Source: Vicinamibacterales bacterium
GTDB lineage: Bacteria > Acidobacteriota > Vicinamibacteria > Vicinamibacterales > SCN-69-37
NCBI GenBank assembly: GCA_035550595.1
Contig: DASZOV010000096.1
Coordinates: 76,602 to 140,601 of the forward strand
Reading direction: 5' to 3'
Length of the DNA stretch: 64,000 nt
Part shown: in pieces, positions 1-64,000 of the stretch
How positions within the stretch are numbered: position 1 is the stretch's first letter
Layout of the letters: the number at the start of each line of letters is the position of its first letter
The notes under the pieces: model-generated
Seen by the model: the letters and a program-made list of their open reading frames with translations, nothing else
What the model was told of the DNA's origin: nothing
Databases searched by the model: none
Position numbers and translations under genes: made by a program

Positions 1-153
1 CACCGCGTCGGACGCCTCGGTCTGGACCATCCGCAACCTTCGACTCTACGCGTCCCGCGCGGGGGCGCAGTAACCGATTCGTCGCGTCCGTTCGTTGGCC
101 CCGCCGCCGTCAGGTGGCGGGGCCGAGCGGAGGCGTTCGTGTAGGAGGCCCGT

Positions 154-3100
154 ATGAAGCATGTGGTTCGACTCGCGGCCGCGAGTGTCCTCGCAGCCTG
201 TCTGCTGCTCGTGTCGACGCCGGCACGCGCGCAGATCACCACCGGCACGGTTGCCGGCACCGTGAAAGACACACAGGGCGGCGTCATTCCCGGCGCCACC
301 GTCGTCCTCGTCAGCGACGCACGCGGGACGCGATCGACGCCCGCCGTGACGAACGAGAACGGGGACTTCGTGTTCCCGAACGTGACCGCCGACACCTACA
401 CGGTGGAAGTCACGATGAACGGGTTCAAGACGCTCAAGCGATCGGGCGTCGCGGTGAGCGCGGGTGATCGCGCGAGTCTCGGCACGCTCACGATTGAAGT
501 CGGCGCGCTCGATCAGACGGTGGAGGTCACGGCCGAGGCCGCGATGATCCAGGCGCAGAGCGGCGAGCGGTCGTTCACGATTCCCACCGACTCGGTCGCG
601 AACCTGCCCATCGCCAATCGGAGCTTCACCGCGCTCACCTCACTCACGCCGGGCGTGAGCGGCAACAACCGCATCGGCGGGGGCGGCGGGAACAACATCA
701 TGATCGACGGCGTGTCGGCGGTCGACACCGGCAGCAACTCGATCCTGCTGCAGATGAACGTCGAGTCGATTGCCGAGGTCAAGGTGCTCACGTCCGGTTA
801 CCAGGCCGAGTACGGGCGGTCGAGCGGCCTGCAGGTGACGGCCGTGACCAAGAGCGGCACGAACCGGTTCCATGGCTCGCTCTATGACGTCGAGCGCAAC
901 TCGGACTGGAACTCGAACAGCCGCGAGAACGAGCTCCTCGGCGACCCCAAGACCGTGTCGAAGCAGCGCGACTGGGGCTACTCGATTGGCGGACCGATCG
1001 GCAGGCCCGGCGGGAACAACAAGCTGTTCTTCTTCTACAGCCACGAGTTCGCGCCGCGCAAACAAGGCAACAACGTCGTGCGCTTCCGCGTGCCGACGGC
1101 GCTCGAGCGCGCAGGGGATTTCTCGCAGACCTACGACAACAACGGCGATTTGTACCCGTACATCCGCGATCCGCAACTGGCCGGGGCGTGCAGCGCATCG
1201 AACCAGGCCGCCTGCTTCAAGGACGGCGGCGTGCTCGGCCGGATTCCGTCGAACCGCTTCTATTCGCTCGGGCAGCAGATCCTCAACCTCTATCCGCTGC
1301 CGAACATCGACGGCACCGGACTGAATTACAACTACCAGGCGCTCACGCCGTCCGAGACGGCGATGGGGCAGCAGCCCGCGATTCGCGTGGACTACCAGCC
1401 GATGACGAGCCTCCGGCTCACCGGCAAGTACTCGGGTTGGACGCAGACGAACAAGCAGTTCGCCGGCACGCTGCCGGGGATCACCGAGTCGCAGCAGTTC
1501 CATCCGATCGTGTACACGATGGCGTTCACCGCCGACTACACGCTGAATCCGACGACGTTTCTCGAGGTCACCTATGGCCACAGCCAGAACGAATTGGCGG
1601 GCTGCGGCCTGGCGCAGGGTGGGACCGGGCCGACCTTCTGCACGAGCGGCATCCCGGAAGGCTCGCTCTCCAACCGAAACGAGGCTGGGCTCGGCGATCT
1701 GCCCATGCTGTTCCCTGACGCGCTCGTGCTCAACCCGGATTACTACGCCTATCAGGTGCTCTCGGGCATGGCGCCGCCGATGTGGCAGGACGGCCAGATC
1801 CTGAAGACGCCGAACTTCACCTGGGGCGGCCGCGTCGCCAACGCGCCGCCGAACGTGCCGTTCGCCGGCTATCTGAACAAGAACGCGACGAACGACATCT
1901 CGATCAGCGTCACCAAGGTCGTCGGCAGCCACACGTTCAAGGCCGGCTTCTACAACACGCACAGTTGGAAGGCGCAGCAGCAGAACAGCGCGGCCACGTT
2001 CGGCACCTACAACTTCCAGAACAACGCGAGCAACCCGATCGACGCGCAGTTCCCGTACGCGAACGCGCTGCTCGGCATCGTCAATTCGTTCAACCAGCAG
2101 TCGACGTACATCGAAGGGACGTACGTCTACAACAACACCGAAGGCTACGTGCAGGACAACTGGAAGGTCACGCCGCGCCTCACGCTCGACTACGGCCTGC
2201 GCCTCGTGCACCAGCAGCCGCAGTACGACAGCCTCGGCCAGGCGTCGAACTTCCTGCCCGACCAATGGGTGGCGTCCGATGCGCCGCTCCTGTACGAAGC
2301 CGCGTGCGCGAGTGGCACGACGTGTACCGGCGTGAATCGACAGGCGCTCAACCCCATCACGGGCGCCTTGCTCGGGCCAGGATCGGCGGTCGCGATCGGC
2401 ACGCTCGTGCCCGGCACCGGCAATGACACGAACGGTCTGTTCCTCTCGGGCCACGGCATCGCGAAGACGACCTACACGTGGCCGGCGCTCGGGTACGAGC
2501 CACGGTTCGGCGCGGCCTATGACGTGAGCGGCGACCAGCGGCTCGTGCTGCGCGGCGGGATGGGCCTCTACTTCGACCGGCCGAGCGGCAACTCCATCTA
2601 CGCACAGGTGCTCAATCCGCCGTCGGTGACCAACGTCACGGTGAGCTATGGGCAACTGCAGAGCCTCGACGCGGGCCCGGCCGTGCGCGGCGCACCGGCG
2701 CTGTCGGTCTTCGAGTACGACGGAGGCCTTCCCTCGTCGCTGCAGTGGAATTCTGGCGTGCAGATGGCGTTGCCCTGGGCCTCGTCGCTCGACGTCTCGT
2801 ACGTCGGTCAGCACGCGTGGAACCAGTACACGGCCATGAACATCAACGCGATCGACTTCGGGACGGCGTTCCTGCCCGAGAACCAGGATCCCACGCAGGC
2901 GCCGACGTTCCTCGGGTCGAACACGATTGCGAACGATCAGATGCGGGCGTTCACGGGCTACGGGAACATCAACCAGCAGAACAGCCGCGGGTGGAGCACG
3001 TATCACTCGATCCAGATGTCGCTGCAGCGGCGCTTCGTCAACGGCCTCTCGGTCGGCCTGACCGACACGTGGAGCCTCGTCGGCCGCAGCCAGTCGGCGG

Positions 3101-3825
3101 CGCGACTCCAGCACAATCCCGACGGCACCTACTCGTACCGCTCGGATCAAGCCGAGGCGGACGACTTGCTCAACGCGGATCCCGTCCGGCACACGCTCAA
3201 GGCCAACTTCGTGTGGGACACGCCCGACCTGCGTGGAGATGGCGCCGTGCGCCGGACGATTGGCGCCATCGTCAACGACTGGCAGTTCTCCGGCATCTGG
3301 TCGGCGTCGACGGGCGCCCCGTACACCGTCGACTTCAGCTATCAGAACGGCGGCGGCAGCGTGAATCTGACCGGCTCTCCCGACTACCCGGCGCGCATTC
3401 GCATCGTCGGCGACCCGGGCGCGGGTTGCAGTGACGACCTCTACCGCCAGTTCAACACGGCGGCATTCGCGGGTCCGCTCGTCGGCAGCGTCGGCCTCGA
3501 GTCGGGCGCGAATTACCTGCACGGCTGCTTCCAGTCCGTGCTCGACCTGTCGCTCATGCGCAGCATCCGCCTCGGCGGCGGCCGCGCCATCCAGTTCCGC
3601 CTCGACATGTTCAACGCGCCGAACGCGGCCATCATCACCGGCCGCGAGACGACGATGAACCTGACGAACCCGAGCGATCCCACCACGGCGACGAACCTGC
3701 CGTTCGACGCCGACGGGAACCTGATCCGATCGCGGTCGCTGCCCAACGGTCAGGCGGGTTTCGGCGTGGTCAACAACTATCAGGATCCCCGCACCCTGCA
3801 AGCGCAGATTCGCTTCTCCTTCTAG
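154..3825 (+). CDS. TonB-dependent receptor-like outer-membrane protein with N-terminal carboxypeptidase-regulatory-like domain
   Basis: 1223-aa ORF with AGGAGG upstream of the ATG. Signal peptide ends ...STPARAQ. It has a CarboxypepD_reg-like segment (TGTVAGTVKDTQGGVIPGATVVLV...GDFVFPNV..YTVEV). A long beta-barrel-type sequence ends in the aromatic terminus IRFSF. Confidence 0.85.
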   Translation: MKHVVRLAAASVLAACLLLVSTPARAQITTGTVAGTVKDTQGGVIPGATVVLVSDARGTRSTPAVTNENGDFVFPNVTADTYTVEVTMNGFKTLKRSGVAVSAGDRASLGTLTIEVGALDQTVEVTAEAAMIQAQSGERSFTIPTDSVANLPIANRSFTALTSLTPGVSGNNRIGGGGGNNIMIDGVSAVDTGSNSILLQMNVESIAEVKVLTSGYQAEYGRSSGLQVTAVTKSGTNRFHGSLYDVERNSDWNSNSRENELLGDPKTVSKQRDWGYSIGGPIGRPGGNNKLFFFYSHEFAPRKQGNNVVRFRVPTALERAGDFSQTYDNNGDLYPYIRDPQLAGACSASNQAACFKDGGVLGRIPSNRFYSLGQQILNLYPLPNIDGTGLNYNYQALTPSETAMGQQPAIRVDYQPMTSLRLTGKYSGWTQTNKQFAGTLPGITESQQFHPIVYTMAFTADYTLNPTTFLEVTYGHSQNELAGCGLAQGGTGPTFCTSGIPEGSLSNRNEAGLGDLPMLFPDALVLNPDYYAYQVLSGMAPPMWQDGQILKTPNFTWGGRVANAPPNVPFAGYLNKNATNDISISVTKVVGSHTFKAGFYNTHSWKAQQQNSAATFGTYNFQNNASNPIDAQFPYANALLGIVNSFNQQSTYIEGTYVYNNTEGYVQDNWKVTPRLTLDYGLRLVHQQPQYDSLGQASNFLPDQWVASDAPLLYEAACASGTTCTGVNRQALNPITGALLGPGSAVAIGTLVPGTGNDTNGLFLSGHGIAKTTYTWPALGYEPRFGAAYDVSGDQRLVLRGGMGLYFDRPSGNSIYAQVLNPPSVTNVTVSYGQLQSLDAGPAVRGAPALSVFEYDGGLPSSLQWNSGVQMALPWASSLDVSYVGQHAWNQYTAMNINAIDFGTAFLPENQDPTQAPTFLGSNTIANDQMRAFTGYGNINQQNSRGWSTYHSIQMSLQRRFVNGLSVGLTDTWSLVGRSQSAARLQHNPDGTYSYRSDQAEADDLLNADPVRHTLKANFVWDTPDLRGDGAVRRTIGAIVNDWQFSGIWSASTGAPYTVDFSYQNGGGSVNLTGSPDYPARIRIVGDPGAGCSDDLYRQFNTAAFAGPLVGSVGLESGANYLHGCFQSVLDLSLMRSIRLGGGRAIQFRLDMFNAPNAAIITGRETTMNLTNPSDPTTATNLPFDADGNLIRSRSLPNGQAGFGVVNNYQDPRTLQAQIRFSF

Positions 3826-3931
3826 CTCGCCACCTCACATGCGTGCGGCTCGGACGTCGTCCGGGCCGCACGTCCTGCCCGCCGTCCTTCGCGATCTTCG
3901 CGCCTTCGCGTGAGCCTTCGCAGCGTTTTCT

Positions 3932-4030
3932 GTCATCTTCTTTTGCAGTGCGCTGGGGCCCCACCCCCAGCGCTACGGACGCTCGCCGCCCTCGCTACGC
4001 TCGGGGGCTCGCGGTTGGTTGCGAAGATGA
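3932..4030 (+). repeat. REP/MITE-like intergenic element, type A (copy 1)
   Basis: Sequence is tcatcttcttttgca..GCGCTGGGG-ccccac-CCCCAGCGC (9-bp stem hairpin at 3950-3973)..tacg..ctcgccgccctcgctacgctcgggggctcgcgg..gaagatga. The same unit recurs at 10260, 12634, 13233, 15655 and 31100-31515. Confidence 0.8.
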
Positions 4031-4057
4031 GACCACATGGTCTAACCTGACGGTCTC
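4030..4057. promoter_or_regulatory. Candidate TetR operator (inverted repeat AGACCA-ca-TGGTCT, plus a downstream GGTCTC half-site)
   Basis: A 6+6 inverted repeat sits at 4030-4043, 49 nt upstream of the TetR ATG. A further gagacc/ggtctc pairing lies at 4029-4034 and 4052-4057. Confidence 0.3.
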
Positions 4058-4091
4058 ACCCGCGCGGCGCTTCGCTTCGCGGGTCTCAGTC

Positions 4092-4765
4092 ATGCCGCGG
4101 CCTCGCTTCTTTCGTCTGCCCGATGACAAGCGCCGGCGCATCCTCGAGACCGCCGCGCTCGAGCTCGCGGCGCGCGGGTTCCGTGGCGCGTCGCTCAACC
4201 GCATCATCAGCACCGCCGGCATCTCGAAGGGCGCCGCCTACTACTACTTCGACGACAAAGCCGACCTGTTCGCGGCCGTCATGCGGCACGGATGGCAGGC
4301 GCTCGCGCCGCCGCGGCCCTTCGATCTCGGAGCGCTCACGCGGAAGACGTTCTGGACGGATCTCGAAGCCGCCTATCGCGGCCTTCTCGCGCGCGTGCAG
4401 CAGGCGCCGTGGCTCACGGCCATCGGCAAGCTCGCCTACGGCCCGCTGCCGTCGACCGAAGCGACCGACGTCATGGCCGCGGAGTTCGCCCGCGCACGCG
4501 GCTGGCTGCGCGCCATCGTCGAGCGCGGACAAGCCCTCGGCACGATTCGCAGAGACGTGCCCGCCGACCTCCTGATGGCGACGGTCGCCGGCGCGTTCGA
4601 AGCGGCCGATCGCTGGATGGTCGAGGCATCGACCTCGATGTCGCACGACGAGATGGATCGGCTGGCGCTCGTGCTCTTCGCCATGATGCGGCAGGTCGTC
4701 GCGCCACCTGGCGCGGCGCGCCTTCGCGCGGCGCCTCGGCGCGCGGTGCGCACGCGGAGGCGCCG

Positions 4766-4769
<4 letters not shown>
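4092..4769 (+). CDS. TetR/AcrR family transcriptional regulator
   Basis: Internal ATG of ORF 3843..4769. The N-terminal HTH reads [47 protein letters not shown], typical of TetR_N. The upstream part of the ORF only translates the REP element. Confidence 0.85.
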
Positions 4770-5488
<719 letters not shown>

Positions 5489-5495
5489 TCGCGCG

Positions 5496-7859
5496 ATGAG
5501 GACGCTCACCCGCAAGCTCGGACGCGACCTGTGGCGGACGCGGAGCCAGGGCCTGGCCGTCGCGCTCGTCATCGGCACGGGCGTGGCCGCGCACGTGCTG
5601 CTCTTCAGCACGTTCACGTCGCTGCAGCTCACCGAGGACCGGTACTACGAGCGCAGCCGCTTCGGTCAGGTGTTCGCGTCGCTCGTGCGCGCCCCGCTCG
5701 CGGTCACCGCCGACGTCGCCGCCATTCCCGGCGTCACGGCCTTCGACGCGCGCGTCGTCGTCGACGTCACGCTCGACGTCCCGGGCCGGACGGCGCCGGT
5801 GTCGGGCCGCCTGATCTCCGTGCCCGAGAGCGGTGCGATTCCCGTCAACGATCTCACGCTCACGTCGGGTCGCCTGCTGAATCCGGGTCGCGACGACGAG
5901 GCGCTGGCCGCGACGCGGTTCGCGACGGCCAATCACCTCGAGCCCGGCGACACGATCGAGGCGCTCATCAACGGCCGCCTTCGCACGCTGCGTCTCGTCG
6001 GCCTCGTCCAGTCACCGGAATACATCTATGCGATTCGGCCTGGCGAGCTCATCGCCGCCGACGCGGAGTTCGGCATCCTGTGGATGAACCGCAAGGCGCT
6101 CGCGACGGCGTTCCAGATGCAGGGCGCGTTCAACGATCTCGCGCTGCGGATCGCGCCCGGCGCTTCCAGTGCCGACGTCATCGGCCGGCTCGATCGGCTG
6201 CTCGAGCCTTACGGCGGTCTCGGCGCGATCGATCGCAGCCAGCAGCTCTCACACTTTTTCTTGCAGGGCGAAATCGACTCGCTGCGCGGAATGGGGCAGA
6301 CCGTGCCGGTCGTGTTCCTCGCTGTCGCGGCGTTCCTGCTGAACGTCGTCCTGACGCGGTTGGTGGCGGTCGAGCGCGAGCAGATCGCGGCGTTGAAGGC
6401 GCTCGGCTATCGCGGCCGAGAGATCGGCTGGCACTACGTTCAGTGGGCGCTCGCCGTCGCCATGAGCGGCGCGTTGGTCGGCGTCGTCGTGGGGGCGGGG
6501 CTCGGACGTGCGCTGACGCGCTTCTACACCGAGTTCTTCAACTTTCCGATCCTCGTCTATCGGCTGCCGCCGGCCGTCGTCATCGAGGGACTCGGCGTCG
6601 CCGTCCTCGCGGCCGTCGTCGGCGCGGTCGGGGCGGTGCGGCGCGTGGTCGCGCTTCCGGCCGCCGAGGCGATGCGGCCCGAGCCGCCGGCGCGCTATCG
6701 CGTGAGCGCCGTCGAACGCACCGGCCTCGGTCGCCGGCTCGCGCCGTGGACGCGCATGGTGCTGCGCCATCTGCAACGGCGACCCGGGCGGGCGGCGCTG
6801 TCAATCGTCGCCGTGGCCTTCAGCGGCGCGCTGCTCATCGCGGGACTCTTCAGTCTCGATTCGATCCACGCGATTACGGACATCGAGTTCTACGACGCCG
6901 AGCGCTATGACGTCATGGTGACGTTCCGTCAACCGCTCTCGGCCGCGGCGGCCGACGAGATGGCGCGGTTGCCCGGCGTCCGAATGACGGAGCCGTTTCG
7001 CACGGTGGCGGCGCGGCTCACGTCGGGGACGCGGACGCGGCCGGTCGCCATCATGGGGTTGCCGGCCAGTGGCACGCTCAGCCGCGTCATCGACGGCTGG
7101 CAGACGTTCGACGACCTGCCGCCCGGCGGCCTCGTGCTTTCGCGAAAGCTCGCCGATCTCGTCGGCGTTGCACCTGGCGAGCGGGTGCACGTCGACGTGC
7201 TCGAAGGGCGACGGCCCAGCCGCGATGTCGTCGTCGCGCGCGTCGTCGACGATTATCTCGGGACGAATGCCTACATGCGCGCCGATGTGCTGCACCAGCT
7301 CATGCAGGAGGGCGGCACGGTCTCGGGCGCGTACTTGCGCGTGGACCCGATCGCGAGCGACGCGCTGTACCGGCGCCTGCGCGCCACGCCCGCCGTGGCC
7401 GGCGTCGCCGTCAAGCAGGCGACGATTGACAACTTCACGAACACGCTCGCCGCGAGCGTGGGCATCACACGGACGACGACCGTCCTCTTTGCGGCGATCA
7501 TCGCCTTTGGCGTCGTCTACAACACGGTGCGCGTGGCGTTGTCCGAGCGCGGCCGCGAGCTCGCAACGCTGCGGGTGATCGGGTTCACCAAGGGAGAAAT
7601 CGCGCGTGTGCTCTTCGGCGAGTGGATCGTGCTCACGATCGTCGCGCTCCCACTCGGCGTAGCCATCGGCTACGGGCTCGCCGCGCTCGTCGTGCAGGCG
7701 TTCAACACGGATGTCTATCGCCTGCCGTTCATCGTGTCGGCGAGGACGTGCGCGTGGTCGATCCTGACGGTCGTCGCGGCCGCGGCCGTATCCGGGCTCG
7801 TCGTGGGGCGCCGCCTGAGCGCGCTCGATCTCATCGCCGTGCTGAAAACGCGGGAGTGA
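5496..7859 (+). CDS. ABC transporter permease, FtsX/MacB-type (duplicated FtsX domains)
   Basis: 787 aa starting at MRTLTRKLGRDLWR. It has an N-terminal TM, a large periplasmic domain and two 4-TM FtsX-like blocks. It starts 8 nt after the ATPase stop. Confidence 0.8.
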   Translation: MRTLTRKLGRDLWRTRSQGLAVALVIGTGVAAHVLLFSTFTSLQLTEDRYYERSRFGQVFASLVRAPLAVTADVAAIPGVTAFDARVVVDVTLDVPGRTAPVSGRLISVPESGAIPVNDLTLTSGRLLNPGRDDEALAATRFATANHLEPGDTIEALINGRLRTLRLVGLVQSPEYIYAIRPGELIAADAEFGILWMNRKALATAFQMQGAFNDLALRIAPGASSADVIGRLDRLLEPYGGLGAIDRSQQLSHFFLQGEIDSLRGMGQTVPVVFLAVAAFLLNVVLTRLVAVEREQIAALKALGYRGREIGWHYVQWALAVAMSGALVGVVVGAGLGRALTRFYTEFFNFPILVYRLPPAVVIEGLGVAVLAAVVGAVGAVRRVVALPAAEAMRPEPPARYRVSAVERTGLGRRLAPWTRMVLRHLQRRPGRAALSIVAVAFSGALLIAGLFSLDSIHAITDIEFYDAERYDVMVTFRQPLSAAAADEMARLPGVRMTEPFRTVAARLTSGTRTRPVAIMGLPASGTLSRVIDGWQTFDDLPPGGLVLSRKLADLVGVAPGERVHVDVLEGRRPSRDVVVARVVDDYLGTNAYMRADVLHQLMQEGGTVSGAYLRVDPIASDALYRRLRATPAVAGVAVKQATIDNFTNTLAASVGITRTTTVLFAAIIAFGVVYNTVRVALSERGRELATLRVIGFTKGEIARVLFGEWIVLTIVALPLGVAIGYGLAALVVQAFNTDVYRLPFIVSARTCAWSILTVVAAAAVSGLVVGRRLSALDLIAVLKTRE

Positions 7860-7861
7860 CC

Positions 7862-9049
7862 ATGCACGTGTCCGTCCGTCGTGGCGTGTTCTGGGGCGTC
7901 GTCCTCGTCATTGGCGTCGCCGGGATCGCCTGGCTGTTCCGGCCCGCCGCCGTTCCGGTCGATCTCGGCGAGGTGACGCGGGGCGATCTGCAAGTCACGC
8001 TCGATCATGAGGGCCAGACGGCCGTTCGGCACCGCTACGTCGTGGCCGCGCCGGTCGGCGGCCGGCTGATGCGCATCGATCTCGAGCCGGGCGACGCCGT
8101 GACGGCCGGGCAGACGGTCGCGACGATCGGGCCGGACGTGCCGCCGCTGCTCGACGCGCGTACGCGCACCGCGGCCGAGGCCCGCGTGAAGGCCGCCGAC
8201 GCGGCCGTCGCGCAGGCGCGTGCGACGCTGGCGCAGGCCGAATCCGCCAGTGAGCAGGCCGAGCGCGAACGCGCCCGGATGGCGCGGCTCTTCGCCGGCG
8301 ATGCGATCGCGCGGAGCGATTTGGACGTGGCCGAGACCGAGGCCCGCGTGCGCGTCGAGGCCGTGGCTGCCGCCCGTGCCGCGCTCGCGGCCGCGATGCA
8401 CGAAGCCGACGAGGCGCGCGCGGCGCTGACCTCGCCGGCTGGTGCCGGTGGTCAACCCGTCTTGGTACACGCGCCAGTCGGTGGCGTGATCTTGCGCCGC
8501 CTGCACGAGAGCGAGACGCCGGTGCCGGCAGGCGACGCGCTCGTCGAGATCGCGAATCCCGCGGACCTCGAGGTCATCGCCGATTACCTCTCGACCGATG
8601 CCGTCCAGATGCGTCCCGGACTACGGGCCATCGTCGAGCGCTGGGGCGGCGGCGGCGATCTCGCGGCGCACGTGCGACTCGTCGAGCCGGGGGCGTTCAC
8701 CAAGGTGTCGGCGCTCGGCGTGGAAGAGCAGCGCGTCAACGTCCATCTCGTCTTCGACGATCCGGCGGGTGCCTGGCGCGCGCTCGGCGACGGCTATCGC
8801 GTCGAGACGCGCGTCGTGATCTGGTCGGCGTCGAATGTTCTGAAGGTTCCCTCGAGCGCGTTGTTCCGGACCGGCGACCAGTGGACGACATATGTCGTGC
8901 GCGACGGCCGGGCGGATCGGCGTCCCGTCGACGTGGGCCACGATACCGGACTCGAAGCAGAAGTGCGCAGCGGCCTGAACGAGCACGACCACGTGATCCT
9001 GCATCCGTCGGACCGCGTCGCGCCGGGCGTGAGAGTCGCTGCGCGGTGA
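7862..9049 (+). CDS. HlyD/MFP-family periplasmic adaptor subunit
   Basis: Starts 3 nt after the permease stop. It has a single N-terminal TM, an Ala/Glu/Arg-rich coiled-coil hairpin (AAEARVKAADAAVAQARATLAQAESASEQAERERARMARL) and a beta-barrel C-terminal part. Confidence 0.8.
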   Translation: MHVSVRRGVFWGVVLVIGVAGIAWLFRPAAVPVDLGEVTRGDLQVTLDHEGQTAVRHRYVVAAPVGGRLMRIDLEPGDAVTAGQTVATIGPDVPPLLDARTRTAAEARVKAADAAVAQARATLAQAESASEQAERERARMARLFAGDAIARSDLDVAETEARVRVEAVAAARAALAAAMHEADEARAALTSPAGAGGQPVLVHAPVGGVILRRLHESETPVPAGDALVEIANPADLEVIADYLSTDAVQMRPGLRAIVERWGGGGDLAAHVRLVEPGAFTKVSALGVEEQRVNVHLVFDDPAGAWRALGDGYRVETRVVIWSASNVLKVPSSALFRTGDQWTTYVVRDGRADRRPVDVGHDTGLEAEVRSGLNEHDHVILHPSDRVAPGVRVAAR

Positions 9050-9108
9050 CGGGCGCCGCGCAGTGCTATAGTCGGCGGCCTCACGTACATCCCGAGAGGA
9101 CGAGACAG

Positions 9109-10257
9109 ATGAGATTTCCATCCGCTGGCATGGGCATCGGTGTCGCAATCGTGATCGGGTTGATGGGGAGTGTGCCGCTCGTCGCGCAGCGTGGCGGCTC
9201 GCCGGCGTCCTCACCGGCCGTACGGCCCGCGCCACGGCCGACGCCGCCGACGCGCGATCCGCACACCGCCGGTTACGTTCAAGCGCGTGAGTTACCCGAC
9301 GGCACCATCCCGCCCGTCGACGAGGACGGGAACTTCATCATCGGACCGACGCATCCGCCGGCACCGGAGATGACGGCAGAGAATCTGACGCACGGACATC
9401 TCGTCAGCTTCACCATGCGATCGGACGAGAGCACGATCTATCCCGGGATCGCGCGCGACGCCGGCACGTTCGGAACGCCCGATCCCATGAATCCCGCGCG
9501 ACTGATCGTGACGACGAGCCACCCGGCGCCGTATACGCGCCACGTGACCGTCTATGTGCCGGATGCCTACGTCGCCGGTACACCCGCGCCGTTCATCGTC
9601 GGCGCCGACGGTCCTGATCAGATGCTGTTCACGGCGCTCGACGGGCTCATCCCCGCGCACCGCGTGCCGGCGATGATCGCGATTTCGATCGGTAACGGCA
9701 GCGGCGACGCGCAGGGCAGCGAGCGCGGTCTCGAATACGACACGATGTCAGGCCGCTATGCGGAGTTCGTCGAGACGGAAATCCTGCCGCGCGTCGAACG
9801 CGAAGCGGGCGTCACGCTCACGCACGATCCCGATCTCCGCGCGACGATGGGCGGCAGCTCCGGTGGATCGGCGGCGCTCATCATGGCGTGGTATCACCCT
9901 GACCTCTACCATCGCGTGCTGACGTATTCGGGCACGTACGTCAACCAGCAGTGGCCCTCGAATCCGGAAACGCCGGGCGGCGCGTGGGAGTTCCATCGCA
10001 CGCTCATTCCGGCGAGCCCGGTGAAGCCGATCCGGATCTGGATGGAGGTCGGCGATCGCGATCTCTACAACCCGAACGTCATGCGCGACGGGATGCACGA
10101 CTGGGTCGTCGCCAACGAGCGGATGGCCGAGGCGCTCGCGGCCAAGGGCTATCACTATCAGTTCGTTTTCGCGAAAAACGCGGGACACGTCGATCGCGGC
10201 GTCAAGGCGCAGACGCTGCCCGAGGCGCTCGAGTGGCTGTGGAAAGGCGCCGAGTAG
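9109..10257 (+). CDS. Secreted alpha/beta-hydrolase, putative esterase family (esterase D/enterochelin-esterase-like)
   Basis: Signal peptide MRFPSAGMGIGVAIVIGLMGSVPLVAQ. Nucleophile elbow GGSSGGSAAL followed by HPDLYHRVLTYSG. Confidence 0.7.
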   Translation: MRFPSAGMGIGVAIVIGLMGSVPLVAQRGGSPASSPAVRPAPRPTPPTRDPHTAGYVQARELPDGTIPPVDEDGNFIIGPTHPPAPEMTAENLTHGHLVSFTMRSDESTIYPGIARDAGTFGTPDPMNPARLIVTTSHPAPYTRHVTVYVPDAYVAGTPAPFIVGADGPDQMLFTALDGLIPAHRVPAMIAISIGNGSGDAQGSERGLEYDTMSGRYAEFVETEILPRVEREAGVTLTHDPDLRATMGGSSGGSAALIMAWYHPDLYHRVLTYSGTYVNQQWPSNPETPGGAWEFHRTLIPASPVKPIRIWMEVGDRDLYNPNVMRDGMHDWVVANERMAEALAAKGYHYQFVFAKNAGHVDRGVKAQTLPEALEWLWKGAE

Positions 10258-10259
10258 GC

Positions 10260-10350
10260 GTCATCTTCTCTGCAACGCGTTGGGGCCCCACCCCCAACGC
10301 TACGCGCTTCGCCGCCCTCGCTCCGCTCGGGGGCTCGCGGTGTCATCTTT
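10260..10350 (+). repeat. REP/MITE-like element, type A (copy 2)
   Basis: Sequence is tcatcttctctgcaac-GCGTTGGGG-ccccac-CCCCAACGC-tacgcgcttcgccgccctcgctccgctcgggggctcgcggtgtcatcttt. It fills the whole convergent intergenic gap. Confidence 0.85.
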
Positions 10351-11032
10351 ATTTGGTCGCGCTAGCGCCTGTCAGCACTTTCAGCGCCTGGCCGACTTCG
10401 TCGGTGCGCGAGACGAGCAGCACGGTCGTGCCGACGTGCACGGCCGATGACCCGCGTGGGGCCTCGACGGTGCCGTCCGCCTGATACAGCGCGGCGACGA
10501 CCGAGGACGATGGAAAGCCGGGCAGCGCGGCGAGCTCGCTGATCGTCCGGCCGGCCGCGGCGCTGCCTTCGGGAATCGTCACCTCGAAAGCGACGGCCGA
10601 TCCGTTGCCGAGGAGCATCGCGTGGCGGATCGCTTCGTGTTCGATCGCCGTAGCCACCGCGCCGATGATCAGGTCCGTCTCCGACAGCACGCGATCGATA
10701 CCCGCCGCCGCATAGACCGGCCCGTACGCGTTGTCGCGCATGCGAACCATGACGCGATCGACGCCCGCCGCGCGCGCGAGCAGCGCGACGGCCAGGTTGT
10801 CGGCGTCGCGCCGGAGCATGGCGACGACGACGTCGCTGTGGGCAATGTCCGCCTCGTCGAGCATCGCGGCCATCGTCGCGTCGCCGGTGAGCGCGATGAG
10901 ACCGTACTGTTCCGAGGCGCGGCGCGTGACCGCGGCGTCGTGGTCGATGACGGTGACGATGTGGCCGATGCGCGTGAGGTGCGTGGCGACTTCGAGTCCG
11001 GCACGGCCGGCGCCGACAATGACAATCTTCAT
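10349..11032 (-). CDS. TrkA-like K+/cation transport regulatory protein (TrkA-N NAD-binding plus TrkA-C)
   Basis: MKIVIVGAGRAGLEV Rossmann GxGxxG motif. 227 aa. The start overlaps the stop of the upstream antiporter gene by 1 nt. Confidence 0.8.
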   Translation of the reverse strand: MKIVIVGAGRAGLEVATHLTRIGHIVTVIDHDAAVTRRASEQYGLIALTGDATMAAMLDEADIAHSDVVVAMLRRDADNLAVALLARAAGVDRVMVRMRDNAYGPVYAAAGIDRVLSETDLIIGAVATAIEHEAIRHAMLLGNGSAVAFEVTIPEGSAAAGRTISELAALPGFPSSSVVAALYQADGTVEAPRGSSAVHVGTTVLLVSRTDEVGQALKVLTGASATK

Positions 11033-12558
11033 CAGTCGTCGTGCTCCATGTGAAAGACCTGGAGGATCTGCTCGTCGAGGGCGGCAACCTCGGTGCGAGC
11101 CGTGTGTTCGGTGATGAGCCCGCGGCGCTCCGCGTCGAGGATGGCCGACTTGCGCGCCGACAGCACGGCGTGTAGCGCGACGTCCGAGCCAGCCGCCGTG
11201 CCGGGCTCGACGCGCAGGACGCGCTCGGCGTCGATGATGTCGCGCTGGAACGCGGCCCAGCGCTCGGCGTGCTCGTGGCGCGACACGAGACCGGACGCGA
11301 GCAGGCCGTCGAGCTCAGCCTGTGCCCGTCTCGCGCCGATGAGCACCGCGCGAGACCGGTCCGCGGCCTCGCCGCCCGCGCCGCCAGCCAGGCCGATCGC
11401 CGTGAGGAAACGGCGGAAGGGGAGCGCCTGCGTCACCAGCGTGATGAGCGTGACGCCGAAGACGATCGCGATGAGTCGCTCGCGATAAGGAATCGTCGCG
11501 GGCAAGGCGAGCACCGCGGCCATCGACAGCGCGCCCTTGACGTTGCCGAACACCATCACGTGCTGCCACCGCCACGGCACGTCGTCTCTGGTGACGGCGC
11601 GCAGCGTACCCATGCAGCCGTAGACGGCGACGGCGCGGCCGGCGTGCAATGCCACGACGGCCAAGAGGATCGGCACGGCTTCGCGCAGCAGAAGGTCCGA
11701 TCGCAGTTGCATGCCGACGAGCAGGAACAGCCAGACGTTCAGGACGAAGCCGGCGGTTTCCCAGAATCCCTGCAGGGCGAGCACGCGCGACGGCTCCAGT
11801 CGCATGCGCATCTCGTGGCCGACGAGCACGCCGGCGAGTACGACTGCGATGACGGGCGATCCGCCGAGATGATCGGCGACGAGCGACGTCGCGAAGACGA
11901 CGACGAGCGAGGCGAGAGTGGCCGTGAGATCGTCCGGCGCGCGGCGCAGGACGATCGCGCCGAGCGTGCCGAACGCCGTGCCGAGCAGCGCGCCCGCGAT
12001 GATGGCGACGACCAGCATGTGCGTGATGTCGATGCCGTTGACGTGACCGGCCATCACGACCGTCGACGCGACGCTCACGAGCACGAGGGCCGTGCCGTCG
12101 TTGAAGAGGCTCTCGCCCTCCATGATGGCGGCCAGCCGGTGCGGCACGCGCACGCTGCGGAAGGCGAGCAGCACGCTGACCGTGTCGGTGATGGCCAGCA
12201 CGGCGCCCAGGAGCAAGGCGATGGGCAGCGGCAGGTGAATGAGCCACTCGGCCAGGAACGCCGTGACGACGAGCGAGATCGCCACGCCGGGCAGCGCCAG
12301 CGCCAGGATGGGCCGCGCCGTCTGACGCATGCTGGCCGCGTCGGCCGAGAGCGCGCCCTGGAAGACCAGGATCGGGAGGAACACCATCAGCACGACGCCG
12401 GGCTCCATCGGCGTCTCGGGCAGCACGTTCATCAACACGAGCAGCAGGCCGACGACGACGAGCGCGACGTTGTAGGGCACGCTGATGCGCTTCGCGCTGA
12501 TCGCGACCGCCGACCCGACGGCCAGCACGAGCAGCAACTGGTCGAGATACTCACGCAC
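11032..12558 (-). CDS. Cation:proton antiporter (CPA1, NhaP-type Na+/H+ exchanger) with cytoplasmic C-terminal extension
   Basis: 508 aa with a GTG start. About 11 hydrophobic helices are followed by a ~100-aa soluble tail. It is coupled to the TrkA-like gene. Confidence 0.8.
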   Translation of the reverse strand: MREYLDQLLLVLAVGSAVAISAKRISVPYNVALVVVGLLLVLMNVLPETPMEPGVVLMVFLPILVFQGALSADAASMRQTARPILALALPGVAISLVVTAFLAEWLIHLPLPIALLLGAVLAITDTVSVLLAFRSVRVPHRLAAIMEGESLFNDGTALVLVSVASTVVMAGHVNGIDITHMLVVAIIAGALLGTAFGTLGAIVLRRAPDDLTATLASLVVVFATSLVADHLGGSPVIAVVLAGVLVGHEMRMRLEPSRVLALQGFWETAGFVLNVWLFLLVGMQLRSDLLLREAVPILLAVVALHAGRAVAVYGCMGTLRAVTRDDVPWRWQHVMVFGNVKGALSMAAVLALPATIPYRERLIAIVFGVTLITLVTQALPFRRFLTAIGLAGGAGGEAADRSRAVLIGARRAQAELDGLLASGLVSRHEHAERWAAFQRDIIDAERVLRVEPGTAAGSDVALHAVLSARKSAILDAERRGLITEHTARTEVAALDEQILQVFHMEHDD

Positions 12559-12633
12559 GGCGCGGCCCCACGGTCATCGAGCGCATGTGTGCATGATAGG
12601 GCACTGAAGAAGGAGACACGGGACAGGACCAAA

Positions 12634-12791
12634 AAAGATGACACCGCGAGCCCCGAGCGTAGCAAGGGGCGAAGCGCGCCAATAAAAGTCCGCGAAGCCC
12701 GCGACGGAGGAGCGGCGCTGAGCGGGCGAGCGGGGGTGGGGCCCCGCGAGCGGATAAAAAAGATGTGCCCCAACGCACGGCAAAGAAGATG
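12634..12791 (-). repeat. Composite REP-like element (type A half + type B + degenerate core), inverted orientation
   Basis: The reverse complement of 12634-12760 aligns with 15660-15790 (aaagatgacaccgcgagccccgagcg...gtccgcgaagcccgcgac..agcggcgctgagcgggcgagcgggggtggggccccgcgagcgg). Confidence 0.8.
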
Positions 12792-12803
12792 GCTTGCGCC
12801 CGC

Positions 12804-12832
12804 TTGACCGCCGCGAAGCGGCGCCCTAGACT
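12804..12832 (+). promoter_or_regulatory. Sigma70-like promoter of PadR-1 (TTGACC-17 nt-TAGACT)
   Basis: -35 TTGACC at 12804-12809 and -10 TAGACT at 12827-12832, with TAGGAG as RBS before the ATG at 12865. The same TTGAC-N17/18-TAGACTC architecture lies upstream of PadR-2. Confidence 0.45.
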
Positions 12833-12864
12833 CTACCCATCGCCTCTCGATAGGAGCGCTTCGC

Positions 12865-13197
12865 ATGAGCCGCACGTCGCCCGATCTCCTGCCCGGCACA
12901 CTCGATCTGCTCATCCTGCGCGTGCTTGCGCGCGAACCACTGCACGGCTACGGGATCGCGCAGCGGCTGAAGACGATCTCGCGCGACGTGCTGCAGGTGG
13001 GCGAGAGCTCGCTCTATCCGGCGCTGCAGCGGCTGCTGCTAAACGGCTACGTCGACGCCGAGTGGGCCCCGTCCGAGAACAATCGCCGCGCGCGCTACTA
13101 CACGCTCACCCGCGACGGCCGCAAGCACCTCGCCGCCGAACGCGAAGAATTCGACGCTATTGTCTCGGCGATCCAGCGCGTCTTGCAGACGGCGTGA
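12865..13197 (+). CDS. PadR family transcriptional regulator (acidobacterial type), orphan
   Basis: 110 aa. LPGTLDLLILRVLAREPLHGYGIAQRL...SLYPALQRL...W....NRRARYYTLTRDG is a classic PadR winged helix. Confidence 0.9.
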   Translation: MSRTSPDLLPGTLDLLILRVLAREPLHGYGIAQRLKTISRDVLQVGESSLYPALQRLLLNGYVDAEWAPSENNRRARYYTLTRDGRKHLAAEREEFDAIVSAIQRVLQTA

Positions 13198-13217
13198 GAG
13201 AGCCGACAGGGGCCGCC

Positions 13218-13256
13218 TTCTTTTTTTAAGTCGCGTTGGGGCCCCACCCCCAACGC
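13218..13256 (+). repeat. Solo REP core hairpin
   Basis: ttctttttttaagtc-GCGTTGGGG-ccccac-CCCCAACGC. The core at 13233-13256 is identical to the copy at 10277-10300. Confidence 0.75.
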
Positions 13257-13329
13257 CTGGCCAGACTATCGCTCCGCCCTCAGCACGCGCGCCTTGCGCG
13301 CGGCTTCGGGCCTGTCAACCTCTTTAAAT

Positions 13330-14610
13330 TCAAAACGCATACCCAATATCGATCGTCAGCGGCACGCGCATGCCCGGGTTGCGCGTTTCGAGGTTGCCGT
13401 TCGAGAGGTGGCTCACGCTCGCGCCGACGATGAGGTGACGGTCGCGGCCGAGGAAGGCGCCGACGCCAATCGCGTCCTGAAAGATGAAGTGGTTCGTCCC
13501 GACCGGTTGGCCGTCGACGACGAGCTGGGAGATGAACGTCGGTCCGGCCACGGCGTACCACGCGTAGAGATCCGCGAGCGGGCGGTGCAGGAGCATGAAG
13601 CGGAGCCGTGGATACGCGGAGAAGGTGTTGAACGACGTGCGGTCGACGCGGCTCCGCCACATGGCCACGCGCGCGCCGATGTCGAGCGCGAAGACGCGCG
13701 GTGTGTGAAAGACGTTCTGCAGATAGTCGCCCGCCAGCCCTGGACCGACGTCGACGTGTCCGCCCCAGAAAATCGGCACCGTGTGTGACACGAAATGGCT
13801 GACGCCGTACGCCGTGCCGGTGCCGATCCCGAGTTGCACCATGTGTGCGGGGAAGAGGTGATTCGTCTCTTCGGCGGCTGCGAGACGCGCGTCCGGCAGG
13901 CGTCGCATCGTGTAGCGGATGCCGGCCGCGAGGTAGAGCGCGCGCGGCTGGCGATGCTCCTCGTTCGCGGGAATGAAGGAGACGTCGGCAACGATGTCCC
14001 AGTGCGGCGTGCGATGGATGTCGACGCCCGCGCCCAGGACGATCGACCGCAGGTGGTCGTCGCGGACAACGGGCGTGCCGCCGAGATCGAAGCCGCGCCG
14101 GCTGCTGAGCGCCAGTCCGACGTCGCCGTGCAGCGTGACGCGCGGCGACACGGGCACGCGCCCTTTGACCGTGAACGTGCCGAACGCCATCCACACCGAG
14201 TGATCGATGCCCGTGCCGTTCACGTCCTCGTAGGTCAGGAAGCGCGCCGGACGGATGTAGGTCGTCTCCGCGGCGACGTATCGACCGAACTCATGGCCGA
14301 AGAGCGCGACGGCAAACGTCGTCGGCGGCACGCGAACGGCGCCGGTCGTAGCGCCTGGCTCGAGTTGCAGCGCAGAAAACGGATTGTTCAGGTAGCCGAC
14401 GCGAAGGCCGACGTACGAGTCGGCCAGCCACGCCGGATACTGCAGCCGCGTGTCGGGCGCCGCGTCGCGCGAGGTCGCGGCCGTCGTTCGAGCGGTGGCG
14501 TCATCCGCCCGTGAAGTCGATGTCGTCTCCTGCGCCCGCGCCACGTGAGCGTCGCCGGCGAGTGCGACACACACGAGAGCGATGGCGACTGCGAGGCGTC
14601 GTGATGGCAT
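13330..14610 (-). CDS. Outer-membrane protein: N-terminal 8-strand-type beta-barrel fused to a PagL-like (lipid A 3-O-deacylase/acyloxyacyl hydrolase) barrel
   Basis: Signal peptide MPSRRLAVAIALVCVALAGDAHVARAQ (internal ATG of ORF 13330..14667). The sequence shows an alternating amphipathic strand pattern. The C-terminal motif VSHLSNGNLETRNPGM...IGYAF resembles the PagL catalytic H-x-S-N-(A)G...PN-x-G motif, and the terminal residue is Phe. Confidence 0.65.
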   Translation of the reverse strand: MPSRRLAVAIALVCVALAGDAHVARAQETTSTSRADDATARTTAATSRDAAPDTRLQYPAWLADSYVGLRVGYLNNPFSALQLEPGATTGAVRVPPTTFAVALFGHEFGRYVAAETTYIRPARFLTYEDVNGTGIDHSVWMAFGTFTVKGRVPVSPRVTLHGDVGLALSSRRGFDLGGTPVVRDDHLRSIVLGAGVDIHRTPHWDIVADVSFIPANEEHRQPRALYLAAGIRYTMRRLPDARLAAAEETNHLFPAHMVQLGIGTGTAYGVSHFVSHTVPIFWGGHVDVGPGLAGDYLQNVFHTPRVFALDIGARVAMWRSRVDRTSFNTFSAYPRLRFMLLHRPLADLYAWYAVAGPTFISQLVVDGQPVGTNHFIFQDAIGVGAFLGRDRHLIVGASVSHLSNGNLETRNPGMRVPLTIDIGYAF

Positions 14611-14663
14611 GTGAAGGCGGCGTGAGGCGGACGACAGGAACGAGAGGTCAGTCGCCGCGCGCA

Positions 14664-15599
14664 TCATTGCGGTCCGGACGACGGAGACGCCGCACTCGCG
14701 AGTTTCTGTCGAGCGATGGGACGCGCGAGGGCCGCGGCGACAGCGTGCGAACCGGACGCCATGACTTTCTCGTAATAGGCACGCGCCTGGTCGGCGTGTC
14801 CGAGACGCTCGTGCGCCTGTCCAAGGAGCAGGAGGATGAACGGATCGGTCTGGTCGGCCTGCTCGAGATGCGAGACGGCCGCCGCCGCGTCGCCGAGATA
14901 AAACGCGTCGTAGCCCAGGAGATACGGATACTGGACGCGCTGGTCGTCGTTGCCGCCTTTGTCGAGGAGCGCCTTGACGCGGGCTTCGTCGCGATGCGCG
15001 GCCGCTGCCTGTCCGCGCCGCGCCGCCAGCCGCGCCTCGGCGTGGGCCCAGCGCATTTCGGCGAGATCGACGCGCCAGTCCGCGAGATCGGCTTCACGGA
15101 GCGCCGTGTCGTGCGCGCGCCGGTACCACGTCTCCGCCTCGTCGAGGTCGCCGTGCTCGAGATAGACGCGGGCGAGCTCGCTCGCGACGTCGGCGGCCGC
15201 GCCGAAGTTGGACGCCGCGACGTGGCGATCGAAGACGCCGCTGAAGAGACGCGCGCCCTCGGTCGTATCGCCGACGAAGGTCCACGAGATCGCGAGCATG
15301 CGCTCGGTCTGATCGCGACTGGCCGGCGGCGCGAGCGTCAGGGCGTGCGTGAAGTGCGCGCGGGCCTCGTCGTACCGGCCCGCGAGATCGAGGGCGCGCG
15401 CCAGGCCGTAGTGCGCGTCGAACGAATCGGGCGCCGCGGCGAGCGCCTGCTCGTAGAGCGTGATGGCAGCGTCAGGGTGGCCGCTGACGTCGAGTCGATG
15501 AGCCTCGGCAATGATCATGGTCGGATTGGGTGTCGGCGCCGCACGGCCGCACGCCGAAGCGGCGGCCGCGACCAGGACGAGGACGACGCCGGCGCGCAT
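14664..15599 (-). CDS. TPR-repeat lipoprotein
   Basis: MRAGVVLVLVAAAASAC lipobox (internal ATG of ORF 14664..15659). Several TPR-like A/Y/L repeats are present (AITLYEQALAAAPDSFDAHYGLARAL..., YYEKVMASGSHAV). It ends 53 nt upstream of the OMP gene. Confidence 0.7.
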   Translation of the reverse strand: MRAGVVLVLVAAAASACGRAAPTPNPTMIIAEAHRLDVSGHPDAAITLYEQALAAAPDSFDAHYGLARALDLAGRYDEARAHFTHALTLAPPASRDQTERMLAISWTFVGDTTEGARLFSGVFDRHVAASNFGAAADVASELARVYLEHGDLDEAETWYRRAHDTALREADLADWRVDLAEMRWAHAEARLAARRGQAAAAHRDEARVKALLDKGGNDDQRVQYPYLLGYDAFYLGDAAAAVSHLEQADQTDPFILLLLGQAHERLGHADQARAYYEKVMASGSHAVAAALARPIARQKLASAASPSSGPQ

Positions 15600-15654
15600 G
15601 GCGGCATTATTCAGGAAAAGCGTCGCAGGACGAAAGCGTGCCGCAGGTCGATGT

Positions 15655-15790
15655 GCCATCTTTTTTTGCCCGCTCGCGGGGCCCCACCCCCGCTCGCCCG
15701 CTCAGCGCCGCTCCTAGGTCGCGGGCTTCGCGGACTTCTCTTGATCGCTCGCGCCTTCGCTCCGCTCGGGGCTCGCGGTGTCATCGTTTG
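15655..15790 (+). repeat. Composite REP-like element (type B + type A half), forward orientation
   Basis: catctttttttgcccgctcGCGGGG-ccccac-CCCCGCtcgcccgctcagcgccgctcc..gtcgcgggcttcgcggac...cgccttcgctccgctcggggctcgcggtgtcatc. It is the mirror of 12634-12760. Confidence 0.8.
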
Positions 15791-15797
15791 TTTGCTC

Positions 15798-15827
15798 TTG
15801 ACAAACTAGAGGACTGACGCGTAGACT
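15798..15827 (+). promoter_or_regulatory. Sigma70-like promoter of the PadR-2/ADOP operon (TTGACA-18 nt-TAGACT)
   Basis: -35 TTGACA at 15798-15803 and -10 TAGACT at 15822-15827. A direct repeat CTAGAGGA occurs at 15806 and 15840. Confidence 0.45.
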
Positions 15828-15856
15828 CCGCTCGTTGATCTAGAGGAGTGAGCCGA

Positions 15857-16207
15857 ATGGGGACCGACAAGCCGACCGCGCTCGTGCCTGGCACGCTGGA
15901 CATGCTGATTCTCAAGACGCTCGCCCTCGAGCCGATGCACGGCTACGGCATCGGCGTGCGCCTCACGCAGGTCAGCAAGGGCGCGTTCCAGGTCAACGCC
16001 GGGTCGCTCTTTCCCGCGTTCCGCCGGCTCGAGCGCGATGGCCTCATCAAAGGCGAGTGGCGCGCGACCGAACACAACCGCCGCGCGAAGTGGTACGCGC
16101 TGACCTCCGCCGGCCGCGCGCGACTCAAGGCCCAGACGCGCGACTGGGAGACGCAGACGAGCGCCATCGCCCTCATCATGCGCGCCACGCCCGGCGATCT
16201 CGCCTGA
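15857..16207 (+). CDS. PadR family transcriptional regulator (acidobacterial type)
   Basis: VPGTLDMLILKTLALEPMHGYGIGVRL...SLFPAFRRLERDGLIKGEW...NRRAKWYALTSAG. The ATG at 15857 lies 8 nt after GAGGAG; the ORF track alternatively starts at GTG 15848. Confidence 0.9.
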   Translation: MGTDKPTALVPGTLDMLILKTLALEPMHGYGIGVRLTQVSKGAFQVNAGSLFPAFRRLERDGLIKGEWRATEHNRRAKWYALTSAGRARLKAQTRDWETQTSAIALIMRATPGDLA

Positions 16208-16234
16208 TCGCGCTATCTCGCTAGGCTGCGCGCC

Positions 16235-18916
16235 ATGTCTCTGCTGTCTCGCCTTCGCGACGCGCTCCGGCGTCTCGGTCGCCGATCGGCGATCGATCGG
16301 GATCTCGACGACGAGCTCCGCGCATATGTGGACGCCGCCGCCGAGGCGCATCGAGCGGCCGGCTTGAGCGCCAGCGACGCGTCACGCGCGGCGCGGGCGG
16401 ATCTCGGGAGCCTGGCCGCCATCAAAGATCGCGTACACGACGTCGGGTGGGAATCGTGGCTCGAGCGGCTGTGGCTCGACGTGCGGTTCGCCGCGCGAGG
16501 TCTGCGGAAGAGTCCAGGTTTCACGTTGGCGGCCGTCGCGACGGTCGCACTGGGCATCGCACCGAACACGGTCGTCGGCGCGGTCGTCGACTATCTCTTC
16601 GCTCCGCTGCCGGTGGCGCGTCCTGACGACCTCGTCGTGCTGGCCACGGCACGCGCCGACGAAACACGTATCCGTCAGCGCCTCGCGTATCTCGACGTCG
16701 AAGACTATCGATCGCGCTCGAACGTGTTCGAGGATCTGGCGGCGTGGGATCTCGACGAAGTGAGCGTCGTCTCGGACACGGCCGCCGAGAACGTGCTCGC
16801 GAGCGACGTCTCGGGCAATTACTTTGGCATGCTCGGGCTGAGGCCCGCCGCCGGGCGCCTGCTGGCGCCCGACGACGATGCGATTGGCGGACCGCGTGTC
16901 GTGGTGCTCGGCCACGACTACTGGACCGCCCGCTTCAACGCCGATCCATCCGTCATCGGACGCGTCGTCCAGGTGAACGGCGTGCCGGCCATGATTGTCG
17001 GCGTCGCACCGCGCGGCTTCGACGGCACGTTCCGCCTCGCGCGCCCCGAAGTGTATCTGCCGCTCAGCGTGCGCGTGACGGCGTCGCGACGTGCCGATCG
17101 CGACGATCTGTCGGTCCGCGTGATCGGCCGCCTGCGGCCGGGCGTCAGCGTGCGCCAGGCGCAGGCCGCCGTGGACGTGCAGGCACGCCAGCTCGAGCGT
17201 GCCTATCCCGAGACGAACGCCGGCCGGCGAACACGCGTGTACGCGCAGCGTCTCGCCGCGAGCGATCCACAGATCGCCACGTCGACCATCGCGCTCGCCG
17301 TGTTTCTGCTGTTGCTCGTCCTCGTCGTCCTGCTCGTTGCGTGCGGCAACGTCCTCGGCCTGTTTCTGGCGCGCGGCATCGGCCGGCGACGCGATCTGGC
17401 GATTCGCGCGGCACTTGGCGCGAGCCGGGCGCAGCTCGTGCGCATTTGTCTGACCGAGGCGGCGCTCATCGCCGTCGCCGGTGGCCTGCTGGGCGGCGCG
17501 GGCGGATGGCTCGGCGCGCGCGACCTTTCGGCCGCTGCCACGAATGGCAGTCCAGGCTTTCCGCTGTATGTGAATCTGGTCTTCAGTTGGCGTCTGTGTG
17601 CGTTCCTCGTGGCGTTGATGGGACTGACGATCGTCGTCGTCGGCACCTGGCCGGCCTGGAACGCATCACGCGCCGATCCGCGCTCGGACCTCGACGAGGG
17701 CCGTACGACGAACACCCGCGCGAAACACCGGCTCCAGTCGATTCGCGTGTGCGGCCAGATGGCCGTCTCGGTCGCGCTCCTCGTCGTCGCGGGCTTGTTC
17801 GTGCGCAGCGTCCAAGGCCTCGAATCAGTGGATCTCGGCTTCAATCCGCAGCCGATTCTTCTCGCCACCGTCACCGCGCCGTCGCCAGCGCGTGACGCGG
17901 CGACCACGACGGCGTTTTTCCGCGATGCGAGCGACGCCATCGACGCGTTGCCCGGCGTCGCGGGCGTCGCCGAAGCGGAGTCGGTGCCGTTCGGCAACAG
18001 CGGGTCGACGAATGGCGTTGCACGAGATGACGAGCCGTCGCCGCGTGTCCGATCAAAGGTCAAGGCGGACCGTGAGGTCGTCAGCGCCAACTACTTCGAG
18101 ATGATCGGCACGAATCTTCTCGCCGGTCGTACTTTCTCGATGTCGGACGACGATCGAGCGCCACGCGTCGCGATCGTCAACGAGACCATGGCGCGCCGCC
18201 TGTGGCCGGACGGTGAGGCGCTCGGCCGCCGCTTCCGCGACGCCGAGCGTCCGGATACGCTCGTCACGGTCATCGGAGTGGTCGCCGACGCGCGATATCG
18301 GCTGGACGAAATCACTGGCGCGGCGCATCCACGCTACTTCTTGTCGATGGATCAAATGCGGCCTTCGACGCGCGTGATGTTCGTGCGCGCGGCCGCCGGG
18401 ACTCCCGATCGACTGGCAGGCGATGTCCGGCGAGCGATCCATCGGCTGGCGCCGACGGCCGCGGTTTCCGACGTTGCGACACTCGACGCGCAGGTTCGAT
18501 TCGGATCGAACGGCTTCGGCGGCGCACACGCGCTCAGGTCGGTGACGACCATTCTCGGTGGATGTGCGCTCGTACTCGCGCTCATCGGCGCGTATGGCGT
18601 GCTGGCGCTCGCCGTGGGCCAGCGCGTCCGGGAGATCGGGATCCGCCTGGCCCTCGGCGCCGGCCGCCCGCGTGTCGTCGGTTCGGTCATCGGACAGTGG
18701 GCGAGGCTGACCGGCGTCGGCCTCATCGTCGGACTCGCGATCGCCGCTGGCGTCGGGCGCACGCTCGAAGGCTGGTTGTTCGGCGTGACGCCGCTCGACC
18801 CGTGGACGCTCACGATGGTCACCGTGGGCGTGGCGCTCGTCTCGCTTCTGGCCGTCATCGTTCCCCTGCGACGCGCCCTCGCCGTCGATCCGCTCGTCGT
18901 GCTCCGCGCCGAGTAG
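16235..18916 (+). CDS. ADOP-family permease (acidobacterial duplicated orphan permease; MacB-like periplasmic domain + FtsX, duplicated)
   Basis: 893 aa. The characteristic N-terminus is MSLLSRLRDALRRLGRRSAIDRDLDDELRAYVD...DVRFAARGLRKSPGFTLAAVATVALGI. It has two FtsX 4-TM modules and follows PadR directly. Confidence 0.9.
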   Translation: MSLLSRLRDALRRLGRRSAIDRDLDDELRAYVDAAAEAHRAAGLSASDASRAARADLGSLAAIKDRVHDVGWESWLERLWLDVRFAARGLRKSPGFTLAAVATVALGIAPNTVVGAVVDYLFAPLPVARPDDLVVLATARADETRIRQRLAYLDVEDYRSRSNVFEDLAAWDLDEVSVVSDTAAENVLASDVSGNYFGMLGLRPAAGRLLAPDDDAIGGPRVVVLGHDYWTARFNADPSVIGRVVQVNGVPAMIVGVAPRGFDGTFRLARPEVYLPLSVRVTASRRADRDDLSVRVIGRLRPGVSVRQAQAAVDVQARQLERAYPETNAGRRTRVYAQRLAASDPQIATSTIALAVFLLLLVLVVLLVACGNVLGLFLARGIGRRRDLAIRAALGASRAQLVRICLTEAALIAVAGGLLGGAGGWLGARDLSAAATNGSPGFPLYVNLVFSWRLCAFLVALMGLTIVVVGTWPAWNASRADPRSDLDEGRTTNTRAKHRLQSIRVCGQMAVSVALLVVAGLFVRSVQGLESVDLGFNPQPILLATVTAPSPARDAATTTAFFRDASDAIDALPGVAGVAEAESVPFGNSGSTNGVARDDEPSPRVRSKVKADREVVSANYFEMIGTNLLAGRTFSMSDDDRAPRVAIVNETMARRLWPDGEALGRRFRDAERPDTLVTVIGVVADARYRLDEITGAAHPRYFLSMDQMRPSTRVMFVRAAAGTPDRLAGDVRRAIHRLAPTAAVSDVATLDAQVRFGSNGFGGAHALRSVTTILGGCALVLALIGAYGVLALAVGQRVREIGIRLALGAGRPRVVGSVIGQWARLTGVGLIVGLAIAAGVGRTLEGWLFGVTPLDPWTLTMVTVGVALVSLLAVIVPLRRALAVDPLVVLRAE

Positions 18917-18989
18917 GCGAGAGAATCGACGATGATGCGGGATCGCGCGGTGTCGGGCCGGCGCGCGATCCCCTTATGCGCCGGTTCGT

Positions 18990-21851
18990 CTACGAGCCAC
19001 CGTCCGGTGAGGGCGCCTCGTAGAGACGCAACAACCGCATGGACCAGGGCGCTCCGTCAGGCGCCGTGCCCGTTTGTGTGAGGCGGATGAACTTCGCGGA
19101 GACCGGCGCGAAGGTGACGGTGTTCGTGCCGGACGTGCCGTCGCGTTGTGCGATGGGCGCGTCCCAGGTGCGGCCATCCGTCGATACGCGAACCTCGTAA
19201 TGGCGCGGGTAGGTCGCGATCTCCGGCTCGCCGTTCCGGCCGCCGCCGATCGTGGGCGACGTGAATTCCAGTTCGATCAGGCGGACGGCGGCGGGCAGTT
19301 CGACTTGCACCCACATGCCCGGCGTTTGCGGCACGCCGGTCGTCCACCCCAGGAAGTTGAGAACGTCGGCGGCCGTGCTCGCCATGTTGAATCCGCCGGC
19401 GTCGTTCGCGCTCGGCGGCCGGCGTCCGACCTGGCTGGCGGTGACGGTCCACGAGGCGTCCGGCCGAAGGACGTGCGGGAGTGCCCGTTCCAGCGCGTCG
19501 ACGGTCCACGGCGTCGTCCGACGTGCGCTCGCCGCGCGCGCGCGAGCGACATCGGCAGGCGTGACCAGGCTGGCGCTGTTGCCGAAACTGTTACGGACGA
19601 ACGAGGCGACGTCCGCGACCCATTCGTCGGTGTTCGTGCCCATCGGCACCATGACTTGCGAGTAGGTCGCGCCGTGAATCGGACCGGTGAGGCCGTGCAG
19701 GATCGCGTTGATGACGTAGTCGCGATGGCCGGTCACCCGGGGTGAACCCGCCAGCGCCGGAGCCACAGTCGCACCACTCCTGCCGCCGGGCAACGGCGTG
19801 CCGTGCCCGTCGTCGCCATGGCAGGCGAAGCACACTTCGTCGTAGATGGCGCCGCCGCGATCCAGCGCGGCGCGTTGGTCAGGAAGGAGTCGCGCGGCGG
19901 TCACGCTCCCCGCGCGACTGTTGGCGGGCGGATTCACGATGCGGTTGGCGACGAATTGGATGCCGCGTTCCGAACGCGTGGAGAGCGCCTGGCTGGCAAC
20001 GGCGGTTGCGTCCGAAATCTTCAGGACGTTCAGCGTCAAGAGCGCCTGAATGGCGACATCCACATCCGTATCGCGGGCGAGCGTGCGGTAGTCGGCGGCG
20101 AACGACGAGTCGCCGGCCTTGTAGAGCGTCTCGCTGGCCCGCATGGCGGCCATCCGAATCGTCGGATCGGGATCGGCGAGCAGACGCCGTGCGAGTGAGG
20201 CGGATAGGCTGTTCAGACCCTCGAGCGTCCAGATCGCGTGCACGCGCGCGAGCGCGTTCGTCGACGTCGTGGCCATCGTCTCGAGGGCCGGTACGACGGA
20301 GCGGTCTTGCGCGAGCACGAGCAGTTGTTGCGCCGTGTCGCGCCACCAGCCGTTCGGGTGCGCGAGGTGCGTCACGAGCTCGGCGGGCGTTTCCTCGAGC
20401 ATGCGCGGCTCGGTCGTGTCGCGCGCGATGCCGTCGTAGGTCAGCCGCCAGATGCGCCCGTGGTGGACGATCTTGTCCAACTGGTACTGCTCGATCTTGC
20501 GGCGCAGGTAGGTGCCTTCTTTCGCCCACTCGGCGCCTTCGATCATGCCGCGGTACATGTCGGCGATGTAGATGGTGCCGTCCGGGCCGGTCACGTTCCA
20601 CGCAGGACGGAAGAGCGGATCGATCGATCGGATGAACTCGGATCGCGGGTAGACGTTCGTGAGCTCGGTGAGCCCTTCGTGGCGCACCGGCCGGAGGCGG
20701 CGGATGGCGCGGCCCACGACCTCGCCGTAGAGGTAGTCGCCGGCGAGATCGGCCGGCAGCCGATCGCCGCGATAGATTTGGTTGCCCGCGGCGGCCGTGC
20801 CGTAAATCAGCGATCCGTCCGGCATGCGCGTGTCGGAGAGGCCCTGCTGGATGTCGCCGACCAGGATCGGCGCGCCCCAGATGATTTCCAGGTTCGGCTC
20901 GAACTGGTCGGGCCACGCGAAGTTGCCGTAGTGGATGGGGAACTGGAAGTAGCCGGGCATGCCGCTCGCGCCGCCCTGGAACCAGACCTTGCCGGCGTTG
21001 TCCTGCGTCACGCCCCACTGCGCGCCGTTCGGGCCCGTGGGCTCGCGCAGGATGCCCTGGGGCGTCCAGCGGATGCGGTACGCGTTGACGGTGCTGTAGA
21101 GCCAGTTGTCCATCGCCCAGAACAAGCTGCTCTGCTGGTGCTCGATGCCACCGGCCCGTCCGAAGTGCGTCGTGAACAGCTCTTTGCGATCCGCCACGCC
21201 GTCGCCGTCCGTGTCGGTGTACTTCCACACGTCGTCCTGATTCGTCTCCATCGTGAGGATGGCGTCCTTACCGAACGGCAGGACGAACCGCGGGAAGACG
21301 AGGTGATCGACGAATACGGTGTGGCGGGCGAACGTGCCGTCGTGCCGGACGTCTTCGAAGCGTGAAATTCGTCCGAGCGGGGGCGTCTCGTCGATGCCGT
21401 CCGGCGATTCGAAGTAGCCACGCAGCTCGAGCACGAACATGCGGCCGTCGCCGTCGAAGGCAATCTGCGCGGGATCCTCGATGACCGGCTCGGACACGAT
21501 CGGCGTCATCCGGTAGCCGGCCGGCAACCAGAACTGTTTGAGCTCGTCCTCTGGCGAGAGGGCCACGACCGGCGGCTTTGGCGAGAAGTCCGCGGTGGCA
21601 TTCGTCGGGTCGTCCGGGCTGGCGTGCGCCGAACTGTCCGAGGGGCGTGTACTCCGGTGTCCGCGTCCGGCGGCGGGCTGCGCGTCACCGTTCGGACGAG
21701 TCGCCTGGCCGCGGCCCGTGGACGTCGGGCCGGGGGAGGGCGCCGTGGCCTGCGGCGCGCCGCGGACGGCCCGCGTGCCGAGCGCGCTCCCGACAAGGAC
21801 AACCGCCACACCTACGATCACCCCTGCGACACACAGCGACCGACCTGTCAT
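18990..21851 (-). CDS. Membrane-anchored dehydrogenase-like beta-propeller / HEAT repeat / cytochrome c / F5-8 type C (discoidin) multidomain protein
   Basis: TM anchor MTGRSLCVAGVIVGVAVVLVG. The ORF extends to 21926, and the start is uncertain. It has a glucose/sorbosone-dehydrogenase-like region, a HEAT-like region (ALARVHAIWTLEGL...DPDPTIRMAAMRA), one CxxCH (CFACHGDDGHG) and a C-terminal discoidin-like domain (MWVQVELPAAVRLIELEF...YEVRVSTDGRTWD...AKFIRLTQTG). Confidence 0.75.
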   Translation of the reverse strand: MTGRSLCVAGVIVGVAVVLVGSALGTRAVRGAPQATAPSPGPTSTGRGQATRPNGDAQPAAGRGHRSTRPSDSSAHASPDDPTNATADFSPKPPVVALSPEDELKQFWLPAGYRMTPIVSEPVIEDPAQIAFDGDGRMFVLELRGYFESPDGIDETPPLGRISRFEDVRHDGTFARHTVFVDHLVFPRFVLPFGKDAILTMETNQDDVWKYTDTDGDGVADRKELFTTHFGRAGGIEHQQSSLFWAMDNWLYSTVNAYRIRWTPQGILREPTGPNGAQWGVTQDNAGKVWFQGGASGMPGYFQFPIHYGNFAWPDQFEPNLEIIWGAPILVGDIQQGLSDTRMPDGSLIYGTAAAGNQIYRGDRLPADLAGDYLYGEVVGRAIRRLRPVRHEGLTELTNVYPRSEFIRSIDPLFRPAWNVTGPDGTIYIADMYRGMIEGAEWAKEGTYLRRKIEQYQLDKIVHHGRIWRLTYDGIARDTTEPRMLEETPAELVTHLAHPNGWWRDTAQQLLVLAQDRSVVPALETMATTSTNALARVHAIWTLEGLNSLSASLARRLLADPDPTIRMAAMRASETLYKAGDSSFAADYRTLARDTDVDVAIQALLTLNVLKISDATAVASQALSTRSERGIQFVANRIVNPPANSRAGSVTAARLLPDQRAALDRGGAIYDEVCFACHGDDGHGTPLPGGRSGATVAPALAGSPRVTGHRDYVINAILHGLTGPIHGATYSQVMVPMGTNTDEWVADVASFVRNSFGNSASLVTPADVARARAASARRTTPWTVDALERALPHVLRPDASWTVTASQVGRRPPSANDAGGFNMASTAADVLNFLGWTTGVPQTPGMWVQVELPAAVRLIELEFTSPTIGGGRNGEPEIATYPRHYEVRVSTDGRTWDAPIAQRDGTSGTNTVTFAPVSAKFIRLTQTGTAPDGAPWSMRLLRLYEAPSPDGGS

Positions 21852-22131
21852 GCGATCCGCCTTCCTGACGCACGTCGAGGAGGCGACCATACGCGCTCGT
21901 CGCGGCGTGGTCATTGCGGTCCGCATGAAAAGTGACGCAAAGAATCTGAAAAGTGCGCGGAGCGGTCACGAACGCGCACGTGACGGGCGCTGACGACGCC
22001 GAGACGCGCCGGGCACTCCTTCTCGGCACCTCGCTACCCGGGTTGGCGCCGCCGGCGCACACGCCCTGCGCCAGGCGTTCGTCGTCACGTCGAGGAGCGG
22101 CGCGGCCGGCTCGGCGGATGGCGGCCGCGTG

Positions 22132-22147
22132 TGGAACAGCTCCTGCA
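22132..22147 (+). promoter_or_regulatory. Possible sigma54 (-24/-12) promoter: TGGAAC-N5-CTGCA
   Basis: tggaacagctcctgca has GG and GC at the canonical 10-nt spacing. It lies 35 nt upstream of the ATG at 22182, with the AGGAGA RBS in between. Confidence 0.3.
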
Positions 22148-22181
22148 GTGAGTCGCGCATCACCTCTTCAGGAGAACACCC

Positions 22182-22778
22182 ATGACGCAAGGAACTTTGC
22201 ACGACGCGTTCATCGACGAGCTGCGCGACGTCTACGACGCCGAGAAACAACTGACGAAAGCCCTGCCCAAGCTCGCCAAGGCGGCGACATCGGATCGGCT
22301 GCGGATGGCCTTCGAGGAGCACCTCGAACAAACGCGCGGCCATGTCGAACGGATCGAACAGATCCTCACCGGCCTCGACGAGAAGGTGCGCGGCAAGCAC
22401 TGTGACGGCATCGCCGGCATCATCGACGAAGGCAAGTCCGTGATGGACGAGGACTTCGACGACATCACGATGGACGCCTGTCTCGTCGCGTCCGGCCAGC
22501 GCGCCGAGCACTACGAAATGGCGGCCTACGGCACGCTCATCGCGTGGGCGAACGCGATGGGGCACGACGACGCCGCGGATCTCCTTCGGCAGACGCTCGA
22601 AGAGGAGAAGGCGGCCGACCGCAAGCTGACCGAACTGGCCGAAGGCGGGATCAATCAGGACGCCGCCGACCAGGCGCATCCCGACGAGTCCGACGAGGAG
22701 GAAGAGACCGGCACGCGAAAGAGCAGCGGAGCCGGCTCGGCCCACGCCGCGTCCATGAGGCGTGGGATGAGACGGTGA
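22182..22778 (+). CDS. Ferritin-like stress protein, YciE/YciF (DUF892) family
   Basis: LHDAFIDELRDVYDAEKQLTKALPKLAKAA...EEHLEQTRGHVERIEQI...EHYEMAAYGTLIAWA...LEEEKAADRKLTELA is a typical four-helix-bundle DUF892 sequence. The tail is acidic/basic. Confidence 0.85.
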   Translation: MTQGTLHDAFIDELRDVYDAEKQLTKALPKLAKAATSDRLRMAFEEHLEQTRGHVERIEQILTGLDEKVRGKHCDGIAGIIDEGKSVMDEDFDDITMDACLVASGQRAEHYEMAAYGTLIAWANAMGHDDAADLLRQTLEEEKAADRKLTELAEGGINQDAADQAHPDESDEEEETGTRKSSGAGSAHAASMRRGMRR

Positions 22779-22788
22779 AGCGGAGGGC

Positions 22789-22822
22789 AAACTTCGAAGT
22801 TCGAAGTTCGAACTTCGAAATT
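22789..22822. repeat. AT-rich heptad array / near-perfect 33-nt palindrome (AACTTCG AAGTTCG AAGTTCG AACTTCG)
   Basis: Lies between the convergent stops at 22778 (+) and 22872 (-). Positions 22790-22822 are self-complementary with one mismatch, so it is a likely bidirectional terminator or cruciform. A related array lies at 38976-39003. Confidence 0.7.
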
Positions 22823-22871
22823 GGGTGCAGGTGCCCTCGAGCCTCAGAGCCGGGGGTACCTGCAACCGCGC

Positions 22872-23786
22872 TCACGGCAGTCGCTTTTCTCCCGGCGCCT
22901 TGCCGTCCGCCGCGCTGTGTTCGATCTCCGCGTTCATCTCCGCACCGGCCAGGAGCGCGAGGCCGCACACGTACAGCCAGACGAGCAGCACGATGATGCC
23001 GCCGAGCGCGCCATAGGTGGCCGTGTAGTTGGCGAAGGTCGAGACGTACACCTTGAAGCCCAGCGACGCCCCCAGCCACACGGCGGTCGCGAGCACGGCG
23101 CCGGGCGTGATCCACCGCCAGGCCTGCTCGGCATCCGGCCCGAAATAGAAGACGAGGCCCACGCCGATCGTCACGAGCGCGAAGGCGAGCGGCCACTGCA
23201 GGATCTTCCAGGCCCATTCGAACACGGCGCCCAGGCCGAAATGCCGCGCGACGTTCTCGGCCATCGACGGCCCGCCCAGGACGAGCGTGAACGAGACCAG
23301 CACGAGCAGCGTCAGCATGACGGTCAATCCGATCGCGACCAGGCGCACGCGCCACCACGGCCGCGTCTCGGTGATGTCGTACGCGCGATTGAGGGCCGAG
23401 ACGATCGAGGTCAGCGCCGTCGAGCTCGTCCAGAGCGCACCGACCAGGCCAATCGTGAGGATGCCACCGTGATCCGCGTTCGAGATGCGCGCCATCTGGT
23501 CGCGCACGATCTGCAGGACGTCGCCCGGCGCAATGGGCGCGAGCGCCGCCGTGACGGTGTCGCTCACCTCGTGTAACGGAAAGAAGCTCGCGAGCGAGAG
23601 CAGGAAGAGCAGCGCCGGGAAGATCGCGAGAAAGAAGTAGTAGGCGAGTTGGGCCGCCAGGTTCAGGCAGTCGTCCGCGATGAACCCGCGTCCCGTGCGG
23701 ACGAGAATCGTCCGCGAGCGGCGCAGCCAAGCGCGCCAGCGCCGCGTCGCGGGCGTGGCGACCGCGCGCACGCCACGGTCGTTCAT
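22872..23786 (-). CDS. YihY/BrkB family inner-membrane protein
   Basis: [30 protein letters not shown]... with six TM segments. I chose the ATG at 23786; the ORF-track start at 23849 is a TTG. Confidence 0.8.
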
Positions 23787-24118
23787 GGCGTCAGTCCGAC
23801 GTTCGTGCACTCGTCCGCCTTCTCCGCAGGCGCGCTTCGGGAACTGCAAGAATGGAGCCCAGCCATCCCACGATTGCGCGCGACCGGAGGCCGCGGCGCG
23901 CGGCGGGTTTCCCTCGCGGCGATGCCGAGTTGGGGTCGACGCGTGCTCACTCGCGGGTGCCCGGCGCCCGACCGAAGGCCACCACTCCCGATGGCGCGCA
24001 ACGTTGCCCTCTCGCGAGCGGGCCGTTACGATGGGCGCGCAGGCCGCCGCCGACGTCCGGGGAGGTTCGTGGTCGTCCTGTCCCCCGGCTCCCTGGCGCC
24101 TGTCCGGCTAGGAAATCG

Positions 24119-27100
24119 ATGACGCCATCCTCGGTCGGCTTTGCTCGGTCCCGTTCACGGCGCGCGCTGCCGCCCGGCACGCTCGTCGCGATCGTCGTCG
24201 CGATGCTCGTCGTGACGGCGACCGCGGTGCTCACCTATGCCACGCTCATGCGGAGCCAGGCGTCGGCCGATCAGTCGACGCACGCGCAGCAGGTCATCCG
24301 CCAGCTCGGCGCGCTGCTCTCGAGCGCGACCGACGCGGAGACCGGCCAGCGCGGTTATCTCCTGACCGGCGACGAGACGTACATCGAGCCCTACACGAAC
24401 GCGAGCGCCGACGTGCCGGCCGAGCTGGCCGCGCTCCAACAGCTCGTCGTCGACCTGCCGAATCAAGCCACGCGGCTCGACACGTTGCGTGAGCTCGTCA
24501 CCGAAAAACTCGCGCTCGTCGGCGAGACCATCGAGATGCGGCGTGCCGGCCAGATCGCCGACGCGCTGTCGCTCGTCCGCTCCGATCGCGGCAAGCAGCT
24601 CATGGACCGCATCCGCGCGACGGTCGCCGACATGGAAGGCGACGAGCAGCAGCGGCTCGACACGCGCCAGCAGGCCTGGCAGCGGGCCGTGACGCTGTCG
24701 TCGACGGTCACCTGGGGCGGCTCGGCGCTGTTGCTCGCGTTCATCGGCGTGACGGCCACGGTCATGTCGCGCGACCATCGGCGCCGGCAGGTCGAGACGT
24801 GGATCCGCGCCGGCCAGATGGGACTCACGAGTCGCATCCAGGGAGGACCGTCGGTCGACGAGATTGGCGATCGCACGTTGTCGTTCCTGGCCGAGTACCT
24901 CGACGCGCAGACGGGCGCGGTCTTCGTCGCCGACGAAGGCGTGTTGAGGCGTGCCGCGGGCTACGCGGCAGCGGCCGACACGCCGATCGTCCGTCCCGGT
25001 GACGGGCTGGCGGGCCAGGTCGCGAAGGAAAACCGCGTGCTGCACGTCACGAACGTGCCCGCCGGATATCTGCCCGTCGCGTCGAGCCTGGGCCGGCGCG
25101 ATCCGATCGAATTGCTCGTCGCTCCGGCCGCCGCCGATGGCGTCGTGTCCGGGGTCGTCGAGCTCGGCTTCTTCCGCCGGCTCGACGCGGCCGACGTCGA
25201 TCTCGCCGCTCGCATCTCCGAGGCGCTCGGCGTGGCGTTGCGCGCCGCGATGGATCGCGGCCGCCTCGAAGCGCTCCTGGCCGAGACCGAGCGGCAGGCC
25301 GAGGAACTCCAGGTCCAGCAGGAAGAGCTCCGATCGAGCAACGAGGAACTGGAAGAGCAGGGGCGCCATCTGCGCGCGTCGCAGGCGCGGCTCGAGACGC
25401 AGCAGCACGAGCTCGAAGAGATCAACGCGCAGCTCGAGGAGCAGACGCAGGCACTCGAGGATCAGAAGGCGTCGATGGCCCGCCAGCAGGTCGCGCTCGT
25501 CGAGCAGGCCGGCGATCTGGCGCGGGCGAATCAGTACAAGAGCGAGTTCCTCGCCAACATGAGCCACGAGTTGCGGACGCCGCTCAACTCGTCGCTCATC
25601 CTCGCGAAGCTGCTGGCCGACAACAAGGACGGCAACCTGACCGAGGAGCAGGTGCGGTTTGCGCACACGATCCTCGGCGCAGGCAACGACCTGCTGGCGC
25701 TCATCAACGACATCCTCGATCTATCGAAGATCGAAGCGGGACGCCTCGACGTCACGCCCGCGCCGGTGCCGCTCGCCGACATGGTCGAGACCATCGGCGA
25801 GAGTCTGCGCGCGACGGCCGCGGACCGCGGACTGGCGTTCACCTACGGCGTCGATCCCGGCGCGCCGCCGTCGGTCGAGACCGATGCGCAGCGGCTCGGC
25901 CAGATCCTGCGCAACCTGCTCTCGAACGCGTTCAAGTTCACCGACGAGGGCCGCGTCACGCTGCGCGCGTCGGCCGGGCCCGGCGACAGCGTGCGGTTCG
26001 CCGTGAGCGACACGGGGATCGGCATTCCGGCCGAACAACAGGACGTCATTTTCGAGGCGTTCCGCCAGGCGGACGGCAGCACGCACCGCAAGTACGGCGG
26101 CACGGGCCTCGGCTTGTCGATCTCGCGCGACTTGGCGCGGCTTCTGGGCGGCGACCTGACGGTCGCGAGCGAGCCCGGACAGGGCAGCACGTTCACGTTG
26201 CGGCTGCCGCGCGTGTGGACGAACGCCGGTGTGACGACGCGTCCGGCTTCGCCGGTGACCGAGCGGCGTCCCGCCGAACGTCCGGTCTCGGAAACGCCCC
26301 AGGCGCTCGCGGCCGCACGCGTCGAGGACGACCGCGATCGGCTGACGCCCGACACGCGCCGTATCCTGGTCGTCGAGGATGATCCGCGCTTCGCCGCGAT
26401 CCTGCGCGACCTCGTGCGCGAGAAAGGATTTCAGTGCGTTGTCGCGCACACGGCCGGCGACGGAATGGCCGCGGCGACGTCATATCGGCCGAGCGCGATC
26501 CTGCTCGACATCTATCTGCCCGATCATTCCGGCTTGAGCCTGCTCGAGCAGCTCAAGCGTCAGGCCGAGACGCGACACATTCCGGTACACGTGGTCTCGG
26601 TCGCCGACTCCACGCAGGAGGCCTTCGAGCGCGGCGCGGTTGGCTATGCTCTGAAGCCCGTCAAGCGCGAGCAGGTCCTCGAGGCGCTGCAGCGGATCGA
26701 GTCCCGGCTGGATCAGCACGTCCGCCGCGTGCTCGTCGTCGAAGACGACGCCCGGCAGCGAGACAGCATCGAGCAGTTGCTCATGAGCGAGGGCGTGGAG
26801 ATCGTCGGCGTCGGCACGGCGGCCGCTGCGCGCGCCGAGCTCGCGGCCGCGCCGTTCGACTGCGTCGTGATGGATCTGAAGCTGCCCGACGCGAACGGGG
26901 ACGAACTGCTCGAGACGTTGGCCGCCGGCGATGCGCTGCCGTTCCCGCCGGTCATCGTCTACACCGGGCGATCGCTCACGCGTGACGAAGAACAGCGTCT
27001 CGGCCGGTTCTCGAAGTCGATCATCATCAAGGGCGCGCGGTCACCCGAGCGTCTCCTCGACGAGGTGACGCTCTTCCTGCACCAGGTCGAATCGACGCTC

Positions 27101-27541
27101 CCAGCCGAACGGCAGCGCATGCTCCGCGCGGCACGCGATCGCGAAGCGCTACTCGACGGACGCCGCATCCTCATCGTCGAAGACGACGCCCGCAACATCT
27201 TCGCAGTCTCGAGCGTGCTCGAGCCCAAGGGCTGTGCAATTCGCGTGGCCCGCAACGGGCGTGAGGCGATCGACGTGCTCGCGGCGAGCTGTCGCGGGGC
27301 CGACGACGCGATCGACCTGGTGCTGATGGACATCATGATGCCGGAAATGGACGGTCTGACGGCGATGCGCGAGATCCGCAAGCGGCCCGAATGGGCGCGC
27401 CTGCCGATCATCGCGCTCACGGCCAAGGCCATGAAGGACGACCACGAGCGCTGCCTCGCGGCCGGCGCGAACGACTACATCGCCAAGCCGCTCGACGTCG
27501 ACAAGCTGCTGTCGCTCGTGCGCGTCTGGATGCCGCGGTAG
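24119..27541 (+). CDS. Hybrid sensor histidine kinase: CHASE3-TM-GAF-coiled coil-HisKA-HATPase-REC-REC-REC
   Basis: CHASE3-like N-terminus ([39 protein letters not shown]) flanked by 2 TM segments. H-box is [15 protein letters not shown], with N/G boxes ([18 protein letters not shown]). Three receiver domains are present ([36 protein letters not shown]). I chose the internal ATG of ORF 23852..27541. Confidence 0.85.
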
Positions 27542-27545
27542 CGAG

Positions 27546-28382
27546 ATGGGCGCGACCGCGATCACGGGCGTCGATCTCGAGCTGGAACTACTGCTCGAGG
27601 CGATCTATCGGCGGTTTCACTACGATTTCCGCCGCTACGCGCCCGCGTCGATCGCGCGCCGTCTCGAAACGGCGATGACTCGGCTCGAGTGCGCGACGTT
27701 GTCGCAACTGCAGGACAAGATCCTGCACGAGCCCCCGGCGTTCGGCGTCGTGCTCGACTCGCTGACCGTGCCGGTGAGCGAGATGTTCCGCGATCCCGCG
27801 TACTTCCTCGCGTTGCGCCAGCACGTCGTGCCGCTCCTTCGGACGTATCCGTCGCTGAAGATCTGGGTGGCCGGGTGCAGTACGGGTGAGGAAGCGTATT
27901 CAATGGCGATTCTGCTGCGCGAGGAAGGGCTGCTGGCGCGATCGATCGTCTACGCGACCGACATCAACCCGCGCACGCTGGCCGTGGCCGAGGCTGGCGT
28001 GTACGACGTCGCGCGCGTGCCGGGCTTCACGCGGAGCCATCAGCAGTCCGGCGCGCGGACGTCGCTCGCCGATCACTACACGGCGGCCTACGACCGCGTG
28101 GTGTTCGACGCGATGCTCCGGCGGCACATCGTGTTCTCGGATCACAGTCTGGCGACCGACAGCGTGTTCGCCGAAGTGCATCTCGTGTCGTGCCGCAACG
28201 TGCTCATCTATTTCGATGGCGACCTGCAGGCGCGCGCCGTGGGACTGTGTCACGACGCGCTCGTCCGCCGCGGGTTCCTGGGGCTCGGCGCCAAGGAGTC
28301 GCTCCGCTTCTCGCCCCATCGTCAGGCCTTCGACGAGGTCGACCGAGGCGCCCGGCTGTTCCAGAAGAAGGACGTCCGATGA
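27546..28382 (+). CDS. cheR: CheR-type protein-glutamate O-methyltransferase
   Basis: MFRDPAYFLALRQHVVPLL....LKIWVAGCSTGEEAYSMAILLRE...ATDIN...CRNVLIYF are CheR SAM-binding motifs. It starts 4 nt after the kinase stop. Confidence 0.85.
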   Translation: MGATAITGVDLELELLLEAIYRRFHYDFRRYAPASIARRLETAMTRLECATLSQLQDKILHEPPAFGVVLDSLTVPVSEMFRDPAYFLALRQHVVPLLRTYPSLKIWVAGCSTGEEAYSMAILLREEGLLARSIVYATDINPRTLAVAEAGVYDVARVPGFTRSHQQSGARTSLADHYTAAYDRVVFDAMLRRHIVFSDHSLATDSVFAEVHLVSCRNVLIYFDGDLQARAVGLCHDALVRRGFLGLGAKESLRFSPHRQAFDEVDRGARLFQKKDVR

Positions 28383-29503
28383 TCGACGCGTCATCCACCG
28401 CCGCCACGTCCACGCCCGTCGTCTGCCTGATCGTCGACGACCTCGAGGAGAACCGGCTGGCGTTGTCGGCGCTGCTCCGGCGCGCCGATGTCGAGGTGGT
28501 CGCGGCCGGATCCGGCGTCGAGGCGCTCGACCTGCTGCTCGTGCACGACGTCGCGCTGGCAATCGTCGACGTCCAGATGCCGGAGATGGACGGTTTCGAG
28601 CTGGCCGAGCTGATGCGAGGCAGCGAGCGGACGCGCCGCGTGCCGCTCATCATGGTGACGGCGGGCGCGCACGACCGGCATCGGATGTTCAAGGGCTATG
28701 ACGCCGGCGCCGTGGACTTTCTGTACAAGCCGATCGAGCCGCACATCTTGAAGAACAAGGCGGACGTGTTCTTCGAGCTCTACCGGCAGAAACGCCAGCT
28801 CGAGCGCGAGCTCGTCGAGCGCACCGAGATGCTGCGTGTCAACGAGATGTTCGCGGCCGTGCTCGGCCACGACCTGCGCAATCCGCTCAACGCCATTCTC
28901 ACGAGCGCCGAGCTGGTGAAGGTCGCGCGCGACGAGCGGATGCTCGCCGAGATCGCGGACCGGATCGCGTCGAGCGGCCGCCGCATGAGCCGCATGATCC
29001 AGGACATGCTCGACCTGGCGCGCGCCCGGCTCGCCGGCGGCATCCCGGTCGCGTGCGCAGCCGCGGATCTCGGCACGCTCGTGCGGCGAACGATCGACGA
29101 GCACCGCGTGGCGTTCCCGGACCGACGCGTCGAGATCGCGTCGAGCGGCGATCTGGCCGGCACGTGGGATGCGGATCGGCTGTCGCAGCTCGCGTCGAAT
29201 CTCATCGGCAACGCGCTCGTCCACGGTCGATCCGAGGACCCCGTCGAAGTTTGTCTCGACGGCAGCCGTCCCGAGCGCGTCACGTTCGTCGTCTCGAACG
29301 GCGGCACGATCGATCCCGCGGCGCTGCCGGGCATCTTCGATCCGTTTCGCGGCGGCGATCGCTCGGGCGGCCGCGGCGGCCTCGGGCTCGGCCTCTACAT
29401 CAGCCAGCAGATCGCGCGCGCGCACGGCGGGCGCATCCAGGTCGAGCCGCCACGCGACGACCGCACGATCTTCCGGGTGGACCTGCCGCGTCACGGCACG
29501 TGA
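28379..29503 (+). CDS. Response-regulator receiver / histidine kinase fusion (REC-HisKA-HATPase)
   Basis: The ATG overlaps the CheR stop (ATGA). REC motifs are CLIVDDLEENR...AIVDVQMPEMDGFEL...DFLYKP. H-box is LGHDLRNPLNAI and the G-box is GGLGLGLYISQQIARAHGG. Confidence 0.85.
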   Translation: MIDASSTAATSTPVVCLIVDDLEENRLALSALLRRADVEVVAAGSGVEALDLLLVHDVALAIVDVQMPEMDGFELAELMRGSERTRRVPLIMVTAGAHDRHRMFKGYDAGAVDFLYKPIEPHILKNKADVFFELYRQKRQLERELVERTEMLRVNEMFAAVLGHDLRNPLNAILTSAELVKVARDERMLAEIADRIASSGRRMSRMIQDMLDLARARLAGGIPVACAAADLGTLVRRTIDEHRVAFPDRRVEIASSGDLAGTWDADRLSQLASNLIGNALVHGRSEDPVEVCLDGSRPERVTFVVSNGGTIDPAALPGIFDPFRGGDRSGGRGGLGLGLYISQQIARAHGGRIQVEPPRDDRTIFRVDLPRHGT

Positions 29504-29724
29504 GGTCCGTGCGTCTCGAATAGCCCGCGCGGCGAATCAGCCGCGCCGCTCGGCACGGCCACCGTGGGTCGCGCGATGCCAGTCGCACGTCCTCCCCTCA
29601 GCGGCACGACGGACGTCACGCCGAATCCACCTGGTATTCCTCTTGCTCACGAATGCCGTGCCTCGATCGGAGGCACGTTGCCGACCGCTCCGGCGCTTCG
29701 ACGTCCGCGGTCAGGAGGATCCAC

Positions 29725-29964
29725 ATGTTGCGCGCTGCCATTGAAATTGATGACCGTGTCTGGTTGCGGATCGCCGCGGCCGGCGACGAGGGTGAAGACG
29801 TCGACGAAGACAAGGAGTTGCCGGACGACGACGAAGACGAAGATGACGACCTGGATGAAGACGACGAGGACGAAGATGAAGATGACGAAGAGGAGGAAGA
29901 CGACGAAGACGATGATGATGAAGACGATGATGATGACGGCGGCGACGAAGGGGCGGTGGTGTGA
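29725..29964 (+). CDS. Hypothetical 79-aa extremely acidic protein (50 of 79 residues are D/E); coding status ambiguous
   Basis: The ATG lies 6 nt after a perfect AGGAGGA. The product is MLRAAIEIDDRVWLRIAAAGDEGEDVDEDKELPDDDEDEDDDLDEDDEDEDEDDEEEEDDEDDDDEDDDDDGGDEGAVV. The codon-aligned antisense ORF 29647..30030 encodes a V/I/F/L-rich peptide instead (see findings). Confidence 0.4.
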   Translation: MLRAAIEIDDRVWLRIAAAGDEGEDVDEDKELPDDDEDEDDDLDEDDEDEDEDDEEEEDDEDDDDEDDDDDGGDEGAVV

Positions 29965-30026
29965 GGGGTGAACGTGGGTGACGCGGTGCGCGATGATGAA
30001 GTCGCGCCAGGCCCGTCGAGGCGCGC

Positions 30027-31058
30027 TCAACGAGATGGCGGGTCGCCGTTGGACGTGGCGGGTTCTCGCGGCTCACGCGCGTCGCGCTCGAGTTGCGCGC
30101 GGAACTCTTCGAGGAAGAACACCGGCTTGTCGGCGACGTACGCCAGCTCGCGGCTCAAGACGGGACGCGATGTGACGACGTACACGCGTTTGCCGCGCGA
30201 GCGGAGCAGGTCGACCGCGCGCTCGAAGTCGCTGTCACCCGAGAAGAGAAACGCGAGGTCGTAGTTGTCCGCGGTGTTGATGAGATCGAGGATGAGCTCG
30301 GTGTCGACGTTCGCCTTGAGCACGCGCTCGCCCGTCTCCTGATCGCGGATGGCCTTGACCGCTTTGCGTCGGACGATGAAGTCCGAGTGCGCGAGGAAAT
30401 CGAGATAGCGCTGCTGCAGCGGATCGGACGCCGTGTAGTCCGCGATGTAGTAGTAGGCCGCGTAGAACAGCCCGTGCGCGAGAAAGAAGCTGCGCGCCTT
30501 GCGATAGTCGACGAAGTACCCCGCCATGCGGCCGGCGAGATCCATGTTGGCGCCGTCGACGAACATCGCGACGCGGTCGTTCATGCCGACGACGCGCGAG
30601 GGCGGGATGGGCGCGGGACGGAGGACGGGCTCAGGACGATCGGGTTCGGCGCGTGAAGGCGTCGATGCGGCATCGGCCGCACGTGGCACGGCGGCTGGCG
30701 GTGCGGGACGTGGAGCGTCCACACGCGACACGCGCGAGGGTTCGCTCGCCGGCGTGGCTGGACGCGGCGCCGTCGTCGCGATCCGCGACATGGCCTGACC
30801 GAGGGCCTCGGGGATGACCGGATTGGTCAGCTCCACGCGATCGCGTTCGATGAGCGTCGCGATCGAATACGTGTCGCGGTGCAGCAACCGCACGCGCCAG
30901 CGCTCGCCCTCGCGGACGCGATCGAGATCCTCGCGCCGCACGAGCACGACCTTGCCACCCGGCAACCGCGCAACCTTGCGACCATCGCCCTGCTCATGAA
31001 AGAGCAGCGTCTCCTCGAGCGGCTCGTCGGCGGCGGTATCGGGACGTTCGTCGGCCAT
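30027..31058 (-). CDS. NYN-domain (LabA/DUF88-like, PIN-type RNase fold) protein with an uncharacterised N-terminal domain and a Pro/Ala-rich linker
   Basis: C-terminal NYN motifs are VAMFVDGANMDLA...VDTELILDLI....YDLAFLFSGDSDFERAVDLLRSRGKRVYVV. I chose the ATG at 31058 (MADERPD...). The longer track ORF, running to 31772, reads through the REP elements. Confidence 0.7.
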   Translation of the reverse strand: MADERPDTAADEPLEETLLFHEQGDGRKVARLPGGKVVLVRREDLDRVREGERWRVRLLHRDTYSIATLIERDRVELTNPVIPEALGQAMSRIATTAPRPATPASEPSRVSRVDAPRPAPPAAVPRAADAASTPSRAEPDRPEPVLRPAPIPPSRVVGMNDRVAMFVDGANMDLAGRMAGYFVDYRKARSFFLAHGLFYAAYYYIADYTASDPLQQRYLDFLAHSDFIVRRKAVKAIRDQETGERVLKANVDTELILDLINTADNYDLAFLFSGDSDFERAVDLLRSRGKRVYVVTSRPVLSRELAYVADKPVFFLEEFRAQLERDAREPREPATSNGDPPSR

Positions 31059-31099
31059 GGACGGCGCTGAGCGTAGCAAACCGTCTCGCGAAGCGTCCA

Positions 31100-31515
31100 G
31101 TGACGCGAAGACGCGAATGGGATAACTAAAGAAAAGTTGACACCGCGAGGCCCCGAACGAAGTGAGGGCGCCGAAGCGCGTAGCGCGGGGGTGGGGCCCC
31201 AGCGCCACTGCAAAGAAGATGACTCGCGCGAAGACGCGAAGGGAAACAACAACTAAACAAAGTTGACACCGCGAGCCCCCGAGCGCAGCGAGGGTGGCGA
31301 AGCGCGTAGCGCTGGGGGTGGGGCCCCAGCGCATTGCAAAGAAGATGACTTGCGAGCGCAGCGAGGGCGCCGAAGCGCGTAGCGAGGTGGGGCCCCAGCG
31401 CATTGAAAAGAAAGTCCGCGAAGCCCGCGACGCAGGAGCGGCGCTGAGCGGGGCGTTGGGGGTGGGGCCCCAACGCCAACTAAATAAAGATGACTCGCGC
31501 GAAGACGCGAAGGGT
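31100..31515 (-). repeat. Array of 4 REP/MITE-like elements (types A, A, truncated A, B) with flanking GACTCGCGCGAAGACGCGAAGGG repeats
   Basis: Cores GGGGTGGGGCCCC lie at ~31190, 31316, 31388 and 31461. Unit starts (aagttgacaccgcgag) are at 31134 and 31260. gactcgcgcgaagacgcgaaggg occurs at 31221 and 31492, with a partial copy at 31102. Confidence 0.85.
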
Positions 31516-31518
31516 GCG

Positions 31519-33099
31519 TCAGCCCTGCCGCGCTGCGTCCCGCCGCAGTTGGGCCAGGTCCTCGATCGTGCGTTCGACGTCGGGCGCGCCGGCGGGCGGG
31601 ATCCAGTCCAGGGGCGATCCGGCGGCGATGAGCAGGCGGGCCACTTCGACGTGATCGGCGCCGGACGGCGCGTGCCGGCGGCCTTCGACGGCCCAGACGA
31701 GCGGCGTGGCCGCGAACATGCCGTCGCGTGCGCTGACGTCCGCGCCCGCGGCGAGGAGCACGCGGACGGCATCGACGCGGCCGTCCATCGCGGCGCGCTG
31801 CAGCGGCGTCACCTGATCCTTGTCTCTCGCATCGACGTGGAAGCCGCACGCGATCATCGCCTCGATCGCGCGCGCGTCGCCGGCTTCGGCCGCGCGGTGC
31901 AGCATCAGATGATGATCGGGTCGAAGCTCCTCCCGGAGCTCGGGCTGCGCGGCCAGCATCGTCTCGGCGCTTGCACGATCGCCACGCGCGCACGCGGCGG
32001 CGAGGCGGTCGACCGGCGACAGCTCGTCGACGGCACCGTGCGCGAGGAGCCATTCGCCGATGTCGTGGTGACCGTTGAGCTCGGCGATCGTGTGTGGCGT
32101 CGCGCCATCGGCCCGGCGTCGCGAGACGTCCGCGCCATGTGAGACGAGGCGCTCGATCATGGCCACGTCCCATCGCCGCGCGGCGACGTGCAGTGGCGCC
32201 TCGCCGGCATCGCCCCACGCGAGGTTCGGATCCGCGCCGTGATCGATCAGCCAGTACAGACCGGCGGGTGGCCGCGCCCACTGCAGGATGTGCAGGAGCG
32301 GCGGCACGCCGCCCGGGATGCCGTCGACGTTCGCGCCGTAGCGCAGGAGGAGATCGAGCACGGGCAGATTGCCGCCGCCGCCCGCGATGTGCATCGTGAC
32401 GCCGTCGGTTGGATTCGCGCCGGCGTCGAGCAGCACCTCGGCCAGCGGCAGGTGGCCGATGACGCACGTCGCGCCCCAGAGCGGCGTGCGCGGCAGTTCC
32501 GGATGCCAGTTCCAGTGATATTCGGTGTTCGGATTGGCGCCCCGCGCCGTGAGCGCGCGCGCGATCCGCACGAGGCCGTCGCGCCGTTCGGGCGTGTCGG
32601 CTATCGACGTGTGACAAACGTAGAGCAACGGTTCCCACTCGAGCGGACCGACGATGCGTGTGGCGAGCGACGGCTCGACGCGCAATCGGGACTCGACCGC
32701 ATCGGCATCGCCGAGAACCAGCGCCGTCTCGAACGTTGCCGTCGCGATGGCCGGATGCCGGGCGAGCAGGCGATTCGCGCGCGCCGCTGCGCCGCCCGTG
32801 GCCGCGCGCACGAACGCCTCGACGGCGGCGTCGATCGGCAACGTCCGCGCCTCGACTTCGTCGCGGAGCGCCGGCCACGAGTCGAAGCCGTGCTCGCGCG
32901 CGATGACCGACTGCGCGTCGTGCAAGGCGAGATCGTCGGCATCGATCCGGTCGGCCACGGTGCTGGCGAGCGATGGCAGCTCGGCCGCGAATCGGCGCAG
33001 CGCGTCCACGTCGCGCGACTGGGCTGCGCGCAACAACGACTTCGCCTGCTTCTTCAGTTGTTCGAGATTCGGACGGGCGGGCAGATCACGCGATGGCAT
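31519..33099 (-). CDS. Ankyrin-repeat protein
   Basis: 526 aa from the ATG at 33099, which is preceded by GGAGG. About 8-10 ANK-like repeats are present (G..PL..A......V..LL..GAD/N, e.g. TPLQRAAMDGRVDAVRVLLAAGADVSARD). Confidence 0.8.
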   Translation of the reverse strand: MPSRDLPARPNLEQLKKQAKSLLRAAQSRDVDALRRFAAELPSLASTVADRIDADDLALHDAQSVIAREHGFDSWPALRDEVEARTLPIDAAVEAFVRAATGGAAARANRLLARHPAIATATFETALVLGDADAVESRLRVEPSLATRIVGPLEWEPLLYVCHTSIADTPERRDGLVRIARALTARGANPNTEYHWNWHPELPRTPLWGATCVIGHLPLAEVLLDAGANPTDGVTMHIAGGGGNLPVLDLLLRYGANVDGIPGGVPPLLHILQWARPPAGLYWLIDHGADPNLAWGDAGEAPLHVAARRWDVAMIERLVSHGADVSRRRADGATPHTIAELNGHHDIGEWLLAHGAVDELSPVDRLAAACARGDRASAETMLAAQPELREELRPDHHLMLHRAAEAGDARAIEAMIACGFHVDARDKDQVTPLQRAAMDGRVDAVRVLLAAGADVSARDGMFAATPLVWAVEGRRHAPSGADHVEVARLLIAAGSPLDWIPPAGAPDVERTIEDLAQLRRDAARQG

Positions 33100-33327
33100 A
33101 CGACCTCCATGCTGAAGCCTGTGGTTCGCAGACAGGCAGCACGGCGGTCCTGGTGCCGTGAATCGTGAAACGTGACAGTGGGCTTGGCCCTTCGCGCGAA
33201 CCCGCGGGCGCCTTGTGTGCGCCGGGGCCCACGATGACACCGCCGTCCGCACGTGTCAAATGGCACGCCGTTCGACTAGAGTGCGTAGGCGCGAGCCCGT
33301 GGCTCGCAGCTTCTTCCCGGAGTTCTC

Positions 33328-34353
33328 GTGCCGTTCACATCTCGTGTCGTCATCTGTGCCGCGCTGACCGGCGCGGTGTCCTTCATGGTGCAACATCACG
33401 TCGCCGCCGAGCGGGCGCAGGCGCCTGGTCCGAGCCTCGAGGCGCCGTCCGCCAATCAGCGGCCCGACCTGCCGTCGTGGGCCTACGTGCCGGCGCCGCG
33501 CCACCCGCGGCCGGCTGATGATGGCTCGGTGAAGCACGTGCCGGGCAGCACGAAGGGGTACACGCTCGCGCAAATCAACGACCACTACGACGCGCCGGAC
33601 TGGTTTCCCGACGAGCATCCGCCCGCCCCGCGCGTCGTGCTGCACGGGCGCGAGCCCGCGCACCAAGCGTGCGGCGAGTGCCACCTGGCCAACGGGCGCG
33701 GCAAGCCTGACACGGCAGGCCTCAACGGCCTGCCGGCTCCCTACATCGTCCAGCAGCTCGAGGACTTCAAGGCGGGCCGGCGGCACGCGGCCGTGCCGCA
33801 CATGGGCGTCACGGGCATGATTCCGATTGCCGCGGCCGTCACGCCGGCCGACGCCGAGGCCGCAGCGGAGTACTTCGCCAGCGTGAAGCCGGACAAGTGG
33901 ATTCGCGTGGTCGAGAGCGAAACGGCGCCGAAAACCGAACCGGTCGGGCACCGGCTCGTCCAGGTTCCTGGCGGCGGCGTCGAGCCGCTCGGCGACCGGA
34001 TCGTCGAACTGCCTGAAAACGAGGCGCTCACCCAGCTCCGCGATCCGAAGTCCGGCTTCGTCGCCTACGTGCCGGTCGGCAGCCTGCGACGCGGCGAACG
34101 GCTCGTGAAGCTCGGCGGCAACGGCAAGACGACCCCGTGTACGACGTGTCACGGGATGGATCTGCGCGGCCTCGGCACGCTCGTGCCGCCCATCGCGGGC
34201 CGGTCGCCGAGCTACCTCGCGCGGCAGATCTATGACATCCAGGCGGGCGCGCGCGACGGCGCGAACGCGCCGCTCATGCGCGGGCCGGTCGCCAACCTGA
34301 CCGATCGGGACATCATCGACATCACCGCGTATCTCGCGTCGCTGCCGCAATAG
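33328..34353 (+). CDS. Dihaem c-type cytochrome (class I, c4-like)
   Basis: N-terminal signal/anchor. Two CxxCH motifs (CGECH, CTTCH), each followed by a distal Met region. It ends ITAYLASLPQ, typical of cytochrome c domains. Confidence 0.8.
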   Translation: MPFTSRVVICAALTGAVSFMVQHHVAAERAQAPGPSLEAPSANQRPDLPSWAYVPAPRHPRPADDGSVKHVPGSTKGYTLAQINDHYDAPDWFPDEHPPAPRVVLHGREPAHQACGECHLANGRGKPDTAGLNGLPAPYIVQQLEDFKAGRRHAAVPHMGVTGMIPIAAAVTPADAEAAAEYFASVKPDKWIRVVESETAPKTEPVGHRLVQVPGGGVEPLGDRIVELPENEALTQLRDPKSGFVAYVPVGSLRRGERLVKLGGNGKTTPCTTCHGMDLRGLGTLVPPIAGRSPSYLARQIYDIQAGARDGANAPLMRGPVANLTDRDIIDITAYLASLPQ

Positions 34354-34400
34354 GCCGCCGCTCCGGGCGCGTGGCGCGACCGCGTGGGAGGAGACGGATT

Positions 34401-34820
34401 ATGGGCTGGATGTTCTACGCGTTCGTGTCGGCCGGGGCCGCGGCCTTGACGGCCATCCTGGCGAAGGTCGGCGTCGAGGGCGTGCCGTCGAATCTCGCGA
34501 CGGCCGTGCGCACCGTCGTCATCGCGATCTTCGCCTGGGCGATCGCGATTGCCGGCGGGCAGCATCGCGCGCTCGCCGATCTGCCGCGGCGGTCGCTGTG
34601 GTTTCTCGTCCTGTCGGGCGTGGCGACCGGCGTCTCGTGGCTCGCATACTTCCGCGCGCTGCAGCTCGCGCCGGCCTCGCGCGTCGCGCCGATCGACAAG
34701 CTGAGCCTGCCGCTGACCGTCGTGCTCGCCGCGCTGTTGCTCGGCGAAGCGGTCGGCTGGCGGCTGGGGATTGGCGTCGCGCTCATGACCGTTGGCGCGC
34801 TCCTGACGATTGGCGCATGA
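34401..34820 (+). CDS. EamA-like (DMT superfamily) half-size transporter
   Basis: 139 aa with ~5 TM segments. MGWMFYAFVSAGAAALTAILAKVGVEGV...LSGVATGVSWLAYFRALQLAPASRVAPIDKLSLPLTVVLA. GGGAGGAG lies upstream of the ATG. Confidence 0.75.
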   Translation: MGWMFYAFVSAGAAALTAILAKVGVEGVPSNLATAVRTVVIAIFAWAIAIAGGQHRALADLPRRSLWFLVLSGVATGVSWLAYFRALQLAPASRVAPIDKLSLPLTVVLAALLLGEAVGWRLGIGVALMTVGALLTIGA

Positions 34821-34867
34821 GCGCCGGTGGCGCGGCCGGCCGCGGCGTCCCCGCGAGCGGCGCCGCG

Positions 34868-35680
34868 TCACGCTTCGACCAGATGCGTCGGTCGCGCGTT
34901 CTCGCGTGGCGACGCGTACGCATAGGCGTAGAAGATCGTCTTCGGCCCGCCGTCGATCAGGTAGCCGGTCGTCCGGTCGTTGCCGTTGTCGAGCCGGTAG
35001 CGCACGTGCTCGAAGTCCATGGCGAACCACAGCTTCAGGACGCCGCCGCGCGTCATGGCGAGCAGACGCTGGAGCGGGCTCGTCATCGACGCGTCCGTCT
35101 TGTCGGGCGTCGACGAGAACGTGCCGGACACGGGCGGCGCGAGCCAGCCGACGTCGAAGCTGTCGCCGCCGGGTCCGATGAACGTGTTGAACGTGAAGTG
35201 TCCGGCGCCCTCGAGGAAGACCGGCGCGGCGGGGAAGAGTGACGGCACGCCGGTGAGCATCCACCGCCAGTCGAGCGATCCGTCGACGAACACTTTGCGA
35301 TCGCTGTGGTTCGGCATGCTGAGGCTCGACCACTCGTAGAACTGCCAGTCGAAGCCGAGGCTCGCCCAGAGCACCGTGCGTCCGGCTTCGGGCGCGGGCA
35401 CGTCCCAGCGGAATCCTGGCAGCCCGTCGGCCGCGTTTCGCAGGATCGGGCCGCGCGCGGCAACGCCGGACTCGACCGACAGCAGGCCGCGCGTCGCGCC
35501 GGTGGCCACGGCGGCCGGCCAGAGCTTCTGCAGTTGTGTGGCGGTCGGTCGAGCGGGTACGCGGATCGCCTGCGCCAAGGCAGCCGGACGCGAGGCCGAC
35601 GCCTCATCGCGCGTCGTGGGCTTCGGCGCGGCAGCAGAGCGAGACACGGAACGAGCGCGGGAGGTGCGTGTCGGCGGCAT
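34868..35680 (-). CDS. Hypothetical protein (no recognisable domain)
   Basis: 270-aa ORF with protein-like, aromatic-rich composition (GFRWDVP...LGFDWQFYEWSS...WRWMLTG...FYAYAYASP). Overlapping plus-strand ORFs are Arg/Ala junk. The start is uncertain and there is no clear signal peptide. Confidence 0.5.
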   Translation of the reverse strand: MPPTRTSRARSVSRSAAAPKPTTRDEASASRPAALAQAIRVPARPTATQLQKLWPAAVATGATRGLLSVESGVAARGPILRNAADGLPGFRWDVPAPEAGRTVLWASLGFDWQFYEWSSLSMPNHSDRKVFVDGSLDWRWMLTGVPSLFPAAPVFLEGAGHFTFNTFIGPGGDSFDVGWLAPPVSGTFSSTPDKTDASMTSPLQRLLAMTRGGVLKLWFAMDFEHVRYRLDNGNDRTTGYLIDGGPKTIFYAYAYASPRENARPTHLVEA

Positions 35681-35991
35681 GAGGGGACGACTCCATCGGG
35701 CGCGGCCGCCGGAGGGAGCGCCGGGCGCGCGGTGCGGACCGGGCGATCTGACTCCACTCGGGCCGTCGGGCGCAAGGAGCGACCGCCCGAGTCCGCGCGT
35801 GCGTCCCTTCGGAGCCCTGGGCCTTCAGGCCCAGGGAGAACCGCGTCCGACCCGACGCGCACCCGGTCCGTGAGCGTTTTCAGAAGTTCCTCTCGCGAAA
35901 TTCAGAACCTCAACAGCCGATCGCCAAGCCTTTTCGAGACGGCCGGTGTAGAGTGCGGCGCGGTTGGCCCGTGCGGGCGGAGGAGGCGGCA

Positions 35992-37572
35992 ATGCGGAGG
36001 CCGAAATGGGATAGCGCGTACCTCGCGAGGAGAGTCTCCGGCCTGATCCTGGTCCTGCTGATGGCCGTGGGCGTCCGGCTGGCGCATGCGCAGCCGGCGT
36101 CGCCCTCCCGGCCGAACGTGCTGTTCATCGTCTCGGACGACCTGAATGATGACATCGGCGCCTGGGGCCACCCGATCGTCCAGACGCCAAACCTCGACCA
36201 CTTGGCCGCGCGCGGCGTGCGGTTCCTCCGCGCGTACACGCAGTACGCGCTCTGCAACCCGAGCCGCGCGTCGTTCATGACCGGGCTGCGGCCCGACACG
36301 ACCGGCGTCTACGATCTGCGCACCCACTTCCGGACGAACGTGCCGGACGTCGTCACGCTGCCGCAGATGTTCCGCCACGCCGGCTATTTCGCGGCGCGCG
36401 TCGGCAAGATCTATCACTACGGCGTGCCGTCGGATATCGGCACGAGCGGACTCGACGACCCGGCGTCCTGGGACGTGGTCGTCAACCCGCACGGCGTGGA
36501 CAAAGACGAAGAGGAGCCGCGGCTGACCTTCGCGGGGCCCTCGCGCGCGCTCGGTTCCTCGCTTTCATACTACGCCTCGCCGGCACCCGACGAGGCGCAC
36601 ACCGACGGCAAGGTGGCGACCGAGGCGATCCGGCTCCTCGAGCAGCACAAGGACGCGCCGTTCTTCCTGGCCGTCGGCTTCTATCGCCCACATTGTCCGT
36701 ACATCGCGCCGCAGAAGTACTTCGACCTGTATCCGTCGCTCGACGACATCCCGGTCGCCGAGTACTCCGACTTGCTCCTGCGCGAGTCGCCGACGGCCTT
36801 GCACGGCATCGTCTGGGACGTCCCCGAGCAGGAGCAGCGGGAAGCCATCCGCGCCTACTATGCGGCGATCAGCTTTATGGACGCGCAGGTTGGCCGCGTG
36901 CTCGGCGCGCTCGATCGTCTCGGACTCGCCGACAACACCGTCGTCGTCTTCATGAGCGACCACGGCTATCACCTCGGCGATCACGGCGGCCTGTGGATGA
37001 AGCAGAGCTTGTTCGAGCGTTCGACGCGCACGCCCGTGATCGTCGCCGGGCCTGCCGTCGCCGCCAAGGGGCAGGCGTCTCGCCGCATCGTCGAGCTACT
37101 CGACATCTATCCGACGCTCGCCGCGCTCACCGGCGTGACGCCGCCGGCGGGCTTGCAGGGACGTTCACTCGCGCCGCTCCTTCGCGATCCGAACACCGCA
37201 TGGAACTTCGGCGCGTTGAGCGAAGTGCGGCGTCCGCTTGCGTCCCAGAGTGGCCGAGCCGCGGCCGGCGCCAGACAAGGCGCGCCAGCGACATCGGCGG
37301 CGGCCGGCCGTCGCGGCGGAACCGGCCGCGGTCGAGGCGCGGTCGCGGTCGACCAGGGCTACAGCCTGCGCACGGAGCTGTATCGGTACATCGAGTGGAA
37401 CGATCGGGCTGGCGGAGAAGAGCTGTTCGACGAGATCAACGATCCCGGCGAGGTGCGGAACCTCGCGGGCGAAACGTTCTATACCGACGTGCTCCAGCGG
37501 ATGCGTGGGCTCATGGCGGAGGCGCGCGCGTCGACGCCGGCACGCGCGACCGCTCGGGGGACTCGGCCATGA
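35992..37572 (+). CDS. Cys-type sulfatase (iduronate-2-sulfatase-like)
   Basis: AGGAGG lies 5 nt before the ATG. Signal peptide ...VRLAHAQ. Motifs are NVLFIVSDDLNDD and the formylglycine motif ALCNPSRASFMTG. An RG-rich insert (GRRGGTGRGRG) lies near the C-terminus. Confidence 0.85.
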   Translation: MRRPKWDSAYLARRVSGLILVLLMAVGVRLAHAQPASPSRPNVLFIVSDDLNDDIGAWGHPIVQTPNLDHLAARGVRFLRAYTQYALCNPSRASFMTGLRPDTTGVYDLRTHFRTNVPDVVTLPQMFRHAGYFAARVGKIYHYGVPSDIGTSGLDDPASWDVVVNPHGVDKDEEEPRLTFAGPSRALGSSLSYYASPAPDEAHTDGKVATEAIRLLEQHKDAPFFLAVGFYRPHCPYIAPQKYFDLYPSLDDIPVAEYSDLLLRESPTALHGIVWDVPEQEQREAIRAYYAAISFMDAQVGRVLGALDRLGLADNTVVVFMSDHGYHLGDHGGLWMKQSLFERSTRTPVIVAGPAVAAKGQASRRIVELLDIYPTLAALTGVTPPAGLQGRSLAPLLRDPNTAWNFGALSEVRRPLASQSGRAAAGARQGAPATSAAAGRRGGTGRGRGAVAVDQGYSLRTELYRYIEWNDRAGGEELFDEINDPGEVRNLAGETFYTDVLQRMRGLMAEARASTPARATARGTRP

Positions 37573-38942
37573 CGCCGCACATGGATCGATCGGACGATCG
37601 CGCGTCCAACCCAGCCGCGTCGGCGCGTGGCGCCCGGCCGGGCGTCCACGTCATGGCCAAGCCGGTCGGCCCGATCTGCAACCTCGACTGCAAGTACTGC
37701 TTCTATCTCGAAAAGGAGCGGCTGTATCCGGGCGCGCCCGCGTGGGCGATGTCCGATGACGTGCTCGAGACGTTCATCCGCCAGTACATCGACGTGAACG
37801 ACGCACCGGTCGTGTCGTTCACCTGGCAAGGCGGAGAGCCGACGCTCCTCGGCGTCGACTATTTCCGCCGCGTGGCCGCGCTGCAGGCGACGTACGCCAA
37901 CGGCAAGACGATCCAGAACGCGTTCCAGACCAACGCCGTGCTCATCGACGACGAGTGGGCGCGATTTTTCAAAGAGCACGACGTCCTCGTCGGCGTGTCC
38001 ATCGACGGGCCGCGCGACGTCCACGACGCTTACCGCGTCGACAAGGGCGGCCAGCCGACGTTCGACAAGGTCATGCGGGGGATCGACGTGCTCAACCGGC
38101 ACGGCGTCGCCTTCAACACGCTGACGACCGTGCACCGCGTGAGCGCCGAGCACCCACTCGAGGTCTACCGCTTCCTCAAGGCGCATGGCAGCGGCTACAT
38201 GCAGTTCATCCCAATCGTCGAACGAACGTCTCGGTCGGCGACGCGCGACGGGCTGACGCTCGTGTCGCCCGATTTCGACGGCCGCGCCGGCGTGACGCCC
38301 TGGTCGGTCGAGCCGCAGCAGTTCGGCGAGTTCCTCTGCGCGATCTTCGACGAATGGGTTCGGCACGACGTCGGCCGGTACTTCGTCCAGTTGTTCGACA
38401 TCTGCCTCGAGATGTGGACCGGGCTCGAGGCGAGCCTCTGCGTCTTTCGCCGCACGTGCGGCGGCGCGCTGGCGCTCGAGCACTCCGGGGACCTGTACTC
38501 CTGCGATCACTACGTGTATCCCGAGAACCGGCTCGGCAACATCATGGACGCGCCGCTGGACTCGCTCGCGCGCTCGGCGGCGCAGCAGGCGTTCGGCGAG
38601 GCGAAGGAAGCCGCGCTGCCACGGTACTGCCGCGAGTGCGACGTCCGCTTCGCCTGCAACGGCGAGTGCCCGAAGCATCGGTTCCTGACGACGCCGGACG
38701 GCGAGCCGGGACTGAACTATCTGTGCGCGGGCTACAAACGATTTTTCCGTCACGTCGATCGACCGATGCGGTTCATGGCTGGCGAGCTCGCGGCTGGCCG
38801 CGCGCCGGCGCACGTGATGCGCTGGATGGCCGAACAGGATCTGCACGCCGCGTTCGCGACCACGGGCCGCAACGATCCGTGTCCGTGCGGCAGCGGCCGC
38901 AAGTACAAACAGTGTCATCTGAGGCCCCAGCCGCCGGCATGA
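37569..38942 (+). CDS. Anaerobic sulfatase-maturating enzyme (radical SAM/SPASM) with a C-terminal SEC-C zinc motif
   Basis: The ATG overlaps the sulfatase stop (ATGA). Radical SAM motif is CNLDCKYCFY. SPASM Cys clusters are CVFRRTCGG...YSCDHYVY and CRECDVRFACNGECPKH. The tail is DPCPCGSGRKYKQCH. Confidence 0.85.
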   Translation: MTPHMDRSDDRASNPAASARGARPGVHVMAKPVGPICNLDCKYCFYLEKERLYPGAPAWAMSDDVLETFIRQYIDVNDAPVVSFTWQGGEPTLLGVDYFRRVAALQATYANGKTIQNAFQTNAVLIDDEWARFFKEHDVLVGVSIDGPRDVHDAYRVDKGGQPTFDKVMRGIDVLNRHGVAFNTLTTVHRVSAEHPLEVYRFLKAHGSGYMQFIPIVERTSRSATRDGLTLVSPDFDGRAGVTPWSVEPQQFGEFLCAIFDEWVRHDVGRYFVQLFDICLEMWTGLEASLCVFRRTCGGALALEHSGDLYSCDHYVYPENRLGNIMDAPLDSLARSAAQQAFGEAKEAALPRYCRECDVRFACNGECPKHRFLTTPDGEPGLNYLCAGYKRFFRHVDRPMRFMAGELAAGRAPAHVMRWMAEQDLHAAFATTGRNDPCPCGSGRKYKQCHLRPQPPA

Positions 38943-38968
38943 CGAGCGTGCGCAGGGCGATGAGAGCG

Positions 38969-39007
38969 AGTTCAAAACTTCGAACTTCAAACTTCAAACT
39001 TCGAAAC
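38969..39007. repeat. AT-rich heptad array (AACTTCG AACTTCA AACTTCA AACTTCG)
   Basis: Four direct 7-nt units at 38976-39003, 34 nt after the anSME stop and ~70 nt before the next sulfatase ATG. It is related to 22790-22817. Confidence 0.7.
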
Positions 39008-39072
39008 GGTCGTGGCGCCTTCGGCGCGTCTTTCAGGCTTGAAACACACTTCAAGCATTCAGGAGTAGACCG

Positions 39073-40701
39073 ATGAGTGATTCACGGGTGACGCGTCGAG
39101 GATTTCTGGAGCTGTCGGGCGGCGCGTTGCTGGGTGGCGCGCTGACCGGCGGCGAGGCAGGAGCGGCCGCGGCGGCTCGTGATCAGGCGGCATCGCCGGG
39201 CACGGCGCTCACGCGGCGGCCGAACCTCATCCTGTTCGTGTCCGACGAACTGAGGGCCGACAGCCTCGCCTGCTACGGTAATCCCGTCACGCGGACGCCG
39301 AACTTCGACCGCCTCGCCGCCGACGGCGCGAGGTTCTCGAACTGCCACGTGCAGTATCCCGTGTGCGGCGCGTCGCGATGCAGCCTGCTGACCGGATGGC
39401 CGACGAGCGTCCGCGGTCATCGCAGCCTCTACTACTTCCTGCGGCCGGAAGAGCCGAACCTGTTCCGCTATCTGAAGCAAAGTGGATACGACGTCTTCTG
39501 GTACGGCAAGAACGACGCGCTCAGCGCCGAGGTGTTCTACGACAGTCTGACCGAATGGTCGGCAACGGGCGACACCAGCGGCGCCCGCGGCGGCGGTGGC
39601 GGTGGCGGTGGACAGGCTGGTCCACCCGCGAACGGGCCGATCACGTTCCTGACGTCCGCCAGCGGTGACCGCCGCAACGGGCACGACTACGCGCTCGTGC
39701 GCTCGGCGATCCAGATTCTGGAGCGCAAGGAATCCGACCGGCCCTTCTGCCTCTTCCTCGCCATGAACGAGCCGCATCCGCCGTACTCGGCGCCGGCCGA
39801 CTTCCATCGCATGTACTCGCCGGCCGACGTGCCCGCGCCGATCCCGCGCACGCTGCCGAAGCGGCCGAACTTCCATCAGGCGATTCGCGACGCCTGCCGC
39901 TTGCAGAACGTGCCCGAGTCGACCTTCCGCGAGATCAAGGCCGTCTATTACGGTCAGGTCAGCTACGCCGACTGGGTGCTCGGCGAATTGCTCGAGGCCG
40001 TCGAACGTACGAACCACGCCGACGACACCGCGATCTTCTGCCTGTCGGATCACGGCGATTACACGGGCGACTACGGGCTCGTCGAGAAGTGGCCGGCCGG
40101 TCTCGAGGACGTACTCACGCACGTGCCGCTCATCGCGCGCGTGCCCGGCGGCGCGAGAGGCGTCGTCGCCGACGACATGGTGGAGCTCTACGACGTCATG
40201 GCGACGTGCCTCGATCTGGCCGGCGTGCCCGCCAGGCACACGCACTTCGCGCGCAGCCTCCGATCACAGCTCGCCGGCGGCCCGGGCGATCCGCAGCGCG
40301 CGGCGTTCGCCGAAGGGGGATACAACGTCTACGAACCGCAGTGTTTCGAGCCGACGGGGCTCGGCGGCTGGTACGCGGCGAAAGTGAACCTGCAGAACGA
40401 ACACCCGGAGACGATTGCGCGGGCCGCGATGGTCCGCACGCGCGAGGCGAAGCTCGTCGTCCGGCCGAACGGCCAGAACGAGCTGTATCGCTACGACACC
40501 GATCCGCAGGAACGGGAGAACCTGTACGGCGAGGGCGGCACGGCCACGCTCCAGGCTGCGCTGCACGAGCGGCTGCTCCACTGGTACGTCAATACGACCG
40601 GCATCGCGCCGTTCGAAAAGGATCAGCGCAATCCGCCGCCGTTCTACGTCACGCGGACGCCGCCTCCGGCCGACTGGCAGCGGACACTGCTCGATCGCTG
40701 A
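39073..40701 (+). CDS. Cys-type sulfatase with a twin-arginine signal
   Basis: AGGAG RBS. The Tat motif is TRRGFLELSGGALLG. Motifs are NLILFVSDELRAD and the variant active-site motif PVCGASRCSLLTG. A poly-Gly insert (GARGGGGGGGQ) is present. Confidence 0.8.
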   Translation: MSDSRVTRRGFLELSGGALLGGALTGGEAGAAAAARDQAASPGTALTRRPNLILFVSDELRADSLACYGNPVTRTPNFDRLAADGARFSNCHVQYPVCGASRCSLLTGWPTSVRGHRSLYYFLRPEEPNLFRYLKQSGYDVFWYGKNDALSAEVFYDSLTEWSATGDTSGARGGGGGGGGQAGPPANGPITFLTSASGDRRNGHDYALVRSAIQILERKESDRPFCLFLAMNEPHPPYSAPADFHRMYSPADVPAPIPRTLPKRPNFHQAIRDACRLQNVPESTFREIKAVYYGQVSYADWVLGELLEAVERTNHADDTAIFCLSDHGDYTGDYGLVEKWPAGLEDVLTHVPLIARVPGGARGVVADDMVELYDVMATCLDLAGVPARHTHFARSLRSQLAGGPGDPQRAAFAEGGYNVYEPQCFEPTGLGGWYAAKVNLQNEHPETIARAAMVRTREAKLVVRPNGQNELYRYDTDPQERENLYGEGGTATLQAALHERLLHWYVNTTGIAPFEKDQRNPPPFYVTRTPPPADWQRTLLDR

Positions 40702-40744
40702 CCAGCGCTCGATCGCCGAGTGGGCCGTGCGCGCGGCGCGCGGC

Positions 40745-43006
40745 TCACCGCGCGAGGTCGACCATCCAGATCGCTTCGGATACTTCGGTGATCGGCAGCG
40801 CGACGCTGCCGTCGGTCACCGACATCTGGATTTGTTCGTTGTAGTTGACGCGGAAATCCGGGCCGTCGAAGTGCGTGACCTGGAACGACGGCCCGACGGG
40901 CACGCCGGCCTGCGCGTCGAATCGGCGTCCCCAAAGATTCCACGCGCCCGTGCGGTTCGACAGGAAGTACACGGCGCGGCCGTCGGGCGACCAGCGCGGC
41001 TTGGTGTCGTGCGCGAGGCCTTCGGTGACGGCGACCGCCGGGCCGCCCTCGACCGGCATCACGTAGACCATCGAAGGCCGGCCGTCTCCCATCGCGAGAA
41101 AACTCATCCACTGTTTGTGCGGCGACACGCGCGCCGCGTAGAGATTGCGCGCCGGGTCCTGCGCCAGCACCCGCGGCCGCGACGGTCCCGTGGCGCCGAC
41201 CGGCACGGCGCAGAGCGCGATTCGCCGCGAGGCACCCAGGCAGCCGACGATGATGTTGTTGCCGTCGGGCATCCAGTCGTAGAACTGCGTCAGCCCGCGC
41301 GTCTGCGGCAATACCTGGTTGACCGCATCGCTCGCGTGCACGAGGACGACGGCTGAGTCGGACGAGTCGGCGGCGTCGCCGCGGAGGTAGGCGAGCCGGA
41401 AGCCATCCATGGACCACTTCGGCTGCAGAATCGCGCCGCGTTCTTCGATCGCCGTCAACTGATTGCGTCCGGTCACGACCTCGCGCACCCACAGCTCGTC
41501 GCGCCCACGCCGCACGGCGCGATAGGCGACCCGGGAGCCATCGGGCGCCATGTCGAGGACCGACGCATTGACGCCGAACGGCGTGAGCGGTTTGCCGCGT
41601 CCCAGGATTTCGCCGCGGCGCGGATCGAAGGGCAGCGACCAGATGCGTGTTTCGGTGTCGCCCTGCCCGAAGGCCAGACGGCGGCCGTCGGGCGACAGCG
41701 CAATCCCGTGTTTGTGACCGGTCGCCGCGGTCACGCGAAACGGCCCGGCGACCCAGCGTCCCGACGACGCCGCGACGTCGATACGCCACATCGAGTCGCC
41801 GTCGGCGTTCGCGCTCAGGAAGTACAGATGCGTGCCGTCAGGCGACCAGGTGAAGTCCGACAGCGCCACGCGCGTCGCTGCAAGCCGGTCGCGGACGGCC
41901 GGCGCGACGTCGACCTTGCGGACCGCGCCCGACGGCGCGTCCATCGTCCAGAAGCTCCAGCCGAGCGTTCCGTGCAGACCGTAGATCGACACGCGGCCAT
42001 CGGGTTGCCACGTGGCGTACGCCTGGGTGAAGTGCGACATCGCCTCGGGCTGCACCTCGACCGGCTGTCCGCCTCGCGCCGAGACGACGAAAAAGCGCGG
42101 CCGGCCCATGACGGTCGGCTCCGACAGCAGCAGGGTCGCGCCGTCGGGCGACCACTGAGGGTGTGATCCCATCGTCGAAATCAGCCGTTCGACGCCGCCC
42201 GTTGCCGGAATCGTGAAGATGCCGCCGCCACTGCGCTCCGATCGGAACGCGATGGTCTGTCCGTCAGGTGACCAGGCCGGGTCTGAATCCTGCGCGGCGC
42301 CTGTCGTCAACTGCACGGGTGATGTCTCGCCGATGGCCTGGCGCCAGATGTCGAGATTGCCGCCGCGGTTGGAACTGAAGGCAATGACGCGGCCATCGGG
42401 CGACCAGGACGGATCCATGTCGACGCTGCCGGCCGAGGTGAGCTGCGTCACGCGCGCCAGTTCCGGATCGCGCGCGGACCGCGTCGACGGCCGCGCCAGC
42501 CAGGCACCGCTCACGACGACCACGACCGTGGCCACGGCCACCAGGGACGTCCATTGCGACGGCGGGCGCGTTGGCGGCACGGCCGTTGGCGCGATCGTGT
42601 CCTCGCGCGCCTCCGTGTTGGCGTCGTCCGCTGGCGCGTCATGCGCCGCGGCCGCCGAGGCGTCATCGGGCGCGTCGACGGTGACCGGCACGGCCAGACG
42701 ATAGCCCTTGCCCGGCACGGTCATGAGGTACTCGACGTCCGGGTCGAGCTGGTGAAACGTCTTGCGAAGCGTGGAGACGTGCCGCGCGAGGTTGTTTTCC
42801 TCGACGAAGACGTTCGGCCACACCTTCTTCAGCAGATCGTCCTTCGAGACCGTTCGCCCTTCCGCCTCGACGAGCGCAACGAGGACGCGGAGCGCGCAGG
42901 GCGTCACGTGAACCGGCTGGCCGTCCGAGGTCAGGCTGCTGCCATCGGCGGCCGCAACGAACCGTCCGAACCGGAAGGACAAAGGTGCAATGGCATCGTC
43001 GATCAT
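40745..43006 (-). CDS. Membrane-anchored winged-helix (OmpR/CadC-type) regulator fused to TolB-like beta-propeller repeats
   Basis: GGGAGG RBS. The N-terminal trans_reg_C domain reads FRFGRFVAAA....L...G..V.VTPCALRVLVALVEAEGRTVSKDDLLKKVWP...VEENNLARHVSTLRK...GKGYRL. One TM (WTSLVAVATVVVVVSGAWL) follows. Repeated SPDG/WSPDG PD40-type blades are present. Confidence 0.8.
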   Translation of the reverse strand: MIDDAIAPLSFRFGRFVAAADGSSLTSDGQPVHVTPCALRVLVALVEAEGRTVSKDDLLKKVWPNVFVEENNLARHVSTLRKTFHQLDPDVEYLMTVPGKGYRLAVPVTVDAPDDASAAAAHDAPADDANTEAREDTIAPTAVPPTRPPSQWTSLVAVATVVVVVSGAWLARPSTRSARDPELARVTQLTSAGSVDMDPSWSPDGRVIAFSSNRGGNLDIWRQAIGETSPVQLTTGAAQDSDPAWSPDGQTIAFRSERSGGGIFTIPATGGVERLISTMGSHPQWSPDGATLLLSEPTVMGRPRFFVVSARGGQPVEVQPEAMSHFTQAYATWQPDGRVSIYGLHGTLGWSFWTMDAPSGAVRKVDVAPAVRDRLAATRVALSDFTWSPDGTHLYFLSANADGDSMWRIDVAASSGRWVAGPFRVTAATGHKHGIALSPDGRRLAFGQGDTETRIWSLPFDPRRGEILGRGKPLTPFGVNASVLDMAPDGSRVAYRAVRRGRDELWVREVVTGRNQLTAIEERGAILQPKWSMDGFRLAYLRGDAADSSDSAVVLVHASDAVNQVLPQTRGLTQFYDWMPDGNNIIVGCLGASRRIALCAVPVGATGPSRPRVLAQDPARNLYAARVSPHKQWMSFLAMGDGRPSMVYVMPVEGGPAVAVTEGLAHDTKPRWSPDGRAVYFLSNRTGAWNLWGRRFDAQAGVPVGPSFQVTHFDGPDFRVNYNEQIQMSVTDGSVALPITEVSEAIWMVDLAR

Positions 43007-43272
43007 GACGCCTCCCGTGCCGTGGTCACGATTTCTTCAAGAGGGGGAGTATACCGCTCGGCCGAGGCGTTGCGCGCGCGAGGTCGCGGTTCACCGCTCG
43101 TCTCGATCACCAGTCACCCCGATTGTTCATGTCCGCCGCCACCTGCAGGCCGGCGTTCAGGAACTTCCCACGCAGAATTCAGGATCTTGCCGGCCGATCG
43201 TCAAGACACCCACCGCGGTCCTGCCGTAGATTCCGCCCGGTTCGTCGAGTCCTGACGAGCCGGGAGGCGTCT

Positions 43273-43827
43273 GTGAACACACGAAGGCTCGGCGCCGAGG
43301 CGTGCGCCATGGCCGCCGCGCTGGCGACGATCGTCTGGCTCGCGCGGCCGGTACCAGTGGCAGCACAGGGCGCAGGTGGCGTCGCGGGCCGATGGACCTT
43401 TACGTTCAGCCCGCCCGCGAGAGCCGGCGGAGCGCGTGGACGCGGTGCGGCACGCGGTGCCGGCCGCGCGACGACGCCAGGACGAGCGGGGGCCTCGGCC
43501 GCGAGAGGACGCGCAGCCGGCGCAGCGTCTGACCGCCAGGCATTCCTCGACGTGAAGCCGGGACCGGCCGGCACGATCACGGGCACCGTGGACCTGAATC
43601 CGGGCGGCCGTGGCGCGCCGGGCAACAACCCCGATCGGCCGGTGGAGATCTCGGACGGCCACGTCGACGGCGCGCACCTGACCTTCAGCACCTGGTCGAT
43701 GGACGGCTATCGCAACCGCATCCAATTCGACGGCGTCGTCGAGGGCGACGTCCTTCAGCTCACGCTGCACCGCGCGACGCCGACCGGCGTCGAGACGACG
43801 CACGTGACCGCCCGCCGGACGAGGTGA
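43273..43827 (+). CDS. Hypothetical secreted protein with an Arg/Gly/Ala-rich low-complexity segment
   Basis: The GTG lies 5 nt after GGGAGG. Signal peptide ...WLARPVPVAAQGA. The sequence continues GRWTFTFSPPARAGGARGRGAARGAGR...GTITGTVDLNPGGRGAPGNN...ISDGHVDGAHLTFS...FDGVVEGDVLQLTL. It ends 3 nt before the arylsulfatase start. Confidence 0.55.
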   Translation: MNTRRLGAEACAMAAALATIVWLARPVPVAAQGAGGVAGRWTFTFSPPARAGGARGRGAARGAGRATTPGRAGASAARGRAAGAASDRQAFLDVKPGPAGTITGTVDLNPGGRGAPGNNPDRPVEISDGHVDGAHLTFSTWSMDGYRNRIQFDGVVEGDVLQLTLHRATPTGVETTHVTARRTR

Positions 43828-43830
43828 CGC

Positions 43831-45600
43831 GTGTCCATCAAAACGATCGCTCGGATGCTTGGCGCTGCCGTCACGGCGGCTGCGCTCTTCGCCGCCACGG
43901 CCGCCGCGCCGCAGGACCAGTCGTCATCTGACGCCGTGACGCCGTACACGGGCTTCGGCGGTGTGGTCCGCACGACCACGGCCGACTCGACGCCGGCACC
44001 GCTCGTCATTCCGCACGCCGCGCCCGGCAGCCCGAACGTCGTCTTCATCGTGCTCGACGATCTCGGGTTCTCGGATCTCGGCCCGTACGGATCCGAGATT
44101 GCGACGCCCAGCATCGACGCGCTGGCGAAAGCGGGACTCCGCTTCAACAACTTCCAGACGCACGCGATTTGCTCGACGACGCGCGCGGCGCTCCTGACGG
44201 GGAGGGTCGCGCACGCCGTCGGCATGAAGGATCTCGCGGGGAACGACACCGGGTTTCCGAACGCGCGCGGCCGGATCACGCCGGCCGCGGCGACCGTCGC
44301 GCAGATGCTGCAGGCGAACGGGTACAGCACGTACGGCGTCGGCAAGTGGCACCTGTTGCCGCACGCGGACATGCTCGCGTCGAGTCCGCGGACCGACTGG
44401 CCGCTCCAGAAGGGATTCGATCGGTTCTACGGCTTTCTGTCGGGCTGGACCGACCAGTACCATCCGTCGCTCGTCGAAGACAATCACTCGCTCGTCACGC
44501 CCGATCATCCCGGCTATCACTTCACCGCCGACATCGTCGATCACGCGATTCACTACTTGCGCGAGGGGCAGCAGGCCAACACCGGCCGGCCGTTCTTCCT
44601 GTATCTGGCGACCGGCGCCGTGCACGCGCCGCACCAGGCGCCGCCCGAGTACATCGACAAGTACAAGACCGTCTACGCGAAGGGCTGGGATGCCATTCGC
44701 GCCGAGCGCTTCGCGCGCGAGAAGGCCATGGGGCTCATTCCCCAGGACACGGTCATGCCGCCGCGCAACGCCGACGACCGCGCCTGGAGCGATCTGACCC
44801 AGGACGAGCGCACCGTCTACGCGCGCTACATGGCGGTCTACGCGGGATTCATCGAGCACACCGACGCGCAGATCGGGCGGCTCGTCGACTATCTCAAGCA
44901 GTCCGGACAGTTCGACAACACGATCATCTTCCTGCTCTCGGACAACGGCGCCGCACCCGAAGCCGGCCCCGAGGGCAGTTTCACCTCGCCGTACGGCGGC
45001 CGGCTGTCCGTTCAGGATTCGCTCGCGCGGCTCGACGACCTCGGCACCGAGCGCTCCGAGGAGCTGTACCAGCGCGCCTGGGCGATGGCGAGCGTCAGCC
45101 CGTTCAAGAAATACAAGCTGTCGATGCAGCTCGGCGGCGTGCGCGATCCGCTGATCGTCGTCTGGCCGAAGGGCATCGCCGCGAACGAGGGCGGCGCGGT
45201 CCGTTCGCAGTTCCTCGACGTCATCGATGTCGCGCCGACCGTGCTCGACGTCGCGGGCGTCACGGCACCGACGATCTTCGCCGGCGTGCCGCAGATGCCG
45301 ATCCACGGCGCCAGTTTTCTCGACGTCCTGCGCGACGCGCGCGCGCCCGCGCCCCGCGACACGCAGGTGTTCGAGCTGCGCGGCGAGCGGGCGATCTATC
45401 ACGACGGCTGGCGCGCCGTGTCGGTCCACGCTCCGGGCACGCCTTACGACCAGGACCGCTGGGAGCTCTACGACGACACGCGAGATTTCGCCGAGGCGCA
45501 CGACCTCGCGGCGCAGTATCCCGATCGCCTGAAAGCGATGCAGGACCTCTGGTGGCGCGAAGCGCGGACGTACGGCGTGCTGCCGCTGACCGCGCGCTGA
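43831..45600 (+). CDS. Arylsulfatase (Cys-type, arylsulfatase A-like)
   Basis: Signal peptide MSIKTIARMLGAAVTAAALFAATAAA. Motifs are NVVFIVLDDLGFSDLG and the variant FGly motif AICSTTRAALLTGR, with GKWHLL and LLSDNGA motifs also present. Confidence 0.85.
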   Translation: MSIKTIARMLGAAVTAAALFAATAAAPQDQSSSDAVTPYTGFGGVVRTTTADSTPAPLVIPHAAPGSPNVVFIVLDDLGFSDLGPYGSEIATPSIDALAKAGLRFNNFQTHAICSTTRAALLTGRVAHAVGMKDLAGNDTGFPNARGRITPAAATVAQMLQANGYSTYGVGKWHLLPHADMLASSPRTDWPLQKGFDRFYGFLSGWTDQYHPSLVEDNHSLVTPDHPGYHFTADIVDHAIHYLREGQQANTGRPFFLYLATGAVHAPHQAPPEYIDKYKTVYAKGWDAIRAERFAREKAMGLIPQDTVMPPRNADDRAWSDLTQDERTVYARYMAVYAGFIEHTDAQIGRLVDYLKQSGQFDNTIIFLLSDNGAAPEAGPEGSFTSPYGGRLSVQDSLARLDDLGTERSEELYQRAWAMASVSPFKKYKLSMQLGGVRDPLIVVWPKGIAANEGGAVRSQFLDVIDVAPTVLDVAGVTAPTIFAGVPQMPIHGASFLDVLRDARAPAPRDTQVFELRGERAIYHDGWRAVSVHAPGTPYDQDRWELYDDTRDFAEAHDLAAQYPDRLKAMQDLWWREARTYGVLPLTAR

Positions 45601-45708
45601 CGGGGCGCGCGCATGCGCCCGCCATCGGGCGACGTGCCGGCGACGTCACGTCGAGATCGTTGGTCCGCTGAACGTCCGTCACCAGATGAACGCAGAGGAG
45701 GTGTTTCG

Positions 45709-48700
45709 ATGTGGAGTAACCAACGGCGTGAGTACCGGGCCATCCGGATGAGCCTGGTCGTCACGCTCTGGGCCCTCGTGGCCGCGCTGGCGAGTCCCGC
45801 CATCGCGCAGGTCACGACGACGGTCCTCGGGACCGTCAAGGACACGCAAGGCGGCGTGTTGCCGGGCGCGACCGTCGTGCTCATCAGCGAGACGCGCGGC
45901 ACGCAGACCGCGCCGGCCGTGACCAATGACGCGGGCGACTTCGTGCTGCCGAGCGTCGTGCCCGACACCTACACGCTGCAGGTCGAGATGCCGTCCTTCA
46001 AGACGTTGAAGCGGACCGGCCTCATCATCGGCGCCGATCCCCGCGTCGTCGTCGGCACGTTGACGCTCGAGGTCGGCGGCACGACGGAAGTCGTCAACGT
46101 CACCGCGGCCTCGCCGTTGATTCAGGCCGCGAGCGGCGAGCGATCGTTCACCGTGGACTCGACGCAGGTCGACAACCTGCCAATCGCCAACCGGAACTTC
46201 ACCAGCTTGGCAGGCCTCGCCCCGGGCGTCGACACGAGCGGCGCGACGAACGTGACGCGTGTCGGCGGAGGCGGCGACACCAACATCGTCATGGACGGCG
46301 TGTCGACGAGCAGTCCCGGGAACAACGCCATCATGATCCGCCTCAACACCGAGTCGGTGGCCGAGGTGCGTGTGGTGACCTCCGGTTACCAGGCCGAGTA
46401 TGGCCGCGCGAGCGGGCTGCAGGTGACGTCGGTCACCAAGAGCGGCAGCAACCAGTTCCATGGGTCGCTCTACGACGTCGAGCGGAACTCGGATTGGAAC
46501 AGCAACAGCCGGACGAACATCCTCAACGGCGATCCGAAGCCCGTCGCGAAGGAACGTGACTTCGGCTATTCCATTGGCGGGCCGATTGGCCGGCCCGGTG
46601 GCAACAACAAGCTGTTCTTCTTCTTCAGCCACGAGATCGAGCCGCGGACGGCCGGCAACAACGTCGTGCGCTATCGCATGCCGACCGCACTCGAACGCGC
46701 CGGCGACTTCTCGCAGTCGACCGACAACAACGGCAATCCCTATCCGTACATCAAGAATCCGGCCCTGTCGGGCGCGTGCTCGGCGGCCAGCCAGGCGGCC
46801 TGCTACGCGGACGGCGGCGTCCTCGGCCGCATTCCCGCGTCCGACTTGTACGCCCCGGGTCTCGCGCTGCTGAACATGTTCCCGATGCCGAACATCGACA
46901 ACGTGCCGGCGGGGCAGAACTACAACTTCCAACTGACGCGGCCCACCGAGAAAGCGACCGGCTATCAGCCCGTGTTGCGGATGGACTACCAGCCGATGCC
47001 GGCGTTCCGCGCGACGTATCGGATCGCGCTGCAGGGCCAGGGCGCCGACCAGGTGTTCAACGGCACGTTGCCCGGGTTCAACGACACGCGCATGTCGCAC
47101 CCGACGATCACGACGCAGTCGATGTCGGCGACCTGGTCGATTCGGCCGACGGTCACGATCGAGGCGAGTTACGGCCGCACGCGGAACGAGCTCTCCGGCT
47201 GCGCGCTCGGCGGTGGGGATCGGCCGGGCCCGACCTTCTGCACCGCCGGCTTTCCTGCGAGCGCGCTGGCGAATCCGGCGAACGCAGGCATCGACGGGAT
47301 TCCGCTGATCTACCCGGACGCGCGCGTCGTCAACCCGGACTTCTACACGTATGCCGCGATGCAGCAGATGAACCTGCCGATCTGGGACGGCACCCAGATC
47401 CTGCTGCCGCCGCAGTTCCAGTACGGCAGCCGCGTGGCGAACTCGCCGCCCGGCAACCTGCTGACGAGCTTCTACAACACGAGCCTCGTGCAGGACTTCG
47501 CGGCGAGCGTGACGATCGTCAAGGGCCGTCACACGATCAAAGCCGGCATCCAGAACCTGGCGCAGTTCCAGGCGCAGATCACGGGCGGCGCCGGCGGCGC
47601 GATCGGCACGCTCAGCTTCTCCCAGGACACGCCGGGCGTGAATCCCTACGATACGTCGTTCGGATTCGCGAACGCCGCCATCGGCACGTTCAGCTCGTAC
47701 GCGCAAGCCTCGCAATTTTCCGAGTACAACAGCGCGATACGCAATACGGACGCCTACGTGCAGGACAACTGGAAGATGAACGCGCACGTGACGATGGACT
47801 ACGGCATGCGCTTCGTGCACGAGGTGCCCGAGCACGACAAGTTCGGACGGGCGTCGAATTTCCTGCCTGAGTTGTGGGATCCCAGCGTCGCGCCGACGCT
47901 GTACGCGCCCGGCTGCGCGAACGGGACGTACCCGTGCAGCGGCACGAATCGCCAGGCGATGAATCCGGCTACAGGGCAGTTCCTCGGTCCGGGCAGCAGC
48001 GCGGCGATTGGGACCATCGTGCCGGGCTCGGGTGACGAACTCAACGGTCTGCGACAGCTCGGACAGGGCATCGTCGACACGGGCTACATCTGGCCGGCGG
48101 TCGCGTTCTCGCCGCGATTCGGCATCGCCTATGACGTGACGGGCGAACAGCGCGTCGTTCTACGCGGTGGCGCGGGGTTGTTCTTCGATCGCACGGCCGC
48201 CAATCAGACGCGTGCGGCTGGCTCGAACCCGCCGATTTCCCAGAACGTCACGCTACGCTACGGGACGCTACAGAACCTCGCGAGCGGCCTCGCGATCACG
48301 GGGGCACCGAACATCGGCGGCGCATGGGTCTACCACTCCGACGACCTGCCGAGCTCGACGCAGTGGAATGCCGGCGTGCAGATCGCGCTGCCGTTCGACA
48401 TCGCGCTCGACACGTCGTACGTCGGCCAACACGCGTTCGCGATCCCGGTCGCCGCGAACATCAACGCCGTGGACTTCGGCGCGGCGTTCCTCCCGGAGAA
48501 CCAGGATCCGACGTTGGCGGCGAGCGCGACGCCCGGCGCAACCGCGGTCTCGACCGATCTGCTGCGGGCCATGCCGGGCTTCGGTAACGTCGTACAGAAC
48601 CAGCAGACCGGCTGGCGCACGTACCACTCGCTGCAGTTCTCGGTCAATCGTCGCTTCCGGCACGGTCTGGCGTTCGGTTTCAACGAGACATGGTCACTCT

Positions 48701-49446
48701 ACGACCACCAGAGCACGGCGCCGCGGTTCGATCATCTGCCGGACGGCACGTTCGTCGTCCGCGGCGATCAGGCCGACGCCGACCGGCTGCTCGGAACAGC
48801 CGTCGACACCGTGCACCTCATGCGTGCCAATTTCGTCTGGGATCTGCCGGACATCGACGGCACGACGGGCGTCAAGCGGACGCTGGGGTGGATTGCCAAC
48901 GACTGGCAGGTCACCGGCATCTGGACGGGACGCACCGGATCGCCGTACGCCGTCAACTTCAGCTATCAGAGCGGCGGCAGCAGCCTGAACCTGACGGGAT
49001 CGCCGGACTATCCGGCGCGCGTCAACGTCGTCGGCGATCCGGGCAACGGCTGCAGCGACGACTTATATCGGCAGTTCAACGCGGCGGCCTTCGCGGGGCC
49101 GTCCGCGGGGAGCGTCGGGCTCGAGTCAGGCAACGCGTATCTGCGCGGGTGCTTCTCGAGCGTGCTGGACATGTCGATCATGCGGCGCTTCCGGCTCGGC
49201 GGCACGCGTTCGGTCCAGTTCCGCGTCGACCTGTTCAACGCGCCGAACCTGGCGGGCATCACGTCGCGGAACGCGACGATGAACCTGACGAATCCGCTGG
49301 CGTCGACGTCGGTGACGAACCTGCCGTTCGACGCCAGCGGGAACCTCGTCGAGGCCCGGTCGCTGCCGAAGAACGCGGGCTTCGGCGTGGCGAACGGCTA
49401 TCAGTCGCCACGGACGATTCAACTGCAGTTGCGATTCGAGTTCTGA
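45709..49446 (+). CDS. TonB-dependent receptor-like outer-membrane protein with a CarboxypepD_reg domain (paralogue of 154..3825)
   Basis: GAGGAGG RBS. Signal peptide ...LASPAIAQ. TVLGTVKDTQGGVLPGATVVLISETRGT follows. Long blocks are near-identical to receptor 1 (GYQAEYGRASGLQVTSVTKSGSNQFHGSLYDVERNSDWNSNSR). It ends LRFEF. Confidence 0.85.
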   Translation: MWSNQRREYRAIRMSLVVTLWALVAALASPAIAQVTTTVLGTVKDTQGGVLPGATVVLISETRGTQTAPAVTNDAGDFVLPSVVPDTYTLQVEMPSFKTLKRTGLIIGADPRVVVGTLTLEVGGTTEVVNVTAASPLIQAASGERSFTVDSTQVDNLPIANRNFTSLAGLAPGVDTSGATNVTRVGGGGDTNIVMDGVSTSSPGNNAIMIRLNTESVAEVRVVTSGYQAEYGRASGLQVTSVTKSGSNQFHGSLYDVERNSDWNSNSRTNILNGDPKPVAKERDFGYSIGGPIGRPGGNNKLFFFFSHEIEPRTAGNNVVRYRMPTALERAGDFSQSTDNNGNPYPYIKNPALSGACSAASQAACYADGGVLGRIPASDLYAPGLALLNMFPMPNIDNVPAGQNYNFQLTRPTEKATGYQPVLRMDYQPMPAFRATYRIALQGQGADQVFNGTLPGFNDTRMSHPTITTQSMSATWSIRPTVTIEASYGRTRNELSGCALGGGDRPGPTFCTAGFPASALANPANAGIDGIPLIYPDARVVNPDFYTYAAMQQMNLPIWDGTQILLPPQFQYGSRVANSPPGNLLTSFYNTSLVQDFAASVTIVKGRHTIKAGIQNLAQFQAQITGGAGGAIGTLSFSQDTPGVNPYDTSFGFANAAIGTFSSYAQASQFSEYNSAIRNTDAYVQDNWKMNAHVTMDYGMRFVHEVPEHDKFGRASNFLPELWDPSVAPTLYAPGCANGTYPCSGTNRQAMNPATGQFLGPGSSAAIGTIVPGSGDELNGLRQLGQGIVDTGYIWPAVAFSPRFGIAYDVTGEQRVVLRGGAGLFFDRTAANQTRAAGSNPPISQNVTLRYGTLQNLASGLAITGAPNIGGAWVYHSDDLPSSTQWNAGVQIALPFDIALDTSYVGQHAFAIPVAANINAVDFGAAFLPENQDPTLAASATPGATAVSTDLLRAMPGFGNVVQNQQTGWRTYHSLQFSVNRRFRHGLAFGFNETWSLYDHQSTAPRFDHLPDGTFVVRGDQADADRLLGTAVDTVHLMRANFVWDLPDIDGTTGVKRTLGWIANDWQVTGIWTGRTGSPYAVNFSYQSGGSSLNLTGSPDYPARVNVVGDPGNGCSDDLYRQFNAAAFAGPSAGSVGLESGNAYLRGCFSSVLDMSIMRRFRLGGTRSVQFRVDLFNAPNLAGITSRNATMNLTNPLASTSVTNLPFDASGNLVEARSLPKNAGFGVANGYQSPRTIQLQLRFEF

Positions 49447-49574
49447 CGAACGAGTGCCGACGAGACGGACGTCCCCCGCGTCCGCCCGGAAGCCGGGTCG
49501 GGTGCCGTGCGCGCACCCGGCCCGGCACGCCGGAGTCCAGGCCTCATCACCGAGCTACGCCAGGGAGGACCGAG

Positions 49575-51275
49575 ATGAACGCCAACAAGACACGCAAAGG
49601 GATCAGCCGGCGCGCATTTCTCGCCGCGACCGTGGCCGCGCCGACCGCCGCGACGGCATTGACCGCGGCTTCCGCCCAACGGCCGGCCGGCTCGGCGGCG
49701 CCGGCGGTCGTCAGTCGCGGCCGCCGGCGCAACGTCCTCTTCATCTCGACCGACGACATGTGCAACCGCCTGGGGTGCTACGGCGTGCCGGTCAAGTCGC
49801 CCAACCTCGATCGGCTCGCGCGCTCGGGGATCCGCTTCGATCGTCACTACTGCCAGTTCCCCTTGTGCGGTCCGTCGCGCACGTCGCTCATGACCGGCCT
49901 CGCGCCCGACACGACGAAGGCGTGGGATCTCCGCACGGACTTCCGTCAGACGATCCCGCAGGTCGTCACGCTGTCGCAGCTCTTCCAGCAGAACGGCTAC
50001 TTCACGGCGCGTTCGGGGAAGATCTACCACTACAACAACCCGAGTGAAATCGGCACGCCGGGATTCGACGATCCCGCCAGTTGGCAGCAGGTCTCCTATC
50101 CGGCGGGATTCGATCGCACGCACGACGAAGGGCTCGTGCAGTTCTTCGCGCGCTCGGGAGGGGAAGGTGGTGCGGGCCGCGGACGAGGCGCGGGACGCGC
50201 TCGAGGCGCCGGTCAGGGACGTGGCGGCCGGGGCGGTCCAGCGGCACGTCCGCAGGACGGTCTGATGGAACCGACATGGCGACATGGCGGCACGGGGCCG
50301 AGCGGGACGATCCGCATCGCGCAGGACGGCTGCACGCCGACGCTGCCGTTCAGCCAGAACGGCGATCTGGGCGTGGCCCTGGCGGGACATCCGTCGGAAG
50401 GGAGTGACCAGGTCATCACCGACTACATGGTCGCCGAGGCCGCGATCGCGATGATGGCCGAGCACCGGAACGAGCCGTGGTTCATCGGGGCCGGCTTCTT
50501 CCGGCCCCACGTGCCGTTCATCGTGCCGTCGGCGTACTACGACCTGTACGACGTGAACGACATCGAGGTGCCGCCGTTCGATCCGTCCGAGCTGAGCGTG
50601 GCGCCGCCGATCGCCTATTCGTCCACGAATCCGAACGAGGGTATGACGCCACAGCAGCATCGCGAATGCCTGCGTGGGTACTACGCGGCCATCAGCTTCG
50701 TCGACGCGCAGGTCGGACGCCTGCTCGACGCGTTGCAGCGCCTCGGCCTGGCCGAGGACACGACCGTCGTCTTCTGGGCAGATCACGGCTACATGGTCGG
50801 CGAGCACGGCCAGTGGCAGAAGATGAAGCTGTTCGAGCCGTCCGCGCGCGTGCCGTTCATCATGGCGGGCGCGGGTGTGCCGACGACGGGCGGCGTGTGT
50901 CGGCGCACGTCGGAGCACCTGGATGTCTATCCGACGCTCGCCGATGTGTGCGGCCTGCAGGGCGCGCCGGCGAATCTGCACGGGCGCAGTCTGATGCCGC
51001 TGCTCAGCGATCCGAATGCGGCGTGGGATCGTCCCGCGGTCTCCCAGGTAACCCGCAACACGGCGTCGGGGCCGACGATGGGTTATTCGCTGCGGACCGA
51101 GCGCTATCGCTACACGATGTGGGCGGGCGGCGCGGAAGGGGAGGAGCTCTACGACTACGAGACCGATCCACGCGAGCTTCGCAACCTCGCCGGCGATACG
51201 GGCTCAGAGACGTTGAAGTCCCAGTTGCGCGCGCGGCTCGAGACGATTGCCACGTCGCGCGGCATGACGGCGTAG
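49575..51275 (+). CDS. Cys-type sulfatase (iduronate-2-sulfatase-like) with a twin-arginine signal
   Basis: GGGAGG RBS. The Tat motif is ISRRAFLAATVAAP. Motifs are NVLFISTDDMCNR and the FGly motif PLCGPSRTSLMTG. A ~100-aa insert contains GGAGRGRGAGRARGAGQGRGGRGG. Confidence 0.85.
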   Translation: MNANKTRKGISRRAFLAATVAAPTAATALTAASAQRPAGSAAPAVVSRGRRRNVLFISTDDMCNRLGCYGVPVKSPNLDRLARSGIRFDRHYCQFPLCGPSRTSLMTGLAPDTTKAWDLRTDFRQTIPQVVTLSQLFQQNGYFTARSGKIYHYNNPSEIGTPGFDDPASWQQVSYPAGFDRTHDEGLVQFFARSGGEGGAGRGRGAGRARGAGQGRGGRGGPAARPQDGLMEPTWRHGGTGPSGTIRIAQDGCTPTLPFSQNGDLGVALAGHPSEGSDQVITDYMVAEAAIAMMAEHRNEPWFIGAGFFRPHVPFIVPSAYYDLYDVNDIEVPPFDPSELSVAPPIAYSSTNPNEGMTPQQHRECLRGYYAAISFVDAQVGRLLDALQRLGLAEDTTVVFWADHGYMVGEHGQWQKMKLFEPSARVPFIMAGAGVPTTGGVCRRTSEHLDVYPTLADVCGLQGAPANLHGRSLMPLLSDPNAAWDRPAVSQVTRNTASGPTMGYSLRTERYRYTMWAGGAEGEELYDYETDPRELRNLAGDTGSETLKSQLRARLETIATSRGMTA

Positions 51276-51301
51276 TCGACCCGCGGACACGCGCGCCGGC
51301 G

Positions 51302-52537
51302 TCACTTCCAGAAATACGTCGCGACGATGCGAGGCGGACCGGCCACGTCGCCGGTGACCGTCGTCGCGATGACGAGCTCGACGTTCTGTCGGTCCCATCC
51401 GGCTGGCGCGGTTGTCGCCAGCCGGTCGAGATATTCCCGCGTCGTCAGCAGCTCTCCGGCGGCCGAGGTGCCCCAGCGCCGAATGCCGCCGAAGCATACG
51501 ACGTGTTGTCCGGACGCGGGATCGCGCACGCGCGCGATCAACGCGAAATCTTCGACAACGGCTTCCGGCGTGACGGACGAATCGAACCGCGTGGCCCAAC
51601 CCGGCGCGTCAGGATGGTCGTTGTCCACGATGCGTCCTCGGTTCGACCGATCGAGGCGGAAGCGCAGGCCGTCGGTGATCTTGCGTGTCCATGGATTGTT
51701 GAACGCGCCGATGGCCACCATCGGCTGAGCGCGCAAGTCGGCGAAGTCGAGGGCGTCGGTCGACTTGACCTCGAACGGGCGCGTCTCGCGGTCGAGGAAT
51801 CCGGCGACGCGTGCGGCGGCCCTGGCCGCGTGGACCGTCACCGTGTCGCGCACGCCGGGCATCGCCGGGCCGACGACGACCGCGACGGTTCCGGGAGAAG
51901 TGAGCACCGGTCTCCAGAAACGTTCGATGGAATTCGTCGCCGATGCCGCGTGTACGAGAAACGCCGTCGTCACGCCAACGATGGCGCAGACGCCGGCTGC
52001 GACGATCAATCGATGACTCCATCGCGGCGTTCGACCGGCTGCCGTCCACGCGTCAGGCGGCGGCGTGCGGACGGCCGCGGTTTGCGCGTCTCGCGACGTC
52101 GCGGCCGGTGGCTCGGCGTCAGGCGCCGTCGTTGGGCGCATCGGGTTCGTCGGATGGCGTTGCGATTCGCCTGCCAAGAAGCTGTCGAGGTCCGCGCGCT
52201 GAATCTGCGTGATGTCCCCGGTGAACTGATAGCCGCGGCCCGATACGGTCAGGATGTAGTCGTGTTCCCGATCGTGCTGGCGCATCGCCTGGCGGAGCAC
52301 CGAGATGCTGCGATCCAGGTTGTTCTCCTCGACGATGACGTCCGGCCACACGATCCTGAAGATGTCGTTCCGCTCGACGAGCGAGCCGTGCCGCTCGACG
52401 AGCGTCATGAGCACGGCGAACGCTTTCCGCGAGATGGCAAGGGCCGTGTCGCCGTAATAGAACGTCTGCAGGGCCGGATCGATCGTGAACGATCCGAAGC
52501 GGTAGAGGACATCGGACGCGGTAATGGGACGCTTCAT
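51302..52537 (-). CDS. Membrane-anchored winged-helix (OmpR/CadC-type) regulator with an uncharacterised periplasmic domain
   Basis: YRFGSFTIDPALQTFYYGDTALAISRKAFAVLMTLVERHGSLVERNDIFRIVWPDVIVEENNLDRSISVLRQAM...SGRGYQF is followed by one TM (LIVAAGVCAIVGVTTAFLV) and a ~230-aa C-terminal domain. I chose the internal ATG of ORF 51302..52600. Confidence 0.75.
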   Translation of the reverse strand: MKRPITASDVLYRFGSFTIDPALQTFYYGDTALAISRKAFAVLMTLVERHGSLVERNDIFRIVWPDVIVEENNLDRSISVLRQAMRQHDREHDYILTVSGRGYQFTGDITQIQRADLDSFLAGESQRHPTNPMRPTTAPDAEPPAATSRDAQTAAVRTPPPDAWTAAGRTPRWSHRLIVAAGVCAIVGVTTAFLVHAASATNSIERFWRPVLTSPGTVAVVVGPAMPGVRDTVTVHAARAAARVAGFLDRETRPFEVKSTDALDFADLRAQPMVAIGAFNNPWTRKITDGLRFRLDRSNRGRIVDNDHPDAPGWATRFDSSVTPEAVVEDFALIARVRDPASGQHVVCFGGIRRWGTSAAGELLTTREYLDRLATTAPAGWDRQNVELVIATTVTGDVAGPPRIVATYFWK

Positions 52538-52573
52538 GGTTCTGACCCGGTTTCTGTGTTCGTCATCGCGTCG

Positions 52574-52630
52574 AAAAAAAAAAAGGCCGTACATGCACAA
52601 AGGCCCGGCACCTTGCGGTTCCGGGCCTTT
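52574..52630 (-). terminator. GC hairpin (AAAGGCCCGG-12 nt-CCGGGCCTTT) plus an 11-nt homopolymer (T11 on the minus strand)
   Basis: Stem arms at 52599-52608 and 52621-52630. An A11 run lies at 52574-52584 on the plus strand. The feature is ~200 nt downstream of the octahaem gene and 37 nt upstream of the regulator ATG at 52537. The T-run is not adjacent to the stem, so terminator function is uncertain. Confidence 0.35.
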
Positions 52631-52832
52631 GAGCTGTCGGGATGTCGTGAAGGGCAGGTGGAGTCAGGCGCTCCTGCCGAAGACAATTCGCCGCGCACCG
52701 GAACGTTGTCCGATGGAATGACACGCGCGCGAGTTGTGACGATGCATCGTTGGCGTTCGAGTATTGAAGCCGCGCGCCACCTTTGTCAAGGGGACGTTCG
52801 CGCGTTTTTGCGTTCTTCCGGCTCCGCCTCGT

Positions 52833-55220
52833 TCATCGCGGCGCCGCACGCAGTTCGTCGGCCAGCGCCCGTGCGTCGCGGTCCTGTGGATCCAGTTCGA
52901 TGAGACGGTTCGCATGCCGTCGCGCGTCGTCGAAGTGGCCGGCATCGCGCTCGATCGCGGCAAGCGCCAGCAGAACATCCCGATCGTCAGGCTGATGGGC
53001 GAGCGCGGCCTCGAGCTCGCGAATCGCCGCGGTTGATTGCCCCGCGCCGTTCAGCGCCAGCGCATACGCGTAACGGAAGCGGACATCGGACGGCGCGAGC
53101 GCTGCCGCGCGTTGGAACGCCGTGAGCGCGTCGGAGGCACGATGCGATCGCGTCAACGAGAGCGCGAGCGCGTACTGGAGGTCCGCGTCCTTCGGAAGGC
53201 GCGTCACGCCAGCGCGAAGCGCGGTTTCGGCGCCGGGCTCGTCACCTCGCGCCCGTAGGAGTTCGGCGAGGTTGACGTATGCCGGCGCGAAGTCCGGTGC
53301 CATGGCAAGCGCCGCGCGATATTCGCGCTCCGCTTCGTCCGGTCGGCCGCTGTCGGCGAAGAAGACGCCGAGCGAGAGCCGGTGCTCGGGCCGATCGGCG
53401 TTGAACCGCTCGGCCGCGACGAGCTCCTCGGCCGCGCGATCGAACGCGCGCCGGTCGTCGGGGGAAAGCTGAGCCGAGGCCGCTGCGAGTTGACGCGCCG
53501 CGAGAATGCGCACCGATCGGATTGGATCGCGGAGGAGCGGCGCGACGCGCGAGACGCGATCGGCCGGCGCGACGGTGTCGAACGTGTGAAGCGCGGCCTG
53601 GCGCACCATCGCGTCCGTATCAGCGAGCGCTCCGGCCGCGACACTGGCTGAGCCCGGTGCGTTCGCGAGCCGCTCGAGCGCCGACGCGCGCACGATAGCC
53701 GGTTCGCCTGCCGATGACGCCACGCGCGCAACGGCGGTCGCGGCGCCCGCGCGGTGCGTGTCGAAATCAGCGAACGCCTGCGCGAAGTCCTGAAATCCTG
53801 TTGGGTCGTGTCCGTACCAGCCGCGAACGGCATCAGCCGCCCAGGCCGCGGTCCGGTCGCGATGACAGCCGTTGCACGCGTTGGGTGATCCCGTGCTGGC
53901 AGTGAGATCGGGTCGCGGCACGCGCAGGCTGTGATCGCGCCGCTCGTCGATCTGCATGTAGGTCCGCGCCGGCATGTGGCACGCGACGCACGACGCTCCC
54001 GGGCTCGTCGCGGCGTGATGATGATGCGTCGGACTGTCGTAACGCGTCGCCACGTGACACGTGGTGCAGAGCGCGTTGCCCTCGCGCCGAATCTTGCCGC
54101 TGTGCGGTTCGTGACAGTCGCTGCACGTCACGCCGGCGTTCGCCATGCGGCTCTGGAGAAACGACGCGTAGATGTAGACTTCGTCGCGCTGCTGTCCGTC
54201 CGGGAAATACAAGCCGGATTGGATCGTCGCCGGCTCGTAGAAGTCGCCAAACGCGTCGCCTGCGACGTACCCATCGGCGAACTGCGCGCGGCGCGAGTGA
54301 CAGACGGCGCACGTCTCGATTTCGCGTGACGTGGTCCTTGGCGCACTCCGCGCGGGCTGGCCGGTCGTCGGGTTGACCGCCCACTGCACGCCCGCTCGTT
54401 CGGTGAGATGGATCGTCAAGCCGTTGTCGGTCGCTGCCGTCGCGCCCCGTTCGTTCTTCGCGCGCGCGGCCCAGGCAACGTGTGCCGATCCTGGCCCATG
54501 ACACGCCTCGCACGTCACGTTCACCGCGGACCACGTCGTCTGGAAGGTGTCAGTCGTCGCGTCGTAGCGCTTGCGGACGTTCGTCGAGTGACAGTCCGCG
54601 CACATGAAGTTCCAATTCTGCTCACGGCCCGTCCAGTGCAGCGGATCCGTGTGATCGATCGACTCGTTCGGATAGAGCGAGAACCAGCGCTGGCCGCCCG
54701 CGGCTTTGGGCCGGCTGTCCCACGCGATCGACAGCGCCTGCAACCGGCCGCGCGGCTGCTCGAGGAGATACTGCTGCAGTGGAAACACGCCGAACGTGTA
54801 CCGAACGGCGAAATCCCGCAGCGTCCCGTCTGCGTCGTCGGTGTGGACCCAGTAGCGGCCGTCGCGCTGGCTGAACGTCGTATTGACGTTGCCGCGCCGG
54901 AACGAACTGCCGTCGAAAAGGCCCGTGACCGTCGTCGCGTTCGGCGTGGCCATCGCTTCGGCGTGCTGCGACCCGTGCCACGCGTCATAGGCCTCGCGAT
55001 GGCAGCCCGCGCACGCTTCGGCGCCGACGTAGGTCGCGTCGCGGTGTGGAACCGTTGGCGGCGTGCTGGCCGTGCGGTCGTTTCCCCGCGCCGCGCGCCA
55101 TCGCCATGCGCCAACCGCCGCGAGGCCCACGACGAGCCCCACCGCGACAACGACCGGCCAATGCCACGAATGACCGCCCGTCCGGGCGGGACGGCCCGGA
55201 CGACGGCGCGAGCCACTCAT
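52833..55220 (-). CDS. Octahaem c-type cytochrome fused to HEAT-like and TPR repeats
   Basis: N-terminal TM. Eight CxxCH motifs are present (CAGCH, CADCH, CEACH, CAVCH, CSDCH, CTTCH, CVACH, CNGCH). The C-terminal ~330 aa carry TPR repeats (AEREYRAALAMAPDFAPAYVNLAELL..., ALALNGAGQSTAAIRELEAALAHQPDD...). Confidence 0.8.
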   Translation of the reverse strand: MSGSRRRPGRPARTGGHSWHWPVVVAVGLVVGLAAVGAWRWRAARGNDRTASTPPTVPHRDATYVGAEACAGCHREAYDAWHGSQHAEAMATPNATTVTGLFDGSSFRRGNVNTTFSQRDGRYWVHTDDADGTLRDFAVRYTFGVFPLQQYLLEQPRGRLQALSIAWDSRPKAAGGQRWFSLYPNESIDHTDPLHWTGREQNWNFMCADCHSTNVRKRYDATTDTFQTTWSAVNVTCEACHGPGSAHVAWAARAKNERGATAATDNGLTIHLTERAGVQWAVNPTTGQPARSAPRTTSREIETCAVCHSRRAQFADGYVAGDAFGDFYEPATIQSGLYFPDGQQRDEVYIYASFLQSRMANAGVTCSDCHEPHSGKIRREGNALCTTCHVATRYDSPTHHHHAATSPGASCVACHMPARTYMQIDERRDHSLRVPRPDLTASTGSPNACNGCHRDRTAAWAADAVRGWYGHDPTGFQDFAQAFADFDTHRAGAATAVARVASSAGEPAIVRASALERLANAPGSASVAAGALADTDAMVRQAALHTFDTVAPADRVSRVAPLLRDPIRSVRILAARQLAAASAQLSPDDRRAFDRAAEELVAAERFNADRPEHRLSLGVFFADSGRPDEAEREYRAALAMAPDFAPAYVNLAELLRARGDEPGAETALRAGVTRLPKDADLQYALALSLTRSHRASDALTAFQRAAALAPSDVRFRYAYALALNGAGQSTAAIRELEAALAHQPDDRDVLLALAAIERDAGHFDDARRHANRLIELDPQDRDARALADELRAAPR

Positions 55221-55233
55221 GACTGGAGAGTGT

Positions 55234-56829
55234 CTAGCGGATGCTCTCCTCCGGCAACTCCTGACCGATGCCCTCGTCGAGCGGCATCTTGTCGGGCCAG
55301 GCGCCGAGCGCGATGAGCTGCTGGTCGAGCTCCGCGTGCATCTGCTCGACGCGATAGCGATAGCGCGGGTCGTTGATGAGGTTGACGATCTCGTCCGGAT
55401 CGTCGGTCAGATGGTAGAGCTCGGCCATGTGCGGCTTCGGCGAGTTCGGATACCGCACGTATTTCCATTCCGACGTGCGAAGCGCGCGGACGTTCGGCGT
55501 GTAGGGAAACTGCTTCTCGTAGTTGTACATGTAGACGTAGCTCGTCCGCCACGTCGAATCCGGATGTCCCTGCGCGATGCTCTTCCACGATCGGCCCTGC
55601 ATCTTCGGGCCGGCCGGCAGCCCGACCATGTCGAGAATCGACGGCGCGAAGTCGGTCGTCAGCACCATCTGGTCCACGACGCGCGGCTGGGTCGGCGGCG
55701 TGAGGCCGGGATAGCGCACGACGAGCGGCACGCGGATCGTCGGCTCGTGCGCCGTCCGCTTGTCGACCATGCCGTGCTCGCCATCGAGCAGCCCGTGGTC
55801 CGACGTGAAGATGAAGATCGTGTTGTCGAGCTCGCCGAGTTGCTGGAGCAACGCGTAGATCCGCCCCACGCTGTCGTCCACGCTCAGGATGGTCCGCCAG
55901 TACGAGCGGATCATCTCCTCGAAGGCCGTGACGCCTTCGGGACTGCGATCCGGGAAGTTCTTCCGATAGGTGAACAACGGCCCGTAGATGCCGTGCCACG
56001 TGGGCAGCCGCTCCTTGTACCACTCCGGCTTGTCGTCGAGCATGAAGGCCGACGGCGGATAAGGGATGTGCACGTCGGCGAAGGCGTTCTTGTACTTGTC
56101 CTCCGGCACGTAGAAGCTGTGCGGCGCCTTGTGGCCGATCATGATCGCCCACGGCTTGCCGTCCGTACGGCCGCGGATCCACTGTTCGGCGAGGTCGGTG
56201 ACGATCGTCGTGTAATAGCCCGGGATGACGTGGCGCTCGCCGCCGTTGATGCGCCACTCGGTGCCGTAGTAATCGCCCTGTCCGCGATGCGTGGCGAAGT
56301 AGTCGAAGCCCGGGCGTGGCGCGTCGTTGTCTTCGCCCATGTGGTACTTGCCGACGTACGCGGTCTCGTATCCGATCTTCTGCAGATCCCGCGGCCAGGT
56401 CTCCGCGTCGTCGGGGAACTCGGTGAAGTTGTTCGTGACGCCGTGGATGTGCGCGTACTCGCCGGTCTGGATCGTCGCGCGGCTCGGCGAGCACAGCGCC
56501 GTCGTCGCAAACGCGTTGCGGAAGTACACGCCCTCGTGCCCGAGCCGATCGATGTTCGGCGTCTTGAGCGGGCCGCTCTTCGGGTTCAGCGAGATCGCGT
56601 CCCACCGCTGATCGTCGGTCAGCACGAAGACGATGTTGGGGTGCGCCGGCACGACGGGCGTTGCCTTGCGCGCGCAGGCGCCCATCGTCAGCGCGGCGGC
56701 GGCGATTGCCAGCATGCCGAGGCGACCGACGGCACGCGGGACCGGCCGTCCGGCATCACCGGAGCGGCCGGGGCGTGTCATCTGCAGAGACAACGGAGAT
56801 CGACGAGGGGCAGGGTGCGGGAGAGACAT
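55234..56829 (-). CDS. Cys-type sulfatase (N-acetylglucosamine-6-sulfatase-like), probable lipoprotein
   Basis: Lipobox-like ALTMGAC. Motifs are [13 protein letters not shown] and the FGly motif [13 protein letters not shown], with a TSDHG motif also present. The start could be a downstream Met. It ends 13 nt before the octahaem gene. Confidence 0.85.
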
Positions 56830-56876
56830 GTCGCCATGACCGTACCGTCTTCCTCGCGGGCCGGCAACATGTTTGA

Positions 56877-56904
56877 TTTATAGGCGCCCGCGAATTCTTT
56901 ACAA
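56877..56904 (-). promoter_or_regulatory. Strong sigma70-like promoter (TTGTAA-16 nt-TATAAA) for the sulfatase/octahaem operon
   Basis: The minus strand reads cTTGTAAagaattcgcgggcgccTATAAAtc. This is an AT-rich island in a GC-rich intergenic gap, ~50 nt upstream of the ATG at 56829. Confidence 0.45.
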
Positions 56905-56913
56905 GCGCTGCGC

Positions 56914-58134
56914 TCACCCCTGCGGGGGGCAGGCTGAGATTCGGGCGGCGCCGCTGTCGGCGATGCCGCGGCGATATTGGGCGGGCGTCTCCCCGTAGGT
57001 CCGGGCGAACGCGGTCGTCATGTGCTGAACCGACAGGAAACCGCCGAGCGTCGCGACCTGCTTCAGCGGGATGTCGGTCCGTGAGATGAGATCGCGCACG
57101 CGTCCGAGACGCGCCGATCGGATCGACTCGGCGATCGACGTTCGAAGCCGCGCGCGGAACCGCTGCTCGAGCGCGCGTCGCGAGAGCGGAGACGCGGCGA
57201 CGACATCGGCGACGTGAACGGGATCGGCCACGTGCTCGGCGATGAACGTCAGGGCACGCGCCACATCGGGGTCATCGACCGTGGCCGCCGACGACCTCCG
57301 CGCGATGACCGACACCGGGCTGACCAGGTGCGGCCGCGCGTCGACCGACGCGCCGCCGAGGATGCGGTCGAGCAGCCGCGCCGCCGAGTAGCCGAGCCGC
57401 ACGGCGCCCTGCTCGATGCTGCTGAGCGCGGGATGACAGAGATGACACTGCAGATCGTCGTTGTCCACGCCGACGACGGCGACTTCGTCCGGGACGCTGA
57501 GACGCAGCACGCGGCAGGCGTGCAGCAGCCGGCGTCCGAGCGCGTCGTGCGCGGCCATGATGCCCACCGGCTTGGGCAGCCCGCGCAGCCACGTCTCGAG
57601 ACGATCCATCGACGCGTCGAGATCGTGAGGACTCGCGGGCAGATGGAGGATCGCGGTCGCGAATCCGCGCGCGCCCACGCGCGAGACGAACGCGCGTTCG
57701 CGTTCGTCGGACCAGGCCGCTGACGTCGGATCGGCATAGCCGCAGAAGGCGAACGACGTCACGCCGGCCGCCAGCAGGTGATCGGCCGCCAGGTCGCCAA
57801 TCTGGACGTTGTTCGCACGGAACGACGGCACGCGCGTCGTGAGCGCCGCGGCAATCCCGCCGACGCCGACGACCGGCACGCGCGACGATCCGGCGAGCCG
57901 CGACATGGCGGGATGATTCAAGTCCGCGATGATCCCGTGAACGCCCGACGATTCGAGCGCGGTGCTGCGCCGCGCCGCGACCTCGGCGTCGAGCGTGACC
58001 GTCAGATGACCGTGTTCACCGAGATAGGCGGCCACGCCGCGCAGGACCTTGACGTCGTAGGCCGAGCGCGCGTCGAACAGCAGGCCGATCGTCCGATCGG
58101 CCGCTCCAGCGGAGGAAGCCGCCATTTGAGCCAT
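56914..58134 (-). CDS. XylR-like regulator (LacI-type sugar-binding domain + AraC-family HTH)
   Basis: The periplasmic-binding-protein-like N-domain contains IGLLFDARSAYDVKVLRGVAAY...GIIADL. The AraC C-terminus contains FIAEHVADPVHVADVVAASPLSRRALEQRFR...IPLKQVATLGGFLSVQHMTTAFARTYGETPAQYRR. I chose the start at MAQMAASS; the ORF extends to 58182. Confidence 0.8.
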   Translation of the reverse strand: MAQMAASSAGAADRTIGLLFDARSAYDVKVLRGVAAYLGEHGHLTVTLDAEVAARRSTALESSGVHGIIADLNHPAMSRLAGSSRVPVVGVGGIAAALTTRVPSFRANNVQIGDLAADHLLAAGVTSFAFCGYADPTSAAWSDERERAFVSRVGARGFATAILHLPASPHDLDASMDRLETWLRGLPKPVGIMAAHDALGRRLLHACRVLRLSVPDEVAVVGVDNDDLQCHLCHPALSSIEQGAVRLGYSAARLLDRILGGASVDARPHLVSPVSVIARRSSAATVDDPDVARALTFIAEHVADPVHVADVVAASPLSRRALEQRFRARLRTSIAESIRSARLGRVRDLISRTDIPLKQVATLGGFLSVQHMTTAFARTYGETPAQYRRGIADSGAARISACPPQG

Positions 58135-58274
58135 TGCGGATGGGCTGATTGTAGCAGCCCGCCGCCGCGAGCGGGCCCACAATCGTCGCTGGCGGCACCG
58201 TCCGCGTGCGGCGACGATGGGCGCGCGGCAATTTGTCGCAGACGAACGTCCCTGCCGGGTGAGATGATCAGCAG

Positions 58275-59126
58275 ATGGTCAGCAAACCGTTCGTGATCGT
58301 CGCCGCCGCCGTGCTGTTGTGGTCGCTTCCCGCGGCGCTCGGCGCGCAGGGGATGGGCGAGGAGAGCGGCATGGACGCGACCGGCGCCGCAGCCGGCACG
58401 AAGCCCGCGATCCTCGACGGCGTGACGATCGAACAGAAGCTCGGCGCCCAGGTGCCGCTCGGCCTGCACTTCGTCGACGAAAACGGCCATGACGTGACGC
58501 TCCGCCAGTACTTCACGACGCGCCCGGTCATTCTCAACCTGCTGTACTACCGCTGCGGCATGCTCTGTCCTGAAGTGCTTCAGGGGCTGACGCGCTCGTT
58601 GAAGGACGTACGGTTCGACGTCGGCAAGGAGTTCGACGTCCTGACGGTGAGCTTCGATCCGCGCGACAAACCGGCCGACTCGGTGGAAAAAAAGAAGATG
58701 GTCCTCGCCGATCTCGGGCAGCCGACGGCCGCCAGCGGCTGGCATTTCCTCACCGGCGACGAGCCCGCCATCCGCGCCCTGACCCAGTCGGTGGGCTTCT
58801 CGTACCGTTGGGACGAGGCCACGCAGCAGTTCGTGCACGCGGCCGGCATCATGGTGCTCACGCCCGACGGGCGCGTCTCCAAATACTTCTACGGCATCGA
58901 GTTCAAGCCCATCGACGTTCGCTTCGGCCTCGTGCAGGCCTCCGATCACCACATCGGCACGCTCGTCGACTCGGTGCTCCTGTTCTGCTGCCGCTACGAC
59001 GCCACGGCGGGCAAGTACAACTGGCTCGTCGGTCGAGTGCTCGCCGTCGGCGGCGCGCTGACGCTCCTCGCCCTTGGCGCGTTGCTCTACAAATTGACAC
59101 GGGAACAGCGACCGAACGCGGCCTGA
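58275..59126 (+). CDS. SCO1/SenC-family copper chaperone / thiol-disulfide protein with a C-terminal TM
   Basis: Signal/anchor. The thioredoxin-like CxxxC motif is in VILNLLYYRCGMLCPEVL, with a conserved His in QFVHAAGIMVLTPDGRV. The C-terminus has a TM helix. Confidence 0.8.
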   Translation: MVSKPFVIVAAAVLLWSLPAALGAQGMGEESGMDATGAAAGTKPAILDGVTIEQKLGAQVPLGLHFVDENGHDVTLRQYFTTRPVILNLLYYRCGMLCPEVLQGLTRSLKDVRFDVGKEFDVLTVSFDPRDKPADSVEKKKMVLADLGQPTAASGWHFLTGDEPAIRALTQSVGFSYRWDEATQQFVHAAGIMVLTPDGRVSKYFYGIEFKPIDVRFGLVQASDHHIGTLVDSVLLFCCRYDATAGKYNWLVGRVLAVGGALTLLALGALLYKLTREQRPNAA

Positions 59127-59217
59127 CCCAACCGGACCGGAGTATACTCTCGGCGCTCGATCGACGGCCCGCCTCCGAGCACCTCGCGGCCGTGAGCCTA
59201 TCCGGGTGGATACCTCT

Positions 59218-59874
59218 ATGAAAAAACTTGCTATTGGGTGCGGCGTCGTCGCGCTGGTCGTGATCGTCGTCGGCGGCGTCGGTTTCTACTACGTGGCGCA
59301 CAAGGTCAGCTCGACGGTGAAGGGACTCGCGGCGCTCGGATCGATCCCCGACATCGAGGCGCAGGTGCAGGACAAGAGCCCGTACGACCCGCCGCCGTCG
59401 GGTGCGCTCACCCAGGAACAGCTCACGAAGTTCCTGGCCGTGCAGACCTCCGTCAAGCAGCAGCTCGGCGCGCGGTTCGATCAGTTGAACAGCAAGTACA
59501 AGTCGCTCTCCGACAGCCTCGAGCACCGCGATGCGACGATCATCGACGCGCCGTCGCTCCTCAGCGCGTATCGCGATCTGGCCGCCACCTACGTCGACGC
59601 GAAGCACTGGCAGGTCGACGCGCTCAACGCGCAGCAACTCTCGCTCGCCCAGTACCGCTGGATCCGCGAGCGGGCGTATGCGGCGATCGGCGTGCCGATG
59701 ACCGGATTCGACATCGCGCAGGCCGTCGAGGACGCGAAGGCCGGCCGCACGCCGGAAGTGCAGCAGTCGGACGCGACGAGCGACACGACAGGCCTCGAGG
59801 CGAACCAGAAGCTGGTCGAGCCGCACCGCCAGGAATTGCAGGACAACGTCTCGCTGGCCGCGTTCGGCCTCTGA
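59218..59874 (+). CDS. Hypothetical membrane-anchored protein
   Basis: MKKLAIGCGVVALVVIVVGGVGFYYV anchor followed by a helical soluble domain. No recognisable motif. Confidence 0.6.
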   Translation: MKKLAIGCGVVALVVIVVGGVGFYYVAHKVSSTVKGLAALGSIPDIEAQVQDKSPYDPPPSGALTQEQLTKFLAVQTSVKQQLGARFDQLNSKYKSLSDSLEHRDATIIDAPSLLSAYRDLAATYVDAKHWQVDALNAQQLSLAQYRWIRERAYAAIGVPMTGFDIAQAVEDAKAGRTPEVQQSDATSDTTGLEANQKLVEPHRQELQDNVSLAAFGL

Positions 59875-59905
59875 CGACGCAGCCCGGCCGCCGGCCCGGA
59901 AGGCG

Positions 59906-60505
59906 GTGGTTTACAATGCCACCGTGGGGTATCGCGTGAGCGCCGTTCGCCGCGTGGTGTGGCTCACGTGGGCGTTGTTCTTCGTCGCCCGCGTCGCCGC
60001 GGCGACCCCGCGCGTCGTCGCGGACTTCGACGGCGACGGCCAGCACGATAGCGCGGTCGTCGACGCCGGCCGGTCGTCGCCCATTCTGCGCATCTGGCTG
60101 TCGGCCACGCGTGCCGTCGTGTTCCTCCGCAGCGCGACGCCGATCCAGAGCGTCGTCGCCGCCGATCTGAACGGCGACGGTCGCGACGAGCTCGTCGCCG
60201 TGGACGGCTCCACGCGCCTGCGCGTGTGGACCGTCCATCGGACGCAGTTCGAGCGCGTCCGGCCGCATCCAGCGCCGCGCGAGGGACTCCTCCAGAAAGG
60301 CTATCCGAGCGTCGACGACGCGCCGGACTACGTGCCGCCGGTCGTCACGACCGGCACGCCGGGCGCCGTCGCGCTGATCGTCTCGCCGAGCCACGCGCCG
60401 CCTGCAGGCGGCGCCATCCGTTCCCACCACGATCACGGTAGCGCGCTTCGATCGCCCGCCCTCCTCGCGCCGTCCGCTCCACGCCCGCCTCCCGCTTCGC
60501 TCTAG
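59906..60505 (+). CDS. FG-GAP/VCBS-like repeat protein (secreted)
   Basis: Signal peptide VVWLTWALFFVARVAAA. Ca-binding-type repeats are DFDGDGQHDSAVVD and ADLNGDGRDELVAVDG. The start is uncertain (GTG 59906 or GTG 59936). Confidence 0.55.
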   Translation: MVYNATVGYRVSAVRRVVWLTWALFFVARVAAATPRVVADFDGDGQHDSAVVDAGRSSPILRIWLSATRAVVFLRSATPIQSVVAADLNGDGRDELVAVDGSTRLRVWTVHRTQFERVRPHPAPREGLLQKGYPSVDDAPDYVPPVVTTGTPGAVALIVSPSHAPPAGGAIRSHHDHGSALRSPALLAPSAPRPPPASL

Positions 60506-60625
60506 CTCGAACACGCGTCGTTTCGTGATCGGTGTCGCGCGGCCGTGACGCCTCGGTGCGTCCATACCGCACGCGCGCGATCGATTCCTCATGTCTGGTC
60601 GGCGCCTCGTGCGCCAGGGGACGCT

Positions 60626-62014
60626 ATGCGGATCGTGCTCGCGGATGTTCGTGGTGGAGAAGGGTTCGTCAGTAAAGATACGGTGGCCGGCGGCTTCGGA
60701 TCGCGCCTTCGACCGTTCTCGAAAGTCACCGGCGTCGTCGCCGCGCTGAAGCGGCGGTTTCACGACTTGCCGAGCGTGCACCTCGCCTATGCCGCGGCGC
60801 TCGCGCGGCGCGCCGGCCATACGGTCGTGGGGTCGCGAGGCGACGTCGTCGATGCCGACGTCGCGCTGGTGCTGTCGTCGATCGTCGATCATCGGCGCGA
60901 GACGGAGTGGGCGCGTGCCATGCGCGCCCGCGGCGCGCGCGTCGGATTTCTCGGTCTCGCCGCACAGACGCTGCCGCACCTGTTCGAGGCCGACGCGGAC
61001 TTCATCATTGCCGGGGAGCCGGAATCCGCGTTGATGCGGATCGTCGCCGGTGACGTGCCGTCGGGCCGGACGGCCAGTCCGGAGATCGCGGATCTCGACG
61101 CGTTGCCGTTCCCCTGGTGGGATCCGCTCGTCCCGCCGCGCCGGCGTGTGCGTGTGCCGTTCGCGGGACGTCCGGTCGGTGGCGCCTTGCCGGTGCTGGC
61201 CTCGCGCAGTTGCCCCGAGTTCTGCACGTACTGTCCGCACCGCATCCAGTCGACCTATCGATCGCGCTCGGTAGCCAACATCCTCGACGAGCTGTCCGCC
61301 CTCCAGGACACGCGCGGCCCGCTGCACATCGTGTTTCGCGATCCGCTGTTCTCGCAGGATCGCGAGCGCGTGCTCGCGTTGTGCGACGGCCTGCGCAGCC
61401 GCAGTCTGACGCACACGTTCGAGTGCGAGACGCGGCTCGATCGTCTCGATCCGGCGCTCTTGACCACCATGCACGCCGCCGGGCTCCGCGCGATGAGCTT
61501 CGGCGTCGAGGCCGCGGCCGCGACGACGCTCAAGAAGGTGGGAAGGCGTCCGATCCCCGAGGCGCAGCAGCGCGAGGTGCTCCGGCATTGCCGCCGGCTG
61601 GGCATCGTCACGGCCGCCTTCTACGTGCTCGGGTTCGGCGAGGACACGTGGGACTCGATCCTCGCCACGGTCGAGTACGCGATCGAGCTGGGATCGACCG
61701 TCGCGCAGTTCAAGATCCTCACGCCGTATCCCGGCACGCCGCTCTTCAAGCGGATGCAACCGACCATCACCGAGACCGACTGGGAACGCTTCGACGGCTT
61801 CACGCCGACCTTCACGCACCCGTCGTTGACGCACGACGAGCTGACGTTCCTGCTGGGGAGCGCCTACACGCAGTTCTACATGCGGCCGTCGTTCCTCGCG
61901 AACTACCTGCGCATCGGGCCTTCGTTCGGTGGTCTCGTCGGGTCGCTCGACGCGAGCGTCAAGCGCCGGTATGCGCGCCACGCGGCGCTCGCGCGACCGT
62001 CGCGGCCATGTTGA
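60626..62014 (+). CDS. B12-binding-domain-type radical SAM protein
   Basis: The Rossmann-like N-domain contains MRIVLADV...VALVLSS...RVGFLG...DFIIAGEPE. The radical SAM cluster is CPEFCTYC, with later FGVEAAAATTLKKVGR...G....AFYVLGFGEDTW motifs. I chose the internal ATG of ORF 60545..62014. Confidence 0.8.
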   Translation: MRIVLADVRGGEGFVSKDTVAGGFGSRLRPFSKVTGVVAALKRRFHDLPSVHLAYAAALARRAGHTVVGSRGDVVDADVALVLSSIVDHRRETEWARAMRARGARVGFLGLAAQTLPHLFEADADFIIAGEPESALMRIVAGDVPSGRTASPEIADLDALPFPWWDPLVPPRRRVRVPFAGRPVGGALPVLASRSCPEFCTYCPHRIQSTYRSRSVANILDELSALQDTRGPLHIVFRDPLFSQDRERVLALCDGLRSRSLTHTFECETRLDRLDPALLTTMHAAGLRAMSFGVEAAAATTLKKVGRRPIPEAQQREVLRHCRRLGIVTAAFYVLGFGEDTWDSILATVEYAIELGSTVAQFKILTPYPGTPLFKRMQPTITETDWERFDGFTPTFTHPSLTHDELTFLLGSAYTQFYMRPSFLANYLRIGPSFGGLVGSLDASVKRRYARHAALARPSRPC

Positions 62015-62063
62015 CGCGCCGCGGGCCACGGGATCGCCGCACACCGACGAGGAGCACGACGCC

Positions 62064-63341
62064 ATGGCAGCGATAGGCAGATTTGGCACCCGAGTCGTTC
62101 CGGAGATGGGGTCGATCATCGCCGAGTGCCGCGCGCGCGGCCACCTCGTCGAGGGCCCCGACATCGAAGCCTTCGAGCAGGAATTCGCCGCGTTCCTGGG
62201 ATCCGGACACGTGCGCACGTGTTCGACCGAATACGGCCGAATGGCGTTCTACTTCATCCTGCAGGCGCTGAACTTTCCGGCCGGCGCCGAGATCATCGTG
62301 CCCGCGTTGACGTTCTGGGTCATTCCCGAGATCGCGCGCGTCGCGGGCCTCACGCCGGTGTTCGCCGACGTCGATCCGGACACGTTCACGCTCGATCCGG
62401 CCGCCGTCGAGCGCGCGATCACGCCGAGGACACGCGCGGTGCTGCCGACGCATCTCTACGGCCTCTCGTGCGACATGGATCCGATCCTGGAGATCGCGCG
62501 GCGTCATGATCTCAAAGTGATCGAGGACTGCGCCCATTCGCTCGGCGCGACCTACAAGGGGCGGATGGTCGGCACGCTCGGCGATGCCGCGCTCTTCAGC
62601 TTCCAGGCGTTCAAGCCGCTGAACACCTACGGCGGCGGTCTGGCCTGGGTGCGAGACGCGGACGTGGCGCGCCGTGTGGCGCAGCAGGCCGACGGTGAGC
62701 CGTGGCCCGGCGTTCGCCGCGTCGAACACATCCTGTGGAGCGGCAAGTGGCAGCACACGTTCATCCGGCCGAAGGTCTTCACCTGGTCGCTCTTTCCGAT
62801 CTGGTACGCGGCGTCGTGGGTCGGCGCGAAACCCGAAGCGCGGCTGTGGGAGAGCGTGCGGCCGCTCGACCCGTTGCCCGCGCAGTATCGCGGCCGGTTC
62901 ACGAACGTGCAGGCGGCCATCGGCCGGGCGGGCTTGAGACATCTGCCCGAGTTCATCGACCGTACGCGACGACACGCCCGGATGCTGGATGACATCCTCG
63001 GTGCGGTGCCGGGCATCTCGATCCCGCACGCGCCGGCCGATCGCACGCACGTCTATTACCAGTACTGTGCGTACGTGCCGGACAGCGAGACCGTCGTCAA
63101 ACGCTGCATCCGCCGCGGCATCGACGTCGCGCCGATGCACGTCGACGTCTGCACGCGCCTGCCTCTGTTCGGATGGAACGGTGTGCCCGCTCCTGGCGCC
63201 GACCGGGCAGCGACGGCCGTGCAGGTGCCCGTGTACGAGTCGCTGTCGGATCAGGAGATCGAGCGGGCGGGGATGCTCGTCCGCGAGCAGGTGGAGAAGC
63301 TCGCCGGCGAGGCACACGGCGCTCGTGCGCGAGCGCACTGA
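62064..63341 (+). CDS. DegT/DnrJ/EryC1/StrS-family PLP-dependent aminotransferase
   Basis: GAGGAG RBS. GPDIEAFEQEFAAFLGS..., IVPALTF, VFADVDPDTFTLD, VLPTHLYG, KVIEDCAHSLGA and the catalytic Lys context FSFQAFKPLNTYGGG are present. Confidence 0.8.
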   Translation: MAAIGRFGTRVVPEMGSIIAECRARGHLVEGPDIEAFEQEFAAFLGSGHVRTCSTEYGRMAFYFILQALNFPAGAEIIVPALTFWVIPEIARVAGLTPVFADVDPDTFTLDPAAVERAITPRTRAVLPTHLYGLSCDMDPILEIARRHDLKVIEDCAHSLGATYKGRMVGTLGDAALFSFQAFKPLNTYGGGLAWVRDADVARRVAQQADGEPWPGVRRVEHILWSGKWQHTFIRPKVFTWSLFPIWYAASWVGAKPEARLWESVRPLDPLPAQYRGRFTNVQAAIGRAGLRHLPEFIDRTRRHARMLDDILGAVPGISIPHAPADRTHVYYQYCAYVPDSETVVKRCIRRGIDVAPMHVDVCTRLPLFGWNGVPAPGADRAATAVQVPVYESLSDQEIERAGMLVREQVEKLAGEAHGARARAH

Positions 63342-63428
63342 ACGCGCGGCTGGTCACCGCGCTGACTCATCCGTGACCGATGCGTGCCGCAGCCGATCGC
63401 GGTGCGGTACAGTCGGTCTCCGCGAGGC

Positions 63429-63986
63429 ATGAGCGCAGTGAACGGACTCCTGCCGTATCTGGCGATTCTGGCGGCCGCGATCATCGAGGGCGAGGTGGCG
63501 TACCTCGCCGCGTGTGCGCTCGTCGCCGCCGGACGCCTTCAACCCGCCGGCGTCATCGTGGCCGGCGCGGTTGGCGCGGCGATTGGCGATCAGGCGTACT
63601 TCTATCTGTTCCGCTGGCAGCTCGCGAAGTGGCTGGCGCGGTTCCCGTCGCTCGAGCGCCGGGCCGCGCCGCTCGTGAACCTCGTGCGCCGGCGCGCGAC
63701 GCTGATGGTCCTGCTCATCCGCTTCGCCCCGGGCCTGCGCATCGCGCTGGCGATCGCGTGCGCGTACGTCAAGGTGCCGCCGCTGAAGTTCTCGATCCTC
63801 AACAGCGCCGCCGCGTTCGTCTGGGCCATCGCGCTGCTCGCGATCGTCGGCTGGGCCGGTCCCGCCGCGCTGGAACACGTCGGATTGAGCGGCTGGAAAG
63901 GCGCCCTGGTCCTGGGCGTCGTCATCCTGATCCTCTTCAAAGTCTTGAGCTTCATCGAACGCCGATCGATGAGCGACCACCAATAG
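63429..63986 (+). CDS. DedA-family (SNARE-associated) membrane protein
   Basis: LPYLAILAAAIIEGEVAYLAA....G......VIVAGAVGAAIGDQAYFYLFR...VLLIRFAPGLRIALAIACA. I chose the internal ATG of ORF 63384..63986. Confidence 0.75.
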   Translation: MSAVNGLLPYLAILAAAIIEGEVAYLAACALVAAGRLQPAGVIVAGAVGAAIGDQAYFYLFRWQLAKWLARFPSLERRAAPLVNLVRRRATLMVLLIRFAPGLRIALAIACAYVKVPPLKFSILNSAAAFVWAIALLAIVGWAGPAALEHVGLSGWKGALVLGVVILILFKVLSFIERRSMSDHQ

Positions 63987-64000
63987 GGCGTTCGCTCTCG

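Follow-up and report, generated by a model that had tools for sequence, protein, structure and literature searches.

A sulfatase-rich gene cluster with a co-encoded maturase, a TonB-type receptor, and three regulators in a Vicinamibacterales bacterium

The 64-kb window (the whole stretch of DNA analyzed here) carries a cluster in which five exported sulfatases, a radical-SAM maturase (anSME), a TonB-type receptor, and three regulators lie together [Table 1]. A preliminary description had reported five formylglycine-type sulfatases, a maturase translationally coupled to the first of them, a CarboxypepD_reg TonB-type receptor, two membrane-anchored winged-helix regulators, and a XylR/AraC regulator, and all of these were recovered. 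In a Poisson model, five sulfatases in 21 kb far exceed chance (~1e-5 to 1e-2 genome-wide, assuming 30-120 sulfatases and a 7-Mb genome). Two genes of the module, encoding a small secreted protein and an octahaem cytochrome c with TPR repeats, had been overlooked.

Table 1. Genes of the sulfatase cluster, with positions in the 64-kb window.
Feature	Coordinates	Strand	Evidence and remarks
Sulfatase 1, S1_7-like	35992..37572	+	PF00884 6.8e-48; CNPSR; Sec-type signal
anSME, radical SAM/SPASM with C-terminal SEC-C	37569..38942	+	NF010308; TIGR03942; SEC-C 41.7 bits
Sulfatase 2	39073..40701	+	PF00884 1.4e-41; CGASR (CXAXR, anSME-type class); twin-arginine RRGFL
Membrane-anchored one-component regulator, Trans_reg_C + TM + PD40/TolB-like beta-propeller	40745..43006	-	Pfam; CadC/HilA-like and TolB-like NCBIfam
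Small secreted protein, no family match	43309..43827	+	First gene of the sulfatase 3-receptor operon
Sulfatase 3, S1_4-like	43831..45600	+	PF00884 8.9e-63; CSTTR; Sec-type signal
TonB-dependent-type outer-membrane receptor	45613..49446	+	CarboxypepD_reg + OMP_b-brl_4 1.7e-125
Sulfatase 4, S1_7-like, ~100-aa insertion	49575..51275	+	PF00884 2.8e-39; CGPSR; twin-arginine SRRAFL
Second membrane-anchored winged-helix regulator, CadC-like	51302..52600	-	Trans_reg_C 2.9e-14
Octahaem c-type cytochrome, N-terminal anchor, C-terminal TPR	52833..55220	-	Pfam cytochrome and TPR families
Sulfatase 5, S1_11-like, 6-O-sulfatase type	55234..56829	-	PF00884 1.2e-54; SGSH_C 3.2e-32; CSPSR
XylR-type regulator, sugar-binding PBP fold + AraC HTH	56914..58182	-	Peripla_BP_3 9.3e-36; PBP1_XylR 2.9e-11; HTH_18 2.3e-16

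The catalytic domain PF00884 is present in all five sulfatases at 135-213 bits (cut-off 25). They are all Cys-type S1 enzymes with mutual identities of 24-41%. The core motif C/S-X-P/A-X-R followed by xxLxTG is found in the set, sulfatase 3 deviating in that Thr replaces Pro/Ala (CSTTR) with the downstream AALLTG intact; CSTTR is present in all sulfatase 3 orthologs and CSPxR in distant homologs. As had been noted, each sulfatase carries an export signal. Read from sequence alone, and hence predicted, these signals are of the twin-arginine type in sulfatases 2 and 4, Sec-like in sulfatases 1 and 3, and lipobox-like (LTMGAC) in sulfatase 5.

The nearest solved structures of sulfatase 1 are 6HHM (P18_S1_7; 4.9e-76) and human IDS (5e-62). 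Sulfatase 4, which is 41.5% identical to sulfatase 1 across 359 aligned residues, also matches 6HHM (4.9e-72, in two stretches). Sulfatase 3 matches 7ALL (1.7e-84) and, over its full length, the Pseudomonas aeruginosa arylsulfatase 1HDH (3.6e-82), while sulfatase 5 matches 5G2V (BT4656; 2.2e-71), followed by 7P24 and 7LHA. We take 7ALL to be BT4683 and 1HDH to belong to S1_4. Among these enzymes, 6HHM is an ulvan endo-2-sulfo-xylose sulfatase, BT4656 an S1_11 6S-GlcNAc sulfatase, BT4683 an S1_4 3S-Gal sulfatase, and 7LHA is BuS1_11 (PMC9096561, PMC10154612). The best match of sulfatase 2 is only 4UPI (1.5e-37); it has no informative relative, and an exact sequence look-up returned no record. 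The subfamily labels are those of the nearest solved structures, a proxy for SulfAtlas phylogeny or HMM placement, although the E-values of the best relatives (6HHM/IDS, 7ALL/1HDH, and 5G2V/7P24/7LHA) are 10-40 orders of magnitude better than those of the next subfamily. These matches suggest that sulfatases 1 and 4 are S1_7-like, sulfatase 3 S1_4-like, and sulfatase 5 S1_11-like; with sulfatase 2, for which no subfamily is assigned, they make up a complementary mix resembling that of glycan loci.

The start codon of the maturase overlaps the TGA of sulfatase 1 as ATGA (GCCATGACGC). Its scores exceed the cut-offs of two equivalog models (NF010308, 507.6 bits against 484; TIGR03942, 496.5 bits against 349.45), the domains PF04055 and PF13186 are matched, and the radical-SAM cluster motif reads CNLDCKYC. 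An alternative ORF at 37955-39076 was rejected as the maturase, as it lies in the wrong frame and lacks a Pfam match; analysis of GC3 by frame points to 37569-38942. The SEC-C tail is not a trait specific to this locus, since 120 of the 120 best acidobacterial anSME homologs carry it. In the related loci L001 and L050, the gene lies directly between those of sulfatases 3 and 2; it stays within the cluster in this clade and is an orphan in Terracidiphilus. CXAXR sulfatases are among the substrates of anSME, while FGE acts on CXPXR (PMC2459300). Neither sulfatase 2, whose CGASR is kept in L001 and L050, nor sulfatase 3 has the FGE-type proline, which would account for a dedicated, co-encoded anSME. 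Judged by these motifs, and because neither enzyme presents the CXPXR that FGE recognizes, anSME would be needed at least for sulfatase 2 and probably also for sulfatase 3. Two tractable questions follow: whether and by which maturase CSTTR is converted to formylglycine, and what the SEC-C tail contributes to maturation before export.

Within the sulfatase 3-receptor operon, 3 nt separate the small protein from sulfatase 3 and 12 nt separate sulfatase 3 from the longest receptor ORF; the likely start of the receptor is at 45709, preceded by GAGGAGG. For the small protein, only four clusters were found among 5.8 billion proteins and 40 representatives by exhaustive search; it lies directly upstream of sulfatase 3 in L002, L049, L050, and L054, and as a degraded copy in L001. 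It is predicted to form an 8-stranded avidin/lipocalin-like barrel: the AF2 model, built from four sequences, has a core pLDDT of 80-93, and the best Foldseek matches, to avidins and FABPs, are marginal (E ~1e-3, TM 0.4-0.65). In the receptor, the barrel family PF25183 is matched strongly and the plug region gives a weak, partial match to PqqU (21.6 bits); no match was found among PDB sequences, solved SusC-like structures included. Receptor orthologs share 90% (L001), 77% (L049), and 74% (L002) identity. A paralog in the window at 145-3825 is 55% identical, and homologs at or below 56%, namely this paralog and those in L003-L017, have no sulfatases nearby. Being at paralog level, like the in-window copy, L003-L017 were dropped as a test of orthologous synteny.

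Sulfatase 5 has orthologs in L001 (97%), L049 (85%), and L063 (~80%). The gene of the cytochrome/TPR protein, which carries eight CxxCH motifs and has a TM segment at its N terminus, follows that of sulfatase 5 at a distance of 14 bp; the two genes overlap by 1 nt in L062, and the pair is retained in L001, L049/L062, and L063. The family as such is not specific to sulfatases: it is huge and spans phyla, and the homolog in L064 (58%) is not adjacent to a sulfatase.

Both winged-helix regulators have a ToxR/CadC-like architecture, with an N-terminal Trans_reg_C domain followed by a single hydrophobic segment. The segment lies at residues 152-170 in the first regulator, whose PD40 propeller is predicted to be periplasmic and which has orthologs in L049, L054, and the P0006 contig. 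In the second it lies at residues 196-214; this protein shows CadC/HilA-type NCBIfam similarity, has a periplasmic domain without a family match, and is oriented divergently from the operon in L001 and L050. The XylR-type regulator has no TM segment and would be cytoplasmic. It is kept in L001 (92%), and a second wHTH-PD40 regulator takes its place in L062.

The absence of glycoside hydrolases, lyases, and SusD, also claimed earlier, holds. Across the 64 kb, none of the gene-like ORFs matches a GH or PL Pfam family, and the orthologous loci have no GH or PL either. SusD families gave no hit among the ORFs of the window and the related loci, and genes for sugar transport or sugar catabolism were likewise not found in the 64 kb or the orthologous loci. 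The ORFs in the window without a family match are small (172-318 aa); one is the barrel-like protein and one is left without a readable fold model. The latter, a left-flank hypothetical (34868-35680) that is missing from the module of the L049 lineage, gave a single-sequence AlphaFold model with a pLDDT of 35.6 and an unreadable fold, and might be a cryptic enzyme. Scans for promoters and terminators gave nothing above shuffled expectation, and no tRNA gene or compositional anomaly marking the island was seen within the window. The absence of GH/PL partners had been contrasted with described sulfated-glycan loci. SusD is a feature of Bacteroidota, so its absence is expected outside that phylum and is uninformative here, and genomes that do not organize their CAZymes in PULs usually encode them elsewhere. 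Sulfatase clusters without CAZymes are likewise precedented (PMC4807772).

A core consisting of the small protein, sulfatase 3, the receptor, anSME, sulfatase 5, the cytochrome/TPR protein, and one wHTH regulator is clustered, in two gene orders, in the window, L001, L050, L049/L058/L062, the P0006 contig, and L002. The proposed check of synteny across relatives thus came out in favor of the module: although rearranged, the core has stayed clustered in four or more related lineages, which argues that the clustering is functional and not due to chance. By these comparisons, sulfatase 3 is an invariant member of the core. Sulfatases 1, 2, and 4, the XylR gene, and both wHTH genes have been gained or lost between relatives; sulfatase 1 is present in L049 and absent from L001, sulfatase 4 is relocated in L049, and L063 keeps only the sulfatase 5-cytochrome pair. 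A metagenome scan with sulfatase 3 returned short contigs only, with matches at paralog level and no synteny. From the loci compared, the module appears restricted to a narrow clade. The suggestion of an acidobacterial-style module therefore stands as regards the acidobacterial host and the uncharacterized state of the module, but not as a general style of the phylum, because receptor homologs at or below 56% identity have no sulfatases nearby and anSME stands alone in Terracidiphilus.

The locus is a variant of known sulfate-ester utilization loci and not a novel type of system. With the Bacteroidota PULs for sulfated glycans (Bacteroides thetaiotaomicron heparin/heparan sulfate and mucin O-glycan), it shares a putative TonB-type importer carrying CarboxypepD_reg, exported S1 sulfatases from more than one subfamily (S1_4, S1_11, and others), regulators predicted to sense the envelope, and a predicted dependence on anSME. 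Neither hallmark of such PULs, a SusC/SusD pair or co-located GH/PL genes, is present: the locus lacks a SusD-like lipoprotein and any GH/PL gene, its receptor is of the OMP_b-brl_4 type without a sequence match to solved structures, and CadC-like wHTH and XylR-type regulators stand in place of hybrid two-component or ECF/anti-sigma systems. Moreover, the single anSME gene of B. thetaiotaomicron serves its sulfatases, whereas here anSME is encoded within the locus. Direct coupling of a sulfatase to a radical-SAM anSME is also known from the two-gene operons Klebsiella atsBA and E. coli aslBA and ydeNM, which likewise encode a periplasmic sulfatase. Those operons have a Ser-type or a single Cys-type sulfatase and no receptor, in contrast to the five Cys-type enzymes and SEC-C-tailed anSME found here.

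In Planctomycetes, dissimilar sulfatases are known to form operon-like clusters whose turnover is high (PMC4807772). The locus resembles these and other PVC clusters (PMC4807772; PMC6388578) in its adjacent, dissimilar exported sulfatases and fast rearrangement, and many of them also lack CAZymes. It differs in its central TonB-type receptor, small barrel protein, cytochrome/TPR partner, and acidobacterial host, and in its co-located anSME, as the PVC genomes discussed have FGE and the Kiritimatiellales strains FGE plus one anSME. The Pseudomonas cluster atsACBR-sftR-atsK-sftP encodes the arylsulfatase AtsA, the ABC transporter AtsRBC, the LysR-type SftR, AtsK, and the receptor SftP (PMC3596284). 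Shared features are a PAS-type arylsulfatase homolog (sulfatase 3) linked with a TonB-dependent-type receptor, the soil context, and a plausible role in organosulfur mineralization. Only the arylsulfatase homolog and the receptor are present in the island; an ABC transporter, a LysR regulator, and a TauD-type alkylsulfatase (AtsK) are missing from it. The island's enzymes are exported, are predicted to depend on anSME, and include additional, carbohydrate-type sulfatases.

We give an even chance to the reading that the locus is a regulated envelope desulfation module for sulfated oligosaccharides or glycoconjugate fragments. In this model, the substrates would cross the outer membrane via the TonB-type receptor. 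Exported sulfatases of differing positional specificity would then desulfate them, either within the periplasm or at the inner surface of the outer membrane (sulfatases 1 and 4, S1_7-like 2-O; sulfatase 5, S1_11-like 6-O; sulfatase 3, S1_4-like 3-O/aryl; none assigned for sulfatase 2). The co-encoded anSME would form formylglycine on all five while they are still cytoplasmic, ahead of export by Sec or Tat. Expression would be controlled by the two CadC/ToxR-like membrane regulators, sensing the periplasm, and by the XylR-like sugar sensor of the cytoplasm, while glycoside hydrolases, inner-membrane transport, and catabolism would be encoded elsewhere in the genome. This reading draws on the distinct carbohydrate specificities of the nearest characterized enzymes, the presence of the sugar-binding XylR-type regulator and its retention in L001, and the clustering of the core across lineages together with tight gene coupling. 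Conservation of CGASR and CSTTR, with CXAXR being an anSME substrate class, argues for its dedicated maturation step. It is weakened by the lack of GH, PL, sugar transport, or catabolic genes, by the loss of XylR in the L062 lineage, and by sulfatase 2 having no informative relative, and the specificities it assigns are less certain because subfamilies were read from the nearest solved structures. The earlier statement that the substrate is not deducible goes too far, since four of the five sulfatases are nearest to characterized carbohydrate or aryl sulfatases that differ in positional specificity.

An arylsulfatase-like sulfatase 3 and a predicted small-ligand barrel fit a non-glycan substrate equally well. 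The locus might accordingly scavenge sulfur from small organosulfates (aryl, alkyl, steroid, or lipid), which account for much of the organic sulfur in soil, in functional parallel to the Pseudomonas cluster, although we consider this rather unlikely. The receptor would import the ester, and within the periplasm the barrel protein would bind the hydrophobic substrate or the product of its desulfation. Sulfate would be freed by the PAS-like sulfatase 3 and the other sulfatases and taken up by general transporters. The composition of the invariant core (small protein, sulfatase 3 with its full-length arylsulfatase match, and receptor), the avidin/FABP/lipocalin-type fold, the missing GH, PL, and sugar transport genes, the soil origin of related MAGs, and the pairing of arylsulfatase and TonB-dependent receptor in Pseudomonas (PMC3596284) are all consistent with scavenging. 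Against it, sulfatases 1, 4, and 5 are nearest to carbohydrate-specific S1_7 and S1_11 enzymes, the regulators are a sugar sensor and CadC-like proteins with no LysR/CysB/SftR type among them, neither an AtsBC/AtsR-type transporter nor AtsK is present, and the barrel match is marginal. A more elaborate version is improbable: the core (barrel protein, a CSTTR sulfatase maturable only by the SEC-C anSME, and receptor) would capture and desulfate small hydrophobic organosulfates, and the sulfatase 5-cytochrome operon would link sulfate release to redox chemistry of the periplasm. Also improbable, in our judgment, is that independent sulfatases were brought together by rearrangement and turnover without a common substrate, the true units being only sulfatase 1-anSME, sulfatase 3-receptor, and sulfatase 5-cytochrome. 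The variable gene order and accessory genes among close relatives, the isolated pair in L063, the sulfatase-free surroundings of receptor homologs at or below 56% identity (the paralog at 145-3825 included), and the equal turnover of planctomycete clusters (PMC4807772) would agree with such independence. Yet the core is re-assembled in two orders across at least four lineages and not dispersed, anSME is kept inside the cluster in this clade though orphan in Terracidiphilus, and under the Poisson model five sulfatases within 21 kb would be expected very rarely.

Vicinamibacterales-type Acidobacteriota are common in soil and rarely cultured, and the conserved, self-contained module offers a concrete, clonable target for learning which sulfated compounds they use. 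Only an unusual substrate or an unusual link to the cytochrome would alter the current picture of sulfatase biology. Ester sulfates make up a large share of soil organic sulfur (PMC3596284), and were the core to capture organosulfates as outlined above, it would represent a previously undescribed route of ester-sulfate mineralization in the abundant soil Vicinamibacterales.

The sulfatase-rich island, conserved and clade-restricted, is an uncharacterised variant of loci known for the use of sulfate esters or sulfated glycans. Because the GC content of the window is ~68%, raw ORF lists are crowded with spurious frames; third-position GC served to select genes, which were then searched against Pfam and NCBIfam. 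At the gene level, the island stands as outlined in the preliminary description. Each of the five claimed sulfatases is a real PF00884 protein at its position, all five have a Cys-type active-site motif, and their N-termini, read by eye, bear the export signals described for them. With pairwise identities of 24-41%, they differ and are not duplicates. The anaerobic sulfatase-maturing enzyme (anSME) is, as proposed, coupled to the first sulfatase, its ATG overlapping the sulf1 TGA, and scores above two NCBIfam anSME equivalog cut-offs. The ORF at 37955-39076 in the naive list was rejected as the maturase, the true gene being 37569-38942. Pfam finds CarboxypepD_reg and the OMP_b-brl_4 barrel together in the receptor, and the two winged-helix regulators said to be membrane-anchored each have one hydrophobic segment past the DNA-binding domain and are similar to CadC/HilA-type regulators. 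The XylR/AraC assignment also held. The reported lack of a glycoside hydrolase (GH), lyase or SusD partner extends to the whole 64 kb, where no GH, PL or SusD family occurs among gene-like ORFs.

Features of the island and its flanks in the window; sulfatase types are given by nearest solved structure, as a proxy for SulfAtlas subfamily
Feature	Position	Strand	Characteristics
Second CarboxypepD_reg receptor	145-3825		55% identical to island receptor
Two PadR regulators, two large FtsX/MacB-type permeases	5340-7859, 12808-13197, 15839-18916		upstream of island
DUF7133/cytochrome c/F5-8-type-C protein	18990-21965
Border hypothetical	34868-35680	-	no family match; left border of module
sulf1	35992-37572	+	CNPSR; S1_7-like; nearest 6HHM (P18_S1_7, endo-2-sulfo-xylose sulfatase, Formosa ulvan PUL) and human iduronate-2-sulfatase
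anSME	37569-38942	+	CNLDCKYC radical-SAM motif, SPASM domain
sulf2	39073-40701	+	CGASR; no subfamily; nearest only distant arylsulfatase/phosphonate-monoester-hydrolase-like proteins
wHTH-PD40 regulator	40745-43006	-	Trans_reg_C
Small protein	43309-43827	+	172 aa, secreted; ends 3 nt before sulf3
sulf3	43831-45600	+	CSTTR; S1_4-like; nearest P. aeruginosa arylsulfatase (full-length) and 7ALL (B. thetaiotaomicron mucin set)
TonB-type receptor	45613 or 45709 to 49446	+	CarboxypepD_reg, OMP_b-brl_4 barrel
sulf4	49575-51275	+	CGPSR; type and nearest structures as sulf1
wHTH2 regulator	51302-52600	-	Trans_reg_C
Cytochrome/TPR protein	52833-55220	-	eight CxxCH motifs, N-terminal anchor, C-terminal TPR repeats; starts 14 bp after sulf5
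sulf5	55234-56829	-	CSPSR; S1_11-like; nearest BT4656 and other S1_11 6-O-sulfatases
XylR/AraC regulator	56914-58182	-	XylR N-terminal domain, Peripla_BP_3, AraC HTH; no TM segment
SCO1/SenC, TM protein, FG-GAP protein, B12-type radical SAM (HpnJ/BchE-like), DegT aminotransferase, VTT-domain protein	58275-63986		downstream of island

The 7ALL structure near sulf3 is presumably that of BT4683 (S1_4), an endo 3S-Gal enzyme. As judged from these sequence-based assignments, the sulfatase set is heterogeneous yet complementary, as in glycan loci. The active-site motifs also bear on maturation. FGE acts on CXPXR sulfatases, and anSME on the SXPXR and CXAXR types (PMC2459300). The sulf2 motif is of the CXAXR type, and that of sulf3 (residues 113-117, window 44167-44181) fits neither CXPXR nor CXAXR, Thr taking the place of the expected Pro or Ala. 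This CSTTR motif is invariant in the orthologs of four related loci (L001, L002, L049 and L050); in homologs at 34-39% identity the motif reads CSPxR or CWPTR. Since both motifs lie outside the FGE class, they would account for a maturase kept inside the locus in this clade. In one of the two gene arrangements described below (type B), the genes immediately flanking the anSME gene are sulf3 and sulf2.

At its C-terminus the anSME bears a SEC-C zinc-binding motif, CPCGSGRKYKQCH (PF02810, 41.7 bits; residues 434-452, window 38868-38942), which is also found on the anSME of L001, L049 and L050. As a locus-specific trait this tail was rejected, since it is present in all 120 of the 120 best anSME homologs (72-95% identity, Terracidiphilus included); by sequence, acidobacterial anSMEs appear to share it across the lineage. 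The SEC-C motif is known from the C-terminus of SecA, and the tail may tie sulfatase maturation to the export machinery; a literature search found no publications linking the motif with sulfatases.

Related loci were compared by gene-by-gene tblastn and called-gene tables. With the receptor as query, a genome-collection scan returned Acidobacteriota only, mainly Vicinamibacterales-type soil MAGs; GCA_964544615.1 contains a 7.7-kb piece identical to the window. In related lineages the core genes stay clustered, in two arrangements. Type A, (sulfatase)-anSME-(sulfatase), wHTH-PD40 on the minus strand and small protein-sulf3-receptor, occurs in the window, in the P0006 contig (anSME 88% identical, with the same NYN-ankyrin-cytochrome c left flank) and in the L049/L058/L062 lineage (~77% identity). 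Type B, wHTH2 on the minus strand and small protein-sulf3-anSME-sulf2-receptor-sulf4, occurs in L001 (~88%) and the L050 and P0004 contigs. In the window, L001 and L049/L062, the next genes, on the opposite strand, are the sulf5-cytochrome/TPR pair; it survives alone in L063, where the other module genes are absent within 10 kb; in L002, cytochrome/TPR adjoins small protein-sulf3-receptor. The module core is thus the small protein, sulf3, receptor, anSME, sulf5, cytochrome/TPR and one CadC-like regulator, and its accessory or internally mobile genes are sulf1, sulf2, sulf4, XylR and the second regulator. In L063 (8250-9748), the sulf5 ortholog lies upstream of the cytochrome/TPR gene as separate ORFs of 343 and 144 aa, which reflects an assembly error or a pseudogene with a frameshift.

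The module had been called "acidobacterial-style"; its host is acidobacterial and it is uncharacterised, but its distribution is narrow and clade-restricted. Receptor homologs at ≤56% identity, a divergence equal to that of the second receptor in the window, have no sulfatases within 10 kb, and the Terracidiphilus anSME is an orphan.

Two module genes were absent from the preliminary description. The cytochrome/TPR protein belongs to a very large family spread across phyla, and a homolog at 58% identity has no adjoining sulfatase, so the link to sulf5 is clade-specific. The small protein is rare: 5.8 billion proteins yielded only 4 clusters, and an exhaustive profile search 40 representatives. 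An AlphaFold model built from four sequences predicts an eight-stranded up-and-down barrel (core pLDDT 80-93), nearest in Foldseek to avidins, FABPs and lipocalins, a marginal match (E ~1e-3, TM 0.4-0.65). Between its first strand and the barrel lies an Arg/Gly/Ala-rich low-complexity stretch (residues 39-72, window 43423-43524), disordered in the model, of varying length among the four homologs and far shorter in L002.

The locus resembles a PUL in having an importer, exported sulfatases and envelope sensors; however, it fails the defining tests, having neither SusD nor CAZymes. Of the preliminary interpretation, the conserved, uncharacterised module without CAZyme or SusD stands, but these absences set it less apart than proposed, as SusD is expected to be absent outside Bacteroidota. 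Sulfatase-anSME operons are classical in enterobacteria. Moreover, sulfatase-only, rapidly rearranging operon-like clusters are already documented in Planctomycetes (PMC4807772). Pseudomonas has an arylsulfatase/TonB-receptor cluster for sulfate esters (PMC3596284), but the island lacks the ABC transporter, LysR regulator and alkylsulfatase of that cluster.

The most likely function, to which we give about an even chance, is that sulfated oligosaccharides would be imported via the receptor and desulfated at multiple sites in the periplasm. Scavenging of sulfur from organosulfates is a serious rival of modest probability; the predicted barrel of the small protein, which hints at small-ligand binding, keeps this non-glycan reading alive. 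That the module genes are functionally independent is rather improbable, as the core is kept together despite rearrangement, the usual signature of functional linkage, and, by a Poisson estimate, chance would be very unlikely to bring five sulfatases into 21 kb.

The flanks vary among the related loci. L062 has, adjoining the module (1-5686), orthologs of the second window receptor (70%) and of the DUF7133/cytochrome c/F5-8-type-C protein (54%), as well as a second wHTH-PD40 regulator, so the wider neighbourhood is shared yet rearranged. The border hypothetical is 86% identical in L001, apparently present in the P0006 contig (by gene position and 223-aa size only) and missing from the L049 lineage. 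At the left module edge, L058 has a tRNA-Val(CAC) gene (5702-5777). L059 (221-1754), a sister contig with 99.9% identity across the module, has only the final 46 nt of this gene in common with it, preceded by a phage-type integrase gene, a pattern that marks insertion of an integrative element at tRNA-Val(CAC) beside the module in the ~77% lineage. No tRNA gene was found in the window, and its left flank is unlike that of the L058 lineage. Just upstream of sulf1, the P0006 contig (JGI 3300056388) carries an extra Laminin_G_3 gene (7436-8239, 267 aa; concanavalin-like lectin/glucanase fold), missing from the window and the sole carbohydrate-binding-type domain near any module version examined. 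SCO1 is missing from L001. A further acidobacterial arrangement is that of the P0013 contig (JGI 3300047160), which carries on one strand a receptor, rotamase, HupE/UreJ, DUF3604 and two more HupE/UreJ, then a SEC-C-tailed anSME and two sulfatase+HEAT proteins, again without GH. Upstream of the island in the window, one PadR gene abuts one FtsX/MacB-type permease gene.
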